A stretch of DNA of 64,000 nucleotides from Patescibacteria group bacterium (GTDB lineage: Bacteria; Patescibacteriota; Patescibacteriia; UBA9570): positions 66,178-130,177 of the forward strand of contig JBAYIY010000002.1 in the NCBI GenBank assembly GCA_041665365.1, in the 5' to 3' direction. The notes under the pieces were generated by a model. That model was not told where the DNA came from and ran no database searches. It was given only the letters and a program-made list of their open reading frames with translations. Made by a program: the position numbers and the translations under genes. This document shows positions 1-64,000 of this stretch, one piece after another. How positions within the stretch are numbered: position 1 is the stretch's first letter; every line of letters starts with the position of its first letter.

Positions 1-1516
1 AATCATAAGTGGAGCCGGTGAAGACAAAGATTTCTTTAGGTGGTTTAGCTGGTTTCGGTTGCTCGGTTAAATTGTGCGTTTGGGCATAGGTTTTAATGAC
101 CGTTAAAAAACTATCTCCAAATTGAGTCAGTTTTTTTGTACCGACACCAGTGATCTGCACAAAACTGGTCTGACTTTGTGGAAAATAGGTGGCCATTTCC
201 TGCAAGCTCGTGTTACCAAAAATAATATAAGGTGGCACGCCTAACTGCTCGGCTAGTTGTTTACGCAGGTTTTTTAATTCATTAAAAAGAGTTGCATCAT
301 AGGCAGGTTCCTCAACTGTTTCATCACTAGTTTGGTGAGTACAAACATCACAACTGGCACATTTACCTGATGGATAGGATTCACCAAAATAGTTTAATAA
401 AAACTGCCGTCGGCAACGCTGCAGTTCAGCATATTTAATGACACAGTTTAATTGCTGCCAAACTTTATCACGCTCAGCTTGATCGGCCATTTGCTCAATA
501 AACCAAGCATGTTTACGTTTATCCGCATAAGAAAAAAACAGCACACACTCCGCCGGTAAACCATCCCGCCCCGCCCGACCGGTTTCTTGATAATACCCTT
601 CCACGGATTTTGGTAAATCATAGTGCACCACCAAACGCACATCGGGTTTATCTATCCCCATACCAAACGCAATGGTAGCAATAATAATATTGATCTCATC
701 ACGAATAAATTTTTCTTGTGTCTGTTGCCGCACAGCGCTAGTTAAACCAGCATGATAGGGGGCAGCCGAAAATTTTAGGCTCCGCAGCCGTTCGGCTAAT
801 TCTTCTGTGCCCTTCCGCGAAAAACAATAGATGATAACACTCTCTCCTTGATAATGCCGTAATAATTTCACTAAGCGCCCAAAGGTATCTTGTTTAGGCT
901 GAACCGAGTAGGTTAAATTTGGCCGGTTAAAACTGGAAATAAAAACTTTCGGCTCATGTAAGTTTAATTGCTTTAAAATATCCGCACGAACTGTTTCAGT
1001 GGCGGTGGCCGTGAGAGCAATAATCGGCACATCAGCAAAATCACCACGGAGTTTTTTTAAATTACGATACTCCGGCCGAAAATCGTGTCCCCATTCTGAA
1101 ATACAATGTGCTTCATCAATGGCGATTAAGCTAATTGGTAAACTATGCAGAAATTCCTGAAAACCAGACGTGGCTAACCGTTCTGGTGCCACATATAATA
1201 GTTTAACATGCCCATGTAGGGTTTGTTCTTGAATATCCTCAATCTGATTGGCAGTGAGTGTACTATTTAAGAAAGCCGCCTCAATGCCATTGGAGCGCAA
1301 TTGATCTACTTGATCTTTCATTAAAGAAATCAATGGCGATATCACCACTGTCACCCCCTCAACAGCGACTGCCGGCATCTGAAAACACAATGACTTTCCC
1401 CCACCGGTTGGCATTAACACCAAACAATCCCGTTGCGCCATGACGTGGTTAATGATTTCTTCTTGCAATGGTCTAAATTCCTCAAAACCAAAATGTTTTT
1501 TCAGTAGTGTTCTCAT
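1..1516 (-). CDS. recQ: ATP-dependent DNA helicase RecQ; the N-terminal ~505 aa are present and the C-terminus runs off the left edge of the window
   Basis: Minus-strand translation from the ATG at 1516 gives MRTLLKKHFGFEEFRPLQEEIINHVMAQRDCLVLMPTGGGKSLCFQ..., with DEAH (IDEAHCISEWGHDFRPEY) and Zn-binding motifs. An AAGAGG ribosome-binding site lies 11 nt upstream. The ORF is open to position 1, which is why the supplied track omits it. Confidence 0.9.
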   Translation of the reverse strand, partial: MRTLLKKHFGFEEFRPLQEEIINHVMAQRDCLVLMPTGGGKSLCFQMPAVAVEGVTVVISPLISLMKDQVDQLRSNGIEAAFLNSTLTANQIEDIQEQTLHGHVKLLYVAPERLATSGFQEFLHSLPISLIAIDEAHCISEWGHDFRPEYRNLKKLRGDFADVPIIALTATATETVRADILKQLNLHEPKVFISSFNRPNLTYSVQPKQDTFGRLVKLLRHYQGESVIIYCFSRKGTEELAERLRSLKFSAAPYHAGLTSAVRQQTQEKFIRDEINIIIATIAFGMGIDKPDVRLVVHYDLPKSVEGYYQETGRAGRDGLPAECVLFFSYADKRKHAWFIEQMADQAERDKVWQQLNCVIKYAELQRCRRQFLLNYFGESYPSGKCASCDVCTHQTSDETVEEPAYDATLFNELKNLRKQLAEQLGVPPYIIFGNTSLQEMATYFPQSQTSFVQITGVGTKKLTQFGDSFLTVIKTYAQTHNLTEQPKPAKPPKEIFVFTGSTYD

Positions 1517-1612
1517 AAAAAATACGCCTCTTGGGGGCGCTTGTGAGTGATAATAGCAAACTCAAAGATCCTGTCAATAGCTATAACCTATATTTATTGT
1601 TATCATATCGCT

Positions 1613-2365
1613 ATGACTGAATATAAACATTTTCGAGACGCTTTTAGACAAGTACGGAAAAAAACTGATGAGCATAGAATGTATGAAACAGGTGGAGATT
1701 GGGGAATACAAGACTCTGCATTAATAGTTGATCCTTCTAAACGTGCATCAGGATTCGAGCATCCTTATGATAGTGAGTTTGATTTTAGAGGCATGTACCC
1801 GGAAGAGTTTACAGATTTAAAAACATACCTTGAGGCACGTTTAGCATCAAAACCAGTGATCGGTATTGAGCTTGGCGGCAGAGCATCAAGACTTTTTTCA
1901 CAATTTACTCCAGGTTTTATTGAAAGAAGTCTAGGAGTTCTACTAAGTGACAATAGAAGCGCGTCACATCCACAACAGGCACAAGACGCTTTACGTCATC
2001 ACGAAGTTATAACTGCGGATGTATTTTCAACAGAGGGAAAGCAAACTATAAACAAGTGGTTAAATGGCCAAAAGGCCGATCTTATCTTCGAAAGGATGGA
2101 AGGGGCAATCAGCGATGGTCCGTATACTGAACCTGGATTCATGACAGCAGTATTCACTCGTTGGTATCGCCTGCTTTCAGAACGGGGCATAATGCTGGTT
2201 CAGTCACCCTGGCTTGATGCGACAACTTTGACAGATATGGAAACGAGACTTGATACTTTAAAGGAGCAACACATAGACGTAGTATATAAACGCCGACCGC
2301 TTGGTGACAAAGCAAGGTTATATACTATTTTGGAAAAAAAAGCAGGGGCGCCTGAAAGTTTTTAG
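1613..2365 (+). CDS. Hypothetical protein, possibly a divergent Rossmann-fold (SAM-methyltransferase-like) protein. The track starts at a GTG at 1547; an ATG at 1613 is more likely.
   Basis: 272-aa ORF. VIGIELGGRASRL resembles methyltransferase motif I and KADLIFERM resembles motif II. No confident family assignment is possible from sequence alone. Confidence 0.5.
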   Translation: MTEYKHFRDAFRQVRKKTDEHRMYETGGDWGIQDSALIVDPSKRASGFEHPYDSEFDFRGMYPEEFTDLKTYLEARLASKPVIGIELGGRASRLFSQFTPGFIERSLGVLLSDNRSASHPQQAQDALRHHEVITADVFSTEGKQTINKWLNGQKADLIFERMEGAISDGPYTEPGFMTAVFTRWYRLLSERGIMLVQSPWLDATTLTDMETRLDTLKEQHIDVVYKRRPLGDKARLYTILEKKAGAPESF

Positions 2366-2395
2366 TAGACTATTGTCTTTACGGGCGTTAAGGGA

Positions 2396-3952
2396 TTAGT
2401 TGGGCTGTAGTGCTTGTAAAAAACTCCGCGCTGCTGGAGACGTTTCCGCTTTGCGTAATTGAGAGGTAATACGGGCCTTCGTTTTATGACCACTTCCTAG
2501 TAAGGTTCTGGCTTGTTGACCTAAGCCCGCAGCTAATTTTGCTTGAACCACCCAAGCTTCTTCTCGATAATAAGCTAAATTAATTGGCTCAAGGTTTGCC
2601 GTTTCCAATAGTTTCTCAGCCTTTTTCAGGTATACCTGAACATCGCGCACCAAAATGTCTGGATGTGAGTTACTACTAAAGGACAGCTCGGCTAACTGTT
2701 TAGCAGTCGCAAGCTCCAGTGCTATGATATCATCGGTTTGAAATGTTTTTGGGTTTGTCTGCATTATATGTTCAGCAGCATCTACCACTCCACCAAAATT
2801 TGGGTTGGCACCATGTTTAGCTAAACTATCACCTAATCGTATTAAAAAATTAACCTGTTTATAGGGATTGGCAACAGTTTCATGTATTAACTTTTTTACC
2901 CCTAGTGCGATCGGCTCTTTAAAATGAGCGACTAGCGCTGTTCGTTCGCTAGCTGAATGTGGGCGCTCAACATATTGTAATGCTACTTCTCCATTAATAT
3001 CATCCTGATCAGTCTGAAAGTTTACTTCATTGTAGCGTCGCCCTGCACCCACTGCTCGTACGATCTTTGTGCTTAGTAATTGCAACATGGCTTGCGTATT
3101 GGGAATATCTCCTAAACGCGCTGCGGCTAGACCAGCTGCCTTGATGAAATCTGGACTATCTTCTTCTGGCGATCCCGATAACAACTCAGTTGCTTCAGAT
3201 ATACGTCCAATTTTTACTAACCCTTCAATCAACGACTCACGATCTGAAAAATCGGTTTGATACTCGGCCATCACGATATCATCAACCACACAACCATGCT
3301 CACTTAGTAGTAAAGCACTAGACAATAATTTTTCACGATGTTTGCTAGGATCGGCGTAGTATTTGTTAATTAAACGTTCCACTGTGGCACGATCCCCTTG
3401 CCTGGCATAGTAATCAATGATTGAATTGGCTTTATCAATTCGACTAGATTCCGGTAACGTATCAATCATCGTTTCAGCCCGAGCGAGCAATGCCAGATCC
3501 GATTTCTTTTCAGCAACTCGACAGAGCATATCAATTTGAATAGTGGGATCAGTGATAACTTGTAATGTCTGCTCAGCCGAAACAGTATCACCAGCCAAAT
3601 ACTGCCAAGCACCAATATCCATCAACTCCCAATCTCGATCATTTGCCCTATCATGACGCTGTGGAATGGTAATGCGATCATCCGTAGTAACTCTCTGTTT
3701 AATTTCCGCCAGCAATTTGGATACAGCAATAGCAATACCACCTTTATGTAGCTGATACGCCAAACGAGCGAGCGCAGCAGTATCACCAGAAGTGTGTGCA
3801 CCTTCTTCAGCGTTAGACAAAAAAACAGCCGCTTGTTCCGCAAGTCTGGCAGCTTCAATAATTTCTTGATTTTCTCTATCCAAGATCTCTGCACGCGGTA
3901 TTTCACGCCTTGTCATGTTCAAAATTCTATCAAAAAAAATGACTTTTGTCAA
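2396..3952 (-). CDS. Hypothetical alpha-helical repeat protein. The track uses a TTG start at 3952; an ATG at 3916 is possible.
   Basis: 518-aa ORF, convergent with the previous gene. Helical-repeat composition, no recognisable catalytic motif. Confidence 0.5.
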   Translation of the reverse strand: MTKVIFFDRILNMTRREIPRAEILDRENQEIIEAARLAEQAAVFLSNAEEGAHTSGDTAALARLAYQLHKGGIAIAVSKLLAEIKQRVTTDDRITIPQRHDRANDRDWELMDIGAWQYLAGDTVSAEQTLQVITDPTIQIDMLCRVAEKKSDLALLARAETMIDTLPESSRIDKANSIIDYYARQGDRATVERLINKYYADPSKHREKLLSSALLLSEHGCVVDDIVMAEYQTDFSDRESLIEGLVKIGRISEATELLSGSPEEDSPDFIKAAGLAAARLGDIPNTQAMLQLLSTKIVRAVGAGRRYNEVNFQTDQDDINGEVALQYVERPHSASERTALVAHFKEPIALGVKKLIHETVANPYKQVNFLIRLGDSLAKHGANPNFGGVVDAAEHIMQTNPKTFQTDDIIALELATAKQLAELSFSSNSHPDILVRDVQVYLKKAEKLLETANLEPINLAYYREEAWVVQAKLAAGLGQQARTLLGSGHKTKARITSQLRKAETSPAARSFLQALQPN

Positions 3953-3983
3953 TCTAGAATGCAGTAGACTAAGTCTTAGGTTA

Positions 3984-4220
3984 TTAACTAATAAGTTTCA
4001 ATTTATCAGTCCGTCGTAATTGTTTAATTTGAATTTCGCGTCTTAACGCACTGCCTTTCGTGCGACACCGCTGCGTATACACAATCCGCTCGACCGGGTG
4101 GGATCGGGTATAGCGACTAGCCGTACCGGCCTGATGCCTGGCCCACCGTTTGGGTAAATCATTTGTGATACCGGTATACAAACTACCGTCTAAACAGCAA
4201 AGAATGTAGACAGTATACAT
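3984..4220 (-). CDS. Small GIY-YIG nuclease family protein (UPF0213/YhbQ-like)
   Basis: 78 aa: MYTVYILCCLDGSLYTGITNDLPKRWARHQAG...YTR... is the GIY-YIG motif set seen in E. coli YhbQ. Its ATG lies 4 nt after the tRNA-Glu 3' end, and there is no Shine-Dalgarno sequence. Confidence 0.75.
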   Translation of the reverse strand: MYTVYILCCLDGSLYTGITNDLPKRWARHQAGTASRYTRSHPVERIVYTQRCRTKGSALRREIQIKQLRRTDKLKLIS

Positions 4221-4224
4221 AAAG

Positions 4225-4296
4225 TAGCCCCACGGGGAATCGAACCCCGATTTGAGCGCTGAGAACGCTCCGTCCTAACCGTTAGACGATAAGGCC
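4225..4296 (-). tRNA. tRNA-Glu (anticodon CTC)
   Basis: Sense strand: GGCCTTATCGTCTAACGGTTAGGACGGAGCGTTCTCAGCGCTCAAATCGGGGTTCGATTCCCCGTGGGGCTA. The D-arm (TCGTCTA...AGGAC) matches the tRNA-Glu architecture. The anticodon stem is GAGCG/CGCTC, the loop is TTCTCAG, and the T-loop is TTCGATT. The acceptor stem has three G-U pairs. No CCA is encoded. Confidence 0.75.
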
Positions 4297-4348
4297 ATAC
4301 TGAACAAACGTTGGGCTATTGTATACAAAATCCAAGTAGTCGTAAAGA

Positions 4349-4391
4349 ATCCAAATTTAACATTGAATATTAAATTTGGATATGCTATACT
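4349..4391 (+). promoter_or_regulatory. Operator-like inverted repeat overlapping a sigma70-type promoter; the transcript looks leaderless
   Basis: ATCCAAATTTAA-n9-TTAAATTTGGAT is a perfect 12-nt-arm inverted repeat at 4349-4381. It is followed by TGCTATACT (extended -10 at 4386-4391). The ATG at 4398 is only 6 nt further on. Confidence 0.4.
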
Positions 4392-4397
4392 ATCACT

Positions 4398-5573
4398 ATG
4401 TATACACGAACCATAGAAAAACGCTTCTTGGCCAGCGTCAAAACCTTTCCCGTGGTTATTCTGACCGGTGCACGACAAACGGGTAAAAGCACCTTGTGCA
4501 AAACCCTGTTGCATGACACCCATCGCTATGTATCATTGGAAGATCCAGACATTCGTCGCCAGGCTATCGAAGACCCCCGGACATTTTTACAAAATTTTCC
4601 TGCTCCAGTGATTCTGGATGAAATTCAGTATGCTCCAGATCTGCCCAGTTATATTCAAGGCATTGTTGACGAACATCGTACCAAATATGGACAATACATT
4701 TTGACTGGTTCACAAAATTTCTTACTAATGGAACGTGTCGCCCAATCCTTAGCCGGACGTGCAGCTCTCTTAACGCTTTATCCTTGTGCTGTCCAAGAAG
4801 TAGATGGCTCAACTGCTAAACCACGCTCATCAACTACGGCTGTAGCGGATTGGATATTGCGTGGTGGATATCCAGAACTGCGCAATCGCCCAGAACTAGA
4901 TCGGGCCACTTGGTGTTCAAGTTATATTAGACTCTATCTTGAACGTGATGTGCGCCAGTTGATTAATGTCACTGATTTAACGACCTTCGAAAGATTCGTC
5001 CATCATGTGGCGATTCGCACTGGGCAGATCTTAAATACCAGTGATCTAGCGCGTGATGTTGATGTCAGCGTACCAACGATTACGCGGTGGTTATCGGTGT
5101 TACAAGCCAGCTACCAAGTGTTTTTATTGGAACCCTATCACGCGAGTATTTCTAAACGCTTAGTTAAGGCTCCGAAAATCTATTTTGGCGACACTGCTTT
5201 AGCCTCATATTTGATGGGAATTCATGATCCTGAAGTTTTACTACAAGGGCCATTTCTTGGACATTTATTTGAAACCGCTGTTGTGCTAGAACATCTTAAA
5301 TGGGCTAGCATGAACGGTTTAAATTCAACCTTCTCCTACTTTCGCACCAAAGATGGAATTGAAGTTGATCTATTCATTGAACAAGGTGTAGAGATCATGG
5401 CTCGCGAAATAAAATCTTCCCGCACCCGCACCACTTTTACTACAAAAAATTTAATCCTAGCCGAAGAATTACTACAGCGCCCACTACACAAATCCATTCT
5501 AGCCCCCGTGTCGGAACCATCGATCATGAAGAGTGGCGTCACTGTGAAACCCTGGCATCAGGTAGAGTGGTAA
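4398..5573 (+). CDS. AAA+ ATPase of the DUF4143 family (COG1373-like)
   Basis: 391 aa with a Walker A motif (ILTGARQTGKSTL). The C-terminal DUF4143-like region resembles the widespread predicted-ATPase family. Confidence 0.7.
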   Translation: MYTRTIEKRFLASVKTFPVVILTGARQTGKSTLCKTLLHDTHRYVSLEDPDIRRQAIEDPRTFLQNFPAPVILDEIQYAPDLPSYIQGIVDEHRTKYGQYILTGSQNFLLMERVAQSLAGRAALLTLYPCAVQEVDGSTAKPRSSTTAVADWILRGGYPELRNRPELDRATWCSSYIRLYLERDVRQLINVTDLTTFERFVHHVAIRTGQILNTSDLARDVDVSVPTITRWLSVLQASYQVFLLEPYHASISKRLVKAPKIYFGDTALASYLMGIHDPEVLLQGPFLGHLFETAVVLEHLKWASMNGLNSTFSYFRTKDGIEVDLFIEQGVEIMAREIKSSRTRTTFTTKNLILAEELLQRPLHKSILAPVSEPSIMKSGVTVKPWHQVEW

Positions 5574-5578
5574 AATCT

Positions 5579-6589
5579 TTACAATTTTTTCCCTGCGGCT
5601 ATGGCCATATCGACCAAACGATTGGCGTAACCGAACTCGTTATCGTACCAACTGACTACTTTAACGAGGCTGCCACCTACCACCATGGTGAGAGCTAAAT
5701 CAACAATCGAAGATTCACTGCGACCAACTATATCAGATGACACGATCGGCTCATTAGTCACAGCTAAGATACCTTTAAAATCTTGTTTTTGGGAAGCCTC
5801 TGTTAAAGCCTGATTCACCTCTTCAACTGTGACATCTTTTTTTAATAACAGAGTGATGTCTGATAATGATCCAGCGGGAGTTGGCACGCGCACAGCGAAA
5901 CCATCAAACTTGCCTTGATACACAGGCATGGTCTTACCTACTGCTCGAGCGGCTCCGGTGGAAGTTGGAATGATATTCAAGGCTGCCCCTCGAGCGCGAC
6001 GTAGGTCACTCTTGTGTGTCCCATCTACTAAATTTTGATCAGCGGTGTAAGAATGAATGGTTGTCATCATCGCCTTCTCAACACCAAAAGATTCCATCAT
6101 CACTTTCATCACTGGAGCGATACAATTTGTGGTGCAAGAGGCATTGGACGAGATGGTATCTTTACCGATATCAGCTTGGTTAACAGACATCACATAAGTA
6201 CCAATGTCTTTATCTTTAGCTGGCGCAGACATTATGACGTGCTTGGCACCGGCGGTTAAGTGCTGACTGGCTAACTCCCGGGTTAAAAATACTCCGGTAC
6301 ATTCGAGTACAATATCAGCACCCACTTTACCCCAAGGAATTTGCTTCGGATCCTTTTCCGAAAAACGGCGATATTTCTTGCCATCAACCACTAAATAATC
6401 TTCTCCGTCGGTGGTGACAGTTTTATCATATGGGCCATAGACACTGTCATATTTTAATAAATGGGCGGCCATGGTAAGACTACCTAGGCCATTTATAGCG
6501 ACGACTTCGAGGTCTGGGCGGGTAAGGGCGATGCGGAAGGCCGCAGCACCGATTCGACCAAAACCATTGATTGCAATACGTGTTTTCAT
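5579..6589 (-). CDS. gap: Glyceraldehyde-3-phosphate dehydrogenase
   Basis: MKTRIAINGFGRIGAAAFR...SCTTNCIAPV... contains the NAD-binding and catalytic Cys motifs. Confidence 0.9.
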   Translation of the reverse strand: MKTRIAINGFGRIGAAAFRIALTRPDLEVVAINGLGSLTMAAHLLKYDSVYGPYDKTVTTDGEDYLVVDGKKYRRFSEKDPKQIPWGKVGADIVLECTGVFLTRELASQHLTAGAKHVIMSAPAKDKDIGTYVMSVNQADIGKDTISSNASCTTNCIAPVMKVMMESFGVEKAMMTTIHSYTADQNLVDGTHKSDLRRARGAALNIIPTSTGAARAVGKTMPVYQGKFDGFAVRVPTPAGSLSDITLLLKKDVTVEEVNQALTEASQKQDFKGILAVTNEPIVSSDIVGRSESSIVDLALTMVVGGSLVKVVSWYDNEFGYANRLVDMAIAAGKKL

Positions 6590-6626
6590 AGGGATTAATG
6601 TATCACATTATGATTAAATATGCCAA

Positions 6627-7376
6627 CTAGTTTTGTGTACCAAAACGAGTATTATTATTGGCCGCTTGTGTATTTATAGTATGTTGAGAATCTGCATTAG
6701 TATCTTCATCAGGAGTAGTATCATCTTTTATCTCTTCTAATGTTTTTGGGCTCCCATCTTGGTTTAATCTTTCCTGATAAATAAACATGACGCGAAAACC
6801 GACCTGTTTATTCTCGAGCACAAACCCATAATTATTTTCATGGACCACATCAAAGGCACCGTTTTGTTGCTTCATCGAACTGAGTAGTTCTTTACCCTTA
6901 CCAGCGGCGACAACAAAATTAGCATCACCTTTTTGATCTAAACGGCTGACGGTTTTACCGCCAATGGTTTCTGGTTTAATTGCAGCAATCGTGTCGCGAC
7001 AATTTTCTAACGCATCATAAATATCTTCGGCCAGTTTATGAATTAGTCGTTTTAATTCAGTATCTGGGGCGGCCTCATCTGGAGTTGTTTCATTAGCAAC
7101 AGTTACTTCAACCCCTAATGATTTTTGTAATTCACCTAACGCTTGCTCTCGGCCTGCCGAATCTTTATTCTTAAAATTACGTTCTATCACTTTATAAATA
7201 TCCCATACACTATTAAATCTCACCGGATCTATTTCAACTTGTTCACCAGTTGAAACTTCAGCTACATGAGCAGTTTCTCCTAATGATATAGCTCCTTTAC
7301 CTTCTTGTCTTTGTTTTAATCTTTTCTCAAATTCTGTTTCCGCTCCTTTAGTTGGAAATTGAACAACTTTTCCCAT
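6627..7376 (-). CDS. Hypothetical protein
   Basis: 249-aa ORF with no recognisable motif. The C-terminus is acidic and Thr-rich. Confidence 0.5.
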   Translation of the reverse strand: MGKVVQFPTKGAETEFEKRLKQRQEGKGAISLGETAHVAEVSTGEQVEIDPVRFNSVWDIYKVIERNFKNKDSAGREQALGELQKSLGVEVTVANETTPDEAAPDTELKRLIHKLAEDIYDALENCRDTIAAIKPETIGGKTVSRLDQKGDANFVVAAGKGKELLSSMKQQNGAFDVVHENNYGFVLENKQVGFRVMFIYQERLNQDGSPKTLEEIKDDTTPDEDTNADSQHTINTQAANNNTRFGTQN

Positions 7377-7406
7377 AAAATTTTTTAAAATTAATTAATG
7401 ATTATT

Positions 7407-8243
7407 TTAAGGCCAATTGTAATGATCAAATGTCCAGTTGACTAGCTGCTCGGTTTCATTAAACCGGGCGGTTTCGTCAGTAGCCCCTAATAGAATAACA
7501 ATGATCTGATTACCGGCATCGTTCTCGGCTAACGTGGCTAAACACCCACCGGCTTCATAGGTAAAGCCAGTCTTACCGGCCACCATATGAGGCGCATGAT
7601 TGAGTAAAAACTGATTAGTACTTTTTACAATGACTTCATGATTATTTACCACCATGCGATGCTCAGATTGAGTCATGGGTTGTAGTAAAAACTGGTCATG
7701 AATAATAGTCCGAAATAACAAACTCAACTCGCGGCTGGTGGAAACAGATTGCTCAGACAAACCGGTTGGATCTTGATAGTGAGTGTTGACCATGCCTAAC
7801 ACTTTGGCTTGATCATTCATTGTTGTAATAAACTCATCCTCAGATAAATTCGTACTCTGGGATAATTGCACCGCAGCATCATTTATCGAACCAATCAGAG
7901 CAGATTTTAAAAGATCCGCTTGGTTGGTTGTCCAATCATCGATCTGCTGTTGAGCCACATAGGCGGTCATTAATTTTGTCAGACTCGCCATGGGTAAAAC
8001 TTCATCAGGTTCTTTTTGCCACAAAACCATCCCTGAGGTCACATCTAACACAATGGCGGATTTGGCTTGCAAAATTGGTCCGAGCTCATTATCCACCGGA
8101 CGCGGCACTGTGCGCCACACAGTCACCGGCAAACGTTGCGTATTAGCCGGTTCGTCAAGATGATGTGTTGGCACCATCACCCACTCGGTGGGCACAAAGA
8201 CTACTCCCCAAACCAAGATTGACCATAACACTTGCTGTAACAT
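7407..8243 (-). CDS. D-alanyl-D-alanine carboxypeptidase (PBP5/6-like, peptidase S11)
   Basis: Contains SxxK (ASLTKLMT), SxN (GSIND) and KTG (KTGFT) motifs and an N-terminal signal/TM segment. Confidence 0.75.
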   Translation of the reverse strand: MLQQVLWSILVWGVVFVPTEWVMVPTHHLDEPANTQRLPVTVWRTVPRPVDNELGPILQAKSAIVLDVTSGMVLWQKEPDEVLPMASLTKLMTAYVAQQQIDDWTTNQADLLKSALIGSINDAAVQLSQSTNLSEDEFITTMNDQAKVLGMVNTHYQDPTGLSEQSVSTSRELSLLFRTIIHDQFLLQPMTQSEHRMVVNNHEVIVKSTNQFLLNHAPHMVAGKTGFTYEAGGCLATLAENDAGNQIIVILLGATDETARFNETEQLVNWTFDHYNWP

Positions 8244-8246
8244 AAA

Positions 8247-8945
8247 CTAAATAATAGCGGCGCGCTGAATTACTTTCCATTTACCTAACGGCAAATTATC
8301 CAACACCATCTGACCAAGTCTGATGCGCTCTAATTCTAAGACTCGATTTTGCCGCAATTCCACCATCCGCCGAATTTGTCTATTCCAGCCTTGCCGTAAG
8401 ACAATTCTGAAACGATTATCATCTAATTGCTCAACTGAAGCATTTGGCCCAGTAAAACCCTCTTCTAAGTGCACTCCTCGTCGCCACGCGGTAATATCAT
8501 CTGGTTTTAATGGATACTTCACCGTCACAATATATTCTTTATCATGTTCATAACGCGGATGGGTGAACTGATTAATTATTTCACCATCATTGGTTAACAA
8601 TAATAATCCGGTACTATGTTTATCTAAACGACCGACTGGACGCAGATGTTGCAAACTACTGGGCAGCAATGTCATCACACTCCGTTCGGTCAAAAAATGA
8701 GCCCGTGTTACTACACAACCTTTCGGTTTATTTAACAACACATAGGTCATGGTTTGATCATGTTCTATAATGGATTTGCCATTTAATTTTATAACCGGTA
8801 AATGATCCGGATCAATTTTCATCCCCACGGTCGCTACCGTACCGGCCACGGTGATTTTGCCTTTAGCCAACAGCTCATCCACCGCCCGGCGGCTGTATTG
8901 ACTATGCGCCGCAATAAATTTATTCAGTCGGAGTGTCTGAGCCAT
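8247..8945 (-). CDS. Pseudouridine synthase, RsuA/RluB family
   Basis: Contains an S4 domain (LNKFIAAHSQYSRRAVDELLAKGKITV) and the catalytic motif VGRLDKHSTGLLLLTNDG. Confidence 0.85.
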   Translation of the reverse strand: MAQTLRLNKFIAAHSQYSRRAVDELLAKGKITVAGTVATVGMKIDPDHLPVIKLNGKSIIEHDQTMTYVLLNKPKGCVVTRAHFLTERSVMTLLPSSLQHLRPVGRLDKHSTGLLLLTNDGEIINQFTHPRYEHDKEYIVTVKYPLKPDDITAWRRGVHLEEGFTGPNASVEQLDDNRFRIVLRQGWNRQIRRMVELRQNRVLELERIRLGQMVLDNLPLGKWKVIQRAAII

Positions 8946-9513
8946 CGTTGGTAATATTATTTGTAAAAAAATCTCCCGGTTTGTCTAAAAAGGCTAGCCG
9001 CTCCCCTAATTGAATATCGCGATGTAACCGTTCATACTCCGGTAAATCCTGCACAGTTTGCACACCTAATAATTGTAAATATTCCGGAGTGATATCGTAC
9101 ACTTCAATCCCCTTGAGTTTATCAAAGGTTTCTGTGACTAAACCGCGAATCAATAAATTTCTAATAATTAAACTGCAATTCACACCGCGAATGGCCTCCA
9201 ATTCGGTTTTGGCAATGGGGCTACGATAAGCAATAATCGACAGAGTTTCTAGAGATGGTTTGGTCAAATCACCGGTGCGTTCATCTTTCACCACCTGGCT
9301 AACAATATCATGTACCGCCGGTGCGGTAGTTAATTGGGCTTCACTATTAGTTAAAGTTATATTTATCCCCCGTTCCCCAGTCATGGCAGCATACTGTTTT
9401 AATGACTCCTCAACTTCTGGAATACTAGTATTAGTCCATTTAGCGAGTTTACTAAAACTAACTGGTTTAGCGAGCACAAATAAAATAGCTTCCAACTGTG
9501 GCATTAATTGCAT
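8920..9513 (-). CDS. scpB: Segregation and condensation protein B
   Basis: The N-terminus LEAILFVLAKPVSFSKLAKW is typical of ScpB. It lies adjacent to scpA. Confidence 0.8.
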   Translation of the reverse strand: MQLMPQLEAILFVLAKPVSFSKLAKWTNTSIPEVEESLKQYAAMTGERGINITLTNSEAQLTTAPAVHDIVSQVVKDERTGDLTKPSLETLSIIAYRSPIAKTELEAIRGVNCSLIIRNLLIRGLVTETFDKLKGIEVYDITPEYLQLLGVQTVQDLPEYERLHRDIQLGERLAFLDKPGDFFTNNITNDGSDTPTE

Positions 9514-10205
9514 ACGATTAGTATATCACTATATTGCTTAGGTTGTTGCACGGTGACATTATTTTGTTTCATTAGTTCCAAAATAGCCAAAAAAGTTATA
9601 ACAACATTCATGCGATCTTTATTATCTTGAATCAGATCGGAAAACTGAAGTTGCTTGTGTTGTTGCAAAACTGAGTAAAGCGTAGCAATTTTTTCTTTTA
9701 AGGTGATCGCTTTCCGGATGGCCGCTTGGGGTATTTTGATGACAGTATCTAAGCGCGCTAACACACCTTCATAAAGTTCATATAAATGATGAGTGGCAAT
9801 GCCAGCTGGCGGATTAAATTCTACAGTATCCAACCGCGCTAAACTAACCGGCCGCACACAGGCATATTGACCGTGCGCTAAACGATCTTCCAACACGCTA
9901 CTGGCATCCCGAAACTCTTTATACATTTTTAGATGTTCCGCCAAATTGGTGGCCGGTTCATCATCTTCAGTAATTAAATAGGGTAACAACTCACGAGATT
10001 TTAAATACAATAATCTGGTAGCGATTACTAAAAAATCCGCCAACTCTTCGGGAAATAATTCCTCGACCGTATCAAGATAAACTATAAAAGAATCGGTAAT
10101 CTGCGCTAAGGCAATGTCAGTAATCGATAACTGCTCCTGTTCAATAAATTGTAACAAGACATCAAGTGGGCCTTGATATTGTGCAAGCTTAATCTCGTAT
10201 GACAT
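9504..10205 (-). CDS. scpA: Segregation and condensation protein A
   Basis: YQGPLDVLLQFIEQEQLSITDIALAQITDSF is the ScpA N-terminal signature. Confidence 0.8.
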   Translation of the reverse strand: MSYEIKLAQYQGPLDVLLQFIEQEQLSITDIALAQITDSFIVYLDTVEELFPEELADFLVIATRLLYLKSRELLPYLITEDDEPATNLAEHLKMYKEFRDASSVLEDRLAHGQYACVRPVSLARLDTVEFNPPAGIATHHLYELYEGVLARLDTVIKIPQAAIRKAITLKEKIATLYSVLQQHKQLQFSDLIQDNKDRMNVVITFLAILELMKQNNVTVQQPKQYSDILIVCN

Positions 10206-11580
10206 TGAGATGTAACTCTTTTAATTGTTCTTCCGATATGGGGGCAGGAGCCGACATCACAGCTGTTTGACCATGAGTAGTCATAGGAAAGGCCTGTACT
10301 TCTCTAAGATAATCTTCCCCGGTTAGATTCATCAACATGCGCTCTACTCCTAAACCGATGCCACCATGGGGTGGAAAACCATATTTAAAAGCCTCTAACA
10401 TGTGGCCAATACTCGCTTCAATTTCGGCATCAGTGTAGCCCATTACTTTATAAGTGGCGCGTAAAATTTCCGGTTGATGGGCGCGAATACTACCACCACC
10501 GGCTTCATAGCCATTACAAACTAAATCATATTGCTGAGTAATAATCTGCTCAATGTTTTTACCCTGTAATAGCCACTCTAAATGTTCTGGTTTCGGCATG
10601 GAGAAAGGATTATGCGTGAACGTCCATTTACCATCGTCGGTCTTTTCAAAGAATGGGAATTCGATCACCCAAGCAAAGGCTAATACACCATTGGCTTTAT
10701 CTTCCGCATCGCGCAAATCAAACTTGTCGGCCCCATACTTGGCCATCGATTCTTGATAAGTCACCCGTGGAAATGGTTTTTGTTTGATCGTAAAACCAAG
10801 CGCCTCAACGGCTGAAGTTACCATACCTTCCACTAAATCCAACACATCATTATATTCCACAAAGGCCATTTCAAGATCTAATTGAGTATGTTCATAACCA
10901 CGATCGGCGCGCAAATCTTCATCACGAATACAGCGCGCTAATTGAAAGTATCTTTCAAACCCACTTCCGACTAACAATTGTTTATATTGTTGCGGTGATT
11001 GCGGCAAAGCATAAAACGAACCGGGGTGTTGGCGGGATGGTACCAAAAAATCCCGTGAGCCTTCCGGGGTGGATTTCGTTAATAAAGGCGTTTCAATTTC
11101 TATAAAACCACTGGCATACAGATACTCACGTGCTTTTTGTACATACTGGCTGCGCAAAGTTATATTGCGATGCATGCGCTCACTGCGTAAATCAAGATAA
11201 CGATGCTTTAAGCGTAAATCCTCCCCCACTTCACTGGTATTTTTATTCACTTCAAACGGTGGCAGTGTGGCGGCACTAATGATGTCTAATTCTAACGCTT
11301 CGATTTCAAAACTGCCACACGGTTGGTCAGCCTTCACTTGTTTAGCTGGCCGTGCGTTAACTTTACCAACAATGGTAACAACATCTTCATGATTCAAATT
11401 ACCCGCTACAGTTAGGGCTTCGACATGATTGGTTAAAAACACTACCTGACAAATACCGGTTTGATCGCGTAAATCAATAAACACCATCTTACCCATGTTG
11501 CGCCGCCGGTGCACCCACCCCTGCAGGCGTACTTCCTCCCCAATTTTTTTGGCCGCCTCAATAATCCAGGTTCGTTGCAT
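10189..11580 (-). CDS. aspS: Aspartyl-tRNA synthetase, bacterial type but short (463 aa) and apparently lacking the GAD insertion domain
   Basis: Class IIb motifs are present. FQLARCIRDEDLRADRG matches bacterial AspRS motif 2, and GGGSIR is present. Confidence 0.75.
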   Translation of the reverse strand: MQRTWIIEAAKKIGEEVRLQGWVHRRRNMGKMVFIDLRDQTGICQVVFLTNHVEALTVAGNLNHEDVVTIVGKVNARPAKQVKADQPCGSFEIEALELDIISAATLPPFEVNKNTSEVGEDLRLKHRYLDLRSERMHRNITLRSQYVQKAREYLYASGFIEIETPLLTKSTPEGSRDFLVPSRQHPGSFYALPQSPQQYKQLLVGSGFERYFQLARCIRDEDLRADRGYEHTQLDLEMAFVEYNDVLDLVEGMVTSAVEALGFTIKQKPFPRVTYQESMAKYGADKFDLRDAEDKANGVLAFAWVIEFPFFEKTDDGKWTFTHNPFSMPKPEHLEWLLQGKNIEQIITQQYDLVCNGYEAGGGSIRAHQPEILRATYKVMGYTDAEIEASIGHMLEAFKYGFPPHGGIGLGVERMLMNLTGEDYLREVQAFPMTTHGQTAVMSAPAPISEEQLKELHLNVIRD

Positions 11581-11584
11581 GATC

Positions 11585-12880
11585 TTATGGATAAATCCGA
11601 TTAATCATTCTTGGGAATGGAATGGTTTCGCGAATGTGTTTGGTGCCAGAGAGCCAGCCGGTGATGCGCTCTAAACCGTAACCAAAACCGGAATGTGGGA
11701 CAGAGCCATAGCGACGTAAATCTAGATACCACTCATACTCTGCACGGGGTAATTTATATTCATCTAATTTTTTGGAGAGTAAATCATAATCATGAATGCG
11801 TTGTGAACCACCGATAATTTCACCATAACCTTCTGGAGCTAATAAATCCGAACACAACACATGGGCTGCATCAGTTGGATCGGGTTGCATATAGAAGGCT
11901 TTTACTTTGGCTGGGTACTTCATCACAAACACTGGTGCATCGTGTTGACTGGTAATCATGGTTTCATCATCGGCCCCCATATCATCGTCTTCTTTGATAT
12001 CACTACCCAGTTTGCGTAATTCTTTGACAGCATCACTGTGGGTGATTCTAACAAACGGTTTCTCTAATACAGTTTGTAGAGGTTTAATATCTCGTTCTAA
12101 CACGGTTAGTTCATACTGATTATGTTCTAACACATATTTCACAATGGCTTTAATCAACTTTTCTTGAATATCCATGTTGCCGATATAATCTACAAAAGCC
12201 ATTTCGGCATCCATCATCCAGAACTCAGTCAGATGGCGTCTGGTTTTGGATTTCTCAGCGCGAAACACTGGGCCAAAATCGAACACGCGACCATGGGAAA
12301 AAATTGCCGCTTCAATGTAAAGTTGACCAGATTGCGTTAAATAAGCTTTACCCAGATCAAAATAGTCCATTTGAAACAATTCAGTCACACTCTCACACGA
12401 ATTTGGTGTTAAAATTGGTGAGTCTATTTTTATAAAGTTTTCATTATTGAGATGCTGGTAAGTAGCATTGATAACTGAATTACGAATGCGCTGAATCGCC
12501 CACTGCTTCGGTGACCGCAACCATAAGTGCCGGTGTTCTAACAAAAAATCCGGACCGTGTTCTTTATTGCCAATGGGGTACTCTGCAATTGGGTTTTGAA
12601 TGACCGCAACTGTACTAACCTGTAATTCATACTCCTCTTTTTTCGGATGTTTAGAAACCTTACCAATGAGTGTAACTGAAGATTCAACATTTAAACTATT
12701 CGCCGCTGCCCATACTTCAGCCGACACAGTGGCTTGATTAACAATGGCTTGCGTAAACCCACTGCCATCGCGCATCTGTAAAAACATGATTTTTCCAGAC
12801 GACCGTAAATTATATACCCAACCTTGCATTGTCACCTCGGCATCAACCTGGGTGGCAAAATCTTTAATAAGTGTAGTCAT
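11585..12880 (-). CDS. asnS: Asparaginyl-tRNA synthetase (class IIb); an archaeal-type AspRS is less likely
   Basis: FRAEKSKTRRHLTEFWMMDAEMAF together with the C-terminal IPFPR match AsnRS more closely than AspRS. Confidence 0.65.
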   Translation of the reverse strand: MTTLIKDFATQVDAEVTMQGWVYNLRSSGKIMFLQMRDGSGFTQAIVNQATVSAEVWAAANSLNVESSVTLIGKVSKHPKKEEYELQVSTVAVIQNPIAEYPIGNKEHGPDFLLEHRHLWLRSPKQWAIQRIRNSVINATYQHLNNENFIKIDSPILTPNSCESVTELFQMDYFDLGKAYLTQSGQLYIEAAIFSHGRVFDFGPVFRAEKSKTRRHLTEFWMMDAEMAFVDYIGNMDIQEKLIKAIVKYVLEHNQYELTVLERDIKPLQTVLEKPFVRITHSDAVKELRKLGSDIKEDDDMGADDETMITSQHDAPVFVMKYPAKVKAFYMQPDPTDAAHVLCSDLLAPEGYGEIIGGSQRIHDYDLLSKKLDEYKLPRAEYEWYLDLRRYGSVPHSGFGYGLERITGWLSGTKHIRETIPFPRMINRIYP

Positions 12881-12901
12881 AGTGGCCAGTAGTATAGCAA
12901 A

Positions 12902-15562
12902 CTATACCGTTTTGGCTACTCGCAGAAAACAGTACTTACTGACCTCAATAATAACCAATTCCACCACAATTAGAGCCATAACAATCCCCCAAGCCTGATA
13001 ATCCAGAGCTTTAGTGCCAAAATAGACCTGTAGAACCGGCACATAGATCGGCAAAGCTTGAGCTATCACTCCCACACAAAACGATACAATTAACCATGGA
13101 TTGCGCAGCAGATTGGTTTGATAAATCATGTGTCGCAGTGAGCGCAAACTGAACATAAATAATAAAGAATCTATCCCCATCGATAAGAAAATAACCGTAC
13201 GCGCATAAGCTAGATCATTGGTTAGATGATACATATAAGCAAACAAAGCCACATTAAATAATCCGGTGATCAAACTAACCACTACGATTAATGTTTTAAC
13301 TTCGGTATCAAGAATGGTATTGTGATGCCCACGTGGTTGCTCTAACATGTTTTGCGGTTCTTTTGGTTCCTGTGTCATGGCTAAACTCGGAAAAGAATCA
13401 TTTACAATATTGATCCATAAAATCATCGCGGCCGTCACTGGCACGGGCAGACCAATTAACAAAGTAACTACCAACAACAACACCTCCGTAAAACTGTCTG
13501 ATAATAAATACAAGACGGTTATTTTAATGTTATCAAAAATACCTCTACCCTCTTCGACAGCCGCTACGATGCTACTAAAGTCATCATCTAAAATAACCAT
13601 ATCAGCGGTTTCTTTAGCCACATCAGAACCAGACCCAAGGGCGACTCCAATATCGGCGGCTTTAATGGCTGGAGCATCATTAATGCCATCTCCCGTCATG
13701 GCTACCACCATGTCATGGCTCTGCCAGGCTTGCACGATGCGCAATTTGTGTTGTGGTGTGACCCGGGCATACACATTAACATTGGTGACACGTTGTTTTA
13801 ATTCATACTGTGATAAGGCATCTAACTCCTTACCTTCCATTATATTTTCCGGCTGGCTAACAGCGATGCCTAATTCTTCCGCGACGGCTTTGGCGGTTAA
13901 TTTATGATCACCGGTAATCATCACTAGTTTTATTCCGGCTTGTTTACATTCGGCCACAGTTTGTTTCGCCGTTGGGCGCAGCGGATCTTTAATACCAATA
14001 TAACCCACAAACACCAATTCACTCATCATGTCTGGTGTGATGCTTTTAGCATGACTAGCACAGGGTTTGTAAGCTAAGGCGATAATTCTAAGACCACGCA
14101 CCGATAAGCTTCGAAATTTTGCATCAAATTGCTTCTTTTTTTCTTCAGAGAAATGCATAATCTTTCCGCCATCTAATACTTGTGTACAATTTGCCTCAAT
14201 CACTTCTGGAGCTCCTTTCACATATAACATTCTCCCCTGCGCTTCTCTGTGTAGTGAGGCCATGTATTTAATACTGGAATCAAATGGTATTGTATCAACT
14301 CTTGGCGCCATTTTTTGCAGTTGTTGATAATGTAAACCCGCTTGTGTACCGGCCAATAATAAAGCCCGCTCGGTTAAGTTGCCAGATATCACCCACTCCT
14401 CCACCATATCATCCGGGTTATTTACCATCGCGTCATTACAGAGTACACCCAGGCGCAAAGCAAACATGGTGTCTTTATCAGAATCTGAGGTGAGAATATC
14501 GGTTACTTGCATTTTACCTTCGGTGAGTGTGCCAGTTTTATCCGTACAAATAACATTAGTGGAGCCTAACGTTTCTGCCGCTACTAGTTTTCTAACTAAG
14601 GCTTTACGTTTTAAAATGCGTTGCATCCCGGCCGCTAGAATAATTGTTACCGCAATCGCCAAACCTTCCGGAATCGCCGAGACCGCCACCGCTACAGCCA
14701 CCGTAAACATCTCCACTACACTGTGTAAAACAAAATAACCAAACAAAAATATACCCACAGCGATTAATACCACCATAATGCTCATTTTTTTGGCAAAACC
14801 AGCTAGTTGTAATTGTAATGGTGTCGCATTTTCGTCAGTCTCTTTAATCAATCTGGCTACACCACCCATTTCTGTGTCTAAGCCAGTGTGTACTACCACA
14901 CCACGCGCCGACCCTTTAGTTACAACCGTGCCAGAAAACGCCATGTTCAGACGATCCCCTACAGTAGCATCAGCTTCTAAAATGGCAGTGTGATCTTTTT
15001 TTATTGGTTCGGCTTCACCGGTTAAGGCCGCTTCATTTATTTCAATATCGTCGTGTTCTAATAACCGTACATCGGCTGGCACTTTGTCTCCGGCTGTTAG
15101 TAACACAATATCGCCTGGTACTAATTCCTGTGCGGCCATAACTTGTTCATGACCATCGCGCCACACACGCGCGGATAAAGCAATGACCTGTTGTAAAGCT
15201 TGCAGGCTTGTCTGGGCTTTATATTCCTGAATAAAACCCACGATCACCTGAATGGCTACCGCCGCCGCAATTACCACCGCATCAACTTGTTCGTTTAATA
15301 ACAAGCTAATCAAAGATGCTCCCAACAAAACAAATACCAACGGGCTCTTAAACTGCTCACCTAACACCTCCCACCAATGTTTTAATTTAGCCATTGGTAG
15401 AGTATTAGCTCCAGCCTGGCTGAGACGCAGATTAGCTTGCTTGGTGGTTAAACCAGCCTGGCTCGCCTCAACTGCGGCCAGGGCTTGTTTGACGGTTAAA
15501 GTATAAAATAATTTAGAACCAGCCATGAATGACTCCCACCACAAATAATATAATGCCGCCAA
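12902..15562 (-). CDS. Cation-transporting P-type ATPase (type IIA, Ca2+/Mg2+ family)
   Basis: Contains CTDKTGTLTEGKM (the DKTGT phosphorylation site), TGDGINDAPAIKAADIG and a PEGL motif, with about 10 TM segments. The track start MAALYY may really be MAGSKL at 15526. Confidence 0.9.
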   Translation of the reverse strand: MAALYYLWWESFMAGSKLFYTLTVKQALAAVEASQAGLTTKQANLRLSQAGANTLPMAKLKHWWEVLGEQFKSPLVFVLLGASLISLLLNEQVDAVVIAAAVAIQVIVGFIQEYKAQTSLQALQQVIALSARVWRDGHEQVMAAQELVPGDIVLLTAGDKVPADVRLLEHDDIEINEAALTGEAEPIKKDHTAILEADATVGDRLNMAFSGTVVTKGSARGVVVHTGLDTEMGGVARLIKETDENATPLQLQLAGFAKKMSIMVVLIAVGIFLFGYFVLHSVVEMFTVAVAVAVSAIPEGLAIAVTIILAAGMQRILKRKALVRKLVAAETLGSTNVICTDKTGTLTEGKMQVTDILTSDSDKDTMFALRLGVLCNDAMVNNPDDMVEEWVISGNLTERALLLAGTQAGLHYQQLQKMAPRVDTIPFDSSIKYMASLHREAQGRMLYVKGAPEVIEANCTQVLDGGKIMHFSEEKKKQFDAKFRSLSVRGLRIIALAYKPCASHAKSITPDMMSELVFVGYIGIKDPLRPTAKQTVAECKQAGIKLVMITGDHKLTAKAVAEELGIAVSQPENIMEGKELDALSQYELKQRVTNVNVYARVTPQHKLRIVQAWQSHDMVVAMTGDGINDAPAIKAADIGVALGSGSDVAKETADMVILDDDFSSIVAAVEEGRGIFDNIKITVLYLLSDSFTEVLLLVVTLLIGLPVPVTAAMILWINIVNDSFPSLAMTQEPKEPQNMLEQPRGHHNTILDTEVKTLIVVVSLITGLFNVALFAYMYHLTNDLAYARTVIFLSMGIDSLLFMFSLRSLRHMIYQTNLLRNPWLIVSFCVGVIAQALPIYVPVLQVYFGTKALDYQAWGIVMALIVVELVIIEVSKYCFLRVAKTV

Positions 15563-15716
15563 AGGCTAAGACAAAACAACCCACTATACAGGCTAACCAA
15601 ATATAATAAGCCTGTCCGACTTTAGCTAAATACAAACTTGGCGTTTCCACTAATGGATTATGCGCAAACGGCCGCTTTAACCACTTAATAATAGTTGTTT
15701 TCAAGAAACTAAGCAT
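15513..15716 (-). CDS. Small two-TM membrane protein of unknown function, overlapping the P-type ATPase start
   Basis: 67-aa ORF with two hydrophobic helices. Its 3' end overlaps the 5' end of the ATPase gene. Confidence 0.4.
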   Translation of the reverse strand: MLSFLKTTIIKWLKRPFAHNPLVETPSLYLAKVGQAYYIWLACIVGCFVLAFGGIILFVVGVIHGWF

Positions 15717-15768
15717 GAAGACAGTATAGCATTTTTTTTATAAGGCTACACTTTTGACTTCGGGTGAT

Positions 15769-16908
15769 TTATTTTTTGCCCTGAAAGCGCTCTGTGTTGC
15801 TTTGTCTAATTTTATCAATACGCTGCTTAATAAATGGATATTGCTCATAACGAACCATAACAATATTAAGACTAGCATCCAATATCTCTGGGCTCAGAGG
15901 AGGGTTAATAGAATCCACCGCTACCTCCAATGCCGTTAAATGTTTTTCCAAACTTGGCTCAAGCGGATTGAATTCATTGATTTTATCACTAATGTTCATC
16001 ATATCTGTCATTATTTTGGCCGACAAATATCGCACGTTACTATTTTTTTGTTCATTGGCCAAGTCTAATCGACCAGTTTCCTCAAAATATTTCACTGCGA
16101 TCGAACCGTTGTCTTCCGTGTGAACAGTGCCAAAACTAGTTTCAAAAGAATCACCAATTGAAGCTTCACCTTTATAATATTTTCCTAAAGCAACACCTAA
16201 TACTTCTGTTTGCTTGGAGAAAAAAACACGTTCCTTATTATCACTAACTACTTCATACATCCAACCACTTAAATGATATAAATTTATAATCGTTAATAAA
16301 CGTGACTGTGACAAATCGTCACCATGAACTGATTTTGGCCGACCACTGTATATATAATCCAATATTTGCTCTGGGGTTTTTTCAGCGAACCTTTGCTTAT
16401 GCAGAAAGTCATTCAACGCTACCATCATGTCACTGTCACCTGTCATACTTGTCAACCAGGACTTATCGACTATGTCTTTACATAAAGCATCAAAATCCTG
16501 TTCAATAAAATTTACTCCACCATCAAACGTTCCTATCAAATGGGTTATATATCGTTCCGCTTTTTCTCTAGGCCATTCTTTTGTCTTCTGTACATCCAAA
16601 ATTTGTATTATTTTCAACCATAAGGAAAATTCCTTATATTTATCTTCATTGTTAAAAGCCACCGCACTATAATATAGAAGATCACCTTGCCCATCTTTCA
16701 TAAAAACTTTTTGCAAACGTTCAGAATCTTCTTTATCAAAAATTTGCTCTAAGTAGTGGTTAATAACTTCTTGTCTTTGTGCTTCTATTCTCTGCACTTC
16801 TTCTCTTGTGACTGGAACTGCATGTATTGGTACCGGATCTACTGCTAACGCATCTGGTTCACCAGCTAAAGCTATACCTATAAGCCCTTTTTTGAATAAT
16901 TCACGCAT
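15769..16908 (-). CDS. Hypothetical protein
   Basis: 379-aa ORF with no recognisable motif. Confidence 0.5.
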   Translation of the reverse strand: MRELFKKGLIGIALAGEPDALAVDPVPIHAVPVTREEVQRIEAQRQEVINHYLEQIFDKEDSERLQKVFMKDGQGDLLYYSAVAFNNEDKYKEFSLWLKIIQILDVQKTKEWPREKAERYITHLIGTFDGGVNFIEQDFDALCKDIVDKSWLTSMTGDSDMMVALNDFLHKQRFAEKTPEQILDYIYSGRPKSVHGDDLSQSRLLTIINLYHLSGWMYEVVSDNKERVFFSKQTEVLGVALGKYYKGEASIGDSFETSFGTVHTEDNGSIAVKYFEETGRLDLANEQKNSNVRYLSAKIMTDMMNISDKINEFNPLEPSLEKHLTALEVAVDSINPPLSPEILDASLNIVMVRYEQYPFIKQRIDKIRQSNTERFQGKK

Positions 16909-16944
16909 ATTGGATACACATTAATCGATAGCTTAATATTAGTC

Positions 16945-17053
16945 TAGTGGGCTTGCCCACCGCAGTCCACCGTCGCCGAAGGCTGTGGCGGACGAAGGTG
17001 GGACGTGCTGGACCATCCTCCGCTACACTGCGGTTGGTAAATTTGAACCAGCG
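16945..17053 (-). repeat. Partial duplicate of the tRNA-Lys 3' portion plus its 52-nt hairpin trailer (distal copy B), carrying a 28-nt insertion in the T-loop
   Basis: 16945-17012 matches 17326-17393 at 67 of 68 positions. After a 28-nt insert (17013-17040), 17041-17053 (ATTTGAACCAGCG) matches the tRNA-Lys T-arm (17393-17405). Confidence 0.8.
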
Positions 17054-17292
17054 CCATGAACCTTGGTTTGTATAAAACGTTTTCCAGAACCTGTTTTAAG
17101 GTATTTTTCAAACTCAGCCGCTTCTAACCGAGTACGAAATGCAGCATAAAATATTAACTCGAATGGTCGACGATATTTTGTGGCTAATTCATAACCTTGA
17201 TTATGCCGTTGTAAACGTTCTTCAATATTATTGGTCATGCCCGTATATAGCATATGATCTTTTAGACTACGCAATACGTAAGTATAATGCAT
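17023..17292 (-). CDS. Small GIY-YIG nuclease family protein (UPF0213-like), paralog of 3984..4220
   Basis: 89 aa: MHYTYVLRSLKDHMLYTGMTNNIEERLQRHNQG contains the GIY-YIG motifs. Its C-terminal codons run into the partial tRNA copy. Confidence 0.75.
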   Translation of the reverse strand: MHYTYVLRSLKDHMLYTGMTNNIEERLQRHNQGYELATKYRRPFELIFYAAFRTRLEAAEFEKYLKTGSGKRFIQTKVHGAGSNLPTAV

Positions 17293-17325
17293 AACAATTT
17301 TTATTCTTAAAAATTCATTGCACTG

Positions 17326-17393
17326 TAGTGGGCTTGCCCACCGCAGTCCACCGTCGCCGAAGGCTGTGGTGGACGAAGGTGGGACGTGCTGGA
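17326..17393 (-). repeat. Proximal copy A: tRNA-Lys 3' acceptor/T-stem plus the 52-nt structured trailer
   Basis: Direct repeat of 16945-17012. The trailer has a 7-bp stem GTCCACC/GGTGGAC enclosing a TTCG tetraloop hairpin, followed by GTGGG-CAAG-CCCAC. Confidence 0.8.
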
Positions 17394-17451
17394 TTTGAAC
17401 CAGCGACCATTTGCTTAAAAGGCAATTGCTCTACCCCTGAGCTAACGTCCC
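17380..17451 (-). tRNA. tRNA-Lys (anticodon TTT)
   Basis: Sense strand GGGACGTTAGCTCAGGGGTAGAGCAATTGCCTTTTAAGCAAATGGTCGCTGGTTCAAATCCAGCACGTCCCA is near-identical in architecture to E. coli tRNA-Lys(UUU). The anticodon loop is CTTTTAA. Confidence 0.85.
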
Positions 17452-17469
17452 GAAAACGTGGCTATTCTA

Positions 17470-18138
17470 TCAACTGGCCTGATCACTGTCAACGCGTTGT
17501 GCCGATGCTTTACTTTGACGATGCATCAGAAAAAATTTTACTCCAGCTGGCAACAGAGAAATAATAATAATGCCAATAACCATTATACTAAAATTTTTCT
17601 GCACAATGGGTATATTTCCAAAAAAGAATCCCCCACCCACCGCGGCTAGAATCCATAAGCCAGAACCAGCTAGCGAATATGCTAAAAATCTATCATAGGA
17701 AAATTTTCCAATCCCAGCTACAAACGGAGCAAAGGTGCGGACAATGGGAATAAATCTGGCAATAATCACCGTTTTTCCACCGTGTCTGCGGTAGAATTCT
17801 TGGGTTTCATGTAAGTGTTTTTCGTTAATCCAACGAATTTTTTTTCCGGAAAACAGACTAGGGCTCAATCTTCGTCCAATCCAATAATTAACATTATCTC
17901 CTAAAAACACCGCCACAAACAATAAGCCAGCTACTAGCCAAATATTTAAATCCCCCCGGGCGGACAGCGCTCCTAAGGTGAATAATAAAGAATCTCCCGG
18001 TAAGAAAGGAGTGACAACTAACCCAGTTTCACAGAACACAACCACAAACACCAAGGCGTAGGTCCAAGCCCCATAATGAGCAATAATAACACTTAATTGT
18101 TCATCAATATGTAAGAAAAATTCAACTATTGTTAACAT
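17470..18138 (-). CDS. DedA/SNARE-associated family membrane protein
   Basis: ETGLVVTPFLPGDSLLF, RFIPIVRTFAP and multiple TM helices are typical of DedA. Confidence 0.8.
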   Translation of the reverse strand: MLTIVEFFLHIDEQLSVIIAHYGAWTYALVFVVVFCETGLVVTPFLPGDSLLFTLGALSARGDLNIWLVAGLLFVAVFLGDNVNYWIGRRLSPSLFSGKKIRWINEKHLHETQEFYRRHGGKTVIIARFIPIVRTFAPFVAGIGKFSYDRFLAYSLAGSGLWILAAVGGGFFFGNIPIVQKNFSIMVIGIIIISLLPAGVKFFLMHRQSKASAQRVDSDQAS

Positions 18139-18201
18139 AGCCTGTCAATTGTACAGCAGAATTGACTTCCGTCAAAACGTGCGTATACTATATCTCCACC
18201 T

Positions 18202-19545
18202 ATGGAGCAACTCCCCCCACATAATCTAGAAGCCGAACAAGCCTGTTTAGGCTCATTAATGATCGATAAAGATGCCATTATTAAGGTGGCTGATATTGTG
18301 GCACCAGACGATTTTTATAGTGATAAACACCGGCTTATCTATCAGGCCATGCAAGATATTTATTCCCAGCATGATCCGATGGATATTGTTAGTATTACCA
18401 ATCGCCTCACTGAAATGGGGAGTATTGAAGTGGTTGGTGGTAGAAGCTATTTAGTGTCTCTCACGGCGATGGTGCCATCGGCCGCTAATATTGTCAGTTA
18501 TGCTAACATCGTTCAGCGCAAAGCCACCTTGCGGCGATTGATTAAAGCCGCCCATCAGATTTTACAAACCGCTTATGATGATTCCACCGATGATGTGAGT
18601 AGCCAATTAGATAATTCTGAACAGGCGTTGTTTGCGGTATCACAAAAACATCTGCGGCAAAACTTCACCCCCATCAGTAGTATCTTAGCCGATGCTTTTG
18701 ATCGGATAGATGAAATCCATAAAGATTCAGGCAAGCTCCGGGGTATTCCCAGTGGCTATATCGATTTAGATAACAAGCTGGGTGGTTTACAAAAATCCGA
18801 TTTGATTATTTTAGCCGCTCGCCCATCGATGGGTAAAACCTCATTGGCGTTAGACATCGCTCGCCATGTGGCTGTTAATGAAAGAATCCCAGTGGGTATT
18901 TTTAGTTTGGAAATGAGTCGCGATCAATTAGTGGATCGGCTACTTTGTGCTCAAGCCGGTGTAGATTTATGGAAAATGCGCACCGGTAAACTATCCGATG
19001 CCCCCGGCCATGATGATTTTCCCAGAATCGGACAAGCGATGGGTGTCTTATCTGAAGCACCAATTTATATTGATGATAGTCCAATGAGTAATATTATGGA
19101 GATTCGCACCAAAGCCAGACGTCTACAAATGGAACATGGTTTAGGCTTGATTGTATTGGATTATTTGCAGTTAATGGAAGGGCGCTCATCCAATAGCGAT
19201 AATCGTGTGCAAGAAATTGCTGAAATCTCCCGCTCACTGAAAGGTTTAGCACGTGAGTTAGGGGTGCCGGTTTTGGCTTTATCTCAGTTATCTCGGGCGG
19301 TAGAAAACCAAACTGTTCCAATTCCAAAACTGGCTCATTTACGTGAATCTGGCTCTATCGAACAAGATGCCGATGTGGTAATATTTATTTACCGGGAAGA
19401 ATATTATAAGCAAGATACTGACCGTAAACACATTGCCGATGTGATTATAGCCAAACATCGTAATGGTCCCACCGGCAAAGTCGAATTATTCTTCGACATT
19501 GAAAAAGCCAGCTTTAAAAATTTAGAAAAAACATTTAACGACTAA
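18202..19545 (+). CDS. dnaB: Replicative DNA helicase DnaB
   Basis: The N-terminus HNLEAEQACLGSLM, a Walker A motif (ARPSMGKTSLAL) and RecA-like motifs are present. Confidence 0.9.
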   Translation: MEQLPPHNLEAEQACLGSLMIDKDAIIKVADIVAPDDFYSDKHRLIYQAMQDIYSQHDPMDIVSITNRLTEMGSIEVVGGRSYLVSLTAMVPSAANIVSYANIVQRKATLRRLIKAAHQILQTAYDDSTDDVSSQLDNSEQALFAVSQKHLRQNFTPISSILADAFDRIDEIHKDSGKLRGIPSGYIDLDNKLGGLQKSDLIILAARPSMGKTSLALDIARHVAVNERIPVGIFSLEMSRDQLVDRLLCAQAGVDLWKMRTGKLSDAPGHDDFPRIGQAMGVLSEAPIYIDDSPMSNIMEIRTKARRLQMEHGLGLIVLDYLQLMEGRSSNSDNRVQEIAEISRSLKGLARELGVPVLALSQLSRAVENQTVPIPKLAHLRESGSIEQDADVVIFIYREEYYKQDTDRKHIADVIIAKHRNGPTGKVELFFDIEKASFKNLEKTFND

Positions 19546-19559
19546 TATTTGCCACCACT

Positions 19560-19871
19560 ATGTCCATGCTCTCAAAGTTAAAACAATTTAAAGATCTGCG
19601 CAGCCAGGCTAAAACTATGCAACAAGCTTTAGCTCAAGAAACGGCTCATGGGAGTGGCGCTGGTGGTAAAGTAAATGTTGTCATGGATGGTACCCAAAAA
19701 ATCTTATCACTCGATATTGATTCAAGCTTACTCACCGTCACGGAGAAAAAGAAACTGGAACAAGGTGTGATTGATGCCATTAGTGGTGCCAGTAAAGATC
19801 TCCAAAAGTCTATGGCCAAAAAAATCCAGAGTGGTGAAATGACGATGCCGGATTTATCCAGCCTGAAGTAA
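19560..19871 (+). CDS. ybaB: Nucleoid-associated protein YbaB/EbfC
   Basis: 103 aa with the YbaB-type profile; sits in the conserved position between dnaB and recR. Confidence 0.8.
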   Translation: MSMLSKLKQFKDLRSQAKTMQQALAQETAHGSGAGGKVNVVMDGTQKILSLDIDSSLLTVTEKKKLEQGVIDAISGASKDLQKSMAKKIQSGEMTMPDLSSLK

Positions 19872-20476
19872 TGTCCAAATATCCCGCTACGATTGAGCAA
19901 TTAATTACAGCCTTTACTACTCTACCGGGAGTGGGACGAAAAACGGCTGAGCGCTACGTGGTATATTTACTAAAACAGCCACCGGCAGTGATTGGGCAAC
20001 TCTTGGCTAATCTGCAGGCAGCGAGCCGGTCGATTCGTTTATGTGAACGTTGTTTTAATTTTTCCAATCTTGCCCTGTGTGATATCTGTAAAAACCCACA
20101 ACGCAATCAAACTGTCGTATGTGTTGTGTCTGACGGGACATCAATTCAAGCCTTAGAACAGACTGGCGTCTATCATGGCACTTACCATATTTTAGGTGGT
20201 ACGGTTAATCAGTTAGAAGGCATTGGGCCAGATCAACTGCATGTGGCTGAACTAGTCGCTCGCATTCACACGCACGGTATCACTGAGGTGATTATTGCTT
20301 TAAATCCGGACATGACTGGTGAAGCCACTACCTTATATATCATTGATGCTCTCAAAGATAGCCCGGTCTCAATCAGCCGTTTAGCGCGAGGTTTAGCGAC
20401 TGGCAGCGACATTGAATACGCCGATGATGTCACACTGACGGCCGCACTGGTGGATCGGAAAATGATCCAACAATAA
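19871..20476 (+). CDS. recR: Recombination protein RecR
   Basis: Has an HhH (LPGVGRKTAERY), a C4 Zn finger (CERCFNFSNLALCDIC) and a Toprim domain. Confidence 0.9.
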   Translation: MSKYPATIEQLITAFTTLPGVGRKTAERYVVYLLKQPPAVIGQLLANLQAASRSIRLCERCFNFSNLALCDICKNPQRNQTVVCVVSDGTSIQALEQTGVYHGTYHILGGTVNQLEGIGPDQLHVAELVARIHTHGITEVIIALNPDMTGEATTLYIIDALKDSPVSISRLARGLATGSDIEYADDVTLTAALVDRKMIQQ

Positions 20477-20484
20477 AACAAAAT

Positions 20485-20528
20485 AACAAGAAGTGGACGA
20501 ATAATATTCGTCCACTTCTTGTTATTTT
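20485..20528. terminator. Bidirectional rho-independent terminator between recR (+) and rplU (-)
   Basis: Perfect 17-bp stem AACAAGAAGTGGACGAATA/TATTCGTCCACTTCTTGTT flanked by T-runs on both strands. Confidence 0.75.
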
Positions 20529-20541
20529 GTATAAATGTGTC

Positions 20542-20853
20542 TTATTTAATCTCCCCAATGGTGACCTGGGTTTGGTGTTGCCGGTGACCTTGATTGCGGC
20601 GATAGTGCACTTTCTGTTTGAACTTCACAATGCGAATTTTCTTCGCCCGATACTGTTTGGTAATGGTACCAGTCACTTTAGTGGTTAAGTTTGGTTTACC
20701 GATCTGGATGTTTTGACCATCCGTGTCTGCTACCAGCAACACCTGATCAAACACTACAGTGGAGCCAACCTCACCTGGAATCTTCTCTATTGTGATTACC
20801 TCTGCTGGGGAAACAACGAGTTGTTTACCACCGGTTTTAATAACTGCGATCAT
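20542..20853 (-). CDS. rplU: 50S ribosomal protein L21
   Basis: MIAVIKTGGKQLVVSPAEV... is the L21 signature. Confidence 0.9.
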   Translation of the reverse strand: MIAVIKTGGKQLVVSPAEVITIEKIPGEVGSTVVFDQVLLVADTDGQNIQIGKPNLTTKVTGTITKQYRAKKIRIVKFKQKVHYRRNQGHRQHQTQVTIGEIK

Positions 20854-20876
20854 AGGGCTGTATAGTACGTAACTGA

Positions 20877-21290
20877 TTAAGATTCGTCAAGGGCTACCTT
20901 ATCCCCTATTTTAATGCCATCCCGCGCCACTGTTCCGGCCGGTACTTCTAACACCATATTTACCAGATCTGGGGATTTAAACCGTAAGGTTATATCCGGC
21001 TGAGCCGTGACACTACCTATCACCTTACCATCATTTATCCAGATAATATCGATGGGGTATGCAACATCTTTCATCCAAAATACCTGCTCAGTTTCCTGTG
21101 GAAAAATAAAGATCATACCCTGATCAGGTTCTAAATGTGCTATATCCCCCAAACCTGTAGCTTGTTCAAACAGTGAGTCGGCTACCCAAACAGAGTAAAC
21201 ATGATTACTCACTTTTACATGTGTTTTTGATTGAACACAGCCAGATAATACTAAACTAACGCTGAGACTGAGTAGTATGTAACGAAGCAT
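20877..21290 (-). CDS. DUF192 domain secreted protein
   Basis: Signal peptide plus the DUF192-type core (IDIIWINDGKVIG...). Confidence 0.6.
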   Translation of the reverse strand: MLRYILLSLSVSLVLSGCVQSKTHVKVSNHVYSVWVADSLFEQATGLGDIAHLEPDQGMIFIFPQETEQVFWMKDVAYPIDIIWINDGKVIGSVTAQPDITLRFKSPDLVNMVLEVPAGTVARDGIKIGDKVALDES

Positions 21291-22332
21291 ACAGCACTAA
21301 ACTTAGTCCTAACACCAATAAGATTCCTAACATGATTATTTTTATCACACCACCAAATATCAGTGTACTTAAACCAAAAGCTAGTGTGATCGCATAATAA
21401 ACCAAGATAATCTGACCGGTTTTCCAGCCACGTTGCTGTAGTTGAAAGTGTAAATGAGATAAATCACCCTTGAACGGTGATTTATGTTCAATAACTACTC
21501 GTCTAATTATAACAGCTAGTAAATCAAGGAGTGGTAAACCTAAAATCAGTAAAGCCGTGGCTATTTTCCCACCTGATAATATCGCTAGAATACCCAGCAT
21601 GAAACCAATAAATAAAGCTCCGCCTTCACCTAAATAAAGTCGCGCCGGTGCTAGATTCCAAACCAAGAAACCCAAACAGGCACCGGCAAAAATGAAGGCC
21701 AAACTGGCAGTTTCGGGTTGCTGTACAGTAGTGCTTAAACAGAGCAAGCCAATTATAATACCGCCAATCGCCCCAATACCACTAACTAATCCATCCACCC
21801 CATCTAGCAACTTAGTGGTATACATCGTTAACATCAACCAAACTACAGTAAAAATATCTGCCCACACAGTGATTTGGTAAGGCAAACCATGATCAGTAAA
21901 TAATACCCATTGTATTTGCGTCAGAGATATAGTATTACCAAAGGGATTTGAAATATAGGCCACACCGATACCGCTACCAATTATCACCAAACAAGCCACC
22001 AACGGGAAAATTAATTGTTTCAGTGGTGATAAATTAAACACATCATCTAAACCTCCACCAATAATAATAATGCCACCGGCCAGCCAGATACCAGCTAAAT
22101 GTTTAGGCAATAAATAGCCTGAGGTTAAATCAATTAATTGTAATGCGGTGATAATAAAAAAAACTAACCAGATCGCCGTACCGCCTAATAGTGGCACACG
22201 TTTCTTAATATCTTTACGCTGCGGAGACAAATCTGGTCGATCGACAATTTTATAGTGTAAGGCAATTTTGCGTATCAAAAAACTCACCCCAGTTGCCGCA
22301 GCCACTGCCAGCAAACTAGACCAAACCATCAT
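21256..22332 (-). CDS. Glycosyltransferase family 4, MraY/WecA-like polyprenyl-phosphate sugar-1-phosphate transferase
   Basis: About 10 TM helices, with DRPDLSPQRKDIKKRVPLLGG and DDVFNLSP motifs characteristic of the MraY/WecA family. Confidence 0.7.
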   Translation of the reverse strand: MMVWSSLLAVAAATGVSFLIRKIALHYKIVDRPDLSPQRKDIKKRVPLLGGTAIWLVFFIITALQLIDLTSGYLLPKHLAGIWLAGGIIIIGGGLDDVFNLSPLKQLIFPLVACLVIIGSGIGVAYISNPFGNTISLTQIQWVLFTDHGLPYQITVWADIFTVVWLMLTMYTTKLLDGVDGLVSGIGAIGGIIIGLLCLSTTVQQPETASLAFIFAGACLGFLVWNLAPARLYLGEGGALFIGFMLGILAILSGGKIATALLILGLPLLDLLAVIIRRVVIEHKSPFKGDLSHLHFQLQQRGWKTGQIILVYYAITLAFGLSTLIFGGVIKIIMLGILLVLGLSLVLYASLHTTQSQR

Positions 22333-22730
22333 ACTACCAAAGAATCTAAGTAATTTTGTAAAATGATCTGAGCCGCCACTTCATCTTGTTTGCCCGGTGG
22401 CACGGTTTGACCTGCCAGTAAGCGATCGGCCATAGCGGATGTATAACGCTCATCAAAAGTCTGCACCGGTACGCTGATATGATTACGTAATTTTTCTATA
22501 AACCGTTGTACTTCAATGGTCATCTCAGTCGCCTCGCCATGTAAATTTACCGGTAAGCCAACAATCACCCGATCAATATGATCCAAATTGACAATGGCTT
22601 TAATTTTCTCAATCACTTTATTTTGACTGAGACTTTTCAACACACCTTTGCCCACGGCCACTTTTGTGTCACTGTCACCCAGCGCCAAACCGACACGGGC
22701 TTTGCCATAATCTAAGGCTAAACATTTCAT
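22329..22730 (-). CDS. ruvX: Putative pre-16S rRNA nuclease / Holliday junction resolvase-like YqgF
   Basis: MKCLALDYGKARVGLALGD is the RuvX/YqgF N-terminus. Confidence 0.85.
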   Translation of the reverse strand: MKCLALDYGKARVGLALGDSDTKVAVGKGVLKSLSQNKVIEKIKAIVNLDHIDRVIVGLPVNLHGEATEMTIEVQRFIEKLRNHISVPVQTFDERYTSAMADRLLAGQTVPPGKQDEVAAQIILQNYLDSLVV

Positions 22731-22742
22731 AATTAGGTGAAA

Positions 22743-23492
22743 TTAAAACTTGGTTAGCACTTCACACCCAGTATCCGTTACCAAAAAAGTGTGCTCAAAG
22801 TGTGCACTTAGTGTACCATCTGTGGTCACCACACGCCAGCCATCGTCTTCAAAGATGACGTCTTCCTTACCAACGTTAACCATTGGTTCAACGGCAATGG
22901 CCATGCCCGGTTTTAAGATGGCACCTATATGCGCTTCACCATAGTTTGGTATGGCCGGATCCTCATGGAGATGCCGACCAATGCCATGGCCGACTAACTG
23001 TTTCACTACACTAAAGCCATGCTGCTCTACATAAGTTTGAATGGCATGACCAATATCCCCTATTTTATTACCCGGCTTTATTTGCGCCACGCCGATTTCA
23101 TATAAGGATGTTCGTGTCACGTCAATTAATTTTTGGGCTGTAGCAGAAATTTTACCAACCGGAATCGTCACCGCCGCATCGGAGTACATACCATGAACTA
23201 TCACACCAGCATCAATTGATAAAATATCTCCATCTAATAAGACACGGCCAGTTGGCGGACAATGCACCACCTCTTCATTGACGGACGTACATAAAATATT
23301 TTTATAACCATGATAACCCAAAAAAGCCGGTTTGGCTTTTTCTTTTTGAATTAAACGCTGGGCTAATTGTTCTATTTGCAGTAGGGTTACGCCCGGTTTA
23401 GTGAAAGCCACTAATTGCCGAAGAATATCCCCCAGTAATTTACCACTGGCGCGTAAATTAGTTTGCTCACCGGGCGTATGAATATGGATCAT
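22743..23492 (-). CDS. map: Methionine aminopeptidase type I. The start is probably the internal Met at 23492; the track gives 23519.
   Basis: Metal-binding residues are present, with HGIGRHLHEDPAIPNY. Confidence 0.85.
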   Translation of the reverse strand: MIHIHTPGEQTNLRASGKLLGDILRQLVAFTKPGVTLLQIEQLAQRLIQKEKAKPAFLGYHGYKNILCTSVNEEVVHCPPTGRVLLDGDILSIDAGVIVHGMYSDAAVTIPVGKISATAQKLIDVTRTSLYEIGVAQIKPGNKIGDIGHAIQTYVEQHGFSVVKQLVGHGIGRHLHEDPAIPNYGEAHIGAILKPGMAIAVEPMVNVGKEDVIFEDDGWRVVTTDGTLSAHFEHTFLVTDTGCEVLTKF

Positions 23493-24121
23493 GCAAAAAT
23501 GGCTTTGACTTCTTCCCAAACTGTTATTATCGTCTCTTCACCATGAACAGTATGGACAACACCCTGTGTCTGATAATGCTCCAACACCGGTTCAGTGTCT
23601 TGATGGTAAATTTCTAAACGCTTTTGTAAGGCCGCTTCTGTATCATCATCACGTTGTAACAAAGCTGACCCATCTTGATCACACAGTCCCATTTGTTTGG
23701 GTGGATTATGTTTAATGTGATAAACATGGCCAGCTGCTACACACGTGCGGCGTCCGGCGATTCGATCAATGGCGGAAGCATCAGATAAAGCAATATAGAT
23801 CAAATGTGTCACTGTGGTTATTTTATCCAAAGCCTCCGCTTGTATTAAGTTTCTCGGATAGCCATCTAAAATAAAACCAGCTTGGCAATCAGGTTTTTGT
23901 AAACGATCATTAATCACAGCCTTAGTGACATGATCAGGCACTAGTTTACCAGCCTTGATAAAGCTCTTAATCTCTTGCCCAATGACTGTATTATTTTTGA
24001 TATGTTCTCTAAATATATTGCCAGTCACAATAAACGGTAATCCCAAATGAACACTGAGGCGTTCACCTTGTGTCCCTTTACCAGAACCTTGTGGACCGAA
24101 CAATAAGATATTGCGCGCCAT
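23489..24121 (-). CDS. adk: Adenylate kinase. Start taken at MARNILLFGP; the track ORF extends to 24208.
   Basis: P-loop LLFGPQGSGKGTQ and a Zn-lid with Cys residues are present. Confidence 0.85.
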   Translation of the reverse strand: MARNILLFGPQGSGKGTQGERLSVHLGLPFIVTGNIFREHIKNNTVIGQEIKSFIKAGKLVPDHVTKAVINDRLQKPDCQAGFILDGYPRNLIQAEALDKITTVTHLIYIALSDASAIDRIAGRRTCVAAGHVYHIKHNPPKQMGLCDQDGSALLQRDDDTEAALQKRLEIYHQDTEPVLEHYQTQGVVHTVHGEETIITVWEEVKAIFA

Positions 24122-24131
24122 GGTTACACCC

Positions 24132-25406
24132 TTAAAAATATTCGTACTCACGAACTTTAATTTGCGCTTGCACTTGCTGCACTGTTTCCAGAGCGACCGA
24201 TACCACAATCAATAACGATGTGCCTCCAATTACGACGCTACTGGTTGAGCTGGAAGAAAAAGACTGCAACACCGTTGGCAAAACCGCAATCAGACCTAAA
24301 AATAAAGCACCAAATAAGACAATGCGATTTGAAATAAACTGTAAATACTCGGCGGTTGGTTTACCCGGACGCACACCTGGTATAAACGACCCTCGTTTTT
24401 GCAAATTTTCCGCAATTTGTTCCGGTTTGAACACTACGGCCGTATAAAAATAAGTAAAAATAAAGACAAAGGTGAAATATAGCACCGCATAAACGGTTTT
24501 ATTGTTAAAGGCATCAATTAAGAAATGACCAAAGGTCGCCACCCATGGAATTGATATAGTCACCAGATATTGCCCGATAATCGGTGGAATAAATACTAGA
24601 GAAACGGCAAAGATAATTGGAATTACACCAGCCTGATTCACGCGGAGTGGCAAATGCGTTTCTCGACCAGCTAAGCTTTGTCCATGCATTTGGCGCGCTG
24701 TTGCAATGGGAATATTACGCTGCCCTTGAGTCACAAACACAACCCCAAAGATAACTAACAAGGCGATGACAACGTATAAAATAATGCTGGGTAATTGCGC
24801 ACTGTCATAGGTGGCTAACAATTGTTGTATGGCCACGGGCAATTGCGCCACGATACCGGCAAAAATCATTATTGAAATACCATTACCAATATTCTTTTCG
24901 GTAATTAACTCCCCTAACCACATAGTAAAGATACTACCACCACAGATCAACACTACGGCCGTAACCATTTGCCAGGTAGATAACTGACCGATAATACCAC
25001 CGCCGGTACGTTGTAATAAACTAATGGTGCCATAACCTTGAATGATGGCCATGGGTACAGCTAAATAACGTGTCCATTGTTGAATTTGCCTTTGCCCATC
25101 AGTTTCTTTTTGCATCTCCTCAAACTTGGGCACAATCATGCCCAACAGTTGAAAAACAATCGAAGCAGAAATGAAAGGGCCGACCCCAAGCATTACCAGA
25201 GAAAAATTTTCAAGCGCACCACCAGAAAATACATTTAACAAACCAAGATACGCATTGCTACTAAAAAACGCCTTTAAGTTTGTAACGTCCACCCCAGGAA
25301 TTGGCACATGAGCGGCCAAACGAAAAATAACTAACAACCCTAACACATAGGCAATTTTTTTGCGCAAATCAGCATTACCGACAATTTTATTTACTGCTTG
25401 CCACAT
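24132..25406 (-). CDS. secY: Preprotein translocase subunit SecY
   Basis: 10 TM helices with a SecY-type profile; sits in the conserved position after L15. Confidence 0.9.
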
Positions 25407-25804
25407 GGAATTGCTTTACCACCAGCCGCTTCTATTTTAGCTTTGGCAGACGCAGAAAAAGCACTGGCTTTAACAAGTAATGGTTTGGTAATTTCTCCAC
25501 TACCCAAAACTTTATTACCGCGCAATTCAATCGTCGTATTCGCGGAACATTTGCGCTCTAAATAGGCCAAGGTTACAGTCGTGAGACGTTCAGCATGGAA
25601 GCGTCGCGCTCCTCCACGTACTTTTGGAATAGCCTTCATTAAACTTCTTAAGCCACGCAATTTTAAACCACCTCTACTACCACTGCGTGATCTTTGTCCT
25701 TTCATGCCTCGGCCGGAAAATGTACCACGGCCAGAACCATTGCCACGGCCAATGCGCCGTTTGTGTTTTCTAGATTTAGGTTGAAGTGATGTAAGTGTCA
25801 ACAT
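25391..25804 (-). CDS. rplO: 50S ribosomal protein L15
   Basis: [21 protein letters not shown] is the L15 signature. Confidence 0.9.
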
Positions 25805-25808
25805 AACA

Positions 25809-26297
25809 TTATTTAATACGCTCAGCTCGAAGAGTTTTCAACGCTTCGATCACGGCATAAACATTATTAATTTTATTGCGCGAACCCATCATTTTACTAA
25901 CTACATTTGGTACACCAGCTGCTTCCAATACTACTCGCACTGCCCCGCCGGCAATCAAACCGCGCCCTTTTTGAGCTGGTTTTAATAACACCTTAGCGCT
26001 GGCAAATTTCATGAATACTGGATGTGGTATAGATTCATTGACAATTGGCACACGAATTAGGTGTTTACGTGCTTTCAGACCAGCTTTTTGCACTGCTCCT
26101 GTCACATCCTGACCTTTGGCTAAGCCCACTCCGACGACACCTTTTTTATTTCCTACCACGACACAAGCCCGAAAACGCATCCGTTTACCTCCGGCCATGA
26201 CGCGTGTTACCCGCGCCAAATCCACAGTGTATTGATCGTACTCATCTTTGGGTTGTTGACGTTTTGAATTGCGGTTTCCTTGTTTTGACATAGACAT
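25809..26297 (-). CDS. rpsE: 30S ribosomal protein S5
   Basis: S5-type dsRBD and C-terminal domain. It is immediately adjacent to rplO, so there is no L30 gene. Confidence 0.9.
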
Positions 26298-26650
26298 TAA
26301 AATTGTAATCCGGCTGCACGGGCAGCATCGGCTAAAGCTTTAACTCGACCATGATAAAGATAACTGGATCGGTCAAATACCACCTGATTGATACCTTGTT
26401 TTTTAGCTAATTCAGCTATTGTCGTACCAACCGCTGTCGCTCGTTCCGTTTTGGTGCCGGTTAATTTCTGATCTGATGTGGCCGCAATGGTTTTGCCAAT
26501 AATATCATTCACCAACTGACAACTGATATGCTGTAACGACCGACGCACTGATAAACGTGGTCGTTCGGCTGTACCGACAAGCTTAGCCCGAACCCGGTGT
26601 TGCCGACGTTGCCGGCGCGCTTGTTTAGATAAGAGAAGTTTTTTGTTCAT
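26297..26650 (-). CDS. rplR: 50S ribosomal protein L18
   Basis: L18 profile; conserved order. Confidence 0.85.
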
Positions 26651-26665
26651 ATAATGATTCTATAA

Positions 26666-27208
26666 TTACGCACTCGCGGCTTGTTTACCTTGCTTACGAA
26701 TAATAACTTCATCTGCATATTTTATACCTTTACCCTTATATGGTTCTGGTTTACGGACTTTACGCACCTCGGCGGCAAATTGCCCCAATAATTGTTTATC
26801 GTGTGAACTCAAGGTAATCAAATTTCTTTCCTGTTTAATGGCTACTCCTTCAGGAATATCCATCAAAACCACATGGGAATAACCAGCCTTGATTTGCAAT
26901 TGCTTACCCTTTACTTCAAAGCCGTAACCAACGCCATTTATTTCAAGTTGTTTAGCATAGTGAGTAACAACACCAACTATCATATTACTGATCAAGGCTC
27001 CGGTTGTACCCCACAGCGAACGCTGAAATTTCTCATCCGGCTGCTGCACAGAAACGTGCACGCCATCAGTTTCAACAGTCACTGTGACTAGTGGATGAAT
27101 TTTTTGCTGCAATTCACCTTTTGGCCCTTTAACTGTGACCAGGTGATCTACGACAGTGACGGTGACACCGGTAGGAATTGAAATGGGTTTATTGGCTTTA
27201 CGAGACAT
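26666..27208 (-). CDS. rplF: 50S ribosomal protein L6
   Basis: L6 profile; conserved order. Confidence 0.9.
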   Translation of the reverse strand: MSRKANKPISIPTGVTVTVVDHLVTVKGPKGELQQKIHPLVTVTVETDGVHVSVQQPDEKFQRSLWGTTGALISNMIVGVVTHYAKQLEINGVGYGFEVKGKQLQIKAGYSHVVLMDIPEGVAIKQERNLITLSSHDKQLLGQFAAEVRKVRKPEPYKGKGIKYADEVIIRKQGKQAASA

Positions 27209-27213
27209 AGGTG

Positions 27214-27606
27214 TTAATAAATTTCACAAATCACTTCTCCGCCCAAATTCTTTTGGCGCGCTTGTTTATTAGTCATCAAACCCTGTGAGGTAGAAATTAT
27301 GGCCAGACCGAAATTATTCTGAACATAAGGCAAAACTTTCTTTTGGGCATAAACCCGTCGACCCGGTTTACTAATCCGATTAACCGCCTGAATCGCAGAT
27401 TGACCATCCGGTAAATAACGCAAAGTCAACTCCAAATTAGGTCTTCCAGCCACCTGGATTGTAGCTAAATTCTCAATGTAATGCTCTTTTTTGAGAATTA
27501 AAGCTAACTTATTTTTTAGTTTAGAAAACGGTATCACAACAGTCGGTTTACGAACCGCGGCGGCGTTCCGAATTCTTGTAAGCATGTCAGCAATTGGGTC
27601 GGTCAT
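27214..27606 (-). CDS. rpsH: 30S ribosomal protein S8
   Basis: MTDPIADMLTRIRNA is the S8 N-terminus. Confidence 0.9.
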   Translation of the reverse strand: MTDPIADMLTRIRNAAAVRKPTVVIPFSKLKNKLALILKKEHYIENLATIQVAGRPNLELTLRYLPDGQSAIQAVNRISKPGRRVYAQKKVLPYVQNNFGLAIISTSQGLMTNKQARQKNLGGEVICEIY

Positions 27607-27630
27607 GGATGTGTATTACTTAATAAGTCT

Positions 27631-27816
27631 TTACCAGCTAGCGCGTTTAACTCCTGGAATTGCGCCTTGTTCAGCCAATTCCCGGAAGCAGATCCGGCAC
27701 AGTTTAAAATCTCTCATAAAACCATGGCGCCGTCCACATCGCCAACAACGATTCACTCGACGGGTGGAAAATTTTGGCTTGCGCCGTGCGCTGACTTCTT
27801 GTGAGGTTTTTGCCAT
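27631..27816 (-). CDS. rpsZ: 30S ribosomal protein S14, Zn-binding type Z
   Basis: 61 aa with CWRCGRRHG...CRIC. Confidence 0.9.
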
Positions 27817-27820
27817 AGGA

Positions 27821-28360
27821 TTATTTCTTGAATGGTATACCTAATAATTCAAATAACTTCATACCTTGCTTCTGATTATCGGCTGTGGTCGTAATGGCCA
27901 CTTCTAGCCCATGCACATGCTCAACCCCATCAGATTTAATTTCCGGAAACACCAAATGTTCTTTTAAGCCAATATTCAAATTACCATCCTGATCAACCGC
28001 CGTACGTTTAATGCCTTGAAAGTCACGTACCCGGGGTAAACTAACATTAATTAACTTATCGACAAATTCGTACATCCGATCCTTGCGCAGAGTGACCATG
28101 GCACCAATCACCATACCTTGGCGCAATTTGAAGTTTGAAATTGATTTTTTGGCTTTAGTCAAAATCGGTTTCTGTCCGGAAATACGTGTCAGAGTATGAC
28201 TAACGGCATCAATTATTTTTTTGTCACCATTGGCCTTTCCAAAGCCAACATTAATAGTTACTTTGGTCAGTTTTGGTACGGCATTTTTATTCTTCAAATC
28301 GAAGCTAGCCATGAGGCTGGGAATTATTTGATCTTTATAGCGTTGTTCTAGTCGTGTCAT
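27821..28360 (-). CDS. rplE: 50S ribosomal protein L5
   Basis: L5 profile. Confidence 0.9.
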
Positions 28361-28368
28361 ATATATAT

Positions 28369-28680
28369 TTACAATACCTCTTTACATTTACTACAAATGC
28401 GTTGTTTTTTACCATCAGTTAATACTTTCATGCCCACTCTGGTGACTTTATTACATTTACTACACACCAGCTGCACATTAGCCAGTTGCATTGGCGCAGA
28501 AAATTCAATCCGTTGCCCCTTCTCTCCCCGCTTGGTTGGCTTCATGTGTTTTTTCAATATGTGCAAACCTTCCACCACCACTTTATGGTCTTGCAATAAT
28601 ACCTGAACCACTTTACCGGTTTTACCGGAATCTTTGCCCTTCATTACTTTAACCATGTCTCCTTGTTTAATTTTCATCAT
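28369..28680 (-). CDS. rplX: 50S ribosomal protein L24 with a C-terminal CxxC...CxxC zinc ribbon
   Basis: KOW motif ([22 protein letters not shown]) plus CSKCNKV...CSKCKEV. Confidence 0.9.
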
Positions 28681-29048
28681 AAAACTTCTGGTGCCAATGA
28701 GGCTATTTTGGTAAATCCTTTAAGCTTGATTTCGCGCGGTATCGGTCCAAAAATACGAGTACCAATCGGTTCTTTTGATTTCTTATCAATCATCACACAG
28801 GAATTATCATCAAATCTGATATAGCTGCCATCTTTACGCCGAATTTCTTTTCTGGTGCGCACGATCACAGCATGACCAATCGTTCCCTTTTTCATCTGGG
28901 TATGTGGATGGGCTTCTTTAATAGATACAGTGATAATGTCGCCAATGTGCCCATAACGTTTTTGATAACCGCCGTGTACCATAATACAACTGACTACCTT
29001 GGCTCCACTATTATCGGCAACTGATAAATAACTACGTAATTGAATCAT
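28677..29048 (-). CDS. rplN: 50S ribosomal protein L14
   Basis: [17 protein letters not shown] is the L14 signature. Confidence 0.9.
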
Positions 29049-29293
29049 ATATTTTTCTTATACACTACCCGCCACTTTTTGGTCTTACTAATCGGACGGC
29101 ACTCAACAAATTCAACTGTGTCTCCAACTTCATATTGTTCACGCTCATCATGGACATGAAATTTACTACTCATCGTAAATCGTTTTTTGTAAATGGGATG
29201 AAACCGTAAGCGATCAACTTTAACCACGACAGTTTTCGACTGTTTATTAGACACCACCACTCCTTGAAAATGCCGATGGACTGTTTGTTTCAT
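29045..29293 (-). CDS. rpsQ: 30S ribosomal protein S17
   Basis: S17 profile. It overlaps the rplP stop by 4 nt, so there is no L29 gene between them. Confidence 0.9.
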
Positions 29294-29697
29294 ACGCGAG
29301 TTAATAATTTAGTTCTCACTGGTAATTTATGGGCAGCTAAACGTAGAGCTTCTTTGGCGTCTTTTTCTATTACTCCGCCGATCTCGAATAATACAGTACC
29401 AGGCTTAACTTCGGCAATGAAGTGATCGACCGCTCCCTTACCACCACCCATCCGGATTTCTCCACCTTTCAGCGTCACTGGGCTATGCGGAAAGATACGG
29501 ATCCAGATTTTTCCACCGCGCTGGACAAAACGTGTCATGGCGCGACGCGATGATTCAATTTGGCGAGCCGTAATCCAGGCACCTTCTAATGCTTTTAAAC
29601 CGTAATCGCCAAAATTAAGGACAGTTTTCTGGGTAGCTTGCCCGCGCACCTGCGCGCGATGCCATTTACGATGTTTTATCTTGCGTGGAGTTAACAT
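29290..29697 (-). CDS. rplP: 50S ribosomal protein L16
   Basis: L16 profile. Confidence 0.9.
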
Positions 29698-29701
29698 AAT
29701 A

Positions 29702-30475
29702 TTATTGTTTCTTCTTTGACTTTACCACTGTTCGTTTAGCTTTGCCGGCTACAGATTTGCCACGGTCACGTTCCGGTTGACGTCCACGATGTGCCTGTTT
29801 TGGTTGCTCAATCACTGGAATCTTTGGTTGTTCATTAGCGAATACCTCACCACGATAAACCCAAACTTTTACTCCAATGGCTCCGTAGATCGTGCGCGCC
29901 GCACCCCGAGCATAATCGATATCGGCTCGTAATGTATGAGTTGGCACAGACCCTTGATTCAAGGTTTCAACCCGAGCAATTTCAGAACCATTCAACCGTC
30001 CGGAAACAATAATCTTTACCCCTTTACCACCAGCACCCATCACTTGTTCAATGCCACGTTTCATTGCCCGCCGAAATGGAATCCGTTTTTCTAACTGATA
30101 GATAATCCCCTGCATAACTAATTCAGCATCGAGATCTGGTTGACGCACTTCCTCAATTTCAATGTGAATGTTAATCTTTTCTGATCCAAAATATTTCTTC
30201 TTAATCTGTTTCTTTAAATCTTCTATACCAACCCCACTCCGACCAATAATCATACCTGGTTTTGATGTTCTAATGTGCAGCGTTAATTGATCATTAGCAC
30301 GGCGCATTTCTACTCGTGAAATACCACCATCACGTAAACGTGTCCGAATAAATTTACGCATCTGTACATCTTGTTGCAGGAGTTTGGCAAATTCACGTTT
30401 CGGCGCAAACCACTTCGACAAGTGTGTCGTTGTCGTATTCAGCCGGATAATCTTTGGATTAACTTTCTTGCCCAT
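29702..30475 (-). CDS. rpsC: 30S ribosomal protein S3 with a basic C-terminal tail
   Basis: KH domain and the S3 C-terminal domain. Confidence 0.9.
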   Translation of the reverse strand: MGKKVNPKIIRLNTTTTHLSKWFAPKREFAKLLQQDVQMRKFIRTRLRDGGISRVEMRRANDQLTLHIRTSKPGMIIGRSGVGIEDLKKQIKKKYFGSEKINIHIEIEEVRQPDLDAELVMQGIIYQLEKRIPFRRAMKRGIEQVMGAGGKGVKIIVSGRLNGSEIARVETLNQGSVPTHTLRADIDYARGAARTIYGAIGVKVWVYRGEVFANEQPKIPVIEQPKQAHRGRQPERDRGKSVAGKAKRTVVKSKKKQ

Positions 30476-30478
30476 AAA

Positions 30479-30826
30479 TTATTTCTTCTTATCAGGTTTA
30501 TCAGTTAACACCAGTATAACATGTGACGCGCGTTTACGAATTGGCGTCGCTCGTCCCATCGCGCGCGGTTGCCAACGCTTTAAAGTAGTACCGTCACCGA
30601 CCGAGATAGACTTCAAATACAGTTGATCTTTGGTTACTTTATGTAAGGAAGCCGCATTGGCGACACCTGACAATAATAACTTCAAGATCGGATTAGCGGC
30701 CGCCTTATTGGCAAAGCGTAATTGTTGCTCAGCCTGCACTACTGACAAACCACGCACCAAGCTGGCCACTAAGCGAACTTTGCGTGGAGCGATGCGGAGT
30801 TGACGTAAGTGTACTTTAACTTCCAT
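30479..30826 (-). CDS. rplV: 50S ribosomal protein L22
   Basis: L22 profile. Confidence 0.9.
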   Translation of the reverse strand: MEVKVHLRQLRIAPRKVRLVASLVRGLSVVQAEQQLRFANKAAANPILKLLLSGVANAASLHKVTKDQLYLKSISVGDGTTLKRWQPRAMGRATPIRKRASHVILVLTDKPDKKK

Positions 30827-30829
30827 ATA

Positions 30830-31162
30830 TTATTTTTTTGGCGCTGGAGCAGCCGCTTTAGCTTTTTCAGCATCAGAGGCAGCTTTTTCTTGTTCTTTCT
30901 GCATTTTTCCACCATGGCGGACAAATTTGCGGGTGGGAGAAAATTCGCCCAAGCGATGACCGACCATGTTTTCTGTGACAAACACATCAATGAACTGTTT
31001 ACCATTATGGACACTGAAATGCAACCCAACCATTTCTGGAGTAATTGTGGAAGACCGTGACCAAGTTTTGATCGCCGCTTTGCTTTTTCCAGCCACTGCT
31101 TGTTGGACTTTCTTAATCAAGCTCGGGTGAATATATATACCTTTTTTTAAACTTCGTCCCAT
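30830..31162 (-). CDS. rpsS: 30S ribosomal protein S19 with a Lys/Ala-rich C-terminal extension. Start taken at MGRSLKKG.
   Basis: GRSLKKG...HNGK is the S19 core; the tail ends KAAAPAPKK. Confidence 0.9.
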
Positions 31163-31166
31163 ACAA

Positions 31167-32003
31167 TTACCCACGTCGGCGTTTAATAATAAAACGGTTT
31201 GAAGCCTTCTTTGGTTTCCGTGTCTTCACACCTAAGGCTGGTTTACCCTGTGGCGTCTTCGGATGCTTCATACCAATTGGTTGATTGCCTTCACCACCAC
31301 CATGTGGATGATCGACCGGATTCATCGCCTTACCACGCACGGTTGGTCTGATCCCACGATGACGTTGTCGACCGGCACGCCCCCAGCGAATGGTGCGATG
31401 TTCGGCATTACTAACCTGACCAATGGTGGCTAAACAATTTTTATCAAACATCCGAATTTCACCAGATGGTAATTTCGCTTGAACAAATTGCCCCTCCATC
31501 GACATCACAGTAACACCATTACCGGCGGCGCGCGCTAATAATCCTTGCTTGCCCGGTTCTAATTCAACACAATGAACCATCATACCGGCTGGCACAAATT
31601 CCAATGGCATTCTGTTTCCGGCATTAACATCTTGTTTTTGCAATGATGTCACGATTTTATGACCAACCGCTAACCCATCTGGAGCGATAATATAACTTTT
31701 TTTATCACCAGCATAGGCAATTAAAGCAATCCGCGCATTTCTGTTTGGATCGAATTCAATCGTTTCCACTGTAGCTATCTGATCGAGAAAATCACGTCGG
31801 GAAAAATCTACCAAACGATAACGTTGTTTGGCACCACCGCCCTGATGACGCACGGTTATCTTACCTTGACTGTTACGTCCGGCATGCTTCTTCAAGTGCA
31901 ACGTTAAAGGTTTGTATGGTTTATCAGCGGTGACATCACTAAAATCATCTACGCTGGAATTGCGTCGACCTGGTGAAGTTGGTTTGTACAGTTTAATTCC
32001 CAT
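31167..32003 (-). CDS. rplB: 50S ribosomal protein L2
   Basis: L2 profile ([16 protein letters not shown]...). Confidence 0.9.
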
Positions 32004-32006
32004 ATA

Positions 32007-32381
32007 TTATTTTTGATTGATCTCAACGGTTTCCCCTTTTACTAAATAAACAATGGCTTTTTTCCAATTCTGACGCTTGCCCACAATTCTACCACGAATT
32101 TTAGTTTTTCCCATGACATTAACAATATTCACTTTTCTTGGTTCCTTACCATATTGTTTCTTAAACGCTTTTCTAATCTCATTTTTAGTTGTTGCATTGT
32201 TTACTTTAAAAACATAAGTGCCATTTTTGGTAGACTTTTCTGTAATAACTGGTTGAACTAAAACACTGACCGTTACAGTTGGCTTTGTTTCAGTTACCAC
32301 CGGTTCGACAGATGGTGTTTTGTCAGTTTTTTTACTAAATATTCCCATAAGTTTTTTCAATTTGTTCAATCCCAGCGGCAT
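32007..32381 (-). CDS. rplW: 50S ribosomal protein L23 with an N-terminal extension; the start is uncertain
   Basis: L23 core (YVFKVNNATTKNEIRKAFKKQYG). Confidence 0.85.
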   Translation of the reverse strand: MPLGLNKLKKLMGIFSKKTDKTPSVEPVVTETKPTVTVSVLVQPVITEKSTKNGTYVFKVNNATTKNEIRKAFKKQYGKEPRKVNIVNVMGKTKIRGRIVGKRQNWKKAIVYLVKGETVEINQK

Positions 32382-32970
32382 CTACCACAAAATAATCATA
32401 CTTGAGTAGATCAACAATATTCAAACTATTGGCGGCACATAAACCGACTTTGGTTAAATTTTTACTGGCTCGAATCACATTGCTATCAATGGCACCTAAA
32501 CTGATTAAACTCTTTTGTCCGGCACAAGGTAAAGCCTGCAAAACTTCTCTTAATTGTTTACTCTTCGAAGCTGTTAGCATAAATTGATCAACTACAATTA
32601 ACTTATCACTCACCACTTTATCAGACAACACCATCGCCAAAGCCGTTTTTTTCATCGCTTTATTCACCTTCAAACTGAAGTTACGATCACTGCGCGGACC
32701 AAACACTACACCACCGCCACGCCACTGTGGATTACGCGTTGAGCCTTGCCGCGCTCGACCAGTGCCCTTTTGTTTCCATGGTTTACGACCGCCACCACGC
32801 ACTTCCCCTTTGGTCAGTGTATGAGCAATGGCAACACGACTATTGGCTTGTTGTGCCACCACTACTTGATGGACAACTTGCATTTTAGCTGGTACAGCAA
32901 ACAAACCATCAGACAACTTCTGTTCCCCAATTACTTTTCCTGATACATTATATAATTTTACAGTGGCCAT
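32335..32970 (-). CDS. rplD: 50S ribosomal protein L4
   Basis: L4 profile. Confidence 0.9.
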   Translation of the reverse strand: MATVKLYNVSGKVIGEQKLSDGLFAVPAKMQVVHQVVVAQQANSRVAIAHTLTKGEVRGGGRKPWKQKGTGRARQGSTRNPQWRGGGVVFGPRSDRNFSLKVNKAMKKTALAMVLSDKVVSDKLIVVDQFMLTASKSKQLREVLQALPCAGQKSLISLGAIDSNVIRASKNLTKVGLCAANSLNIVDLLKYDYFVVDAAGIEQIEKTYGNI

Positions 32971-32973
32971 AAA

Positions 32974-33600
32974 TTATTGATAAATCCAAACTAAACCATT
33001 CCTGGCACCTGGCACAGCTCCTTTTAAATAAACTTCATTCTGAGCAGCATCAACTTTCACAACTTTCAAATTTGAAATAGATACTTTGGCATTGCCCATG
33101 CGACCAGGCATACGCAACCCCTTAAAAGTACGCTGCACACCACCGGCTCCAATCGAACCAGAGGCACGCAACTGATCCTTATGACCATGACTGGCAGGTT
33201 GTCCATGGAAACCATGACGTTTAACAACACCTTGAAAACCGCGACCTTTGCTGTAACCAATAACTTTTACATTATCTCCTACAGCAAATTTCTCGACTGT
33301 TATGACATCGCCCACTTTATAACCAGACACATCTTCAACCCGAAACTCTGAAAAATTGCGAAATACTTTATTTAATCCTTTGGTATGTCCCACTAAACTT
33401 TTTGAAGTTGTCTTAGCCCGACGTTCCTCACAACCAACTTGAACAGCCACATAGCCATCTGACTCAACAGTTTTTAATTGCGTTACCATATTTGGGCTGA
33501 CAGCTAAAATAGTCACGGGCACAACATTACCGTTATCATCAAACAGTTGTGACATGTGAAGTTTTTTAGCTAGGAGAAATTTGGTAGTGGGTTTTTTCAT
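32974..33600 (-). CDS. rplC: 50S ribosomal protein L3. Start taken at MKKPTTK; the track extends to 33654.
   Basis: L3 profile (HMSQLFDDNGNVVPVTIL...). Confidence 0.9.
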   Translation of the reverse strand: MKKPTTKFLLAKKLHMSQLFDDNGNVVPVTILAVSPNMVTQLKTVESDGYVAVQVGCEERRAKTTSKSLVGHTKGLNKVFRNFSEFRVEDVSGYKVGDVITVEKFAVGDNVKVIGYSKGRGFQGVVKRHGFHGQPASHGHKDQLRASGSIGAGGVQRTFKGLRMPGRMGNAKVSISNLKVVKVDAAQNEVYLKGAVPGARNGLVWIYQ

Positions 33601-33695
33601 AAAAAAATCTGCAGTGCTTGGTCTGACGATATCCCTTGTCTTGCTCGGGATCACTTCAGCGCAAACGGCAGTGGCTTATAAATGGTGCAATTTTG

Positions 33696-34040
33696 TTACA
33701 TTTTTATTTCGACATCGACTCCGGCTGGTAAGTTCAAGTGCGACAGTTCATCAATAGTTTTGGCAGTGGGCTTATATATATCGATCAATCTTTTGTGTGT
33801 ACTGATCTCATATTGATCACGGGCGTTCTTATGGATGAAAGTTGACCGTTGCACTGTATAACGAGTGCGTTCAGTTGGCAATGGGATGGGCCCTTGCACA
33901 CGTGCCCCAGTGCGTTGCGCCGTTTCAATAATCGTTCGACAAGATTGATCAATAATCTTACTATCGTACGCGCGGATTTTCACCCGGATACGTTGTTCGA
34001 TCTCATCTTCAGATTGTACAAGAGCTTTCTTTACAGGCAC
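33696..34040 (-). CDS. rpsJ: 30S ribosomal protein S10
   Basis: [17 protein letters not shown] is the S10 signature. Confidence 0.9.
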
Positions 34041-34050
34041 AGATTATTGT

Positions 34051-35241
34051 TTATTTCACTATTTTGGTTACTACGCCTGCACCAACCGTATGGCCACCTT
34101 CGCGAATCGAGAAACTTTGCTTCTCGGTTAACGCTACCGGCACAATTAACTTAATAACCATTTTTAAAGTATCACCCGGCATGGCCATTTCTGTTCCTTG
34201 AGGTAAAACAACTTCACCAGTCACATCAGTAGTACGCATATAAAATTGAGGTTTGTAACCACTCATAAATGGTTTGTGACGACCACCTTCTTCTTTCGAT
34301 AAGATATATACCTCAGCTTCAAACTCTGAATGAGGTGTAATAGTACCTGGCTTAGCCAATACTTGACCACGTTCAACATCTTCTTTTTTCGTACCACGGA
34401 GCAATATACCGGCGTTATCACCAGCTCGACCCTCATCTAAAGTTTTATTGAACATTTCAATACCTGTGACAGTGGTTTTGGAAGTATCGCGTACACCGAC
34501 GATTTCAACTTCATCACCTAATTTAACGATACCAGTTTCAATCCGACCAGTTACTACAGTACCGCGACCCTCAATCGACATAACGTCTTCAATGGCCATT
34601 AAGAATGGCTTATCAACTGGACGTTTTGGTTCAGGAATAAAAGTATCTAGAGCATTCAAAAGATCAATGATTGGTTTAATGGCGGCTTCATCAGTTGGAT
34701 TTTGTAACGCTTTTAAGGCTGATCCACGAATAATTGGTATATTATCGCCATCAAATTTGTATTTCTTCAATAAATCACGAATTTCTTCTTCAACTAACAT
34801 TAATAACTCTTCATCCTCAACTTGATCAACTTTATTCAAAAACACGACAAAAGTAGGTACACCAACTTGACGAGCTAACAAAATATGTTCACGGGTTTGC
34901 GGCATTGGACCATCGGCGGCTGATACCACCAAAATAGCTCCATCCATCTGTGCAGCCCCAGTAATCATGTTCTTGATATAGTCAGCATGGCCTGGACAAT
35001 CGATATGAGCGTAGTGGCGTTTTTCGGTTTCGTATTCAACATGAGCAGTATTAATCGTAATACCACGTTCCTTTTCTTCAGGAGCGTTATCAATCTGATC
35101 AACTGATCGCTTCATTGCTTTACCACCCTTAGCATTTAACACTGTCAAAATAGCAGCGGTGGTAGTTGTTTTACCGTGGTCAACATGTCCTAATGTGCCA
35201 ACGTTTAAGTGCGGCTTGGAACGATCAAATACATCTGCCAT
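34051..35241 (-). CDS. tuf: Elongation factor Tu
   Basis: [17 protein letters not shown] and NKVD GTPase motifs. Confidence 0.95.
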
Positions 35242-35303
35242 ATGGATTTATTGAATTTATTGATTGATTACTAAATATTTTAACTCTTTTTTATAGCCGG
35301 GTT

Positions 35304-35341
35304 ATTATACCAGGCTTTTTTTTCCTGTAAAGATAAGGGGT
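35304..35341 (-). promoter_or_regulatory. Sigma70-type promoter upstream of tuf
   Basis: On the minus strand: TTTACA, a 16-nt spacer, then TGGTATAAT (extended -10), about 60 nt upstream of the tuf ATG. Confidence 0.5.
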
Positions 35342-35365
35342 TGCCAACCGTGTGGATAAGTTGTT

Positions 35366-35406
35366 AATTACGTAGAGACGTGCCGCCGGCACGTCTCTAC
35401 GTAATT
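35366..35406. repeat. Palindromic element P1 of the GTAGAGACGT family, between the fusA stop and the tuf promoter
   Basis: AATTACGTAGAGACGTGCCG-c-CGGCACGTCTCTACGTAATT, 20-bp perfect arms. It is not followed by a U-run. Confidence 0.8.
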
Positions 35407-35409
35407 GTA

Positions 35410-37575
35410 TTATTTACTGCGTTTCTCGATTAATTCCAACTGTACATGGCGCGGAACCTCACTATATTGCTTGAATTCCATAGAAGAAGACGCTCGACCT
35501 TGTGTCATAGATCGTAAAGAGGTGGCATAACCGAACATTTCTGATAACGGTACCAAAGCTGTAATGATTTTGGCTTGTCCACGATCGGTCATTTCCAAAA
35601 TTTGGCCTCGCTTGGAGTTTAAATCGCCAATCACATCACCCATGAAATTTTCTGGTGTGGTGACAACTATCGACATAATCGGCTCGAGAATAACTGGATC
35701 GGCTTTTTTACAGGCATCTTGGAAGGCAATAGATCCGGCCATTTTAAAGGCTAATTCAGATGAATCGACTTCATGATAGCTACCATCGGTCACCGTGGCC
35801 TTGATATTTAACATAGTATATCCAGCTACTACTCCCCTAGTCAGGGCTTCTTTAATACCCTTTTCGATCGGACTGATGTATTCACGAGGAATACGACCAC
35901 CTTTAACCGCATCAACAAACATAAAGGTAATGTCTTTACCAACATTTTTCCCTTTGTCTTTATCCTTATCTTTGCTTTTTTCTTCACGATCAGCATCGGT
36001 CAGCGGTTCAACAGTTAGAAAACAATGACCATATTGCCCACGACCACCGGTTTGCTTAATATATTTTCCCTCCGCCTCAGCGCGTTTACGAATCGTTTCT
36101 TTATATGATACTTGAGGTGCACCCACATTGGCTTCCACACCAAATTCTCGTTTCATACGATCAACTAAAACATCGAGATGTAATTCACCCATACCGGCAA
36201 TAATGGTTTGACCGGTTTCTTCGTTACTTTCCACACGGAAAGTAGGGTCTTCTTCACTCAATTTCTGTAAAGCCACACCCATTTTTTCTTGATCAACCTT
36301 AGTTTTTGGCTCAATCGCCATTGAAATTACCGGCTGAGCAAAAGTAATCTTTTCAAGAATCAATGGATGATCTGGGTCACATAAAGTATCAGCTGTTATG
36401 GTATCTTTCAAACCAATCACAGCAGCAATATCTCCCGCTTGTACCTCATTAATTTCTTCACGTTTATTAGCATGCAACCGCACAATTCGAGAAATACGCT
36501 CTTTGCTGCCACTGGTGGCGTTAAAGACGTATGAACCTGAGGTTAATTTACCCGAATAAACCCGAATAAATATCAATCGACCAACAAACGGATCGGTGGC
36601 CACTTTAAACGCCAAAGCAGCTAATGGAGCTGATTTATCCGGACGTAATTCAATTTCCTTCTCATTATCGTCATAATCATGTGCCATCAGGGGTGGTTTA
36701 TCTAATGGTGATGGTAAATAACTAGCTACTGCATCCAGTAATAACTGAACACCCTTATTTTTCAACGCACTGCCGCACAACACCGGAATCAGCTGATTTT
36801 TAATAACCGCTTGACGTAAAGTTTTTTTAATACTATCAATGTCCGGTTCTTTACCGTCTAAATAAGCATTCATTAATGTTTCATCTTGTTCGACCACTGC
36901 TTCGACTAATTTAGCTCGATATTCAGCTGCTTTGGCCTTTAAATCATCAGGAATGTCAATAATTTGAACATCTTTACCTAAATCATCATTATAAATAACG
37001 GCATGATTTTCAATTAAATCGATGACACCTTTAAAATTATCTTCCACACCAATTGGCAATTGAATTGGCACAGCCAGTTTACTGAGGCGTTCGTGAATGG
37101 AGGCTAAATCTTTATAGAAATCAGCTCCGGTACGATCTAATTTATTGATAAAGCACATGCGCGGCACACTATATTTTTCCGCTTGGTGCCACACTGTTTC
37201 TGATTGTGGTTCAACGCCAGCGACACCATCAAATACCACTACCCCACCGTCTAACACACGTAATGATCTTTCCACTTCAACAGTAAAATCAACGTGACCT
37301 GGTGTATCAATTAAATTGATCCAAGTTTGGCCGGTGCCTAAAAATTTAGGATACGGCCAAAATACGGTAGTAGCAGCAGCTGTAATAGTAATACCACGTT
37401 CTCGTTCTTGCTCCATCCAGTCCATTTCGGCTAATCCTTCATGAACTTCACCGATTTTATGTTTCTTACCAGCATAAAATAGTACTCGCTCTGAGACGGT
37501 TGTTTTACCTGCATCAATATGAGCAATGATGCCAATGTTACGCACCTGATCTAATTTGAACTCTGAGGTATCCAT
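35410..37575 (-). CDS. fusA: Elongation factor G, with a Lys/Asp-rich insertion
   Basis: GTPase motifs (AHIDAGKTT) plus EF-G domains II-V. The insert is [14 protein letters not shown]. Confidence 0.95.
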
Positions 37576-37666
37576 GTGAAAATAATTTTATCTAATAATT
37601 TACAGAGTCATACCTTACCAAATGCTTATTAAAATGTAAAGATATTACATAAAACTGTCAAAACAT

Positions 37667-37708
37667 AAAACAAGTAGAGACATGCCATGGCATGTCTCTA
37701 CTTGTTTT
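37667..37708. terminator. Palindromic element P2, which acts as the terminator of the DYNY-repeat gene. A further half-copy lies at 37713-37724.
   Basis: AAAACAAGTAGAGACATGCC-ATGG-CATGTCTCTACTTGTTTT, with T-runs on both strands. Confidence 0.75.
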
Positions 37709-37744
37709 TAATGCGTCTCTACAGTTGTATTAATGCAAAAAAAA

Positions 37745-38191
37745 TTATTTCTGTACTACTCCGGCTGGTTTACCACCAATATTCTTGCGTTTGATAACGA
37801 AGAAATAGATGATCGCGGCAATTGGACCAAAGCCAAAGAAAAAACCAGCAATCAATATCACCATCCACAATGTCTTGTTGTCAAAAGTGCGTTTGGCACA
37901 ATCTATCACCATCCAGATTTCAAAAACAAATAGCAGTAATCCGATTAAACCACCGATCATTGCGATGATAATAAACACAATGCCTAATCCAGCAGCGGCT
38001 ACGCCAGCTGAAGAATCACTGTTGTAATCATAATTGTAGTCTGTGTTGTAGTCATAATTATAATCTGTATTATAATCGTAGTTATAATCACTGTTGTAAT
38101 CATAACTGACTGCCTGACCAGCATGAGCAAACGCTAACACTGGCAACACCAAGCCTAAACTCAGTGCGAAATTGCGAAATAATTTGAGCAT
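37745..38191 (-). CDS. Membrane protein with a signal peptide, a (DYNY)n repeat and a PLDc_N-like two-helix domain. It is inserted between rpsG and fusA.
   Basis: 148 aa: SYDYNSDYNYDYNTDYNYDYNTDYNYDYNSD, then WMVIDCAKRTFDNKTLWMVILIAGFFFGFGPIAAIIYFF. Confidence 0.65.
   Translation of the reverse strand: MLKLFRNFALSLGLVLPVLAFAHAGQAVSYDYNSDYNYDYNTDYNYDYNTDYNYDYNSDSSAGVAAAGLGIVFIIIAMIGGLIGLLLFVFEIWMVIDCAKRTFDNKTLWMVILIAGFFFGFGPIAAIIYFFVIKRKNIGGKPAGVVQK
38018..38105. repeat. Tandem 12/24-nt nucleotide repeat encoding the DYNY repeats
   Basis: ACTGTTGTAATC ATAATTGTAGTC TGTGTTGTAGTC ATAATTATAATC ...; about 3.5 copies of a 24-nt unit. Confidence 0.8.
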
Positions 38192-38230
38192 AAAAACGCT
38201 TTTTGTGCGTTAAAAATTAAATAGACTGTA

Positions 38231-38236
38231 ATTATA
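38231..38236 (-). promoter_or_regulatory. Extended -10 element (TGGTATAAT) upstream of the DYNY-repeat gene
   Basis: Minus-strand CTGGTATAATTACAG lies about 35 nt upstream of the ATG. Confidence 0.4.
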
Positions 38237-38242
38237 CCAGTT

Positions 38243-38707
38243 CTAGGCAAAATGAGCAAATGCACGATTGGCTTCGGCCATGCGGTGCACATCCATTTTC
38301 TTCTTAATGGCTTCACCTTGTTCACTAGCGGCATCCATTAACTCTAAAGCTAATTTTTCAGCCATTGGTTTACCTTTTCTACTTCTGGCAGCACCAATAA
38401 TCCAACGTGAAGCCAGATTAAAACGACGCTCACCTCTTACTTCGATAGGCACTTGATAATTAGCACCCCCAATGCGGCGAGCCTTTACTTCAACTAACGG
38501 TGAGACATTTTTAATGGCTTTATCGAATACATCTAAGCCTTTTTCACCCATTTTCTTCTCGATTGCTGCCATGGCACCATAAAACAAACTCTGCGCCACA
38601 GACTTCTTACCGTTCTGCATTAAATAATTGATAAACTTAGCCACGACAGTGCTGTTATACACTGGATCAGATAATATTTCACGACGGACAGCTGGTTTTC
38701 CACGCAT
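38243..38707 (-). CDS. rpsG: 30S ribosomal protein S7
   Basis: S7 profile. Confidence 0.9.
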   Translation of the reverse strand: MRGKPAVRREILSDPVYNSTVVAKFINYLMQNGKKSVAQSLFYGAMAAIEKKMGEKGLDVFDKAIKNVSPLVEVKARRIGGANYQVPIEVRGERRFNLASRWIIGAARSRKGKPMAEKLALELMDAASEQGEAIKKKMDVHRMAEANRAFAHFA

Positions 38708-38710
38708 AAA

Positions 38711-39130
38711 TTATTTTTTAGGTCGTTTCGTACCGTATAAAGACCGACTGCGGTTACGCTTCTCTACTCCGGCAGTATCATAGACACCGCGCACAATATG
38801 ATAACGTACACCCGGCAGATCATGTACCCGACCACCACGAATTAAAACAATGGAGTGTTCTTGTAAGTTGTGCCCTTCACCTGGAATATAAGCAGTTACT
38901 TCCATGCCATTTGATAAACGCACCCGAGCAATCTTACGCAAAGCTGAGTTCGGCTTCTTTGGTGTAGTAGTGGTTACTTTAGTGCAAACACCACGTTTAA
39001 ACGCGCTCCCTTTCGGTAAATCCTTCCGCCGACGTTGGATGACATTAAACGTACTCAACAAAGCTGGCACTTTAGATTTGTGCTTTGTCTTCTTGCGGCC
39101 TTTTCTGGCTAACTGATTAATTGTTGGCAT
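38711..39130 (-). CDS. rpsL: 30S ribosomal protein S12
   Basis: [13 protein letters not shown]...[10 protein letters not shown] is the S12 signature. Confidence 0.95.
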
Positions 39131-39166
39131 AGCGCGCGTTACTGTACCAGATAGTACTTTTAACTG

Positions 39167-39805
39167 TCAAATCAACCCGAATAAACTATAAACACTAACA
39201 AAGGCAAATTGCATAAGCCAACCTAAAATACCCTGACCAAAAAACACCACGATTAGCAATAACCACGGACCCTGCGTTTCCAAAAACAATATTGTAGTTT
39301 GGTGGCTTGGACCCAACAAACTAAACAGCACTTTTGAGCCATCTAATGGCGGAATTGGAATGAGATTAAACACAAATAACATGAGGTTTAATTCTGCCAT
39401 AAAAAGTAAGAAAACCTCTAATAAATTGCCAGTTTCTGACCAATCTAGGGCTGCAAAACCAAGTAAGCGATACAGTAATAAGGCTATCACCACCATAATA
39501 ATATTAGATAACGGACCGGCTATGGCCACGATGGCACTACCCCACTTTCTAAATTTGAGATTATAGGGATTAAACGGGGTTGGTTTTCCCCAGCCAAAAC
39601 CTACTAACAGCAACAAAATAAAACCCATCCAATCAATGTGGGCGAGTGGGTTTAAAGTTAGTCGACCAGAGCGTTGGGCAGTGTCATCACCTTGCCAGTA
39701 ACCGGCCAAGGCATGAGCAAACTCATGCCAACCGATCGCTAACAACACAGCCAGAATCCATGGCACTATAAAAAGTGGCTTCTCAGTTAATAACTGAAAA
39801 AACAT
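39167..39805 (-). CDS. Site-2 protease family (peptidase M50) membrane zinc metalloprotease
   Basis: HEFAHAL (HExxH) within a TM helix; multiple TM segments. Confidence 0.75.
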   Translation of the reverse strand: MFFQLLTEKPLFIVPWILAVLLAIGWHEFAHALAGYWQGDDTAQRSGRLTLNPLAHIDWMGFILLLLVGFGWGKPTPFNPYNLKFRKWGSAIVAIAGPLSNIIMVVIALLLYRLLGFAALDWSETGNLLEVFLLFMAELNLMLFVFNLIPIPPLDGSKVLFSLLGPSHQTTILFLETQGPWLLLIVVFFGQGILGWLMQFAFVSVYSLFGLI

Positions 39806-39807
39806 AA

Positions 39808-40089
39808 TTAATCCAAATCGAAGGTTACATCACCGTCTTTGAGGTGGCACTGGCAGGCTAAGCGTTGCTCTGGATAAGCATTCAACACCTCTAGTGTATC
39901 TTTTTCTTGATCGGTTTTATCAGTTAAATTTTCCGCGCCTTTTTTAATTGATATTAAACAGGTACCACATAAACCATTCTCACATCCAAATGGTAAAGTT
40001 AACCCATTATGTTGGCAAACTTCACGTAGTAATTCTCCCGCTTGAGCTTCGACTGTTTTATTATCTGTAATGAATGTTACTTTAGGCAT
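39808..40089 (-). CDS. 2Fe-2S ferredoxin
   Basis: CENGLCGTC...CQC gives a plant-type Cys pattern; 93 aa. Confidence 0.75.
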   Translation of the reverse strand: MPKVTFITDNKTVEAQAGELLREVCQHNGLTLPFGCENGLCGTCLISIKKGAENLTDKTDQEKDTLEVLNAYPEQRLACQCHLKDGDVTFDLD

Positions 40090-40091
40090 GG

Positions 40092-41277
40092 TTAAATGAT
40101 CTTATATTTCTTACCTAATTTGGTAAAAGCAGCCACGAGTGTATCAATTTGCTCAGTGGTGTGCAAGGCTGAAATTTGCACACGGATTCTGGCCTTGCCC
40201 ATGGGTACTACTGGATAACTAAAACCAACGACATAGATACCTTCCGCTAACATGTCTTTCGCCATATCACCGGCCGCTTTACCATCACCTATCATCACTG
40301 GCACAATTGGATGTTCTGAAACAGGTACAGTAAAACCAGCTTGCTGCATTAAATTTCTAAAGTGCAGCGTATTTTTCCATAATGTCTCACGCAGTTCGGG
40401 ATGTTGATCGATATAATCCAACACAAACATGGTCACAGTGGCAATCATCGGTGATAGTGAATTAGTAAACAAAGTAGTGCGTGCGCGTTGGTGATATAAA
40501 TCAATCATAGCTTTACTGCCAACCAAGGCGCCGCCATTAGACCCACCTAGAGCCTTACCAAACGTGGTGGTGATCAAATCGACTCTATCCAGCACACCGG
40601 CTTGTTCAATGCTGCCTCGGCCAGTTTGACCCATAAAACCTGAGGCATGGGAATCGTCTACTACTACATAAGCATCATACTTTTCAGCCAGATCGCAGAT
40701 ACCCTGCAGTGGCGCCACATCACCATCCATGCTGAACACACCATCGGTAACAACACAGCGCAATCTTTTACTCTGCGTATCTTTTAAATGTTGCTCAAGA
40801 TCAGCTAAATTCATGTGTTTAAAAATATGCCGCTCGGCTTTACACAGACGTATCCCATCAATCAAACTGGCATGATTCAATTCATCGGTAATCACGGCGT
40901 CCTGATCGGTCAATATAGTAGCAAACGCTGCTTCGTTGGCATCCCAACATGACGTAAAAGTGATCGCCGCTTCTTTATGAAACCACTGTGCCAGTTTGAC
41001 TTCTAGCTCTTGATGAATGGTCTGTGTACCGCAAATAAACCGCACACTGGATAGTCCAAAACCGTACTTTTCCAAAGCCTGTTTGCCCACTTCGACTAAC
41101 TCTTGCTTACCCGATAAACCTAAATAATTATTGGCACAAAAATTCAAATATTCTTTTCCGTCAACCACTACTTTTGTCCCCTGCCGTGAACTAATCACGC
41201 GTTGAGTTTTGGTTAAACCAGCCTGGTTTATTTCTGATAGAACTTGATTACAAACTTCGTTGAGACGTTGATTCATA
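40092..41277 (-). CDS. kbl: 2-amino-3-ketobutyrate CoA ligase (glycine C-acetyltransferase). ATG start taken at 41277; the track uses TTG at 41309.
   Basis: PLP-dependent alpha-oxoamine synthase fold (TFGKALGG with the PLP-binding Lys). It is paired with the upstream tdh. Confidence 0.8.
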
Positions 41278-41300
41278 TGGTTATTATAATAATCTTTCTT

Positions 41301-41382
41301 TACCCCCAACCCCCTTGCAGGGGGCTAAGAGAAGATTTTTTTTATTCTATCTTTTCCCCCTGCAAGGGGGACTAAGGGGGTA
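41301..41382. promoter_or_regulatory. G/C-rich tandem hairpin element in the tdh-kbl intergenic region
   Basis: TACCCCC...[CCCCCTTGCAGGGGG]CTAAG...T8...[CCCCCTGCAAGGGGG]ACTAA GGGGGTA. There are two 5-bp G/C hairpins, each followed by CTAAG, enclosed by the outer pair TACCCCC/GGGGGTA. Confidence 0.4.
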
Positions 41383-41414
41383 AATATTAGTTGGTAGATA
41401 AGATACGGTTCGTG

Positions 41415-42548
41415 TCAATTTTGCACATCAAAAATTAATTTTGGATAATCGCGCATGCGTTGTTCCATGAGTTCGGGTGTATATTCAGAAAATTTAATGA
41501 CCGTATCTTTACCACCATTGAGAATTATATTCCAAATTTTATCTTGGACACCGTTAGACTTGTCAGATAACACACTATCAATCGTTTGCCAGGTTTTGAA
41601 AATCTGTCGACCAATCACACAATGCAACGTTAAACCCTTCATGATCATGCCGGAAAATTTGTTGATCGTAAAATCGCCGTCTTTGATACCGAATAAAATC
41701 ACCTCTCCGCCAAACCGGGTAGTGGCGATGCAATTATTCACCGATGAGTTAAAACCAGCCATTTCCATAGTGATATCAGCCCCTCGACCAGCGGTGAGTT
41801 TCAACACCTCAGCACAAGCCTGACTATCCCCTTTTGGCTGAATTAACACTGTCTGGTGAGCGCCTAATTGTTTAGCAATATCCAGATTATGTTGGTTGGT
41901 ATCAACTCCAATTACTTGGCTAGCTCCAAACTGACGCGCCAATAAAATGGCAAACATACCAATTTGCCCACAGCCATAAATGACCACCTGTTTACCGCGC
42001 ACATCTACCTTACTTAAACTGTGTACGGCATTACCAAATGGATCACAAATCGCAGCAATTTCCGGACGTAATTTTGTCAGATCAATCGGCCACAGATTTT
42101 TGGCAGGTAAGTTTACTTGTTCGGCAAAAATACCATCGGTGCTGATACCTAAAATGGCTTGATCCTGACATACTTCCGCTTCACCTAACTTGCACTGATA
42201 ACAGTTTCCACAGGTAACATGTGAATCACCTGACACTGTATCTCCAACCTTAATACCATATAATTTTTCTACTTGCTCGCCCGCTGCTGTGACCTCACCG
42301 ACAAACTCGTGTCCTAAAATACGCAACGTTTTATGCTGTTTGTCTAGTGAATTGGCAAATACTTCAGAAAAAGCGACGCGATTCCAAATGCCACGATCTG
42401 ACCCACAGACACCGGCATATTTAACTTTTACCAGCACATGGGTAGCTTCGGTTAATGTCGGCACCGCAATTGGCCGTTTGATGAAGCCTTTTGATGTACT
42501 CCAACCGTCTTGTTTAAGATCTAATGTGAGAGCTTGAATATTAGTCAT
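41415..42548 (-). CDS. tdh: L-threonine 3-dehydrogenase (Zn-dependent MDR family)
   Basis: GHEFVGEV, GDSHVTCGNCYQCKLG and the Rossmann motif GCGQIG. It is in an operon-like pair with kbl. Confidence 0.8.
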   Translation of the reverse strand: MTNIQALTLDLKQDGWSTSKGFIKRPIAVPTLTEATHVLVKVKYAGVCGSDRGIWNRVAFSEVFANSLDKQHKTLRILGHEFVGEVTAAGEQVEKLYGIKVGDTVSGDSHVTCGNCYQCKLGEAEVCQDQAILGISTDGIFAEQVNLPAKNLWPIDLTKLRPEIAAICDPFGNAVHSLSKVDVRGKQVVIYGCGQIGMFAILLARQFGASQVIGVDTNQHNLDIAKQLGAHQTVLIQPKGDSQACAEVLKLTAGRGADITMEMAGFNSSVNNCIATTRFGGEVILFGIKDGDFTINKFSGMIMKGLTLHCVIGRQIFKTWQTIDSVLSDKSNGVQDKIWNIILNGGKDTVIKFSEYTPELMEQRMRDYPKLIFDVQN

Positions 42549-43623
42549 GCACCAGAGTATACAACAACTCTACATTTTTCGCGAGATCAGATATTTTGAT
42601 ATATTCATCTACGGTATGTAAATTACAGCCGCCTGTACCAATATTTACAGCTTTAATCCCATGTTTAATAAACGTATTGGCATCCGTTGAACCAACACAA
42701 GCCACTAAATTTGGTACAATATTCAAATCGGTCATGACACTCATGACATGTTTGAGTAATAGATCAGATTTTTTTAACTTATACCCATCCACCGCCACAT
42801 TACTGCATAATTCCAGTAATCCACCATATGTTTCACAAGCATCTTGCAAGGTTTTACTCATGTGCTCAATTTGATCTTCTATTTTCCGTTTGGAAAAACT
42901 GCGCGCCTCACCATGCAGAAAAACTTCAGCTGGAATAGAATTACGAATACTACCACCAGTAATGATACCAATATTAGCTGTAGTTGTTTGATCAATTCGT
43001 CCTAGTTTCATATGGTGAATGGCTGTAGCCGCAATTTTAATCGCACTGATGCCCTTTTCCGGATCAACCCCTGAATGAGCCGCTTTACCACGAATGTTGA
43101 CCCGAATATCGGCTAAATATGCCGAATGGTAATCTAGCTCACCAACGCCGCCTCCATCTATCACATAAGCGACCGGTGCATGAATCTGACTAAAATCCAA
43201 CGCCGCCGCTCCTTCAGAAAAAGTTTCTTCACTGGTGGTAAAAATAATCTCCAAGGGTGGATGTTTTACACCACGTTCTTTTAAAAGCGTGATGGCTTCA
43301 ATAATTTCAGCAATCCCCGCTTTATCATCAGCGCCCAATACGGAGGTACCATCGGTTTGAATCACATCACCCCGCACGACCGGCCGGATGCGCTGGCATG
43401 GCTGAACAGTATCCATATGCGCATTTAACAACAACGGCACCCCTTTACCCGGCAGATATCCAATTAGGTTTCCGGCTTTATCCACTTTGGTTTTTACACC
43501 CAGGGCGGTTAAATCTTTTTTGATCACCCGACTCAAAGCCGCCTCGTGGTGTGATGGGCTAGATATTTTGACATATTTTAAAAATGTTTTTACGAGACGG
43601 GTCATGTTGGTATGATAACACAA
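42541..43623 (-). CDS. Peptidase M20 family, peptidase T-like (tripeptidase)
   Basis: LNAHMDTV and the metal-ligand pattern of M20/PepT. The start may be MTRLVKT at 43605. Confidence 0.7.
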   Translation of the reverse strand: MCYHTNMTRLVKTFLKYVKISSPSHHEAALSRVIKKDLTALGVKTKVDKAGNLIGYLPGKGVPLLLNAHMDTVQPCQRIRPVVRGDVIQTDGTSVLGADDKAGIAEIIEAITLLKERGVKHPPLEIIFTTSEETFSEGAAALDFSQIHAPVAYVIDGGGVGELDYHSAYLADIRVNIRGKAAHSGVDPEKGISAIKIAATAIHHMKLGRIDQTTTANIGIITGGSIRNSIPAEVFLHGEARSFSKRKIEDQIEHMSKTLQDACETYGGLLELCSNVAVDGYKLKKSDLLLKHVMSVMTDLNIVPNLVACVGSTDANTFIKHGIKAVNIGTGGCNLHTVDEYIKISDLAKNVELLYTLVHD

Positions 43624-43658
43624 AATTTATATTGATGATTTTATTGTTTAATAATTTC

Positions 43659-43683
43659 AAAAAAAATAACCCCTCTCATGGGG
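43659..43683 (-). terminator. Rho-independent terminator for the high-GC minus-strand cassette
   Basis: Minus strand CCCCATGAGAGGGG followed by TTATTTTTTTTG. It is preceded by an 8-bp-stem hairpin at 43692-43730. Confidence 0.5.
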
Positions 43684-43737
43684 TAGGTTGGCCAGGGAGG
43701 AGTGCGTCGTGCTGCACTTCAACTCCCTGGCTTGGGA

Positions 43738-44052
43738 TCAGCAACCCATGCTGGGCTGCTGACTTCCCCGCTTCGGCGGTGGCGGGGGTGGCGACCCGAT
43801 GTCGAAATCATCGACCTCGGCGTCGTCGTATCCATCAGTGTCGTCATCGACGGGGTTGCCGTCGATGTCGGTGTCGTCATCACCGTCCATTGGATGGGAC
43901 GGTCGACGCGGCGGAGCAGTGAACTCCACCGCATCATCGTCCACCCGTGGGGGCGGCAGCCGGGGAGGCGACTCCTCCGGCTTTTTCGGTTCTGTTTTTT
44001 TGGGAGCTTCGGGGAGAACGTCCCCGATCTCCCACGAGCCGTTGTAGCACAT
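43738..44052 (-). CDS. Small acidic Pro/Asp-rich protein of unknown function, in the high-GC islet
   Basis: 104 aa: ...PPRVDDDAVEFTAPPRRPSHPMDGDDDTDIDGNPVDDDTDGYDDAEVDDFDIGSPPPPPPKRG. Codons are GC3-rich. Its ATG is 3 nt after the upstream ORF stop. Confidence 0.45.
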   Translation of the reverse strand: MCYNGSWEIGDVLPEAPKKTEPKKPEESPPRLPPPRVDDDAVEFTAPPRRPSHPMDGDDDTDIDGNPVDDDTDGYDDAEVDDFDIGSPPPPPPKRGSQQPSMGC

Positions 44053-44055
44053 CGG

Positions 44056-44232
44056 TCACCTCTCCTTTTCTTCGAATTTTTCGTTCATCTTCCGGAACGT
44101 TTCGGCATGTACCGGGTGATAGCCCGACACGTACTGACCGTTCGCGGTTTTGAAGTAGAAGGGCACGTTCGTACCCTTTTCACACAGGGCCGTAACCCCG
44201 TTTTTGGTTACTTGTTCCAACATTTCGTCCAC
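44056..44232 (-). CDS. Small ORF (55-58 aa) of unknown function in the high-GC islet; below the 60-aa track threshold
   Basis: (V)DEMLEQVTKNGVTALCEKGTNVPFYFKTANGQYVSGYHPVHAETFRKMNEKFEEKER. GGAGA lies 9 nt before the GTG at 44232; there is an ATG at 44223. Confidence 0.4.
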   Translation of the reverse strand: MDEMLEQVTKNGVTALCEKGTNVPFYFKTANGQYVSGYHPVHAETFRKMNEKFEEKER

Positions 44233-44379
44233 GATGTTGTCTCCAGAACACAGGAATCTGAATGACCCCTCTCCTTGATGTCACAAATCTTGTGGTAGCA
44301 AGGAAAAAAGTCAGTAGAAATGGTTGGTCGGCGGAGCGTATCACGTGCTCAACACCGACCAGTTTTTTTTGGGGGCGAC

Positions 44380-44553
44380 TCAGTCACCCCCGTAACCCGT
44401 GCCGATCCAGCGCGGATCGGTGTCGACCGGCTCGGTGGCCGGTTTCGGCGGGGAACGACGACGCTGCGGCGGCTGGGGTGGCGGGTTCCACCCTCCGTCG
44501 TGAGAATTATCAGGGATCGGGCGACGACGAGGTTCACGTTCTTCGGTCGGCAT
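44380..44553 (-). CDS. Small Pro/Arg-rich ORF (57 aa) in the high-GC islet; below the track threshold
   Basis: MPTEEREPRRRPIPDNSHDGGWNPPPQPPQRRRSPPKPATEPVDTDPRWIGTGYGGD. A GGAGAG ribosome-binding site lies just upstream. Codons are GC3-rich. Confidence 0.4.
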   Translation of the reverse strand: MPTEEREPRRRPIPDNSHDGGWNPPPQPPQRRRSPPKPATEPVDTDPRWIGTGYGGD

Positions 44554-44599
44554 GGTCTCTCCTGGGACACAGAGATCTCCATGATCTCTTTCCCTGACA

Positions 44600-45235
44600 A
44601 CACAACAAAATTATTGATTGGTGTGTTTTCAGTGAAAGAGGTTGGATGAGAGTTTTTTAAAGAAACCCTCTAAAACTTTGCCCCTTTTGGGGGCGCTCTC
44701 GCGTCACGGGACACCTCCTGGGATCAGATGATCCCGGTTGTCCAAACCGCAGGCTAGCGGCAGGAGCTGGCTACTGACTTTTATTCACATCTCCGGTTAC
44801 ACCTCCCTAGCCCTCCTATTGTAGGAGGGAATAAGAACAACCTATCTTACTCCCTTCCTAGAATAGGAAGGGTTGGGGAAGGTGTACACAGAAATGATTT
44901 AAGTTCAGCACTCAGCTCCCGGCTAATACAGCGGCCGGAACATATCTACGTTATCCTTTACTGATTGTCAATGAACCATTGAAATATCTACTAAAAATCC
45001 CGCTGGGTAAGCGGGTTAGACATTTCTGGATTCAACCTAGATTTCCTCTGCATCTAGTTGTATGTCTGTACCCGCTGACTTGGTGTAATAGTAGAACGAC
45101 GCACAATGAGTGTGAGAGATTTTACTGTTAATTTCCAAGTTTGCGTGTACAGCATACTTGGCGACCAGACTACACAATGATTAAAATTTTGTAAAGTATT
45201 ATTGTACGTAGTTATCCACAGACGGTGAAATTAAA
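44600..45235. other. About 640 bp of non-coding sequence of intermediate GC content, with several stable hairpins. It may be a structured RNA or the leader of the high-GC cassette.
   Basis: No ORF of 60 aa or more. Hairpins include CCCTCCTAttgTAGGAGGG, CCCTTCCTAgaaTAGGAAGGG (both enclosed by ACACCTCC/GGAAGGTGT), GGGATCAGATGATCCCGG and CCCGCTGGGTAAGCGGG. Confidence 0.35.
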
Positions 45236-45278
45236 CCGGTAGAGACGTGCCGGCGGCACGTCTCTACCGGTTTAATTT
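45228..45278. repeat. Palindromic element P3 (GTAGAGACGT family), overlapping the trpG-like stop. It is terminator-like.
   Basis: AAATTAAACCGGTAGAGACGTGCCGGCGGCACGTCTCTACCGGTTTAATTT followed by TTTTTT. It is the reverse-orientation twin of P1. Confidence 0.8.
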
Positions 45279-45844
45279 TTTTGTTCAAGAACATTACGTA
45301 TCATTTTTAGACCGTAATGCGGGTTAGTTAATATAGATTCAGGATGAAACTGTACACCTGTGATGGATAAACTTTTATGGCTAATACCCATCACAATATT
45401 ATCTTTAGTTTTAGCGGTGACAACAAAACAATCTGGTACATAATCAGCGGCTAAAGAATGATAGCGACCGACCAATAATGTTTTTGGTAAACCCTGAAAT
45501 ATACCTGAACCATCATGGGTAATAACAGAACCTCGCCCATGCACTGGCTTGGGTAACACTTGTAAGCTGCCACCAAAAGCTTCAAGCATGGCTTGCATGC
45601 CTAAACACACACCAAATTGCGGAATGACTCCGGAAAACTTTTTTATGTAAGTTAGTAGCTTCCCCGCTTGAGCTGGGTTACCCGGGCCAGGTGAATAGAC
45701 TAATAAATCTGGTTTTAGTTTTTTAATAACACTGACCGGAGTAGTATTATTTTTCACAATCACTTTTGCTCGACATTGGCGCAAATAGGCTACCAAGTTA
45801 TACGTAAAAGAATCGTGATTATCAATCAACCCGATGGTTTTCAT
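45272..45844 (-). CDS. Glutamine amidotransferase class I (anthranilate / aminodeoxychorismate synthase component II-like)
   Basis: GVCLGMQAM (catalytic Cys) plus the His/Glu region (QFHPES). Confidence 0.75.
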   Translation of the reverse strand: MKTIGLIDNHDSFTYNLVAYLRQCRAKVIVKNNTTPVSVIKKLKPDLLVYSPGPGNPAQAGKLLTYIKKFSGVIPQFGVCLGMQAMLEAFGGSLQVLPKPVHGRGSVITHDGSGIFQGLPKTLLVGRYHSLAADYVPDCFVVTAKTKDNIVMGISHKSLSITGVQFHPESILTNPHYGLKMIRNVLEQKN

Positions 45845-45864
45845 AAATATTCCAATATACTAGA

Positions 45865-46329
45865 TTATCGCTCGTCGCCGCCGTAGATCCAGTTGTAATC
45901 CATTTTTTCGTAGGCGAACAACTCGGTATCACTAAAGAAACGGCTCACTTCAGCCTTGGCTGATTCAGCTGAATCCGACGCATGGATAATATTATATTGC
46001 ACACTCATGGCAAAATCACCGCGGATACTACCGGCATCGGCGGCACGACCTTTAGTAGGACCAACAATTAAACGAATGGCATCAATCGCTTCATACCCTT
46101 CTAACACCATCATTACCACTGGAGCCGATTGCATAAACCGTTTCAAATCAGCAAAAAAAGGCTTATCGGCATGATGTGAGTAATGCTCAACTATTTTGGT
46201 ATCATCAATACGTATCATTTTTAAACCAACTACCTTTAAACCTTTCCGTTCAAAACGATGGATAATTTCACCAAGCAAATTACGTTGCAAAGCATCTGGC
46301 TTTACAATAATGAGTGAGCGTTGATTCAT
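45865..46329 (-). CDS. ndk: Nucleoside diphosphate kinase
   Basis: LIIVKPDALQRNLLGEIIHRFERKGLKVVGLK with the NIIHASD active-site His. Confidence 0.9.
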   Translation of the reverse strand: MNQRSLIIVKPDALQRNLLGEIIHRFERKGLKVVGLKMIRIDDTKIVEHYSHHADKPFFADLKRFMQSAPVVMMVLEGYEAIDAIRLIVGPTKGRAADAGSIRGDFAMSVQYNIIHASDSAESAKAEVSRFFSDTELFAYEKMDYNWIYGGDER

Positions 46330-46694
46330 TTGTGCAAAAGAGATTTAACCTTATCCACCACTTCTTGCGGTGTATGATTGGCTTTAATAAAATAATCCAC
46401 CGCACCTAACTCACGACCTTTGCGCACATCCTCCTCTTGGCCCAAATTGGTGAGTAAAATTACTGGGATCTTGGCTGTGGTTGGATCCTTTTTAAGTTTT
46501 TTTAAAGCCACAAAACCATCCATTTTTGGCATGATAACATCCAACAGTATCACGTCTGGATGTTCACTGGTGGCTAACTGCATACCATCGGCACCATTAT
46601 AGGCCGACAATATTTCGAACCCTTGGGTTTTAAACTTCCGGGTATACATCCCATGAAGCATTTCGTCGTCTTCGACTAATAGTACTTTATACAT
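46326..46694 (-). CDS. Single-domain response regulator receiver (CheY-like)
   Basis: VLLVEDDEMLHGMY...ILLDVIMPKMDGF gives the D-D-K receiver pattern. There is no output domain and no kinase nearby. Confidence 0.8.
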   Translation of the reverse strand: MYKVLLVEDDEMLHGMYTRKFKTQGFEILSAYNGADGMQLATSEHPDVILLDVIMPKMDGFVALKKLKKDPTTAKIPVILLTNLGQEEDVRKGRELGAVDYFIKANHTPQEVVDKVKSLLHK

Positions 46695-46699
46695 ATCTT

Positions 46700-48109
46700 T
46701 CAGTATATCACCTGCTCTACCATTCGTCCAACCCGCAACAACTTACTTTCACTCCACTGTGGCCCAATAATCTGCACACCCACCGGTAAATTATCAACAC
46801 TTCCCGCTGGCACTACTAAAGCTGGTACCCCGGCTAAAGATGGTGGAATAGTATAAACATCTTCCAAATACATTTGTAAAGGATCTTGGCTGTTCGCACC
46901 AATCACAAAGGCCGTACCCGGACACGGTGGTGTCATTAACACATCTACCTTTTTAAACGCTTCTGTAAAATCTTGCCGCACCAAACTGCGCACTTTCATC
47001 GCTTTGAGATAATAGGCATCATAATAACCAGACGATAAGGCATAAGTACCTAACATGATGCGCCGTTTCGCCTCGGCGCCAAACCCCTCTCCCCGACTGT
47101 TCATATAAACACTTAGTAAATCGGTGGTGTTATTACTCCGAAAACCATATCTAATACCATCAAAGCGCGCTAAATTTGAACTAACTTCTGATGGCACTAA
47201 TATATAATAACTGGGCATGGCATAGGACGTATGTGGCATGTCTACCTCTATTACCTCAGCACCTTGTTTACTTAACTGATTCACTAAGTCATGCACTATT
47301 TTCTTCACGGCCGGATTTAAACCGTCAATTTCTAAATATTGTTTGGCTAGACCTATTTTTAGTTGGCTTATGGGTTGTTCAAGATTTTCAGTGTAATTAA
47401 CCACTAAGTTTTCTGGCACGTTACTATCATGTTGATCTGGCCCGGCGATGGTTTCCATAATCATGGCTAAATCCTCGACTGATTCAGTTAAAGGGCCAAC
47501 TGTATCAAATGATGACGCCATGGGAATAACTCCATAACGTGGTACCAAACCATACGTTGGGCGCATACCCACGACACCACAAAATGAAGCTGGCTGACGA
47601 ATTGAACCTCCTGTATCACTACCAAAAGCAAAAGGTGCTAATGAAGCCGCCACGGCCGCCGCCGAACCACCAGACGAACCACCAGCCACGCGAGTAATAT
47701 CAGCTGGATTTTTAGTTACCCCGAAACATGAGTTTTCAGTAGATGAACCCATGGCAAATTCATCGGCATTAGTTTTGCCCAACAACACTGCACCGGTTAA
47801 CCGATTTATAACTGTAGCAGTATAGGGTGGTTTGTAGCCACGTAAAATATTTGAACAAGCTGTGGTCTCAATATCTTTTACACAATAAATATCTTTGGCA
47901 GCATAAGGAATTCCGGTAAATAAAGATTGTTTACCGGCTTGAATAAGTTTATCGGCTGCAGTGGCTTGCTGTAAGGCTAGTTCTTCTGTTACTAAAACAT
48001 AAGCGTTCAACGCAGGATTTTTTTCTTTAATCTGTGTTAAATATTCGGTCGTTAACTTGGTGGCAGTAGTTTGACCACTATCTAATTGTTCACGCAGTTG
48101 TTTTAACAT
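46700..48109 (-). CDS. gatA: Glutamyl/aspartyl-tRNA amidotransferase subunit A
   Basis: Amidase signature (GGSSGGSAAAVAA) and the Ser-cisSer-Lys triad region. Confidence 0.9.
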   Translation of the reverse strand: MLKQLREQLDSGQTTATKLTTEYLTQIKEKNPALNAYVLVTEELALQQATAADKLIQAGKQSLFTGIPYAAKDIYCVKDIETTACSNILRGYKPPYTATVINRLTGAVLLGKTNADEFAMGSSTENSCFGVTKNPADITRVAGGSSGGSAAAVAASLAPFAFGSDTGGSIRQPASFCGVVGMRPTYGLVPRYGVIPMASSFDTVGPLTESVEDLAMIMETIAGPDQHDSNVPENLVVNYTENLEQPISQLKIGLAKQYLEIDGLNPAVKKIVHDLVNQLSKQGAEVIEVDMPHTSYAMPSYYILVPSEVSSNLARFDGIRYGFRSNNTTDLLSVYMNSRGEGFGAEAKRRIMLGTYALSSGYYDAYYLKAMKVRSLVRQDFTEAFKKVDVLMTPPCPGTAFVIGANSQDPLQMYLEDVYTIPPSLAGVPALVVPAGSVDNLPVGVQIIGPQWSESKLLRVGRMVEQVIY

Positions 48110-48389
48110 GGATACTTTTTACTTTAATGTGTCCCTCGGCTGTTTCAATGGCACTGGCTAACATCTGGTCACGGGTAAATTCATCGGTTATGTCATCTGG
48201 CCGAAGTCTATTCGATAAACCGGTGACACTGGCCGTTGGTACTACCCCAGTTGTGTCTAACTGATTGAGTTGATCAACATAATCTAAAATCCGCGATAGT
48301 TCTACCTGAAACTGTTTTACTTCAGTCTCAGTTAAAGAGATGCGCGCTAAATGGCTGATTCTGATTACTTCGTCATGAGATAAAGCCAT
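48090..48389 (-). CDS. gatC: Glutamyl/aspartyl-tRNA amidotransferase subunit C
   Basis: 99 aa with the GatC profile (ISHLARISLTETEV...); directly upstream of gatA. Confidence 0.8.
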   Translation of the reverse strand: MALSHDEVIRISHLARISLTETEVKQFQVELSRILDYVDQLNQLDTTGVVPTASVTGLSNRLRPDDITDEFTRDQMLASAIETAEGHIKVKSIHVKTTA

Positions 48390-48394
48390 GGCGA

Positions 48395-51181
<2,787 letters not shown>

Positions 51182-51192
<11 letters not shown>

Positions 51193-51760
51193 ACTGTCTG
51201 GTGGTTAAAAATGTCTGTAATTTATATATTTGGCTCGCATCTTTGACACTATGTCCGGTGATTAATATCATGACACTTGGCTGATAATTAATATTCAAGG
51301 TTGGATCAGTTGGATTAGTCTGGGGGTAAATATAGAAAGACAAAGCATCGATCACTACATCGTTATGCACGGAAGTTGTGATCGGTGTGTCTATATCAGT
51401 CGCCACATTTTTTCTGATCACCTGGCCACCCATTAAAAAATAGCGATATGTTACCACCCCACCGGTGTCTGACACAGCTAAGTACAGATCATTCACCGGA
51501 TTCACCAGTGGTATAATTGTATAACTAGAATAGGATATTTCAGCGCTAGTCATTTGACTGGCTAAAGTTTCTAGAAAAAAATTCATCTCTTCTTGCACAT
51601 GTTGAGTATCAATCCCAGTGAGTGGTTTACGTAATGCTAAAATAAATAAATTAACCGTGACAGCCATCACCGTAGCAAACAGCGCCGCCGCAACGAGTAA
51701 TTCAACCAAGGTAAACCCTTTACGATTGTGCATATTTCCAATCATATAACTGTTCTTCAA
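51182..51760 (-). CDS. Type IV minor pilin (prepilin-type N-terminal cleavage/methylation domain)
   Basis: KGFTLVELLVAAALFATV is the prepilin motif. Confidence 0.7.
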
Positions 51761-52370
51761 TCACCCGACTGTGGGTACTACCATGACTCTCCCATTGTAC
51801 TTCGGCTTTTACTTGTATGCCAATCTGCTGCGATAACGAACCACAATTTTGCTCGTCAGCCGATAATAAAACTTGTGTCACACCACCATCGGTTGAACAG
51901 ATCGGATAAAGGGTGACAAACCGACGATACGGTGTGGTTGTCCAACCACTTCCGGGCGGAGCCAAAAATTGACGATAGAGCCCCGCTCCATTTTGATAAA
52001 TAGTCGCTTGTGTCGCTGTAATACTATCTGATGTAAAATCTAAACTCAGAGCCGTTCCAGGATCACTTAAAGTTTGTTTCCATAAATAGATACCAGTATA
52101 ATCATCTGTTTCAGTGCCACTATGCAGCCCATCATCATACACAACCGTTAGACCATTGTCTCGCTTTAGCCAATTACTATCTCGAATAAACCGTACCGCT
52201 TCCACATTTTCACGCGCCAAATATAAAGCTACGACATCTTGTACCGTAGTATTTGAAGAGGCTTGCGCATTAACTAAAGTGGTGATTAATGTCACCAAAC
52301 CGGTGATAATAATAGTAATCGATAATAACACTTCAATTAATGTTTGACCAACTGAGAGAGAACGATGCAT
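51720..52370 (-). CDS. Type IV minor pilin (PilV-like)
   Basis: GQTLIEVLLSITIIITGL is a prepilin-like N-terminus. Confidence 0.65.
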   Translation of the reverse strand: MHRSLSVGQTLIEVLLSITIIITGLVTLITTLVNAQASSNTTVQDVVALYLARENVEAVRFIRDSNWLKRDNGLTVVYDDGLHSGTETDDYTGIYLWKQTLSDPGTALSLDFTSDSITATQATIYQNGAGLYRQFLAPPGSGWTTTPYRRFVTLYPICSTDGGVTQVLLSADEQNCGSLSQQIGIQVKAEVQWESHGSTHSRVIEEQLYDWKYAQS

Positions 52371-52374
52371 AACT

Positions 52375-52899
52375 TTATTCTATCACAGCCACCGCTGGAT
52401 ATACTTTAATTGTAGAAACAGTCATAGATTTTGGTTCACGGACAGTGAGGATAATGGTATTCGGGTCTAATCCACCGTTATACAATACACTATGGTCTGA
52501 ACTGGTATTAAATTTTATTATACAATCACCTGTTGTACTGACATCGCCATTTTGCTCACACGATAAAACAATGACATTATCCTGTAAAATGGTAGTACTG
52601 AGTGTAGTTGTATCGGCTATTTGTTGTACGGTGCTGCTACCTAATGTAATAGATATACCATAAGCGGTGGGCATAATACCACCACAACAGCTTTGCCCGG
52701 TAAAGGCTTTGGTTCTGGCTAAAATCAATTCGGCACGCACTACATCACTACCATTTTCCAAAGCTTGGGAGGGAGATAAACGCCTCACCTGCATAACAAC
52801 GCCCAATGTTATCACAATTAAAATCGCCAGTGTGACAACTAACTCAACTATAGTGAACCCACTGGGTTGATGTTTAGATTGGCAATTTAAGAAATGCAT
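52375..52899 (-). CDS. Type IV minor pilin / pseudopilin
   Basis: SGFTIVELVVTLAILIVITL is the prepilin motif. Confidence 0.7.
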   Translation of the reverse strand: MHFLNCQSKHQPSGFTIVELVVTLAILIVITLGVVMQVRRLSPSQALENGSDVVRAELILARTKAFTGQSCCGGIMPTAYGISITLGSSTVQQIADTTTLSTTILQDNVIVLSCEQNGDVSTTGDCIIKFNTSSDHSVLYNGGLDPNTIILTVREPKSMTVSTIKVYPAVAVIE

Positions 52900-53647
52900 A
52901 CAAATACCAGTGAACTATTTGATTACCCCATAAAAGTGCTACAACACCGGCTCCGGTTAAAAATGTGCCGAATGGTAATGCATCACCCATTTTTTTTGAT
53001 TTTATTAATAATAATGGTAAGGCTACCAACGCTCCAGCGACGTACGCTAAAAACAAACAGACCACAATGTTTGGCCAGGCTAACATCACACCCAACATCA
53101 CTCCTAAACGAATATCCCCACTCCCCACCCACCGACCTTTTGATAACACATATTGTGCCAAAAATATTCCACCACCTAAAGCCACACCCACACCAATATC
53201 AAACATAGACCCACCCAACAACACCTGACCAATTAGAGCAATAACCATACCAGATAGAGAAAAAACATCTGGTATGGTACTAAACAGATAATCCGATAAA
53301 AATATAGCTAGACAAATTGATACTAAAATCAAGTAAATAGTTAGACGGACGGGGTCGGTATAAAAAAATATCCCTAATAAAATAAATAATCCGGCTGTTA
53401 CCGCTTCAACTAATGGATACTGTACGGAAATTGATTGCTGACAAAATAAACATCTCCCGCGTAATCCAATGTATGATAATAACGGTATTAAGGTATACCA
53501 ATATAAAGTGTGATGGCAATGTGGACACTGTGATCGACCCTGTAATGATTGGGATTGATTGATCCGTAATACTGTTGCATTTACAAAACTGCCAATGGCC
53601 AAACCGGTTAGAGCCAAAAAAACGATGACAAAAATGGTTATATCCAT
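52874..53647 (-). CDS. pilD: Prepilin peptidase (A24 family). The start is probably MDITIF at 53647. The track start at 53701 falls inside palindrome P5.
   Basis: GSFVNATVLRI, a C4 Zn motif (CPHCHH...CLFC), and catalytic Asp-containing TM segments. Confidence 0.8.
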   Translation of the reverse strand: MDITIFVIVFLALTGLAIGSFVNATVLRINQSQSLQGRSQCPHCHHTLYWYTLIPLLSYIGLRGRCLFCQQSISVQYPLVEAVTAGLFILLGIFFYTDPVRLTIYLILVSICLAIFLSDYLFSTIPDVFSLSGMVIALIGQVLLGGSMFDIGVGVALGGGIFLAQYVLSKGRWVGSGDIRLGVMLGVMLAWPNIVVCLFLAYVAGALVALPLLLIKSKKMGDALPFGTFLTGAGVVALLWGNQIVHWYLYAFLKLPI

Positions 53648-53684
53648 GAGGAGATTATACCACATAAAATCATTAGGGAGGCGA

Positions 53685-53726
53685 AAAACCAGTAGAGACA
53701 TGCCATGGCATGTCTCTACTGGTTTT
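53685..53726. terminator. Palindromic element P5, acting as the terminator after major pilin gene pilA-1
   Basis: AAAACCAGTAGAGACATGCC-ATGG-CATGTCTCTACTGGTTTT with T-runs on both sides. It is almost identical to P2. Confidence 0.75.
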
Positions 53727-53743
53727 ATTAATATTTGGATTTC

Positions 53744-54271
53744 TTAATCCGACAAACAATACATTGGATCGACACAATCTAATGCGACGGCACTGTTACC
53801 ATCAGATGATATAAAACTGACTGGGGCTTCCCAACCAGCATCAGCAACGGCATAGGCGTTATCATCATCACCATTTAAGGCATTATGATCAGTTTGTTCT
53901 AATTCTACCGCGACAAAATACTCGATTCCGGCTGCATTAGTGCCATAAGTGTATACATATGGGCTAGTATTAGTCGGATCGATTGGTAAAGCGGTTGTGT
54001 AAGGATCGAGTGATGTGCCAAATTCAGTCCAGGTGGTGTTATTAACATCATCGGTTAATGGGTAAGTGTTGTTTTCTCTATAATATATCTCTACCGCATT
54101 CTGAATTTGTTTCACATCAGCTAACCGTTTGGTATCCCGCGCTTTACGTTGCGCCGTAGTTAATGAAACTATAGCTAAAGTGGCTAATAAACCAATAATC
54201 GCGATCACGATTAAAAGTTCGATCAAGGTAAAACCTTGAGTTTGGTCAGTTTGTGTCCTCTTAAAGGTCAT
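53744..54271 (-). CDS. pilA: Type IV pilin (major pilin, PilA-like), copy 1
   Basis: TQGFTLIELLIVIAIIGLLATLAIVS is the class III signal peptide. Confidence 0.85.
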   Translation of the reverse strand: MTFKRTQTDQTQGFTLIELLIVIAIIGLLATLAIVSLTTAQRKARDTKRLADVKQIQNAVEIYYRENNTYPLTDDVNNTTWTEFGTSLDPYTTALPIDPTNTSPYVYTYGTNAAGIEYFVAVELEQTDHNALNGDDDNAYAVADAGWEAPVSFISSDGNSAVALDCVDPMYCLSD

Positions 54272-54300
54272 AACAGATTTGTTATTGATTAATTGCTGTG

Positions 54301-54327
54301 ATTATAGCATAAATGTGAAAAAGACAA
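54301..54327 (-). promoter_or_regulatory. Sigma70-type promoter for pilA-1
   Basis: Minus strand: TTGTCT, a 15-nt spacer, then TGCTATAAT (perfect -10 with TG), about 30 nt upstream of the ATG. Confidence 0.5.
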
Positions 54328-54434
54328 AAGGATCGCTGAAAAGATGAAGGGTCTGAAAACGCTGAAGAAGATTTATTTATATTACATTCTTTTTCAGCGT
54401 TTTCATGTCTTATTCATCTATTCAGCGATCCTTT
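54327..54434. repeat. Long imperfect inverted repeat (arms of about 45 nt, loop of 18 nt) between the two pilin paralogs
   Basis: AAAGGATCGCTGAAAAGATGAAGGGTCTGAAAACGCTGAAGAAG ... CTTTTTCAGCGTTTTCATGTCTTATTCATCTATTCAGCGATCCTTT. Confidence 0.7.
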
Positions 54435-54447
54435 CCCACAAAAACCA

Positions 54448-54476
54448 ACAGAGACGCCCCACCGGGACGTCTCTGT
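54448..54476. terminator. Palindromic element P6 (GAGACG variant), the terminator after pilA-2
   Basis: ACAGAGACGCCCCACCGGGACGTCTCTGT followed on the minus strand by GTTGGTTTTTG. Confidence 0.7.
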
Positions 54477-54503
54477 ACACTTGATGACATTATTTATTAA
54501 ACA

Positions 54504-55046
54504 TCACTCAGAAGCACAATAGATTGGATCGGCACAACTAAATGTGTTCAAGTCAGTAGCGCCAGTATCATTAGATGATACATAATCAACACCGGCAAGC
54601 CAGCCTGCAGTAGTGCCGACTATATAACTACCATCATCATCTCCACTTAAAGCAGTGTGACTGGTATCTTCTAACTTAGCACCGATAAAATACTCTGTAC
54701 CGACTGAGTTAGCACCATACGTATATATTGATGTACCACTATTTGTTGGATCAACCGGTATATTAGTAATGTAATTACCAATGCCAGTTGTAGACCCGAA
54801 TTCAGTCCATGTTTCGTTAGTAGTATCTGTGCTTAATGGATAAGCTGAACTTTCACTATAAAACAACTCCACAGCATTCTGTAGTTGTTTCACATCAGCT
54901 AAACGTTTGGTGTCACGGGCTTTACGTTGCGCCGTGGTTAACGACACGATGGCTAAGGTGGCTAATAAACCGATAATCGCGATAACGATTAAAAGTTCGA
55001 TCAAGGTAAAACCTTGTTCATTTGTTTGTGTACGACTTATTGTCAT
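54504..55046 (-). CDS. pilA: Type IV pilin (PilA-like), copy 2
   Basis: The N-terminal 60 aa are nearly identical to copy 1 (EQGFTLIELLIVIAIIGLLATLAIVSLTTAQRKARDTKRLADVKQ). The C-terminal half is divergent. Confidence 0.85.
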   Translation of the reverse strand: MTISRTQTNEQGFTLIELLIVIAIIGLLATLAIVSLTTAQRKARDTKRLADVKQLQNAVELFYSESSAYPLSTDTTNETWTEFGSTTGIGNYITNIPVDPTNSGTSIYTYGANSVGTEYFIGAKLEDTSHTALSGDDDGSYIVGTTAGWLAGVDYVSSNDTGATDLNTFSCADPIYCASE

Positions 55047-55085
55047 AGCAAATTTATTAAGGATTTGATTAGTTAATATATCGAT

Positions 55086-55114
55086 AGTATACCATACCGC
55101 TTAAACCTAAGCAA
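55086..55114 (-). promoter_or_regulatory. Sigma70-type promoter for pilA-2
   Basis: Minus strand: TTGCTT, a 17-nt spacer, then TATACT. Confidence 0.45.
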
Positions 55115-55123
55115 TAGTCCGCC

Positions 55124-56335
55124 TTAGGAAATGGTATTGGTGGCACCATAAATTGGCGCTAAAATCCCATAGACCATAATGAATGCCCCTACCCCAAGAG
55201 TGATAATAATAATCGGTTCGATTAAACTGGTGATATTACTCAAACTAGTATCAACCTCTTGCACATAAAAATTGCCTAACTTCATTAAGATAGCATCAAG
55301 CTTGCCGGTTTCTTCACCGACACTCATCATCTGTGCCACCATGGGCGGAATGACGGTGCTCTTTAAAAAAGACGCCGAGATAGCGTTACCGGCTTCAACT
55401 TCCTTGATAGTATGAATTATTAAATCTTTATACACAGAATTACTGACAATATCAGCCACAATATTAAGAGCCGTTGGTAAGGGCACACCACTGCTGAGTA
55501 AATTGGATAAACTGATGGCAAACCGACCGAGCACAATACGCTGATAAATCGGTCCAATAATAGGCGCTTTGATTTTGAAATAATCAACCGAATAACGACC
55601 GCTCTCGGTACTGATAAAAAATCTGAAACCCACCACCGTACCCACGACAAGTATTAATATTAACCACCAAAAATGTTGTAAAGCATAACTCGCTCCAATC
55701 ATAATCTGGGTTGGTAAAGGTATTTTGGCACCGCTTTGGGTAATAATTTCTGTAATGGGCGGAACAACATAAATTAACATGATAACGCCCACCGCCAACA
55801 TCACACTAATAATAAACGCCGGATAAATCATGGCCCCGCGCACCCGACTCATGAGAGCGTAATCTTTTTCTTTTTGCGTAGCTAAATACTCAAAGACCTC
55901 ATCCAACCGGCCAGTGGTTTCACCGGCGCGAATCATGTGGGTAAAAAATTGATCAAACACTTTTGGATACTTCCCCATCGCGGTGGATAACTTAGCACCC
56001 CCATCCACTTCAGAGGCGACATCAGCGATAATCTTTTTTAAGAAATTATTTTCCGTTTGGCGAGTTAATATTTTTAGAGCGCGCACTACTGGCACAGTAG
56101 CATTAATTAAAACTGATAATTGTCTGGCAAAAAAAGTGATATCCCGCACGGAAATGCGGTGCGAAAACTGTTCCCATCGTTCCGCTAGTGTGATTGTGGA
56201 ACGTTCAGCTAATTCGATAACAATCAGTTGCCGTTCACGTAATTCTTCGTTAGCCACATCTAAACTTGGTGCTTCAATCACCCCTTTGGTTAATTGACCT
56301 TGAGCCGAGCGCGCTTTATAAACAAACAGTGCCAT
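55124..56335 (-). CDS. pilC: Type IV pilus platform protein PilC (GspF family)
   Basis: Two GspF repeats with 3 TM helices; conserved position. Confidence 0.85.
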   Translation of the reverse strand: MALFVYKARSAQGQLTKGVIEAPSLDVANEELRERQLIVIELAERSTITLAERWEQFSHRISVRDITFFARQLSVLINATVPVVRALKILTRQTENNFLKKIIADVASEVDGGAKLSTAMGKYPKVFDQFFTHMIRAGETTGRLDEVFEYLATQKEKDYALMSRVRGAMIYPAFIISVMLAVGVIMLIYVVPPITEIITQSGAKIPLPTQIMIGASYALQHFWWLILILVVGTVVGFRFFISTESGRYSVDYFKIKAPIIGPIYQRIVLGRFAISLSNLLSSGVPLPTALNIVADIVSNSVYKDLIIHTIKEVEAGNAISASFLKSTVIPPMVAQMMSVGEETGKLDAILMKLGNFYVQEVDTSLSNITSLIEPIIIITLGVGAFIMVYGILAPIYGATNTIS

Positions 56336-56341
56336 ATTATG

Positions 56342-57337
56342 TTAAGTCAATGATTGATCAAAGGTTATCATACCATCATTCCGGCCACTTTCAATCAACA
56401 TACCGATTTTATCAAATGAATCTTTTTTAATAACTGTTATCGTAGCGGCATTTTTGCGCAGTACTTCACAGGCGATGGTCACTTGTCCCCCGACATTGGT
56501 TTGTTTTAGCGCTATCACCGCTTCTAATTGATTACTTAAAACTTCCCGAATACTGGCTTGTTCATCCATCCGGAAACAATTTACAATGCTTGATAAAGCA
56601 GAGGCAACATTTGGTGACAATACTTCTAAGATAACTAATTTACCTGATTGCACGATCTGTAGAACTGTCCGCACAACACTGGCATCAATCGGTACATTAA
56701 CTGTCACGATATCTATATCTTCTTGATATAATCTGGATAAAGCACTCGGCATATCTGACACATCTGTGCCCACTTCCACTTGCTCAATGATTGATTTATT
56801 GTCGGTAAAACGATATTCAATCGGCTGTTCGAAGGTCATAATGTGTGCCGCTAATGTCTGGTTGTATTCTTCAACCATACCAGATACCAGGGTGCTTTTA
56901 CCCGTGCCGTATGTTCCGGCTACAACAATCAAACCTTGTTTTATGGAGACACATTGTTTTACGGCATCATGAATTGTCCAACGTGTTAAGGGTTGCACCA
57001 CAGCCGGTATTAAACGAAAACTGGCACTGATATTCCCCTGCTGGGCATAGGCGTGAAATTTATACCGTGTCTTACCTTTAAAGGTTAATGTTACTAAAAT
57101 ATCTTTCTTTAACTGAAATTGTTCCCACTGTTGATCGGATAGTAGGGCTTGCACCACAGTAATAATAAAATCATTCGTTAATAATGGTTCACTGGTTAAA
57201 GGTTGGATACGTCCGGCAATACGCAGACTAGGTGGATTAGCGACGGTTAAATGCAAATCAGAGGCTTTGTATTCAGCTACACTAGCTAGCAATTTGGTCA
57301 GACGTAATTCAGTTGTGGTATCAAGTAAACCTGGCAT
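56342..57337 (-). CDS. pilT: Type IV pilus retraction ATPase PilT-like
   Basis: Walker A (GTYGTGKSTL), a PilT-size protein (331 aa) and AHIMTFEQPIEY. Confidence 0.8.
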   Translation of the reverse strand: MPGLLDTTTELRLTKLLASVAEYKASDLHLTVANPPSLRIAGRIQPLTSEPLLTNDFIITVVQALLSDQQWEQFQLKKDILVTLTFKGKTRYKFHAYAQQGNISASFRLIPAVVQPLTRWTIHDAVKQCVSIKQGLIVVAGTYGTGKSTLVSGMVEEYNQTLAAHIMTFEQPIEYRFTDNKSIIEQVEVGTDVSDMPSALSRLYQEDIDIVTVNVPIDASVVRTVLQIVQSGKLVILEVLSPNVASALSSIVNCFRMDEQASIREVLSNQLEAVIALKQTNVGGQVTIACEVLRKNAATITVIKKDSFDKIGMLIESGRNDGMITFDQSLT

Positions 57338-57345
57338 ATTATGTG

Positions 57346-59064
57346 TTATATTTTAGTAGCATTCCAAACTTCCTCCAGCGTGGTCAACCCACGCAGCGCT
57401 TTAATTAAACCATCTTGGCGAATTGTGAACATACCCTGAGCCTTTTGCTCGGCACTAATCTGATCGGCATCGTTGACACCACCATCACTAATTAATTTAC
57501 GTAATGAGGGTGTGTTTTCTAAAACTTCACAAATCGCAATCCGACCATGATACCCACTATCCTCACAGAAACTACAGCCTTTACCTTGATACAGTTTAAA
57601 CGGCGGCAATAATGTTACATCTCTCGGTAAGTAACTGATGGGCATGGTTTTTATTTCGGCCATCATTTCCGTTGCGCGATTTTTATCGACCGTAATGGGT
57701 TGTTTGCAATGTTCACAAATTTTTCGCACCAACCGTTGCGCTACAATCAAGCTGAGGGCACTAGCCACCAAGAAAGGTTCTACGGCCATATCAACCAAAC
57801 GTGGAATCGCGCCAAAGGCATCATTAGTGTGCAAAGTGGATAAAACTTTATGGCCGGTTAGAGCCGCGTGAATGGCTAACTCGGCGGTTTCGTTATCACG
57901 AATTTCTCCCACCATAATCACGTCTGGATCCTGCCGCAACACGGAGCGTAAACCATTGGCAAAGGTTAAACCAATTTCCGGACGCATCTGTGATTGCGCA
58001 ATACCAGGTAGATTATACTCCACCGGGTCTTCTAAAGTAATGATATTCACCCCCTCTTGGTTTAACATCACCAACATGGAATACAGTGAGGTACTTTTAC
58101 CAGACCCGGTTGGGCCGGTGACTAAAATTAAACCGTGTGGATCAAGTAAATGTTTATTGATGCGATCTAAACTATGATCGGTAAAACCAAGATTCTGTAA
58201 AGTCACCACACTGGCTGAAGTATCCAAAATACGCATCACCACTTTCTCATTATCCAGTAATGGTAAAGTCGAGACCCGAAATTCGATATCGCGTCCATCA
58301 AAGCGCATTTTGAAACGCCCATCTTGCGGTAAACGGGTTTCATCTAATTTCATATTAGATAATACTTTAATACGCGCAATTAATGATTTATGTACTTTTA
58401 AGGGCAACACCAATGAGGTATGCAGCACCCCATCCATGCGGTAACGCACGCGTGATTCTTTACCGACTGGTTCAATGTGTACATCCGAGGCTTTCCCTTC
58501 AATGGCATGTTTTAGAATCACTTGAACCATTTTAGTCACCGGTGCTGTGTGCATCACTTCACCCGCTGCCACTTCAGTTTCACTCGTTAAATCCACATCA
58601 TCAGTCGTGGTATTGGCAATGGCTTGCTGCACAGAACTATCCATATTGCCATATTGATGTAATACCTGTCGCACCGATTCTGTCGTGGCACTGAAATATT
58701 GAAACCGCAGTCGCTCTTGCCGACCAATAAAATCTAACACCTCCACTGCGCGAAAATCTTCCGGATTAACACACGCCACACTAACTATTCCACCCTCTAG
58801 TTTAAACGGCACCAACTGATAATTTTCCGCAATCTCCGGTGGAATAACGTGTAAGACATCGGTTGGTACCTGCTGCCCTTCTAAATTGACATATTGGATA
58901 CTCAAAACAGCCGCTTTGGCTTGAGCCACTTGTTCAGCTGTCGCTAAATGATTCGTCTCTAGTTTAGCTAAAATTTCAGCTTGATCCGTACCGGTCGGTA
59001 TGGCCGTAATAATATGTTGCGCCAACAGGTACTGTAAAACTGAAGTGATGAAATTATTCGGCAT
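57346..59064 (-). CDS. pilB: Type IV pilus assembly ATPase PilB (GspE family)
   Basis: N-terminal GSPII_E_N domain, Walker A (GPTGSGKST) and a tetra-Cys motif (CEHC...CSFCEDSG). Confidence 0.9.
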   Translation of the reverse strand: MPNNFITSVLQYLLAQHIITAIPTGTDQAEILAKLETNHLATAEQVAQAKAAVLSIQYVNLEGQQVPTDVLHVIPPEIAENYQLVPFKLEGGIVSVACVNPEDFRAVEVLDFIGRQERLRFQYFSATTESVRQVLHQYGNMDSSVQQAIANTTTDDVDLTSETEVAAGEVMHTAPVTKMVQVILKHAIEGKASDVHIEPVGKESRVRYRMDGVLHTSLVLPLKVHKSLIARIKVLSNMKLDETRLPQDGRFKMRFDGRDIEFRVSTLPLLDNEKVVMRILDTSASVVTLQNLGFTDHSLDRINKHLLDPHGLILVTGPTGSGKSTSLYSMLVMLNQEGVNIITLEDPVEYNLPGIAQSQMRPEIGLTFANGLRSVLRQDPDVIMVGEIRDNETAELAIHAALTGHKVLSTLHTNDAFGAIPRLVDMAVEPFLVASALSLIVAQRLVRKICEHCKQPITVDKNRATEMMAEIKTMPISYLPRDVTLLPPFKLYQGKGCSFCEDSGYHGRIAICEVLENTPSLRKLISDGGVNDADQISAEQKAQGMFTIRQDGLIKALRGLTTLEEVWNATKI

Positions 59065-59953
59065 TGGGTGTTTTCTCTGGCGTCAAAAATGGTGCGGCGT
59101 GCCCTGGTTGAGTAGTCATAATACTTTTAGTCGATTCGTTCTTGGCCTGATCTAAGGCTGTAACGGTGTAATAATATGATACCCCGGGTGTGACATTGGT
59201 ATCACGGGCTGACCAAACATCAATTGTGGTTTCCACTAACATTTGGCCTAATTGGCCGGCGGTGGTTGACCGATATAAGCGATAAGCCGTGACATCACTG
59301 CTTTGGCTGGCTTGCCAAGTGATCAATAAGGCTGTGTCTGTAGTATCAGATACAACTGATACTACTAATGGTGCCGCCGGTGGTGTGACATCAGTTGGAA
59401 TAACTGTCACTGGACTACTCCACTCAGAGTAAACTTTTGTACTAGTGGCATCCAGATTATAAGATCTTAATGTATAAGAATATTTAGTATTATTTATAAT
59501 TGTAGTATCAAAATAACTACCTTGTTTGCCCAAACCATCGGTGACAATAACTTGTTCATCACGCTTTATTTCGATGCCAGTATAATCTTGCCCTAATGGT
59601 ACCGACCATTGAATTAGCACGCGGTTGCCCAATTTTGTATCCAGGGCTGAAATTTGGGTTGGCGGCAAAGGCACTCCAATCTTATTGGCAATACCAGACA
59701 TTTGTTTAGCAAAATCCGGTGAATAATTTCCTTGATGATCAAACCACTGTCCGGATAAAACATTGGCCACCGGTAAATTGCTGACAACTTGAGCTTGCGT
59801 GGCCGTGGGCGCTGTTTGCTGAATAACATTAAACTGATCGGCTCGGCGCAACAAATACAGTTGCACCCCACCAATCCCTGCCGCTAACAAGCTCACGGTC
59901 ATGAGTAGAATCACGCTCCAGCGTAAAAAATGAACGCGGCGTTGGACACTCAT
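59054..59953 (-). CDS. Membrane-anchored protein with a fibronectin-III-like domain, of unknown function, within the pilus locus
   Basis: N-terminal TM segment, then YRLYRSTTAGQLG...YYYTVTALDQAKNES (FN3-like). Confidence 0.5.
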   Translation of the reverse strand: MSVQRRVHFLRWSVILLMTVSLLAAGIGGVQLYLLRRADQFNVIQQTAPTATQAQVVSNLPVANVLSGQWFDHQGNYSPDFAKQMSGIANKIGVPLPPTQISALDTKLGNRVLIQWSVPLGQDYTGIEIKRDEQVIVTDGLGKQGSYFDTTIINNTKYSYTLRSYNLDATSTKVYSEWSSPVTVIPTDVTPPAAPLVVSVVSDTTDTALLITWQASQSSDVTAYRLYRSTTAGQLGQMLVETTIDVWSARDTNVTPGVSYYYTVTALDQAKNESTKSIMTTQPGHAAPFLTPEKTPNAE

Positions 59954-60528
59954 AAGGTGGGTGTGCGTTGATAAGTTTTTAACACAAATGTAAAGCTCGT
60001 TGTGCCCGGGCTGTAAGCCAAACTATCCAGTGTCATCAAATGTGGATATTGTTCCAAGTGACGAACGAGGGCTTTAAAATCTTCATATGTTACCTCTTCA
60101 GACGTCGCCGTCACATTAAGACTAAGAGTGACCGGCTCATAGATAGTTGGTGGTTCATTAGGTGTGGCTGAAACGTTGACACTATCAACCACAAACTGAG
60201 TACCCGATAATAATTGTTCCATTTCAGCATAAACTAACCCTTCGCTGTACTGCGCTGGTAATATCACATCCACCACCCTAAAAACTCTCCGATCAAGTTG
60301 CTCATAATTAGTTTGCATGGCGTCTAATTGCTTCACATACAACTGATGCTGACTAATAATATCGATAATATTGCTATAGGTCACACTGCCGGCCGTTTGC
60401 ATGCGTTGATATTGTGGCCACAGTAAACCATAGCCTAACCCACCCACAATAATAATAATAAATACTAACGCGACATAACTATAATAGCGCTGTAACCATA
60501 AATTAAATTGTTCACTGCGACTGTTCAT
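59950..60528 (-). CDS. pilO: Type IV pilus assembly protein PilO-like
   Basis: N-terminal TM segment plus a PilO-like periplasmic domain; positioned between pilN and the FN3 protein. Confidence 0.6.
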   Translation of the reverse strand: MNSRSEQFNLWLQRYYSYVALVFIIIIVGGLGYGLLWPQYQRMQTAGSVTYSNIIDIISQHQLYVKQLDAMQTNYEQLDRRVFRVVDVILPAQYSEGLVYAEMEQLLSGTQFVVDSVNVSATPNEPPTIYEPVTLSLNVTATSEEVTYEDFKALVRHLEQYPHLMTLDSLAYSPGTTSFTFVLKTYQRTPTL

Positions 60529-61492
60529 AGGCTCCGTTGGGTTGGAATTTTAAGACGGCTGGATCAACCTGCAAACTTAAATTAAACTGCACTCCACTAT
60601 CCGATCGTGACACATTGGTCACACTAACTTCTGTTACCGCTGGATTATTCCGCCACACGGCCAACTGTTGTGTAATGGTAGTAAAATCTGGTGCCACAGC
60701 TTGTAAAGTCATAACGCCACTAGCATTACCAGAAAATCCGGAATAGCCCACACTCGGTAAAGTAGTTTGTTCTAACATTTGCAACCATTGTGTCCAATAC
60801 ATTTGCTGATCCAATAAACCTTGTACCGCCACTAAAGTGTCATTAGTGGCGTTCACTTCATTTTGTAATGTTGTGTAGGTTAATATTTTTTGATCAACCA
60901 CATTCAATTCTTCAATCGCCGCTTGCGCTTTAAATAGAAACCACGCTTGATACCCCACCATACCTAAATACACTAAGGTGACTAACAAAACCGTGACCGT
61001 ACTCAGCCGCAATAACCGATATAAACTAGCCTGCTGTTGGAGTGGCTGTTGAATGGAATTGGGGAGTAAATTTACACCGATCGCTCCCGGTACCAGTGCA
61101 GCCGGCTGCGTCATGGCACCACGCATATGGCTAACATTTTGCGCTACAACTTCACCCACATTGGTGGCATGACGTGATGATGCCGCCATTGGTGTAGGCG
61201 CTGGTATAGGTGTAGGCGCCGGAGCCGCCGGTGGAGTTGGTTTCACTACTGGTTTTACTGGAACTAGTGGAACAGGTGGAGTCGGTAAAACCAGTGCCAC
61301 CGGTTTTGGTTGAACCGGTGCCACTGGTAAAGCTACTGGTGCCGGAACAGGCGGCGGTGGAGCCGGTGGTAATTGCTGTGGTTTAACTGGTGTCACAGGT
61401 TGAGTACTACCTGGTGCGGTATATTCAACCTCATACGCACCAGGCTTGGTTGACGACCGTTTGTTGCTTGTGCTAATAAAATCCACTGCCAT
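60512..61492 (-). CDS. pilN: Type IV pilus assembly protein PilN-like with a Pro-rich N-terminal region
   Basis: The PAPPPPVPAPVALPVAPVQPK... stretch is followed by a TM segment and a PilN-like domain. Confidence 0.6.
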   Translation of the reverse strand: MAVDFISTSNKRSSTKPGAYEVEYTAPGSTQPVTPVKPQQLPPAPPPPVPAPVALPVAPVQPKPVALVLPTPPVPLVPVKPVVKPTPPAAPAPTPIPAPTPMAASSRHATNVGEVVAQNVSHMRGAMTQPAALVPGAIGVNLLPNSIQQPLQQQASLYRLLRLSTVTVLLVTLVYLGMVGYQAWFLFKAQAAIEELNVVDQKILTYTTLQNEVNATNDTLVAVQGLLDQQMYWTQWLQMLEQTTLPSVGYSGFSGNASGVMTLQAVAPDFTTITQQLAVWRNNPAVTEVSVTNVSRSDSGVQFNLSLQVDPAVLKFQPNGAYEQSQ

Positions 61493-61497
61493 AGCAG

Positions 61498-62610
61498 TTA
61501 AACAATTTCGCGCATGGCTAAACCAACCGCAATCGACATGCGTGGGCCAATTTCGGCTAACACCGGTTTAAGCTCTACTGGATACATCACCCGCGCCCAA
61601 GGATCACCAATTAACACTTTAACGTTCAATACTTGGGCTAAGTAGTTTGGTAAATTTGGTAGCCAGGCCGAACCACCAGTGAGAATAATTTTCTCAATCC
61701 GCGCCGAACTTTGATTGTGATACAAATTCAATACATAATTAATTTCAGTAACCACTGAAGACACCATGAATTCAATCCGTTTCGGAATTTGGTTAGTGCT
61801 GGAACCAGTGGCAATCAAACCAAAATCACGTTTAAATTGTTCAGCCCGTTCCACATCAACATTCAAACTACTGGCAATGGTCTTAGTAATAGTTTGCCCA
61901 CCTAAATCGATACTGCGATTCACCACCGGTACACTCGCTACTACTACACTAATACTGGTGGTGGTGGCACCGATATCAACAATCATAATGGGTGCCCGAT
62001 CGTGCCCCACCAAGGCTCTTTCTAGAGCAAAGGCTTCAGTTTCCAGTTTCACTAAATTCAAACCGGCCATTTTGAACAACTCAACATAATTATTCACCAA
62101 ATCGGCTGGCGCGGCGGTTAACAAAATCTTTTTATATTTTTTTGGAGTAGACTTTAAGGTACTGGCACTATCTTTCGTTTGAGTATTTGGTTGAGTGTTT
62201 TGTGATGGAATATGTTCGTGATCGTCATAGTTAGTCAATTCATCATAAGACAACACCATTTTTTCCAGCGGCATGGGCACAATCTTTTTGGCTTCCCAAT
62301 GCACCGCCGCATCAAGCTCTTTGGCTTTCATGTCCGGCAAAGTAATCACCGATGAAAACACGGTATAACTCGGTAAAGCCGCTACCACTTGGTTAGTGCT
62401 CACTTTAGCTTTATCCAACACTTTTTTCAGTGTTTCAACAATTTTTTGTTTCGCCTCAGTACTTTCAATTTTTAAAACTGGGGTAGGTTTTTCAATGTAA
62501 CCATACGTTTGTAGTTTGGGACGGCCTTTTTCGTTCTTTAATTCAACAATTTTCAGAGATGCCCCACCAATGTCGATACCAATATAGGTTTGTGATCCAC
62601 GAAATGCCAT
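61498..62610 (-). CDS. pilM: Type IV pilus assembly ATPase-fold protein PilM
   Basis: Actin-like fold: IGIDIGGASLKIVEL...; conserved position upstream of pilN. Confidence 0.8.
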   Translation of the reverse strand: MAFRGSQTYIGIDIGGASLKIVELKNEKGRPKLQTYGYIEKPTPVLKIESTEAKQKIVETLKKVLDKAKVSTNQVVAALPSYTVFSSVITLPDMKAKELDAAVHWEAKKIVPMPLEKMVLSYDELTNYDDHEHIPSQNTQPNTQTKDSASTLKSTPKKYKKILLTAAPADLVNNYVELFKMAGLNLVKLETEAFALERALVGHDRAPIMIVDIGATTTSISVVVASVPVVNRSIDLGGQTITKTIASSLNVDVERAEQFKRDFGLIATGSSTNQIPKRIEFMVSSVVTEINYVLNLYHNQSSARIEKIILTGGSAWLPNLPNYLAQVLNVKVLIGDPWARVMYPVELKPVLAEIGPRMSIAVGLAMREIV

Positions 62611-62638
62611 AGTGAAAAAATTATACCATTTTTTTATA

Positions 62639-64000
62639 TTACTGTATAGTGCGCTCCGGCAACGTGGCGGTCAGATCAGATAATCCCGGTGGAGTGTTAG
62701 CCACCACTCGACCATCGTAATGAATATCTTCACTGGGTTGTGGAGATGATGTACTACCTAGAGCCTTGCGTTGCAAAGCAAAACTACGCGCCATCACTAA
62801 ACCATCGAGCCGCAAAGGTAAGGTACTGTCGCCGGTGGAGAAATCCGACGCGGTATCCCCTAACACAATGTAGGCACCAACTAAATGCGTTACAAGTGGA
62901 TTTACAGTCACACCGCCTTGCACTACAAAGGCAACCGACGCTAAATTAGCAATAGATGTATCGATCGCGTTGTTATAATAATTTAAATTATCATTGAGTA
63001 TTAAATTACCGCCCACTACAAATGTGGCACTGCCATCGGCTGTGCCGGTACCATTATAAAATGTTAGGTTTGAATTTATCGTGAGATTACCAGAACAATA
63101 ATAAACGGCTCCACCTAACGGATTTGTCCCACCGGTAATAATAGTTTCCGTACAATCACCCGGCAGCGCTGCTGTACCCTCATCTTGAGCTTGTTTAATT
63201 AATTCATTCACATGCAATGATCCTAAATCACCCCGATACACCCCTCTGGTATTGTTTGTTGGTACACCACCTAAATCTGTTAAATCTGTTTCTTCACTTT
63301 TAGTATAACCAGGTTGATTAGAAAAGTTAGTAATTGATCCATTGGCTAATATCTGATAGGTGGCATTATATTCGCCACTCGGTGCTGCCGTGGTGGCATT
63401 GAATCCTTGTAAACTATACACGTCACCCTGCATGGTTCTTAACCAGGCTTTAGTGGCCAATATTCCTGACGTACTTAGATCAAATTTAATCCAACCAAAC
63501 CCGCTATCCGGATCACCGTTCCAAGCCCAGCCGGATAAAGCCAAAGTATCCGCGTCAAACTTTACACCATATTCTGCCCCAGCGGATGATATATCCCCTT
63601 GCAACTTAACCCAACCCCAAGCATCTTCGGTTCGACCCAAACTGGTCTCATAATCTCGTAACATGCGAATGCGCGCCCAGCCATACAACTCACCGGTTTC
63701 TTCATTCCAATGTGCTCCCTCAATCGGATCCCCCGCCGGATTACCTGTCATGGTTGGGCTAAAATCTATCCAGCCCATCTCATCACTCAGCCAGGCTTGG
63801 CCAGATACCGCACAATCTGTCCCACACCCACCATGCTCTAACCGTACCCCATAATTGGTTCCAGAAAAACTAATCACAGCTGTACCATTACTATCATCAA
63901 CTGAATTCCCAATCCAACCTAAACCACTTGCGCGATACGGTGTGGGAAAATTTATCACCTGCCAGTATTTTGTATTAGCATCAGTTGATCCGGCGGCTTC
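62639..64000 (-). CDS. Large secreted/surface protein, Gly/Asn/Thr-rich and beta-helix-like. The ORF remains open to the right edge, so it is N-terminally incomplete.
   Basis: More than 450 aa open to the right window edge. Repetitive GxN/T-rich segments (NLTINSNLTFYNGTGTADGSATFVVGGNLILNDNLNYYNNAID). Confidence 0.5.
   Translation of the reverse strand, partial: EAAGSTDANTKYWQVINFPTPYRASGLGWIGNSVDDSNGTAVISFSGTNYGVRLEHGGCGTDCAVSGQAWLSDEMGWIDFSPTMTGNPAGDPIEGAHWNEETGELYGWARIRMLRDYETSLGRTEDAWGWVKLQGDISSAGAEYGVKFDADTLALSGWAWNGDPDSGFGWIKFDLSTSGILATKAWLRTMQGDVYSLQGFNATTAAPSGEYNATYQILANGSITNFSNQPGYTKSEETDLTDLGGVPTNNTRGVYRGDLGSLHVNELIKQAQDEGTAALPGDCTETIITGGTNPLGGAVYYCSGNLTINSNLTFYNGTGTADGSATFVVGGNLILNDNLNYYNNAIDTSIANLASVAFVVQGGVTVNPLVTHLVGAYIVLGDTASDFSTGDSTLPLRLDGLVMARSFALQRKALGSTSSPQPSEDIHYDGRVVANTPPGLSDLTATLPERTIQ

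Follow-up and report, generated by a model that had tools for sequence, protein, structure and literature searches.

A small GIY-YIG nuclease gene inserted at a Patescibacteria tRNA-Lys gene, with relatives downstream of tRNA and tmRNA genes across many bacterial phyla

Here we describe a short insertion at the tRNA-Lys gene of a Patescibacteria (CPR) bacterium, in which a gene for a minimal GIY-YIG nuclease lies between two copies of the tRNA 3′ end and of a structured trailer, and we relate it to a family of small GIY-YIG genes that occupies tRNA and tmRNA genes in many phyla. Comparison with related contigs shows the region to be an insertion at the tRNA gene, one that is old yet has been maintained, and not a trailer signal of the tRNA. 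We consider it probable, by a mechanism that we infer, that the unit is a minimal promoter-less selfish cassette on the 3′ side of tRNA-Lys, whose insertion or duplication would be triggered by its nuclease and assisted by homology to the tRNA. Cassettes behind tRNA and tmRNA genes make up a large and apparently undescribed group in many bacterial phyla; a literature search of incomplete coverage, which leaves a prior description possible, found no account of bacterial small GIY-YIG genes in this position.

The window, by which we mean the whole 64-kb stretch of DNA analysed, carries an intact tRNA-Lys(UUU) gene on its reverse strand (17378..17451). An earlier note, made from the letters of the window alone, had located this gene and its start correctly; the 3′ end lies at 17378 according to ARAGORN, and the 17380 given there is the Rfam boundary (17380-17451, 72.9 bits). 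No CCA is encoded, and CCT follows the discriminator A. Upstream of the tRNA is a candidate sigma-70-like promoter, TTGACA-17-TAGAAT with TG (17464..17492, reverse strand, 11/12 matches). Downstream, repeat copy A (17326..17405, reverse strand) begins with the T-stem 5′ strand and T-loop (17393-17405) and continues through the T-stem 3′ strand, the acceptor 3′ strand and the trailer. The trailer, 52 nt in length, is the 5′ module of the cassette, here called M1 (17328..17379, reverse strand), and was delimited by sequence and folding. Repeat identity stops at 17326, and an A/T-rich leader of 33 nt (17293..17325, reverse strand; sequence and repeat search) connects the M1 module to the ATG of an 89-aa GIY-YIG nuclease ORF (17023..17292, reverse strand; Pfam PF01541, E=4e-17). 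Copy B comes in two pieces. The first, CGCTGGTTCAAAT (17041..17053, reverse strand), holds the T-stem 5′ strand and T-loop, is 100% identical to 17393-17405 and falls within the C-terminal extension of the GIY-YIG ORF; the second (16945..17012, reverse strand) consists of the tRNA 3′ fragment CCAGCACGTCCCA (17000-17012) and a second M1, with 1 mismatch to copy A. A 28-nt hairpin (17013..17040, reverse strand) splits the two, between T-loop nt 60 and T-stem nt 61. Directly 3′ of copy B the ORF list places an orphan ORF of 379 aa (15769..16908, reverse strand), and beyond it lie a 67-aa membrane ORF (15513..15716, reverse strand), the native downstream flank that anchors the comparison of filled with empty sites, and a P-type ATPase (12902-15562).

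The repeat search recovered one direct repeat of 68 nt (16945-17012 against 17326-17393, 1 mismatch) and another of 13 nt (17041-17053 against 17393-17405, identical), from which it follows that copy A is a single contiguous 80-nt block and copy B the same block split by 28 nt. Over the 81 nt of these two repeats the copies differ by 1 mismatch, or ~99% identity. That the tRNA-Lys 3′ end and its 52-nt trailer are duplicated around a GIY-YIG gene had been read from the letters before and is confirmed by ARAGORN, Rfam and the repeat search, as the repeat alignment confirms that copy B differs by one substitution and 28 additional nt in the T-loop; what had been taken there for an insertion into the T-loop is present, but it resembles a variant of a hairpin commonly found 3′ of the ORF in the family. 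Exactly two occurrences of the trailer are present in the 64-kb window, where shuffles predict 0, and the window holds no further trailer copies or related modules, and hence no sign of a generic trailer. The arrangement is not an artefact of assembly, since an independent metagenome assembly (L001) shows it too and agrees with the window over 6,994 nt but for 1 mismatch; this sole difference over ~7 kb is at 16957, inside the second piece of copy B.

In two related metagenome contigs, L092 and L095, a gap of 70 and 36 nt respectively separates the same tRNA-Lys from the 67-aa ORF, behind which comes the P-type ATPase; neither contig has a trailer or M1 or a tRNA fragment, and hmmsearch found no GIY-YIG gene. 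In another contig, L002, the cassette stands at the same place and is followed by the homologous 67-aa ORF. The conserved target is thus polymorphic for presence and absence, filled in the window and L002 and empty in L092 and L095. The earlier note had proposed an insertion at the tRNA without an integrase and a search for relatives with empty sites; two such relatives now exist, and the alternative outcome, in which all relatives are filled, is not what was found. The same contigs bear on the trailer, which had been taken for the tRNA's own. It is absent from the empty sites and its grammar is common to cassettes in distant phyla, and for these two reasons it belongs to the cassette; as a generic tRNA processing signal it was rejected, being missing at the empty-site tRNA-Lys and at nearly all tRNAs without a following GIY-YIG gene.

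The insertion is not a fresh one. The cassette shares 72.7% nucleotide identity with its L002 counterpart, a divergence like that of the flanking genes, so the insertion predates the split between the window and L002, and the idea of a recent duplication resembling a target-site duplication had to be given up. To judge from this divergence, the cassette looks vertically inherited since that split, with no sign of recent movement there. Copies A and B are nevertheless 99% identical, which in a cassette of this age implies that they were later homogenised. In each of the two genomes, moreover, copy B has the same T-stem pair as the tRNA of that genome, G:C for the window and A:T for L002, and this agreement and the similarity of the copies may both be counted for ongoing recombination. 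In L002 the displaced copy has decayed, and the segments are too short for phylogenetic placing.

The conserved SLX1/UPF0213-type domain takes up codons 1-79 (17056-17292). Homologues in the family alignment terminate near residue 78-79, which makes codons 80-89 (17026-17055) a read-through into the tRNA fragment and the hairpin, with the TAG stop in the loop of the 28-nt hairpin; that the C-terminal codons read through the tRNA fragment, as had been noticed before, is borne out by their crossing of the T-arm piece. Y5, Y16, G18, R26, H30 and E62 are invariant in the alignment and are all found in the window protein. Compared with L002, dN/dS is 0.10 for the core codons, and dS is only 0.46 in the read-through tail against 1.86 in the core; these substitution patterns show a nuclease gene under purifying selection with its catalytic-core residues kept. 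Profile comparison with the PDB matched 1zg2 (UPF0213 BH0048, 3.5e-16), 1ywl (1.6e-10) and SLX1 chains (5e-7 to 1e-4), with no UvrC or I-TevI chain among the matches listed. NCBIfam, PADLOC and PHROGs gave no match for the GIY-YIG proteins, and the 79 conserved residues and 10-aa read-through tail hold no second or recognisable DNA-binding domain. Judged by these profiles, the protein is a minimal SLX1/UPF0213 (YhbQ-like) GIY-YIG domain and not a member of the classical homing-endonuclease clade, so that its earlier description as homing-endonuclease-like does not stand. Prokaryotic Slx1-like proteins have been described as a minimal domain (PMC1564403).

The M1 module reads, in order, tRNA end CCCACC, TTCG, the hairpin GTCCACC..GGTGGAC, CTGCG and GTGGG-CAAG-CCCAC; within it GGTGGG complements the tRNA 3′ end and CCCAC repeats it. 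The trailer RNA folds, with z-scores of −3.1 and −4.2, and in the first of these a 7-bp stem encloses a small GCC/GGC hairpin. The 7-bp stem seen earlier therefore stands, but the UUCG tetraloop inside it is not a clean one, the inner hairpin being a 3-bp stem with a UUC loop. The second hairpin that had been proposed, GTGGG-CAAG-CCCAC, forms in the full-length fold, whereas in the trailer folds its 5′ strand GGUGGG is taken up by pairing with CCCACC at the end of the tRNA. The 28-nt hairpin (CCA-A-CCGC-AGTGTA-GCGG-AGGA-TGG) differs from its L002 counterpart at 7 positions, 4 of which make up two compensatory pair changes (C-G to T-A and A-T to C-G). L006 has a similar hairpin within the T-loop of its displaced fragment, and in L016, L075, L077 and L078 such a hairpin stands immediately 5′ of the fragment. 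Rfam returned tRNA and tmRNA matches alone for the window region and ten family loci (E<=0.5-1), and none for the trailer or hairpins. The promoter at 17464..17492 is the best site in 15400-18300, and a sequence scan from the tRNA to the GIY-YIG ORF found neither a promoter that compares with it nor a terminator-like site; the promoter upstream of tRNA-Lys would thus likely drive one transcript of the tRNA and the whole cassette.

Comparison across the family shows linkage to tRNA and tmRNA genes, a module grammar, displaced fragments and tandem arrays as properties of its sequences. Among 80 homologous genome loci, an unbiased set from ~15 phyla-level lineages, 57 have a tRNA or tmRNA on the same strand ending <=500 nt upstream, where chance would give ~1% by a rough estimate. 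Less than 300 nt of upstream DNA is available at 8 of the remaining loci, and Rfam found an additional upstream tmRNA at L024. The genes occupied comprise >13 tRNA isotypes and tmRNA in ~15 phyla-level lineages, and the family counts 7,518 clusters at 50% identity (E<=1e-10), many of them from CPR/Patescibacteria, Bacteroidota and Proteobacteria. The earlier supposition of a minimal mobile element gains from this, in that small GIY-YIG genes behind tRNA or tmRNA genes recur in many phyla, often with displaced fragments, repeats and arrays. The property is not one of all small GIY-YIG genes: as a negative control, 0/5 sampled relatives of the window's other GIY-YIG subfamily were tRNA-linked, all five standing behind protein genes with no tRNA nearby. 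Nearest-neighbour proteins share their tRNA type in 25/42 cases against 13.5% by chance, cross-phylum pairs (with up to 77% identity) included; host phylum confounds this comparison, which may still be counted toward horizontal spread. Searches of phage and plasmid collections gave only 3 weak matches each, on which ground carriage by phages or plasmids was rejected, and this rarity leaves no evident vector for horizontal spread.

The spacers between tRNA and nuclease gene share a common grammar. A 16-nt core, CTTCGCTAAAGCTTCG, or its complement lies <=400 nt upstream of the ATG in 53/76 matches, and both orientations are found on one strand. Stems are variable yet complementary in 44/76, where permutation gives 2.9, and 23 different stems are represented. 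At 31/42 loci the locus's own spacer contains the complement of its tRNA end (16.5 ± 2.6 permuted), which a plain homing model does not predict. The module signature was found at 2/41 tRNAs not followed by a GIY-YIG gene, against 15/51 of the others, and M1-type grammar, with a first stem that uses the tRNA 3′ end, recurs in cassettes of other phyla. Short-TSD, fold-back and hairpin-capped-end models were considered, and each fits poorly with a spacer in which the tRNA 3′ end is present once more as a copy and also as its complement.

Structures of this kind raise the question of a device that acts at the level of RNA, in which the modules, the 3′ hairpin and the tRNA-like fragment would serve the processing, stability or regulation of a transcript shared by tRNA and mRNA, and the duplication would have been selected for RNA function (“tRNA punctuation”, 3′ protection) and not be a by-product of DNA insertion. 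The compensatory pair changes that distinguish the 28-nt hairpins of the window and L002, the variable stems around a conserved core, the spacer stem built on the tRNA 3′ end, the lowered synonymous divergence in the read-through tail, the trailer z-scores of −3.1 and −4.2 and the presence of one strong promoter, upstream of the tRNA, all agree with it. We regard it as quite unlikely all the same. The 16-nt core in both orientations on one strand fits recognition at the level of DNA or hairpins equally, there is no Rfam family match for the trailer or hairpins, and copy B was rejected as a tRNA-like processing substrate because it has no 5′ acceptor strand, finds no 5′ acceptor partner in the folds and therefore cannot be recognised as a tRNA-like substrate of RNase P/Z. 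An RNA function, which is compatible with a mobile cassette, by itself gives no account of empty sites, arrays and spread through many phyla.

Displaced fragments and repeats are the other recurrent mark of the family. A 3′ fragment of the locus's own tRNA is found 3′ of the ORF above the 99th percentile of the null at 11/57 loci; these fragments span the last 14-24 nt, that is, from the T-loop or the T-stem 3′ strand. Only about 20-30% of family loci have a recognisable displaced fragment. In L044, L062 and L012 the native flank follows the displaced fragment directly. The cassettes of L030, L046, L053, L067 and L080 are flanked by exact repeats 30-55 nt long; across the family such repeats range from 14 to 127 nt and vary in content, sometimes consisting of the trailer module alone and once starting from the anticodon loop. 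Because their lengths and boundaries vary, no single simple mechanism fits all loci. Tandem arrays were found in L018 (5 units), L004, L022 and L030, and arrays of identical ~360-nt units are among those of the family.

With arrays in view, local segmental duplication without true mobility has to be weighed, the GIY-YIG gene then being a resident, domesticated gene co-transcribed with tRNAs. A block of tRNA 3′ third, trailer and ORF would have been copied in tandem and most of the second unit later lost, and the nuclease would at most stimulate amplification like phage SegB; it may adjust tRNA dosage or repair R-loops. The end of the ORF does abut tRNA position ~48-60, as a duplication junction predicts, tandem arrays are common in the family, the cassette looks vertically inherited between the window and L002, the protein is under purifying selection, and SegB makes tandem tRNA-plus-segB units via microhomology (PMC13096335). 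We nevertheless hold this account to be unlikely, for duplication can give the repeat at this locus but not the origin of the cassette: it leaves unaccounted for the >13 tRNA isotypes and tmRNA in ~15 phyla-level lineages, the empty sites in relatives, the cross-phylum nearest neighbours of up to 77% identity and the displaced fragments directly before native flank (L044, L062, L012).

Repeats with tRNA 3′ ends are also found at integrase-type elements. Integrative islands and prophages insert at the 3′ ends of tRNA and tmRNA genes, restore a complete gene there, are flanked by direct repeats made of the tRNA 3′ part and have their crossover points in the T-loop or the anticodon loop. Each of these features, from the repeats and the complete tRNA at one end to the crossover points and the use of tmRNA, recurs in the window or its family, and the two copies could be attL and attR of a decayed element whose recombinase was deleted or acts in trans and whose surviving cargo is the GIY-YIG gene. 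This strikes us as very improbable. No recombinase or transposase lies between or beside the repeats, the 89-aa ORF stands alone in the interval, and the neighbours are VTT/DedA, DnaB and the 379-aa orphan without a Pfam match. Unlike an island, the insert measures ~0.4 kb with one gene, and the same tiny gene recurs in the same orientation and position in 57/80 independent loci, a regularity that unrelated islands would not leave on decaying. The repeats are variable in length (14-127 nt) and often include or consist of non-tRNA trailer modules, and the unit forms tandem arrays of identical ~360-nt copies, which are not island-like. The missing recombinase or transposase and the variable repeats led us to reject a transposon too; the locus also differs from transposons in having no terminal inverted repeats (none were found by the repeat search) and no short target-site duplication of fixed length.

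The selfish cassette that we favour would have, counted from the tRNA, a regenerated tRNA 3′ end, the structured 5′ module, the gene for a 79-aa nuclease, the 3′ hairpin and a displaced fragment that begins at the T-loop/T-stem junction. Its gene would first be read from the strong tRNA promoter by read-through, with the hairpins bounding and protecting the mRNA. The nuclease would then break the DNA of a tRNA gene at or near the T-loop, guided by sequence or by hairpin structure, and repair of the break would copy from the occupied locus; as portable homology arms it would use conserved tRNA sequence at the left side and, at the right, the short fragment of the tRNA 3′ end. In the last step a working tRNA would be regenerated and the old 3′ end displaced; repeated insertion or unequal recombination would produce arrays, and copies A and B would stay homogenised. 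Several points count against this model. The upstream tRNA is intact, with a normal T-loop, and should therefore remain a target of the nuclease, and a bare catalytic domain without a recognisable DNA-binding domain does not account for site-specific cutting. Against it also stand the apparently vertical inheritance since the split from L002, the minority of loci with a recognisable displaced fragment, the varying lengths and boundaries of the repeats, the complementarity of spacer and tRNA end, and the rarity of the family in phages and plasmids. It is conceivable, though we lean against it, that a bare SLX1-like GIY-YIG domain finds its target by nucleic-acid structure and that the family is an unrecognised, widespread class of minimal mobile element. 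The substrate might then be the T-arm hairpins that the tRNA gene forms in single-stranded DNA, or the cassette's hairpin modules, with stems that complement or copy the tRNA 3′ end, might serve as a guide or as attC-like sites.

The closest analogues of the proposed mechanism would be phage SegB and the mobile endonuclease ORFs (mORFs) of fungal mitochondria. SegB has ~220 aa and is about three times longer than the protein here. It is a free-standing GIY-YIG homing endonuclease of phages T4 and T6 in a tRNA gene cluster. The motif at which it cuts within tRNA genes, RAWTSGAAC, is complementary to the T-loop; microhomology of the tRNA with the 3′ end of segB allows it to drive the formation of tandem units of tRNA and segB, and statistics place its gene in the company of tRNAs of many isotypes (PMC2330249; PMC13096335). 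Both systems thus place a GIY-YIG gene beside tRNAs; the T-loop cut motif matches the T-loop/T-stem breakpoint here, and the recombination units of tRNA and nuclease 3′ end resemble the ORF-end/T-arm junction and the arrays. SegB is, however, a phage protein of the homing-endonuclease clade with DNA-binding regions, whereas here a 79-aa SLX1/UPF0213-type domain is encoded on chromosomes of CPR and other bacteria, rarely in phages and with no PHROGs match, by a gene that is always downstream of and co-oriented with the tRNA; the conserved hairpin modules have no reported counterpart at SegB loci. Similarly, I-TevI and the Seg homing endonucleases share the empty alleles in relatives, but the joined DNA-binding domain is missing here.

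The fungal mORFs create gene hybrids in Allomyces atp6 and in Glomus atp6, atp9, cox2 and nad3, carrying a replacement for the 3′ end of the host gene and displacing the native one, in the order host gene 5′ part, replacement 3′ end, LAGLIDADG or GIY-YIG ORF and displaced native 3′ end; they may be stopless or in phase with neighbouring sequence, and close relatives have empty sites (PMC3630166). The window and L002 show the same succession of gene, replacement 3′ end, endonuclease ORF and displaced 3′ end. The targets of mORFs are organellar protein genes and their endonucleases are full-size, and the 3′ end they insert is clearly foreign, whereas the copies here are near-identical (window) or too short to tell; no shared hairpin modules are reported for mORFs. 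With integrons the likeness is one of logic only: promoter-less single-ORF units stand head to tail behind one strong promoter, and, as in attC, the bounding hairpins keep structure and a few core bases while their stems vary. Here there is no IntI and no attI, and the cargo is always the nuclease gene itself.

If the picture drawn for the family is true, thousands of genes annotated as “GIY-YIG nuclease family protein” would not be housekeeping repair enzymes but ~0.4-kb selfish cassettes that depend on tRNA promoters and need no integrase to settle in tRNA and tmRNA genes, which would give a large orphan family a function and a context. The relationship recently shown for SegB and tRNAs in phages would then hold on cellular chromosomes too, and for another GIY-YIG clade, and there would be an explanation for the small repeats and the breaks between contigs that metagenome assemblies show at tRNA genes. 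The family would also offer a nuclease of very small size whose natural target, the T-loop region or the tRNA 3′ end, is defined and conserved, and hairpin-module stems that track the target would make its recognition directly testable. Should targeting by structure or by a guide prove right, it would be a new way of directing and moving DNA into tRNA and tmRNA genes, used in thousands of genomes.

Two further genes of the window deserve mention. The 379-aa orphan ORF, which has no Pfam, NCBIfam, PADLOC or PHROGs match, is missing from L002 and from the empty sites L092 and L095; it may stem from a second insertion into this spot, and its place within the element is uncertain. The window's second GIY-YIG gene, a member of a separate subfamily, follows tRNA-Glu.

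ARAGORN finds two tRNA genes in the 64-kb window, tRNA-Glu(CUC) (4224-4296, minus strand) and tRNA-Lys(UUU) (17378-17451, minus strand, with which Rfam agrees). A repeat search returns a 68-nt direct repeat (16945-17012 and 17326-17393, one mismatch) and a 13-nt repeat (17041-17053 and 17393-17405). The copy at the end of tRNA-Lys, copy A, is a single 80-nt block that runs through the T-stem 5′ strand, T-loop, T-stem 3′ strand and acceptor 3′ strand into a 52-nt trailer, and copy B is the same block split by 28 nt, exactly at the border of the T-loop and the T-stem 3′ strand. The trailer occurs twice in the 64 kb, in copies A and B only, against an expectation of 0. Between the copies lies an 89-aa GIY-YIG ORF (17023-17292; Pfam E=4e-17) whose homologues end at residue 78-79 in our family alignment (A1); its last ten codons are therefore read-through of the tRNA fragment, and its stop codon falls within the loop of the 28-nt hairpin. 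The arrangement is identical on an independent metagenome contig from this organism (L001). The earlier note had described a tRNA-Lys 3′ end and trailer duplicated around a GIY-YIG ORF, and ARAGORN, Rfam, the repeats, Pfam and L001 all bear this out. The sole difference from L001 over its 6,994 nt (G at window 16957, C at L001 position 3367) is inside the GTGGG-CAAG-CCCAC hairpin of copy B; it may reflect variation within the population, in a copy under less constraint, or an assembly error caused by the repeat.

When metagenome contigs were scanned with the 3′ half of tRNA-Lys, three with the same tRNA-Lys(UUU) were returned. A 67-aa membrane ORF and then a P-type ATPase, the same genes that form the downstream flank in the window (15513-15716 and 12902-15562), come 70 nt after the tRNA on L092 and 36 nt after it on L095, and on both contigs the GIY-YIG gene (by hmmsearch), the trailer and the tRNA fragment are absent. 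The nearest relative with the GIY-YIG gene, L002 (74% protein identity), has in order tRNA-Lys, trailer, GIY-YIG, a T-arm piece, a hairpin, the tRNA 3′ fragment, a diverged second trailer and the 67-aa ORF; its synteny covers the downstream side, the side of the DedA/VTT gene lying beyond the contig start. With empty sites on L092 and L095 and a filled one on L002, approximately 0.4 kb at tRNA-Lys, "trailer" included, is inserted DNA. Thus the empty-site relatives that the earlier note proposed to look for exist, and the trailer, which it had assigned to tRNA-Lys itself, belongs to the cassette. L002 starts within tRNA-Lys (L002 1-60), and in several other contigs of the family one end lies about 300 nt or less from the cassette. 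In the window a 379-aa orphan ORF (15769-16908, minus strand), directly after copy B, also separates the cassette from the 67-aa gene; it has no match in Pfam, NCBIfam, PADLOC or PHROGs, and neither L002 nor the empty-site contigs carry it. Its place after copy B is the relative position of GIY-YIG after copy A, and it may represent a further insertion into this hot spot.

The insertion is not recent. Nucleotide identity between the window and L002 is 72.7% for the cassette and 65-78% for the flanking genes, and since the cassette is as diverged as its flanks, it is older than the split of the two. Copies A and B are nevertheless 99% identical in the window, and the T-stem variant in copy B is that of its own genome (G:C in the window, A:T in L002), for which so old a cassette must have undergone repeated rounds of gene conversion or re-duplication. 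The repeat had been likened to a target-site duplication, but on these identities it is an old, homogenised one and not a fresh one. Seven positions differ in the 28-nt hairpin between the window and L002, four of them forming two compensatory pair changes. Over the 79-codon core of the ORF the same comparison gives a dN/dS of 0.10 (dS 1.86), so the GIY-YIG gene has been maintained by selection; the dS of the ten read-through codons, 0.46, is far below that of the core, which points to constraint at the nucleotide level or homogenisation. Catalytic-core residues are kept across the family in alignment A1.

Searched against structures, the family profile matches UPF0213 (1zg2, E=3.5e-16; 1ywl) and then eukaryotic SLX1 chains. 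A minimal, Slx1-like branch of the GIY-YIG superfamily has been described (PMC1564403), and by its profile the cassette nuclease is assigned to this branch, not to the UvrC/homing-endonuclease branch, so that the homing-endonuclease-like character once suggested for it does not hold. The protein has no DNA-binding domain and no PHROGs match.

Alignment A1 was used to fetch 80 loci, on contigs from one genome per species, which span Patescibacteria, Bacteroidota, Alpha- and Gammaproteobacteria, Omnitrophota, Verrucomicrobiota, Margulisbacteria, Marinimicrobia, Acidobacteriota and others. A same-strand tRNA ends within 500 nt upstream of GIY-YIG in 48 of the 80, and once tmRNA detection is included a tRNA or tmRNA lies upstream in 57; Rfam adds a further tmRNA at L024, and in eight of the loci without a link the sequence upstream is shorter than 300 nt. 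Serine is the commonest isotype, followed by Pro, Gln, Tyr, Lys, Ala, Asp, Val, Ile, Leu, Cys, Arg and Met. Nearest-neighbour proteins share a tRNA type in 25/42 cases against 13.5% by chance, a comparison confounded by host phylum; the sharing includes cross-phylum pairs, and target switches occur too. A profile search (E<=1e-10) puts the family at 7,518 clusters at 50% identity, and it is rare in both a phage and a plasmid collection. The finding is wider in scope than the earlier note supposed, and its details differ. A purely local tandem duplication would account for the ORF/tRNA junction in the window, but fails on the family distribution and the empty sites; the reading as a decayed integrase island conflicts with the lack of any recombinase between the repeats or beside them and with how the same tiny unit recurs across the family. 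Many database members are called with 20-60 extra N-terminal residues (100-140 aa versus the 78-aa core); their start codons were probably called too far upstream, in the structured spacer or the tRNA. Contig ends are a frequent location of family loci, which fits repeats breaking assemblies there. In the full-text literature searched, whose coverage is incomplete, there is no description of a bacterial tRNA/tmRNA-linked GIY-YIG cassette family.

Across phyla the spacer from tRNA to ATG follows one grammar. With X′ the tRNA 3′ end and X its complement, the order is X′, TTCG, a small hairpin or CTAAAG, CT(T/A)CG, X, a loop of 4-5 nt and X′ again, often with a second hairpin just before the ATG; the window trailer fits it as CCCACC-TTCG-[GTCCACC...GGTGGAC]-CTGCG-GTGGG-CAAG-CCCAC. 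Counting both CTTCGCTAAAGCTTCG and its reverse complement, the 16-nt core is found no more than 400 nt upstream of the ATG in 53 of 76 matches, and in 9 it lies downstream within the same distance. Complementary, variable stems of at least 4 bp flank this core in 44/76 (2.9 with the flanks permuted), and 23 distinct stems are found. The complement of the tRNA end is present in the spacer of its own locus in 31/42 loci, versus 16.5 +/- 2.6 when permuted, and those tRNAs of the same loci that have no GIY-YIG behind them lack the module signature (2/41 versus 15/51). Rfam has no family for the trailer or hairpins, in the window region or in ten family loci. The repeats might act solely as RNA, a role that is compatible with insertion and does not replace it.

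Downstream of the ORF, many loci have a hairpin of the same type and then a 3′-end fragment of the upstream tRNA, which in 11/57 lies above the 99th percentile of a null built across loci. These displaced fragments are the last 14-24 nt, from the T-loop or the T-stem 3′ strand. L006 repeats the window's layout (T-loop, 33-nt hairpin, T-stem 3′ strand), and the repeat of L067 begins in the anticodon loop. Exact flanking repeats of 30-55 nt occur at L030, L046, L053, L067 and L080, and head-to-tail arrays at L018 (five ~361-nt units), L004, L022 and L030. The five units of L018 (Bacteroidales MAG, 1-1990) are near-identical, one apparently frameshifted, and the array begins at a contig end; the spacer of L005 (Parcubacteria, 2780-3000) has runs of two and four tandem short hairpin modules. 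Both are extreme local amplification.

A GIY-YIG gene follows each of the window's two tRNAs. The second, a 78-aa ORF (3984-4220, minus strand; Pfam E=1.8e-17), begins 3 nt after tRNA-Glu(CUC) and is of another subfamily, and its junction with the tRNA has neither spacer module nor flanking repeat. Five sampled relatives of this subfamily lie 3-22 nt behind protein-coding genes with no tRNA nearby; tRNA linkage is therefore a property of the FEKYLKTGSG subfamily specifically, and the ORF behind tRNA-Glu may simply be an example of insertion directly behind a transcribed gene. Further GIY-YIG ORFs are seen at L067 (3614-3950, near the fetched one), beginning 2 nt after tRNA-Met, and at L032 (3290-3595), just downstream of the first cassette. 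A position at tRNA 3′ ends may be common to several GIY-YIG lineages.

There are precedents for such a cassette. SegB, a phage GIY-YIG endonuclease, cuts within tRNA genes at a motif, RAWTSGAAC, that is the complement of the T-loop consensus; segB is significantly co-localised with tRNAs, and SegB drives tandem tRNA-Tyr and segB units, dependent on homologous recombination, via microhomology of the tRNA with the 3′ end of segB (PMC13096335; PMC2330249). Mobile endonuclease ORFs of fungal mitochondria insert with a replacement host-gene 3′ end and displace the native one downstream (PMC3630166). The logic of both is that of the cassette family, which we class with known nuclease-driven mobile ORFs at conserved genes and with the SegB-tRNA association. 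In the model we propose, the nuclease would break the DNA of a tRNA or tmRNA gene at or near the T-loop, and repair would copy the cassette from an occupied locus, the tRNA body serving as the left-hand arm of portable homology and the short 3′ fragment of the tRNA as the right-hand one. Such break-and-copy would explain the regenerated tRNA and the fragment displaced from position ~61, the colonisation of many isotypes and tmRNA, the arrays (a regenerated site hit again, or unequal recombination) and the ongoing homogenisation of the two copies. Three features fall outside the model: target finding by a bare catalytic domain, tolerance of the intact tRNA, and the presence of the tRNA end in the spacer both as its complement and as a second copy. 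They leave room for structure- or guide-based recognition.

The best match to a promoter in the region, TTGACA-17-TAGAAT (17492-17464), is found directly upstream of tRNA-Lys. From the tRNA to the ORF nothing comparable to it and no terminator-like sequence is seen, and we infer from sequence that the cassette would be co-transcribed with the tRNA.

Follow-up and report, generated by a model that had tools for sequence, protein, structure and literature searches.

A Family of Double-foot REP Palindromes of the Subclass 2.4 Type in a Patescibacteria Genome

Arrangement of the Palindromes in the Window

The DNA analyzed here, termed the window, is a 64-kb stretch from a Patescibacteria MAG whose nearest named relatives are Kerfeldbacteria. 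The sequence is matched without mismatch by the Logan assembly of run SRR6484324 and is also mismatch-free on a contig of JGI metagenome 3300037810, and PilM and EF-Tu as queries retrieved nothing beyond identical contigs of this organism. A family of palindromes is confined to 35.3-54.5 kb (19 kb), with zero copies in the remaining 45 kb, and comprises five perfect palindromes (36-51 nt), two degenerate variants and one half-copy. The members and the gene that carries two of them are as follows (a slash marks the center of symmetry).

35366-35406: P1, double-foot REP AATTAC-GTAGAGACGTGCCG-C-CGGCACGTCTCTAC-GTAATT, stem 20, 1-nt center
37667-37708: P2, double-foot REP AAAACAA-GTAGAGACATGCCA/TGGCATGTCTCTAC-TTGTTTT, stem 21
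37713-37724: half-copy GCGTCTCTACAG, consisting of the right arm, 5 nt past P2
45228-45278: P3, double-foot REP whose outer arm measures 11 nt (AAATTAAACCG...CGGTTTAATTT), stem 25, 1-nt center
48395-50386, minus strand: ligA (NAD-dependent DNA ligase), carrying two in-frame REP insertions
48612-48639: variant REP GTAAAGACGCGAAA/TTTCGCGTCTTTAC with feet GTAA...TTAC, in frame within ligA
48759-48794: P4, double-foot REP CCCT-GTAGAGACGTTGCA/TGCAACGTCTCTAC-AGGG, stem 18, in frame within ligA
53685-53726: P5, double-foot REP, stem 21, in the spacer from a pilin stop at 53744 to the probable pilD start (~53647)
54448-54476, minus strand: P6, degenerate relative ACAGAGACGCCCC-ACC-GGGACGTCTCTGT with a TGGTTTTTGT tail

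The sequence-only reading of this DNA described repeated palindromes with a common core, and these are real: P1 to P5 are perfect, and GTAGAGACRT matches 10 times in the 64-kb window as five inverted pairs versus 0.21 matches predicted by shuffles, a count far above chance. The motif GTAGAGAC has 11 matches, the eleventh (37715-37722) being the half-copy. The same reading counted six full perfect copies, which holds for P1 to P5 but not for P6, where one mismatch and an altered foot are present, and an eighth member at 48612-48639, GTAAAGACGCGAAATTTCGCGTCTTTAC, had been overlooked. An Rfam search with the palindromes gave no family and only weak miRNA-like hairpin matches, and literature searches by sequence (GTAGAGACG, CGTCTCTAC) returned primers and unrelated papers only.

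Stem Structure and Outer Arms

The window copies have stems of 18-25 bp around a center of 0-1 nt, and their RNA is predicted to fold at -30 to -41 kcal/mol (z -7.7 to -10.7); P1 folds at -31.8 kcal/mol (z -10.7) and P3 at -41 kcal/mol. P1 and P3 are one element in opposite orientations, as had been proposed, their 29-nt cores being reverse-complementary with the central C/G as the sole difference. P2 and P5 are likewise sister copies, whose outer arms differ at a single compensatory pair. The near-identity within these two pairs at separate loci suggests fairly recent copying. P6 is imperfect, with one C.A mismatch on the plus strand that corresponds to a G.U on the minus strand, and its foot is ACAG...CTGT, not GTAG; its subtype GAGACGCCCC...GGGGCGTCTC recurs in loci of other phyla (L014, L037 and L066).

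In all five perfect window copies the palindrome runs 4-11 nt past the core, and in other genomes an extension of at least 3 nt past the core occurs in only ~8% of copies. These extensions mean that copy-and-paste of a fixed unit is insufficient as an explanation. Symmetry past the perfect palindromes is at shuffle level except around P2, where an outer inverted repeat (37644-37658 and 37721-37734) encloses P2 and the half-copy and was equalled in 8 of 500 shuffles. What looked like an inverted duplication next to P4 was not upheld. A further perfect palindrome, outside the family, lies at 20478-20530 between convergent genes.

Position Relative to Genes

P1 is placed between fusA and tuf, 4 nt past the fusA stop, and P2 between fusA and a 148-aa ORF. 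P3 overlaps the stop codon of a GATase gene (45272-45844), and P6 lies 27 nt past the stop of the upstream pilin. P5 had been described as overlapping the pilD start codon; the ATG within P5, however, opens only the longest ORF, and PilD orthologues start at Met19 of that ORF, which makes P5 intergenic, with ~38 nt between it and the likely start and a -10-like box, TGTGGTATAAT, just downstream of it.

A terminator consensus scan of the sense (minus) strand flags P2 and P6 only, and P1, P3 and P5 are flagged on the antisense strand alone. The proposal that most copies act as bidirectional terminators at gene 3' ends holds only in part, and P4 is intragenic. P2, P5 and P6 occupy terminator positions, and from position and the consensus scan we infer a terminator role in the host for these copies.

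Two relatives, L121 and L122, allow orthologous sites to be compared. At the sites examined the copies are absent, ligA excepted, and in both relatives the place of P5 between pilin and pilD is taken by unrelated hairpins. L122 has no family palindrome apart from a decayed trace at the first ligA site, so that the copies are not shared at orthologous positions by all relatives.

Insertions in ligA

P4, previously placed at a gene 3' end, in fact lies in frame inside ligA, as does the variant at 48612-48639. At site 1, P4 adds 12 residues in the helix-hairpin-helix region; at site 2 the variant adds 10 residues in the linker preceding the BRCT domain. The REP is open in two reading frames only (VET..TSL and RD..VST) and has a TAG in the third. 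Among 120 LigA homologues, 12 have REP peptides at the two linkers, with both open frames in use. In ligA orthologues elsewhere, GTAGAGAC palindromes occupy the same linker as the site 2 variant, and in L121 this site is occupied by a palindrome. Element traces are found at site 1 in several relatives, the decayed copy of L122 among them, and P4 therefore seems old, not recently mobile. The two copies would have landed in permissive linkers and been tolerated as 10-12 extra residues.

Assignment to the Double-foot REPs

Subclass 2.4 TnpA_REP proteins have the double-foot REP as their cognate repeat (Quentin, Siguier, Chandler, Fichant 2018, PMC6006769), and this subclass corresponds to group 4 of the RAYTs in Bertels et al. 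2017 (PMC5581495). P1 to P5 have the 5' GT[AG]G foot and 3' C[TC]AC end of this type, in the form GTAG...CTAC, together with a long fully paired stem and a short loop; P6 (ACAG...CTGT) and 48612-48639 (GTAA...TTAC) do not have these feet and are degenerate relatives. With GTAG at the 5' foot and CTAC at the 3' end, the same GTAG-plus-hairpin substrate is presented on either DNA strand. The 28-nt core of P4, GTAGAGACGTTGCATGCAACGTCTCTAC, is identical to an entry in Table S1, where it is listed for ACK69880.1 as the REP of a cyanobacterial REPtron of subclass 2.4 with double foot = T; GTAGAGACGCACGGCCGTGCGTCTCTAC is another REP in that table (PMC6006769). The apex variants of the window, GTGCCG-S-CGGCAC and ATGCCA/TGGCAT, were not among the Table S1 entries compared.

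The likeness to subclass 2.4 REPs covers the GTAG foot and 3' CTAC, a stem of 12 bp or more that is paired throughout and has a 4-nt apex, and in-frame insertion in genes, tnpAREP itself included (PMC6006769). It also covers the presence in Cyanobacteria, Bacteroidetes, Chloroflexi and scattered other phyla (PMC6006769, PMC5581495). The differences are that the host here belongs to the Patescibacteria (CPR), that the cognate gene is absent from the window, and that P1 to P5 have added self-complementary outer arms of 4-11 nt. A literature search found no paper on REPs or RAYTs in Patescibacteria or the CPR.

RAYT-like Genes in Other Genomes

Subclass 2.4 TnpA_REP proteins are HUH/Tyr endonucleases of single-stranded DNA and kin of the IS200 transposase. 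Among 120 palindrome-bearing genome loci, family palindromes flank a RAYT-like gene in two, L023 (Bacteroidales) and L051 (Candidatus Uhrbacteria, CPR). The sole NCBIfam match of both proteins is the REP-associated tyrosine transposase (E 3.5e-9 and 8.7e-8). The best PDB match of proteins of this type is TnpArep (PDB code 4ER8), a weak match (E 0.0066) in which the HuH and Tyr regions align. The protein family has 3570 homologues, some of which JGI labels RayT, and family palindromes, 109 in all, lie in or beside the gene at 64 of the 80 metagenome loci that encode such a homologue.

The Uhrbacteria-type homologues show the motifs NH[VTI]H (NHVH, NHTH or NHIH), WQ (99 of 119) and YIxNNP with a median length of 200 aa, in agreement with the features of subclass 2.4 (NH[IFV]H, WQ, YIxNNP, ~194 aa, REP insertions between HuH and Y), and they contain an internal peptide, VETLHATSL, that is the peptide added to LigA by P4. 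The Bacteroidales-type set, with NHLH, FQ and YIINNP, matches the subclass 2.4 motifs in part. The L051 gene is decayed, with the W of its WQ motif replaced by an in-frame stop and with a REP inside it, and its closest named homologues are from Bacteroidota, not the CPR.

The 120 loci comprise 76 from Cyanobacteria, 19 from Bacteroidota, 11 from Chloroflexota, 6 from Acidobacteriota and 8 others, which agrees with the published range of group 4/subclass 2.4. The arms of 10-14 nt are identical among copies and in at least seven phyla. Clustering of ORFs from the 120 loci gave large clusters of kinases, ABC transporters and glycosyltransferases, the small L023/L051 cluster being the only relevant one, and the gene pairs that lie between two palindromes in L021 and L116 are ordinary genes, not transposases. 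In the 64-kb window no RAYT gene was found by tblastn with 241 family members; matches at 44546-45016 beside P3 (E 6), 50345-50545 and 11233-11475 were inspected and judged spurious, without a HuH match. A further homologue search gave no RAYT on a 157,178-bp contig. A Nostoc punctiforme RAYT REPIN proved unrelated in sequence and that lead was dropped. Type IIS restriction sites (GAGACG/CGTCTC), Xer/dif-like 11-6-11 sites, protelomerase sites and adaptor artefacts had also been considered and were dropped when the RAYT link appeared.

Relation to Other Repeat Families

The terminal GTAG motif places the palindromes close to the GTAG-tagged REP superfamily (Di Nocera, De Gregorio, Rocco 2013, PMC3733652), whose members also lie chiefly 3' of ORFs, between co-directional or convergent genes, provide a TAG stop from the REP terminus, and include intragenic copies in replication and repair genes, one of them a DNA ligase. 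In that superfamily, however, the tag is unpaired and at one end, whereas in the window copies it is paired and at both ends. E. coli REP/BIME elements are similar in being paired with TnpA_REP (RayT, PDB code 4ER8), an HUH/Tyr enzyme that reads a folded single-stranded REP plus GTAG, but E. coli REPs are imperfect, bulged, single-footed and arranged in BIMEs. REPINs (Bertels and Rainey 2011, PMC3116915) are a proposed RAYT-mobilised non-autonomous unit with two-fold symmetry, composed of two inverted REP hairpins and a spacer, whereas the unit in the window is a single 28-nt palindrome.

The sequence-only reading noted a likeness to REP, MITE or RPE elements, of which only the first is retained. 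Rickettsia palindromic elements also lie in frame within essential genes, but have no GTAG foot, no known RAYT link and a different size; RPE-4 and RPE-6 are CGTC-tagged repeats and RPE-1 is a longer palindromic insertion (Di Nocera et al., PMC3733652). Internal sequence and border direct repeats, as expected of a MITE, are absent in all window copies.

Discussion

The annotation of the window is settled in that its repeats are REPs and neither artefacts nor regulatory sites. Our preferred interpretation, to which we give a probability of about 85%, is that the palindromes are double-foot REPs spread by a subclass 2.4 TnpA_REP acting on single-stranded DNA and then used by the host as 3'-end structures. 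The earlier preference for a propagating REP-like element over independent terminators is borne out by the match to a catalogued REP type and by the association, seen in other genomes, with a RAYT-type transposase.

The E. coli TnpA_REP recognises GTAG on a single-stranded REP that it binds in folded form, and it cuts and rejoins the strand. By analogy with RAYT biochemistry, a subclass 2.4 enzyme would have spread the window copies, probably at replication forks, and could sit elsewhere in this genome or have been lost since; from their position, the inserted hairpins may then act as 3'-end structures. Mobilisation of a REP by a RAYT is not known from any in vivo work. According to PMC6006769, the function of RAYTs is not formally elucidated.

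The copies might instead be orphan, immobile REP relics, derived from horizontal transfer or from old spread by a since-lost RAYT and kept as RNA or DNA hairpins, with pairing held by selection or hairpin-templated repair. We regard this as a tentative account that deserves some weight. It would explain the lack of a RAYT in the window, the decay of the sole CPR RAYT found (in-frame stop and internal REP) and its affinity to Bacteroidota, the decayed ligA site 1 common to relatives, the compensatory pair between P2 and P5, and the G.U retained by P6 on the transcribed strand. The near-identical sister copies P1/P3 and P2/P5 at separate loci argue against it, and the RAYT absence covers a 64-kb window that is a small part of the genome.

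The other explanations are far less probable. Look-alike intrinsic terminators, independently evolved or ancient, would fit the location of P1, P2, P3, P5 and P6 just past stop codons, the A/T-rich outer arms of several copies, the flags of the consensus scan and the non-family perfect palindrome between convergent genes (20478-20530); arms of 10-14 nt identical among copies and in at least seven phyla, two copies within the coding region of ligA, the tie to RAYT-like genes and the absence of family copies at orthologous spacers make this very improbable. We judge equally implausible a minimal MITE, in which abutted terminal inverted repeats of a DDE-type insertion sequence are moved in trans, since no copy has direct target-site duplications beside it, the 120 loci have no recurrent DDE transposase neighbor and the recurrent neighbor is a Y1 HUH protein, despite the perfect inverted symmetry and the fact that central deletion of an inverted REP dimer could give a double foot (Quentin et al., PMC6006769). 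Operator sites of a dimeric DNA-binding regulator have the slightest likelihood of all: conserved half-sites with a variable spacer are operator-like, but the self-complementary centers and outer flanks are not needed for protein binding, the copies lie at 3' ends and within ligA, not at promoters, and the sequence is identical in unrelated phyla.

Returning to spread by a subclass 2.4 enzyme, REPs are usually described as species-specific, and here one 28-nt REP is letter-identical in at least seven phyla. A more specific and rather unlikely scenario is that its presence in an ultra-small CPR genome reflects a recent inter-phylum transfer of a subclass 2.4 REPtron, possibly from host or neighbor bacteria, followed by recruitment as terminator hairpins and a LigA linker, the outer arms arising by insertion into the apex of terminator hairpins already in place or by hairpin-templated repair.

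The reduced genomes of the CPR are usually considered poor in mobile DNA, and the present finding extends a known REP/RAYT subclass to this radiation. For gene callers, the pilD start should not be placed within the REP, and the ligA inserts are not errors. The current understanding of REP biology is unchanged, the class being already catalogued and the observation correct but mostly ordinary. It nevertheless provides a clean case in which REP hairpins stand at terminator positions and have also been absorbed into an essential protein, and the letter-level conservation of a REP over distant phyla is mildly surprising and gives a handle on the constraint on the RAYT substrate.

Palindromes of the window

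The 64-kb window contains 10 matches to the motif GTAGAGACRT, arranged as five inverted pairs, compared with 0.21 matches expected from dinucleotide-preserving shuffles, and GTAGAGAC occurs 11 times compared with 0.81 expected. Sequence reading together with an inverted-repeat search of the window defines five perfect palindromes, P1 to P5, so that the family proposed by the sequence-only reading is real.

Members of the palindrome family and their positions relative to genes, nearly all of which lie on the − strand
P1, 35366-35406: stem 20, centre 1 nt; in the fusA-tuf interval, 4 nt past the fusA stop
P2, 37667-37708: stem 21, no centre; between a 148-aa ORF and fusA
Half-copy, 37713-37724: right arm only, beside P2
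P3, 45228-45278: stem 25, centre 1 nt; overlaps the stop of a glutamine amidotransferase gene
Variant GTAAAGACGCGAAATTTCGCGTCTTTAC, 48612-48639: additional member from the inverted-repeat search; in frame within ligA, adding 10 residues to the linker that precedes the BRCT domain (site 2)
P4, 48759-48794: stem 18, no centre; in frame within ligA, adding 12 residues in the helix-hairpin-helix region (site 1)
P5, 53685-53726: stem 21, no centre; in the pilin-pilD spacer
P6, 54448-54476: degenerate relative, foot ACAG, a single mismatch; between two pilin genes

The cores of P1 and P3 are mutually reverse-complementary, as expected of one element read in opposite orientations, and the half-copy beside P2 is also borne out. 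The earlier claim that every copy is perfectly self-complementary fails at P6, the mismatch of which is a G·U pair on the transcribed strand. In all of the perfect window copies the palindrome runs 4-11 nt past the core with a copy-specific sequence; outside this genome, an extension of at least 3 nt is seen in only about 8% of copies among the matches listed. P2 and P5 are sister copies one compensatory pair apart in the outer arm (AAAACAA/TTGTTTT compared with AAAACCA/TGGTTTT). The RNA hairpins predicted for the palindromes have energies of -19 to -41 kcal/mol (z -5 to -10.7). Contigs of the same organism from Logan (SRR6484324) and JGI (3300037810) have zero mismatches to the window over 9.0 and 7.1 kb, which means the sequence is not an assembly quirk, and no strain variants are found in these two contigs. 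An inverted repeat at 37644-37658/37721-37734 (ATTACATAAAACTGT/ACAGTTGTATTAAT) surrounds P2 and the half-copy and is equalled in 8 of 500 shuffles, suggesting that an older copy was rearranged or received a nested insertion.

Relationship to known REP systems

The palindromes belong to the system that Quentin et al. described in 2018 (PMC6006769), in which TnpA_REP (RAYT) enzymes of subclass 2.4, with a median length of 194 aa and the motifs NH[IFV]H, WQ and YIxNNP, go with "double foot" REPs bearing 5' GT[AG]G and 3' C[TC]AC. The Table S1 entries GTAGAGACGTTGCATGCAACGTCTCTAC and GTAGAGACGCACGGCCGTGCGTCTCTAC are double-foot REPs of subclass 2.4 REPtrons (enzyme gene plus its REPs), and the P4 core is identical to a REP catalogued there for this subclass. 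The sequence-only reading was thus correct in the kind of element it proposed. A trait unique to the subclass is a REP inserted within the tnpAREP gene with the frame kept (PMC6006769). The equivalent RAYT group 4 is common in Cyanobacteria, Chlorobia and Caldilineae (17 classes; Bertels et al. 2017). The GTAG-tagged REP superfamily is located downstream of ORFs, and its copies within genes cluster in those for replication and repair, a DNA ligase included (Di Nocera et al. 2013).

Scanning one genome per species with the pattern from the sequence-only reading returns at least 120 loci compared with about 20 matches estimated by chance in the whole 596-Gb collection, a count clearly not due to chance. 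The loci listed comprise 76 from Cyanobacteria, 19 from Bacteroidota, 11 from Chloroflexota, 6 from Acidobacteriota and 8 others, including Candidatus Uhrbacteria, Desulfuromonas and Elusimicrobiota. The pattern leaves the centre unconstrained, yet 98 of the 129 matches listed are fully self-complementary through it, the commonest centre (18 times) being GTTGCATGCAAC, exactly that of P4. Degenerate relatives, including the P6 subtype GAGACGCCCC...GGGGCGTCTC, are present in the same loci. Sixteen IMG/VR contigs (L205-L220), which may be true phages or prophage or host fragments, also match the palindrome pattern exactly, L212 twice.

Clustering the ORFs of the loci listed gives mostly housekeeping families, and one small cluster unites a Bacteroidales locus (L023) with one from Candidatus Uhrbacteria (L051). 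Both ORFs start with M(K/D)GKF(N/K)NKYR, contain an HuH motif plus, at the C terminus, the tyrosine motif YI(K)xNP, and are bracketed by family palindromes, with another inside the L051 gene. The Pfam match is a weak one to Y1_Tnp, and the sole NCBIfam match, under the curated cut-off, is "REP-associated tyrosine transposase" (E 3.5e-9 and 8.7e-8). With a 15-member profile the best solved structure is E. coli TnpArep (4ER8), the HuH and Tyr regions of which align. At E <= 1e-5 the protein family numbers 3570 members, and JGI names several of them RayT. In metagenomes, 64 of the 80 best homologue-encoding loci contain family palindromes (109 in total), typically one GTAGAGACGCACGG|CCGTGCGTCTCTAC that keeps the frame, separates the HuH motif from the Tyr motif and encodes VETHGRASL, with others just upstream or downstream of the gene. 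Uhrbacteria-type homologues have the motifs NH[VTI]H, WQ and YIxNNP, and in those with an internal repeat the encoded peptide is most often VETLHATSL, which P4 also adds to LigA.

Gene context of the copies

Copies had been proposed to sit mostly at gene 3' ends as bidirectional terminators, and this holds in part. P1 and P3 lie at stops, and a terminator consensus scan flags only P2 and P6 on the sense strand; P4 and the 48612-48639 variant are within ligA, and the flags for P1, P3 and P5 are antisense, but the T-rich 3' outer arms of these three could act as U-tracts. The suggested overlap of P5 with the pilD start codon does not stand: the ATG in P5 merely opens the longest ORF, and because PilD orthologues begin at the window's Met19, P5 is intergenic.

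Several other features are present near the copies. The 148-aa ORF (37745-38191), directly followed by P2 and the half-copy, lies between rpsG and fusA and interrupts an otherwise standard rpsL-rpsG-fusA-tuf cluster; it has no family and only weak membrane-protein-like matches. A separate hairpin, CCCCCTTGCAGGGGG...CCCCCTGCAAGGGGG, is found at 41310-41370. A G+C-rich island at 43650-44700 (55-60% compared with about 42% window-wide) has ORFs overlapping on both strands, including a 187-aa ORF without a Pfam match and Pro/Asp-rich, low complexity ORFs on the − strand; it could represent a frameshifted gene or DNA of foreign origin. Between the island and P3, about 580 nt (44650-45230) are ORF-free with several imperfect hairpins (e.g. 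44788-44896) and match no Rfam family, permissive thresholds included; the stretch may represent a dead gene or a non-coding RNA not yet described. Beside P6, the spacer between the pilin genes contains a 108-nt nested imperfect hairpin (54327-54434) with arms 54327-54348/54413-54434 and 54354-54371/54388-54405. A toxin-antitoxin-like DUF6922 and AbiEii gene pair adjoins the type IV pilus cluster just past the window's 3' end (L204 601-1487) and in the relative L121 (4830-5731) is placed between pilC and the pilin gene.

Orthologous sites

The window's LigA matches a protein of a "Patescibacteria group bacterium" MAG at 100% identity; the next relatives are 60-70% identical, some named Candidatus Kerfeldbacteria. 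In two syntenic loci of relatives, L121 and L122 (LigA 66-67% identical), the family is patchy, and copies are not at orthologous positions in all relatives: L122 has no perfect palindrome of at least 9 bp in 22 kb, and the one family palindrome of L121 sits in the second linker of ligA. A conserved TGGTATAAT box in the pilin-pilD spacer has a hairpin just upstream of it in the window, L121 and L122 alike; the three hairpins differ, and that of the window alone is a REP. This speaks in favour of turnover and of P5 serving as the terminator hairpin at this site.

REP-type peptides occur at one or both LigA linkers in 12 of 120 homologues. Both of the frames that are open, VET..TSL and RD..VST, are used; TAG interrupts the third. 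The site 1 insertion is probably old, since several closer relatives carry decayed traces such as GAGAAAACCCTAGGGCTATCCCTAC in L122; at site 2 the mixed frames suggest more than one insertion event.

The intergenic hairpins of L121 are of a different family, CCCCCTCTCTCC...GGAGAGAGGGGG. Hairpins of the form CCCC(C)TCTC(TC)C...GGAGAGAGGGG lie there at 9950-9974, 17426-17452, 18956-18984 and 19690-19712, and very similar ones in cyanobacterial loci (L002, L065 and L097) indicate that this may be a second repeat family common to several phyla.

Origin of the copies

By analogy with the biochemistry of E. coli TnpA_REP, a subclass 2.4 enzyme that acts on a folded single strand and reads GTAG would have produced the copies, and the double foot would present an identical substrate on both strands. 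From their position and the consensus scan, the hairpins may then serve as 3'-end or terminator structures. The outer arms could be those of A-tract/T-tract terminator hairpins already in place, with a REP inserted at the apex, a reading favoured by the differing arms of P1 and P3, or could result from hairpin-templated correction; copying of an extended unit is favoured by P2 and P5, whose outer arms are nearly identical. An example of the type of hairpin invoked by the insertion reading is the non-family perfect palindrome at 20478-20530 (53 nt, stem 26, A/T-rich outer arms), which is located between convergent genes and looks like a bidirectional terminator.

No RAYT gene is found within the 64-kb window. 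The sole CPR (Patescibacteria) example found, the RAYT-like gene at L051 253-783 on the − strand, has an in-frame REP encoding VETLQCNVST and a single in-frame stop, a TGA at the conserved W of the WQ motif; either the gene is in decay, or the stop stems from one G-to-A change or a sequencing error. Its nearest named homologues are Bacteroidota proteins of 45-53% identity. The window elements may therefore be orphan relics, a serious possibility that we consider somewhat unlikely.

A literature search combining REP or RAYT with Patescibacteria or CPR found no paper treating these elements in that group. The palindromes are of a REP type catalogued before, and it is the host lineage, not the class of element, that is new; they merit an annotation line and perhaps a short note on REPs in CPR genomes.

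Follow-up and report, generated by a model that had tools for sequence, protein, structure and literature searches.

A GC-rich islet of small ORFs and folded RNA upstream of pepT in a Patescibacteria genome and four relatives

Genomic setting and base composition

The window analysed here is a stretch of 64,000 nt from the genome of a Patescibacteria group bacterium (assembly GCA_041665365.1, contig JBAYIY010000002.1), and all positions are counted from its first letter. A 1.67-kb gap (43606-45271) lies between the genes of an M20 peptidase (pepT-like) and a class-I glutamine amidotransferase (PabA/TrpG-like), in a neighbourhood that encodes GatC/A, a response regulator, NDK, the GATase, the M20 peptidase and ADH. 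The islet in this gap is located directly upstream of a pepT-tdh-kbl gene cluster, in which the threonine-catabolic pair tdh-kbl lies downstream of pepT. An earlier note on this DNA had placed the unusual region at 43655-44600; the unusual region is the entire gap.

The abrupt GC-rich islet in a genome of ~40% GC, as described in that note, was borne out by sliding windows of both 200 nt and 150 nt. With 200-nt windows, the GC content of the islet is 0.60-0.64, compared with ~0.41 in the host. It is 0.375 at 43500-43699, 0.60-0.62 at 43700-44099, 0.485-0.50 at 44100-44399, 0.635-0.64 at 44300-44599 and 0.465 at 44500-44699; with 150-nt windows the maximum is 0.69, and outside the islet the window has a GC content of 0.37-0.45 per kb. 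According to this profile, the islet consists of two GC-rich blocks, those of ORF3 and ORF1, split by a block of ~50% GC, that of ORF2.

Among the ribosomal genes of the host, S5 is followed directly by L15, without L30 in between. A perfect complement of the DnaA box (TGTGGATAA) had prompted us to consider a replication origin (oriC); the box is single, no strand or skew switch accompanies it and it is missing in one relative (L152), so this candidate was rejected.

Three small ORFs on the minus strand

Read on the minus strand, the gap comprises a leader, a folded 5' region, ORF1, ORF2, ORF3, and a double hairpin with a U8 terminator, in this order. All three small minus-strand ORFs reported earlier are present, and each of them has a GGAG-type ribosome-binding site 5-8 nt before the start codon. 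ORF1 (44380-44553, minus strand) encodes an Arg-rich product of 57 aa with 25% Pro, follows the Shine-Dalgarno sequence AGGAGAG and occupies the position of the GC-rich ORF found in the relatives; that it codes for a protein is less certain than for the other two. ORF2 (44056-44232, minus strand) encodes 58 aa, starts with GTG behind the Shine-Dalgarno sequence GGAGA and shows a coding-like GC periodicity. ORF3 (43738-44052, minus strand) encodes 104 aa with 20% Pro, which are predicted to be disordered, and its net charge of -16 agrees with the extreme acidity noticed before. The Shine-Dalgarno site of ORF3 (AGGAGAGG) lies within the end of ORF2, and the two are in frame, with TGA CCG between them; it is for this pair that the tight coupling claimed for the small ORFs holds. 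ORF3 also contains an in-frame tandem duplication of 33 nt (43818-43881), and the duplicated 11-residue unit gives two tandem DxDxDG motifs, DTDIDG and DDDTDG.

The GC contents at the three codon positions are.72/.66/.64 in ORF1,.51/.32/.66 in ORF2 and.70/.50/.70 in ORF3, compared with ~.53/.38/.35 in host genes. The GC3 bias that had been noticed is present but only modest, and in ORF1 it comes without periodicity. ORFs of 187, 111 and 109 aa also exist on the plus strand; none of them has a usable ribosome-binding site. The earlier choice of the minus strand as the coding or functional one is upheld. Shine-Dalgarno-like sites precede only 4 of 59 host ORFs (5 of 34 in the relatives) versus all three ORFs of the islet, and at least three Shine-Dalgarno-led ORFs on one strand appeared in 0.45% of 2000 dinucleotide shuffles (P=0.0045). 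Coding hints in the window are the GC periodicity of ORF2 and the in-frame duplication of ORF3. Counting against a coding reading, DNA of 63-69% GC yields ORFs of such lengths antisense too (187 aa), ORF1 lacks codon periodicity, and the extreme hairpin density inside ORF3 would fit a non-coding RNA equally well. Such GC-rich blocks mislead gene callers, which placed ORFs on the antisense strand in L149 and L150 and overlooked ORF2 in a Logan contig of this locus.

That the products have no recognisable domain was confirmed, since no match to Pfam, PHROGs, NCBIfam or PADLOC passed any threshold for the three ORFs, and these libraries gave nothing usable for the antisense ORFs either. ORF3 had no match in sequence searches of Pfam, NCBIfam, PADLOC and the PDB, and its single-sequence AlphaFold model (no alignment) has no secondary structure (pTM 0.13). 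ORF2 is predicted to fold as helix, beta-hairpin and helix (single-sequence AlphaFold model, pLDDT 60); Foldseek found no match for the model, nor did Pfam for the sequence. Over its N-terminal 35-40 residues, ORF2 weakly resembles the N-terminus of SBP_bac_3/PheC-fold proteins, and the matches in this stretch (PDB 3kbr and 5hpq, E=0.11; NCBIfam GltI, E=0.09, and FliY, E=0.13) are far below the cut-offs. Among 5.8 billion proteins, ORF2 and ORF3 found only themselves. When ORF2 was run with HMMER against the full set of 1.84 billion representatives, only ORF2 itself and spurious repeat proteins came up; the latter (cadherin/Big_9, Sushi, HEAT, BRCA2, SEA) were rejected as unrelated long proteins whose scores are summed-repeat artefacts.

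Leader element and folded RNA domains

A promoter-like site (TTCACC-17-TACAAT; 45201-45229, minus strand) was matched by the promoter scan; it precedes a conserved leader element and overlaps the TGTGGATAAC box, which is conserved in the window, L141, L142 and L149. The leader (44989-45163, minus strand) is described by the covariance model R1, which scored 143 bits in the window and 111-156 bits in the four relatives, with no matches elsewhere. Its helix P1 is AAGTATG.../...CAGACATAC, and the strand GCGGG..CAGAC can pair alternatively with P1 or with the 5' arm of the terminator; the antiterminator alternative in the consensus fold is the pairing GCGGG..CAGAC / GTCTG..CCCGC. The terminator scan placed an intrinsic terminator with a U-run at 45015-44999 (minus strand). 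Inside the leader lies a conserved, Thr-rich mini-ORF of 33 aa (45155-45054, minus strand), and a mini-ORF of 25-35 aa is found in the leader of all five genomes. In three genomes, 6-8 of the 32-33 residues are Thr, and in the other two only 3-4 residues; they do not stand in tandem. As in leader-peptide attenuators, the short conserved ORF overlaps the alternative antiterminator and terminator helices.

The sequence GGATAACGTAGAT (44945-44957, minus strand) is the counterpart of GGTAACGTAAG, the 5' arm of a closing stem in the relatives. There, arms of 11-13 bp flank the ORF 450-640 nt apart, and the stem encloses the GC-rich domain; it has 13 pairs, is 96% paired and shows compensatory changes at five pairs, a covariation that none of 500 shuffles reached, and the minimum-free-energy folds of the relatives use it. 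The arm motif is confined to this locus in all fetched DNA; a viral contig (L151) with the 3'-arm motif was dismissed as a chance match in unrelated coding DNA. A search of the window genome found no 3' partner for the arm-like GGATAACGTAGAT; because the 3' arm of the closing stem is missing, the architecture of the window differs from that of its relatives.

Next comes a rod-like folded domain of ~200 nt (44739-44942, minus strand) with a fold z-score of -9.6, the value of the interval 44554-44945; the interval 43655-44060 scored -8.5. Its apex is a conserved three-way junction with two hairpins (44800-44890), which is homologous to positions 6835-6920 of L142 and has its U-G pairs on the minus strand only. 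The repeat search revealed a 23-bp imperfect hairpin (44586-44640, minus strand) in the 5' UTR just upstream of ORF1. Three further hairpins are located between ORF1 and ORF2 (44263-44391, minus strand; z-score -4.6), namely 44391-44371, which spans the ORF1 stop codon, 44361-44325 and 44313-44263. Approximately 11 local hairpins are strung through ORF3, stronger on the minus strand, and this region folds with a z-score of -7.0 on the minus strand versus -2.2 on the plus strand. The 3' end of the unit (43659-43731, minus strand) consists of a hairpin at ~43730-43690, a terminator hairpin at 43684-43669 and U8 at 43666-43659, so that both hairpins and the U8 terminator with which the cassette had been said to end were found. 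A long-range pairing between this 3' end and the three-way junction is possible, and its duplex, better than that of 99% of shuffles, is only suggestive.

In Rfam 15, the window matched only two tRNAs at the gathering threshold, and the best scores in the islet were chance miRNA/snoRNA matches of 11-28 bits. The relatives' loci matched no Rfam family at gathering or permissive thresholds, and a tRNA/tmRNA scan found none in the islet.

Assembly integrity and the locus in relatives

The islet is correctly assembled, and the chimeric assembly suggested before is refuted for practical purposes; that a chimera produced the islet is hardly conceivable. A Logan contig (SRR6484324) is 100% identical to the window over 41355-48788, and contigs of JGI 3300037810, another sample, cover 43995-48404 and 41157-44149 at 99.75-99.97% identity. 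In these two assemblies, one of them from a different sample, both junctions of the islet are crossed (99.8-100% identity), and the islet differs by a single SNP, which falls on a third codon position of ORF3 and is synonymous. Within each species, the available contigs are identical. The abruptness of the compositional junctions and the Ns at 44594-44599 of one JGI scaffold, inside the 23-bp hairpin, would suit a chimera; against it, independent assemblies span the region and analogous islets are present in four other genomes from other projects.

The relatives compared are L141, L142, L149 and L152, whose pepT is 49-67% identical to that of the window. The pepT of L142 has a 93% identical counterpart on another contig, the one that encodes P0014. 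The earlier note had proposed a search of related genomes for the islet beside pepT, and a GC-rich small-ORF block was found at this locus in all four. The block (0.62-0.72 GC) lies just upstream of pepT and holds a Shine-Dalgarno-led ORF with a GC3 of.78-.86; in the block of every genome, an ATG follows GAGG or GGAG at the proper distance. The cargo ORFs of the four relatives are 98, 74, 136 and 99 aa long. Coding periodicity (GC1/2/3) is clear in the ORFs of L149 (.67/.50/.85) and L152 (.60/.39/.86). The ORFs of L141 and L142 have a common C-terminal stretch of 20-24 aa (E=5e-6), which contains four synonymous changes including an AGC/TCC serine switch. Each of the five loci has one unit, and the ORF orientation is the same in all of them.

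The cargo of L149 is completely different from that of L141 and L142, at a pepT identity of 75-83%, a difference that may stem from horizontal transfer of new cargo and not from divergence in place. Between conserved flanks, the ORF content differs completely even among close relatives, so the cargo is indeed turned over or replaced. ORF1-3 of the window had no significant alignment to the ORFs of the relatives, and the similarity found with tblastn was only Pro-rich and of low complexity. In hhalign, ORF2 had no significant match to the relatives' S-family of small ORFs, and the similarity between the cargos of L149 and L152 was not significant either (E=0.016 in a tiny database). Scans with pepT of GTDB representatives and JGI metagenomes gave no close relative (best identity ~41%).

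Proposed origin and expression of the islet

These data are best explained by a native locus, specific to one Patescibacteria lineage, of which the islet forms the variable core, and not by a recent import. We give a probability of about one half to a native, lineage-specific and attenuator-linked transcription unit, whose very structured mRNA encodes fast-evolving small proteins. The islet would not be freshly imported, because the relatives carry a similar module of GC-rich, folded small genes upstream of pepT. Since all relatives have kept this locus GC-rich, its composition is probably upheld by biased gene conversion or by selection acting on codon choice and/or RNA structure, rather than being a transient mark of horizontal transfer.

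From this anatomy we infer how the locus might be transcribed, attenuated and translated, and what its proteins might do. With a promoter and a Thr-rich mini-ORF of its own, and with P1, antiterminator and terminator helices that exclude one another, the leader would behave like a transcription attenuator. Transcripts of the ORFs would arise by readthrough of the leader terminator or start at a weak promoter (44971-44943). The resulting mRNA would be very stable and dense in hairpins, and ribosomes would initiate on it by Shine-Dalgarno pairing, which would be exceptional in this host, as its other genes appear to be Shine-Dalgarno-less and mostly leaderless. ORF3 would be translationally coupled to ORF2. 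The Pro/Arg-rich ORF1 and the Pro/Asp-rich ORF3 would yield disordered chains and ORF2 a small alpha/beta unit, and the two DxDxDG motifs of ORF3 are of a cation-binding type.

The locus may instead produce one or more large structured non-coding RNAs, closed by the long-range stem in the relatives, with the ORFs and GGAG motifs as by-products of GC-rich, purine-rich helices. We regard this as unlikely, although the folding z-scores of the window and all four relatives (-4 to -9.6), the covarying closing stem, the sense-strand U-G pairs of the three-way junction, the ~11 hairpins that run through ORF3 more strongly on the minus strand, the missing periodicity of ORF1 and the differences of the ORF sequences between genomes would all suit it, and GC-rich long intergenic regions in AT-rich genomes point to structured RNAs. 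The sequence inside the stem is likewise unconserved, so its internal fold has no support from covariation, and no Rfam family matched at any threshold. Furthermore, the ORFs of the relatives have textbook coding periodicity (GC3.85-.86 vs GC2.39-.50), those of L141 and L142 are conserved at the protein level with synonymous changes, every genome has GAGG or GGAG at a suitable distance before an ATG, and the internal repeat of ORF3 is 33 nt long and in frame. Rather improbable, in our view, is an exchangeable cassette at a recombination hot spot, in which the inverted arms GGTAACGTAAG/CTTACGTTACC would be recombination or inversion sites (integron-, inverton- or dif-module-like) and the GC-rich cargo would be swapped from an unsampled mobile pool. 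The wholly different cargo of L149 and L141/L142 between conserved flanks is what such exchange would leave, and the host shares neither the composition nor the Shine-Dalgarno use of the cargo; the inverted repeats formed by the arms are perfectly Watson-Crick paired and have changed in concert, as would also be expected if recombination had homogenised them, and several assemblies break just upstream of pepT, with one scaffold carrying Ns in the islet. However, no integrase, invertase or transposase adjoins any of the loci, the arms flank the ORF without a contiguous attC and by inspection are unlike the RYYYAAC/GTTRRRY consensus, their motif occurs at this locus only in all fetched DNA, the orientation of the ORF never varies among the five genomes, the window lacks the 3' arm, and the searches turned up neither a donor nor a second copy for any cargo. 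Of the earlier idea of a cassette, the turnover of cargo between conserved flanks stands, and the recent foreign import is not supported.

Such an import, a recent foreign moron that encodes an acidic DNA mimic or a toxin-antitoxin-like trio, or in a variant junk fragments of foreign genes, is very unlikely. In its favour are the composition and Shine-Dalgarno use atypical of the host, the terminator of its own, the net charge of ORF3 and the weak likeness of ORF2 to the SBP_bac_3/PheC N-terminus over 35-40 residues, by which ORF2 could be a gene fragment. The conserved locus largely refutes it: at a pepT identity of only 49-67%, the relatives still have a GC-rich block at the same site, with a Shine-Dalgarno-led ORF and conserved RNA scaffolding, and the neighbours are housekeeping genes. 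No phage similarity was found by blastn/tblastn in 50,697 phage records (0 matches), in IMG/VR or in PHROGs, and neither the ORFs of the window nor the cargo of the relatives resembled plasmid or viral sequences at the DNA or protein level. A DNA-mimic anti-restriction protein, also suggested before, finds no counterpart among protein families, the defence library or the PDB, and ORF3, predicted from its single sequence to lack secondary structure (pTM 0.13), would be unlike folded mimics. Likewise, none of the three ORFs matched a toxin-antitoxin family in Pfam, NCBIfam or PADLOC.

A native attenuator-linked unit would be a clear exception to the rule by which compositional islands signal recent horizontal transfer. 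A block ~20-30 GC points above its genome persists while pepT diverges to ~50% identity, and would thus be maintained by something besides ancestry. At least two RNA elements have no match in Rfam 15: one is the attenuator-like leader that contains the Thr-rich mini-ORF, the other the covarying closing stem together with the three-way junction. A small class of Shine-Dalgarno-led genes in otherwise Shine-Dalgarno-free bacteria makes differential control of translation in Patescibacteria testable, and the small orphan products are candidates for a role in host-cell interaction; two are rich in Pro/Asp and are predicted or presumed to be disordered. More speculatively, and with considerable doubt, the islet may represent a kind of locus not described before in Kerfeldbacteria-like Patescibacteria, namely an attenuator-controlled, stem-closed RNA domain with Shine-Dalgarno-dependent GC-rich ORFs and near-complete turnover of sequence. 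It would serve either as a site for the capture, exchange or hyper-evolution of small disordered proteins, possibly for host-cell interaction, or as a dual RNA/protein element, and its Shine-Dalgarno channel would stand apart from leaderless translation.

Comparison with known systems

Phage morons and acidic DNA mimics resemble the islet in being small autonomous units with their own terminator and atypical GC content, and the very acidic ORF3 adds to the likeness. Unlike them, the islet has no phage context or similarity, and its locus is conserved in relatives. Ocr and ArdA are folded mimics of B-DNA, whereas ORF3 is predicted to be disordered, is Pro-rich and matches no family. The DxDxDG motif is of the type found in calcium-binding loops (EF-hand-like, Excalibur, thrombospondin type 3), and ORF3 has two of these in tandem, but without a Pfam match to any such domain and without a predicted fold.

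With integron cassettes and CALIN, the locus shares orphan ORFs that are small, promoter-poor and atypical in composition and that point one way at a fixed place in the chromosome, hairpin-forming inverted repeats, and a cargo that varies between related genomes. It differs in having no IntI, and no integrase is found among the neighbours; there is one unit per locus in the five genomes. The attC site is a contiguous, imperfectly palindromic element of 57-141 bp after the ORF, with the cores R'' (RYYYAAC) and R' (GTTRRRY), whereas the arms of this locus (11-13 bp) bracket the ORF at a spacing of 450-640 nt. Their core motifs are off consensus and the motif is found nowhere else, and no RYYYAAC/GTTRRRY cores occur in the hairpins that follow ORF1 and ORF3, which measure 16-40 nt.

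GC-rich long intergenic regions in AT-rich genomes are reportedly a known signature of structured RNAs (the GC-IGR approach). A GC-rich gap of 1.67 kb in a genome of 41% GC, with extreme predicted folding and covarying helices, is of this kind; it departs from such RNAs in its Shine-Dalgarno-led ORFs, the coding periodicity of the relatives' ORFs and ORF2, and the absence of a match in Rfam 15.

Finally, the leader is to be compared with leader-peptide attenuators (thr, trp and his leaders) and terminator/antiterminator riboswitches. Unlike these, it has no tandem regulatory codons except TTT in L141, matches no Rfam family, with no meaningful score for Thr_leader or Trp_leader, and directly precedes a unit of orphan GC-rich small ORFs instead of a biosynthetic operon. 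Like these, it combines a promoter, a short Thr-rich ORF and an intrinsic terminator with an upstream strand that pairs with either P1 or the 5' arm of the terminator, and the threonine-catabolic genes tdh-kbl are found downstream of pepT.

Composition and Gene Content of the Islet

The GC-rich islet (~43655-44600) lies in a 1.67-kb gap (43606-45271) upstream of the M20 peptidase gene pepT, while the GC content per kilobase elsewhere in the 64-kb window is 0.37-0.45. In 200-nt windows, GC rises from 0.375 (43500-43699) to 0.60-0.62 (43700-44099), drops to 0.485-0.50 (44100-44399), climbs again to 0.635-0.64 (44300-44599), and then falls to 0.465, which bears out the abrupt jump reported in an earlier note made from the sequence alone. 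The three minus-strand ORFs of that note, ORF1 (44553-44380, 57 aa), ORF2 (44232-44056, 58 aa, GTG start), and ORF3 (44052-43738, 104 aa), are present as located, and long plus-strand ORFs were also found (187, 111, and 109 aa). All three minus-strand ORFs carry a GGAG-type site 5-8 nt ahead of the start codon (ORF1, AGGAGAGacc-ATG; ORF2, GGAGAcaacatc-GTG; ORF3, AGGAGAGGtgaccg-ATG), and the islet plus strand has no Shine-Dalgarno-led ORF of this kind; at least three per strand occurred in 0.45% of 2000 dinucleotide shuffles. The coordinates place ORF2 and ORF3 in one reading frame with only TGA CCG between them. GC at the three codon positions is coding-like in ORF2 (.51/.32/.66),.70/.50/.70 in ORF3, and uninformative in ORF1 (.72/.66/.64), compared with ~.53/.38/.35 in host genes. 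ORF3 contains an internal repeat of 33 nt, which is in frame and gives two DxDxDG motifs, supporting ORF3 as coding. The unit ends on the minus strand with a hairpin (~43730-43690), a terminator hairpin (43684-43669), and U8. The anatomy first described for the islet is correct.

None of the islet ORFs on either strand gave a meaningful match in Pfam, PHROGs, NCBIfam, or PADLOC, in agreement with the earlier statement that the three products have no recognisable domain. Searches of ORF2 and ORF3 against 5.8 billion proteins returned only the queries themselves; a full HMMER scan with ORF2 (1.84 billion representatives) added unrelated giant repeat proteins, which were discarded as artefacts. 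ORF3 is predicted to lack secondary structure (pTM 0.13), and ORF2 is predicted with low confidence to form a helix, a beta-hairpin, and a helix, a model that matched no known fold. The sole lead is that ORF2 weakly but consistently resembles the N-terminal 35-40 residues of SBP_bac_3-fold proteins in their mature form (PheC structures 3kbr and 5hpq, E=0.11; GltI, E=0.09; FliY, E=0.13).

Assembly and Host Context

A chimeric assembly joining the islet to the contig, one of the origins proposed earlier, is scarcely conceivable. Positions 41355-48788 match a Logan contig of SRR6484324 with 100% identity, and two contigs of JGI 3300037810 span 43995-48404 and 41157-44149 with 99.75-99.97% identity, so that both junctions are crossed. 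The only differences from the JGI contigs within the islet are Ns at 44594-44599 and a C>T at 44023, which is synonymous (GGG>GGA, third position of ORF3 codon 10). The Ns, in JGI scaffold L002, fall within a 5'-UTR hairpin, and several independent assemblies break off 110-540 nt upstream of pepT (contig starts of L146, L147, L148, and L156); assembling the islet seems difficult, perhaps owing to GC content, hairpins, or structural heterogeneity. The source habitat is probably landfill, as the JGI sample id appears in a landfill virome paper.

A pepT-like protein identical to that of the window is a Patescibacteria MAG protein by NCBI naming, and in the ribosomal protein cluster L15 directly follows S5 without L30, whose absence between these genes characterises the candidate phyla radiation. 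Shine-Dalgarno-like motifs precede only 4 of 59 window ORFs (at least 120 aa) and 5 of 34 ORFs of related genomes. TATAAT/TATACT-like boxes are frequent 6-10 nt before ATG in the window and in the relatives' contigs L141, L142, L149, and L152, which suggests that mRNAs are mostly leaderless in this lineage. In composition as well as in initiation signal, the three islet ORFs are thus exceptions.

ORFs of ~600-650 aa without Pfam matches also lie near pepT (L141, 10008-11966; L152, 7469-9259; L148, 1809-3764). Strong Shine-Dalgarno sites precede the copies in L141 and L152, GC is raised to 0.585 in the one stretch looked at (10000-10199) at the L141 start, and these large ORFs may form one Shine-Dalgarno-led class with those of the islet. 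A 148-aa ORF between the S7 and EF-G genes (37745-38191, minus strand) encodes (DYNY/NTDYNY)n repeats behind a signal-peptide-like N-terminus. At the pabA stop codon, a perfect hairpin with 25-bp arms (45228-45278) looks like a bidirectional terminator; a 29-nt identical copy directly follows an EF-G-like ORF (35372-35400), which suggests a native terminator module in repeated use.

The pepT Locus in Related Genomes

Scans of GTDB representatives and JGI data gave no pepT above 41% identity to that of the window; a larger protein collection gave pepT proteins with 58-66% identity, of which some carry the name Kerfeldbacteria, and their contigs were fetched. Gene order on the downstream side is conserved and runs from pepT through zinc ADH (tdh-like), aminotransferase (kbl-like), ferredoxin, and M50 peptidase to S12 and S7. 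Four independent genomes (L141, L142, L149, and L152; L150 is identical to L149 and was counted with it) have a 0.9-1.5 kb gap upstream of pepT in the same orientation, with a block of GC 0.62-0.72 vs. ~0.46-0.49 for the genomes. The window's pepT shares 62-67% identity with those of the L141/L142/L149 clade and ~49% with that of L152; inside the clade, identities are 75-93%. Each block holds an ORF behind GAGG or GGAG with a GC3 of.78-.86, and coding periodicity is unmistakable in L149 (.67/.50/.85) and L152 (.60/.39/.86). In L149 and L150, gene callers missed the sense 136-aa ORF with its periodicity and instead called antisense ORFs of 56 and 134 aa over the block (L149, 2042-2576; L150, 1050-1584).

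Conserved Leader

A minus-strand leader of ~175 nt (44989-45163) is conserved in all five genomes (L141, 6593-6781; L142, 6590-6768; L149, 1905-2060; L152, 4127-4302). Its covariance model scores 111-156 bits on these and has no other match in the window or in ~60 other pepT loci, and the leader has no match in Rfam. The P1 helix (AAGTATG.../...CAGACATAC) covaries in L152. The leader contains an intrinsic terminator, and a conserved GCGGG..CAGAC strand can instead pair with the terminator's GTCTG..CCCGC, which points to attenuator or riboswitch logic. It also encodes a conserved mini-ORF of 25-35 aa, with Thr at 6-8 of 32-33 residues in three genomes (in the window, 45155-45054, minus strand, MLYTQTWKLTVKSLTLIVRRSTITPSQRVQTYN, 7 Thr). 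The leader is thus a candidate leader-peptide attenuator or riboswitch; it lies upstream of the cluster with tdh- and kbl-like threonine catabolism genes.

At its upstream edge (45206-45215, minus strand) is TGTGGATAAC, which is perfectly complementary to the consensus DnaA box TTATCCACA and conserved in L141, L142, and L149. As a single copy without a skew switch, it was rejected as a replication origin and is probably part of a promoter or operator. Another conserved leader-like block behind a terminator, AATCAGCTCAAGG...GGCTGATT.TAGTGA.CT.GCGTTTC (L141, 7440-7650; L142, 7560-7775; L148, 1-75; L156, 100-305), is absent from the window; it precedes a conserved Shine-Dalgarno-led ORF of 56-62 aa (motifs NGVT...CYH...F..LLAQHFG) just before pepT.

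RNA Folding and Interpretation

The islet is both ORF-bearing and unusually folded. The segment 44554-44945 folds with z=-9.6, including a 200-nt rod, and 43655-44060 (z=-8.5) forms a string of ~11 local hairpins; over ORF3, 150-nt windows show far stronger structure for the minus strand (-7.0) than for the plus strand (-2.2). A two-hairpin three-way junction at 44800-44890, homologous to L142 6835-6920, includes U-G pairs possible on minus-strand RNA alone. The relatives share a long-range stem, GGTAACGTAAG(N)/(N)CTTACGTTACC, which closes a GC-rich ORF domain of 450-640 nt (L141, 6875-7322; L142, 6777-7414; L149, 2088-2723; L152, ~4338-4888, with arms GGCAACGTAGT/ACTACGTTGCC). It has 13 pairs (arms 11-13 bp), with 96% of cells paired and compensatory double changes at five pairs, a covariation level matched by none of 500 shuffles, and it is used in the minimum-free-energy folds (z-scores -4.1 to -9.1). 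The window holds a 5'-arm-like GGATAACGTAGAT (44957-44945), for which no 3' partner was found there, so the stem is absent as a pair. Such folding would suit a large, structured non-coding RNA whose ORFs are incidental. That reading is unlikely: the L141 and L142 ORFs have only their C-terminal 20-24 residues in common (E=5e-6), and the four synonymous differences there, an AGC/TCC serine switch among them, indicate that selection acts on the protein. Two tRNAs were the only elements that Rfam recognised in the window, and no match in the islet was credible.

The same inverted arms might instead bound a cassette exchanged at the DNA level. ORF1-3 gave no significant alignment with the relatives' ORFs, a Pro-rich, acidic, Pro-rich pattern being the sole, compositional similarity between ORF3 and the L142 ORF, and the 136-aa ORF of L149 is wholly unlike those of L141 and L142 despite pepT identity of 75-83%. 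Either the proteins diverge at an extreme rate, as disordered Pro/Asp-rich chains plausibly could, or cargo is replaced between conserved flanks. The arm motif is confined to this locus in the DNA searched; we regard such a cassette as quite improbable. The recent moron, DNA mimic, or toxin-antitoxin trio proposed earlier is more doubtful still: a GC-rich block recurs at the pepT locus of four relatives, so that a GC-rich Shine-Dalgarno-led small ORF at this locus is an old, persistent lineage trait, which is hard to square with recent import into this one genome. Phage, plasmid, and IMG/VR searches with the islet gave no matches. In L145 (808-4001; pepT 58% identical), asparagine synthase ends 20 nt ahead of pepT, and both leader and islet are missing, so the group either can do without the module or has gained or lost it in the course of its evolution.

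We favour, with a probability of roughly one half, a native, lineage-specific, attenuator-linked unit, whose hairpin-dense mRNA would encode small, fast-evolving proteins translated via Shine-Dalgarno pairing, which this organism does not use elsewhere. We infer its transcription, translation, attenuation, and protein function alike; the high GC would not be left over from a transfer but kept up by biased conversion or by selection acting on codons or RNA structure. No comparable locus was found in Rfam, protein-family libraries, or a brief literature search. In a configuration matching no described system that we found, the locus would bring together parts of known kinds, namely an attenuator, a structured 5' UTR, and Shine-Dalgarno-led small ORFs.
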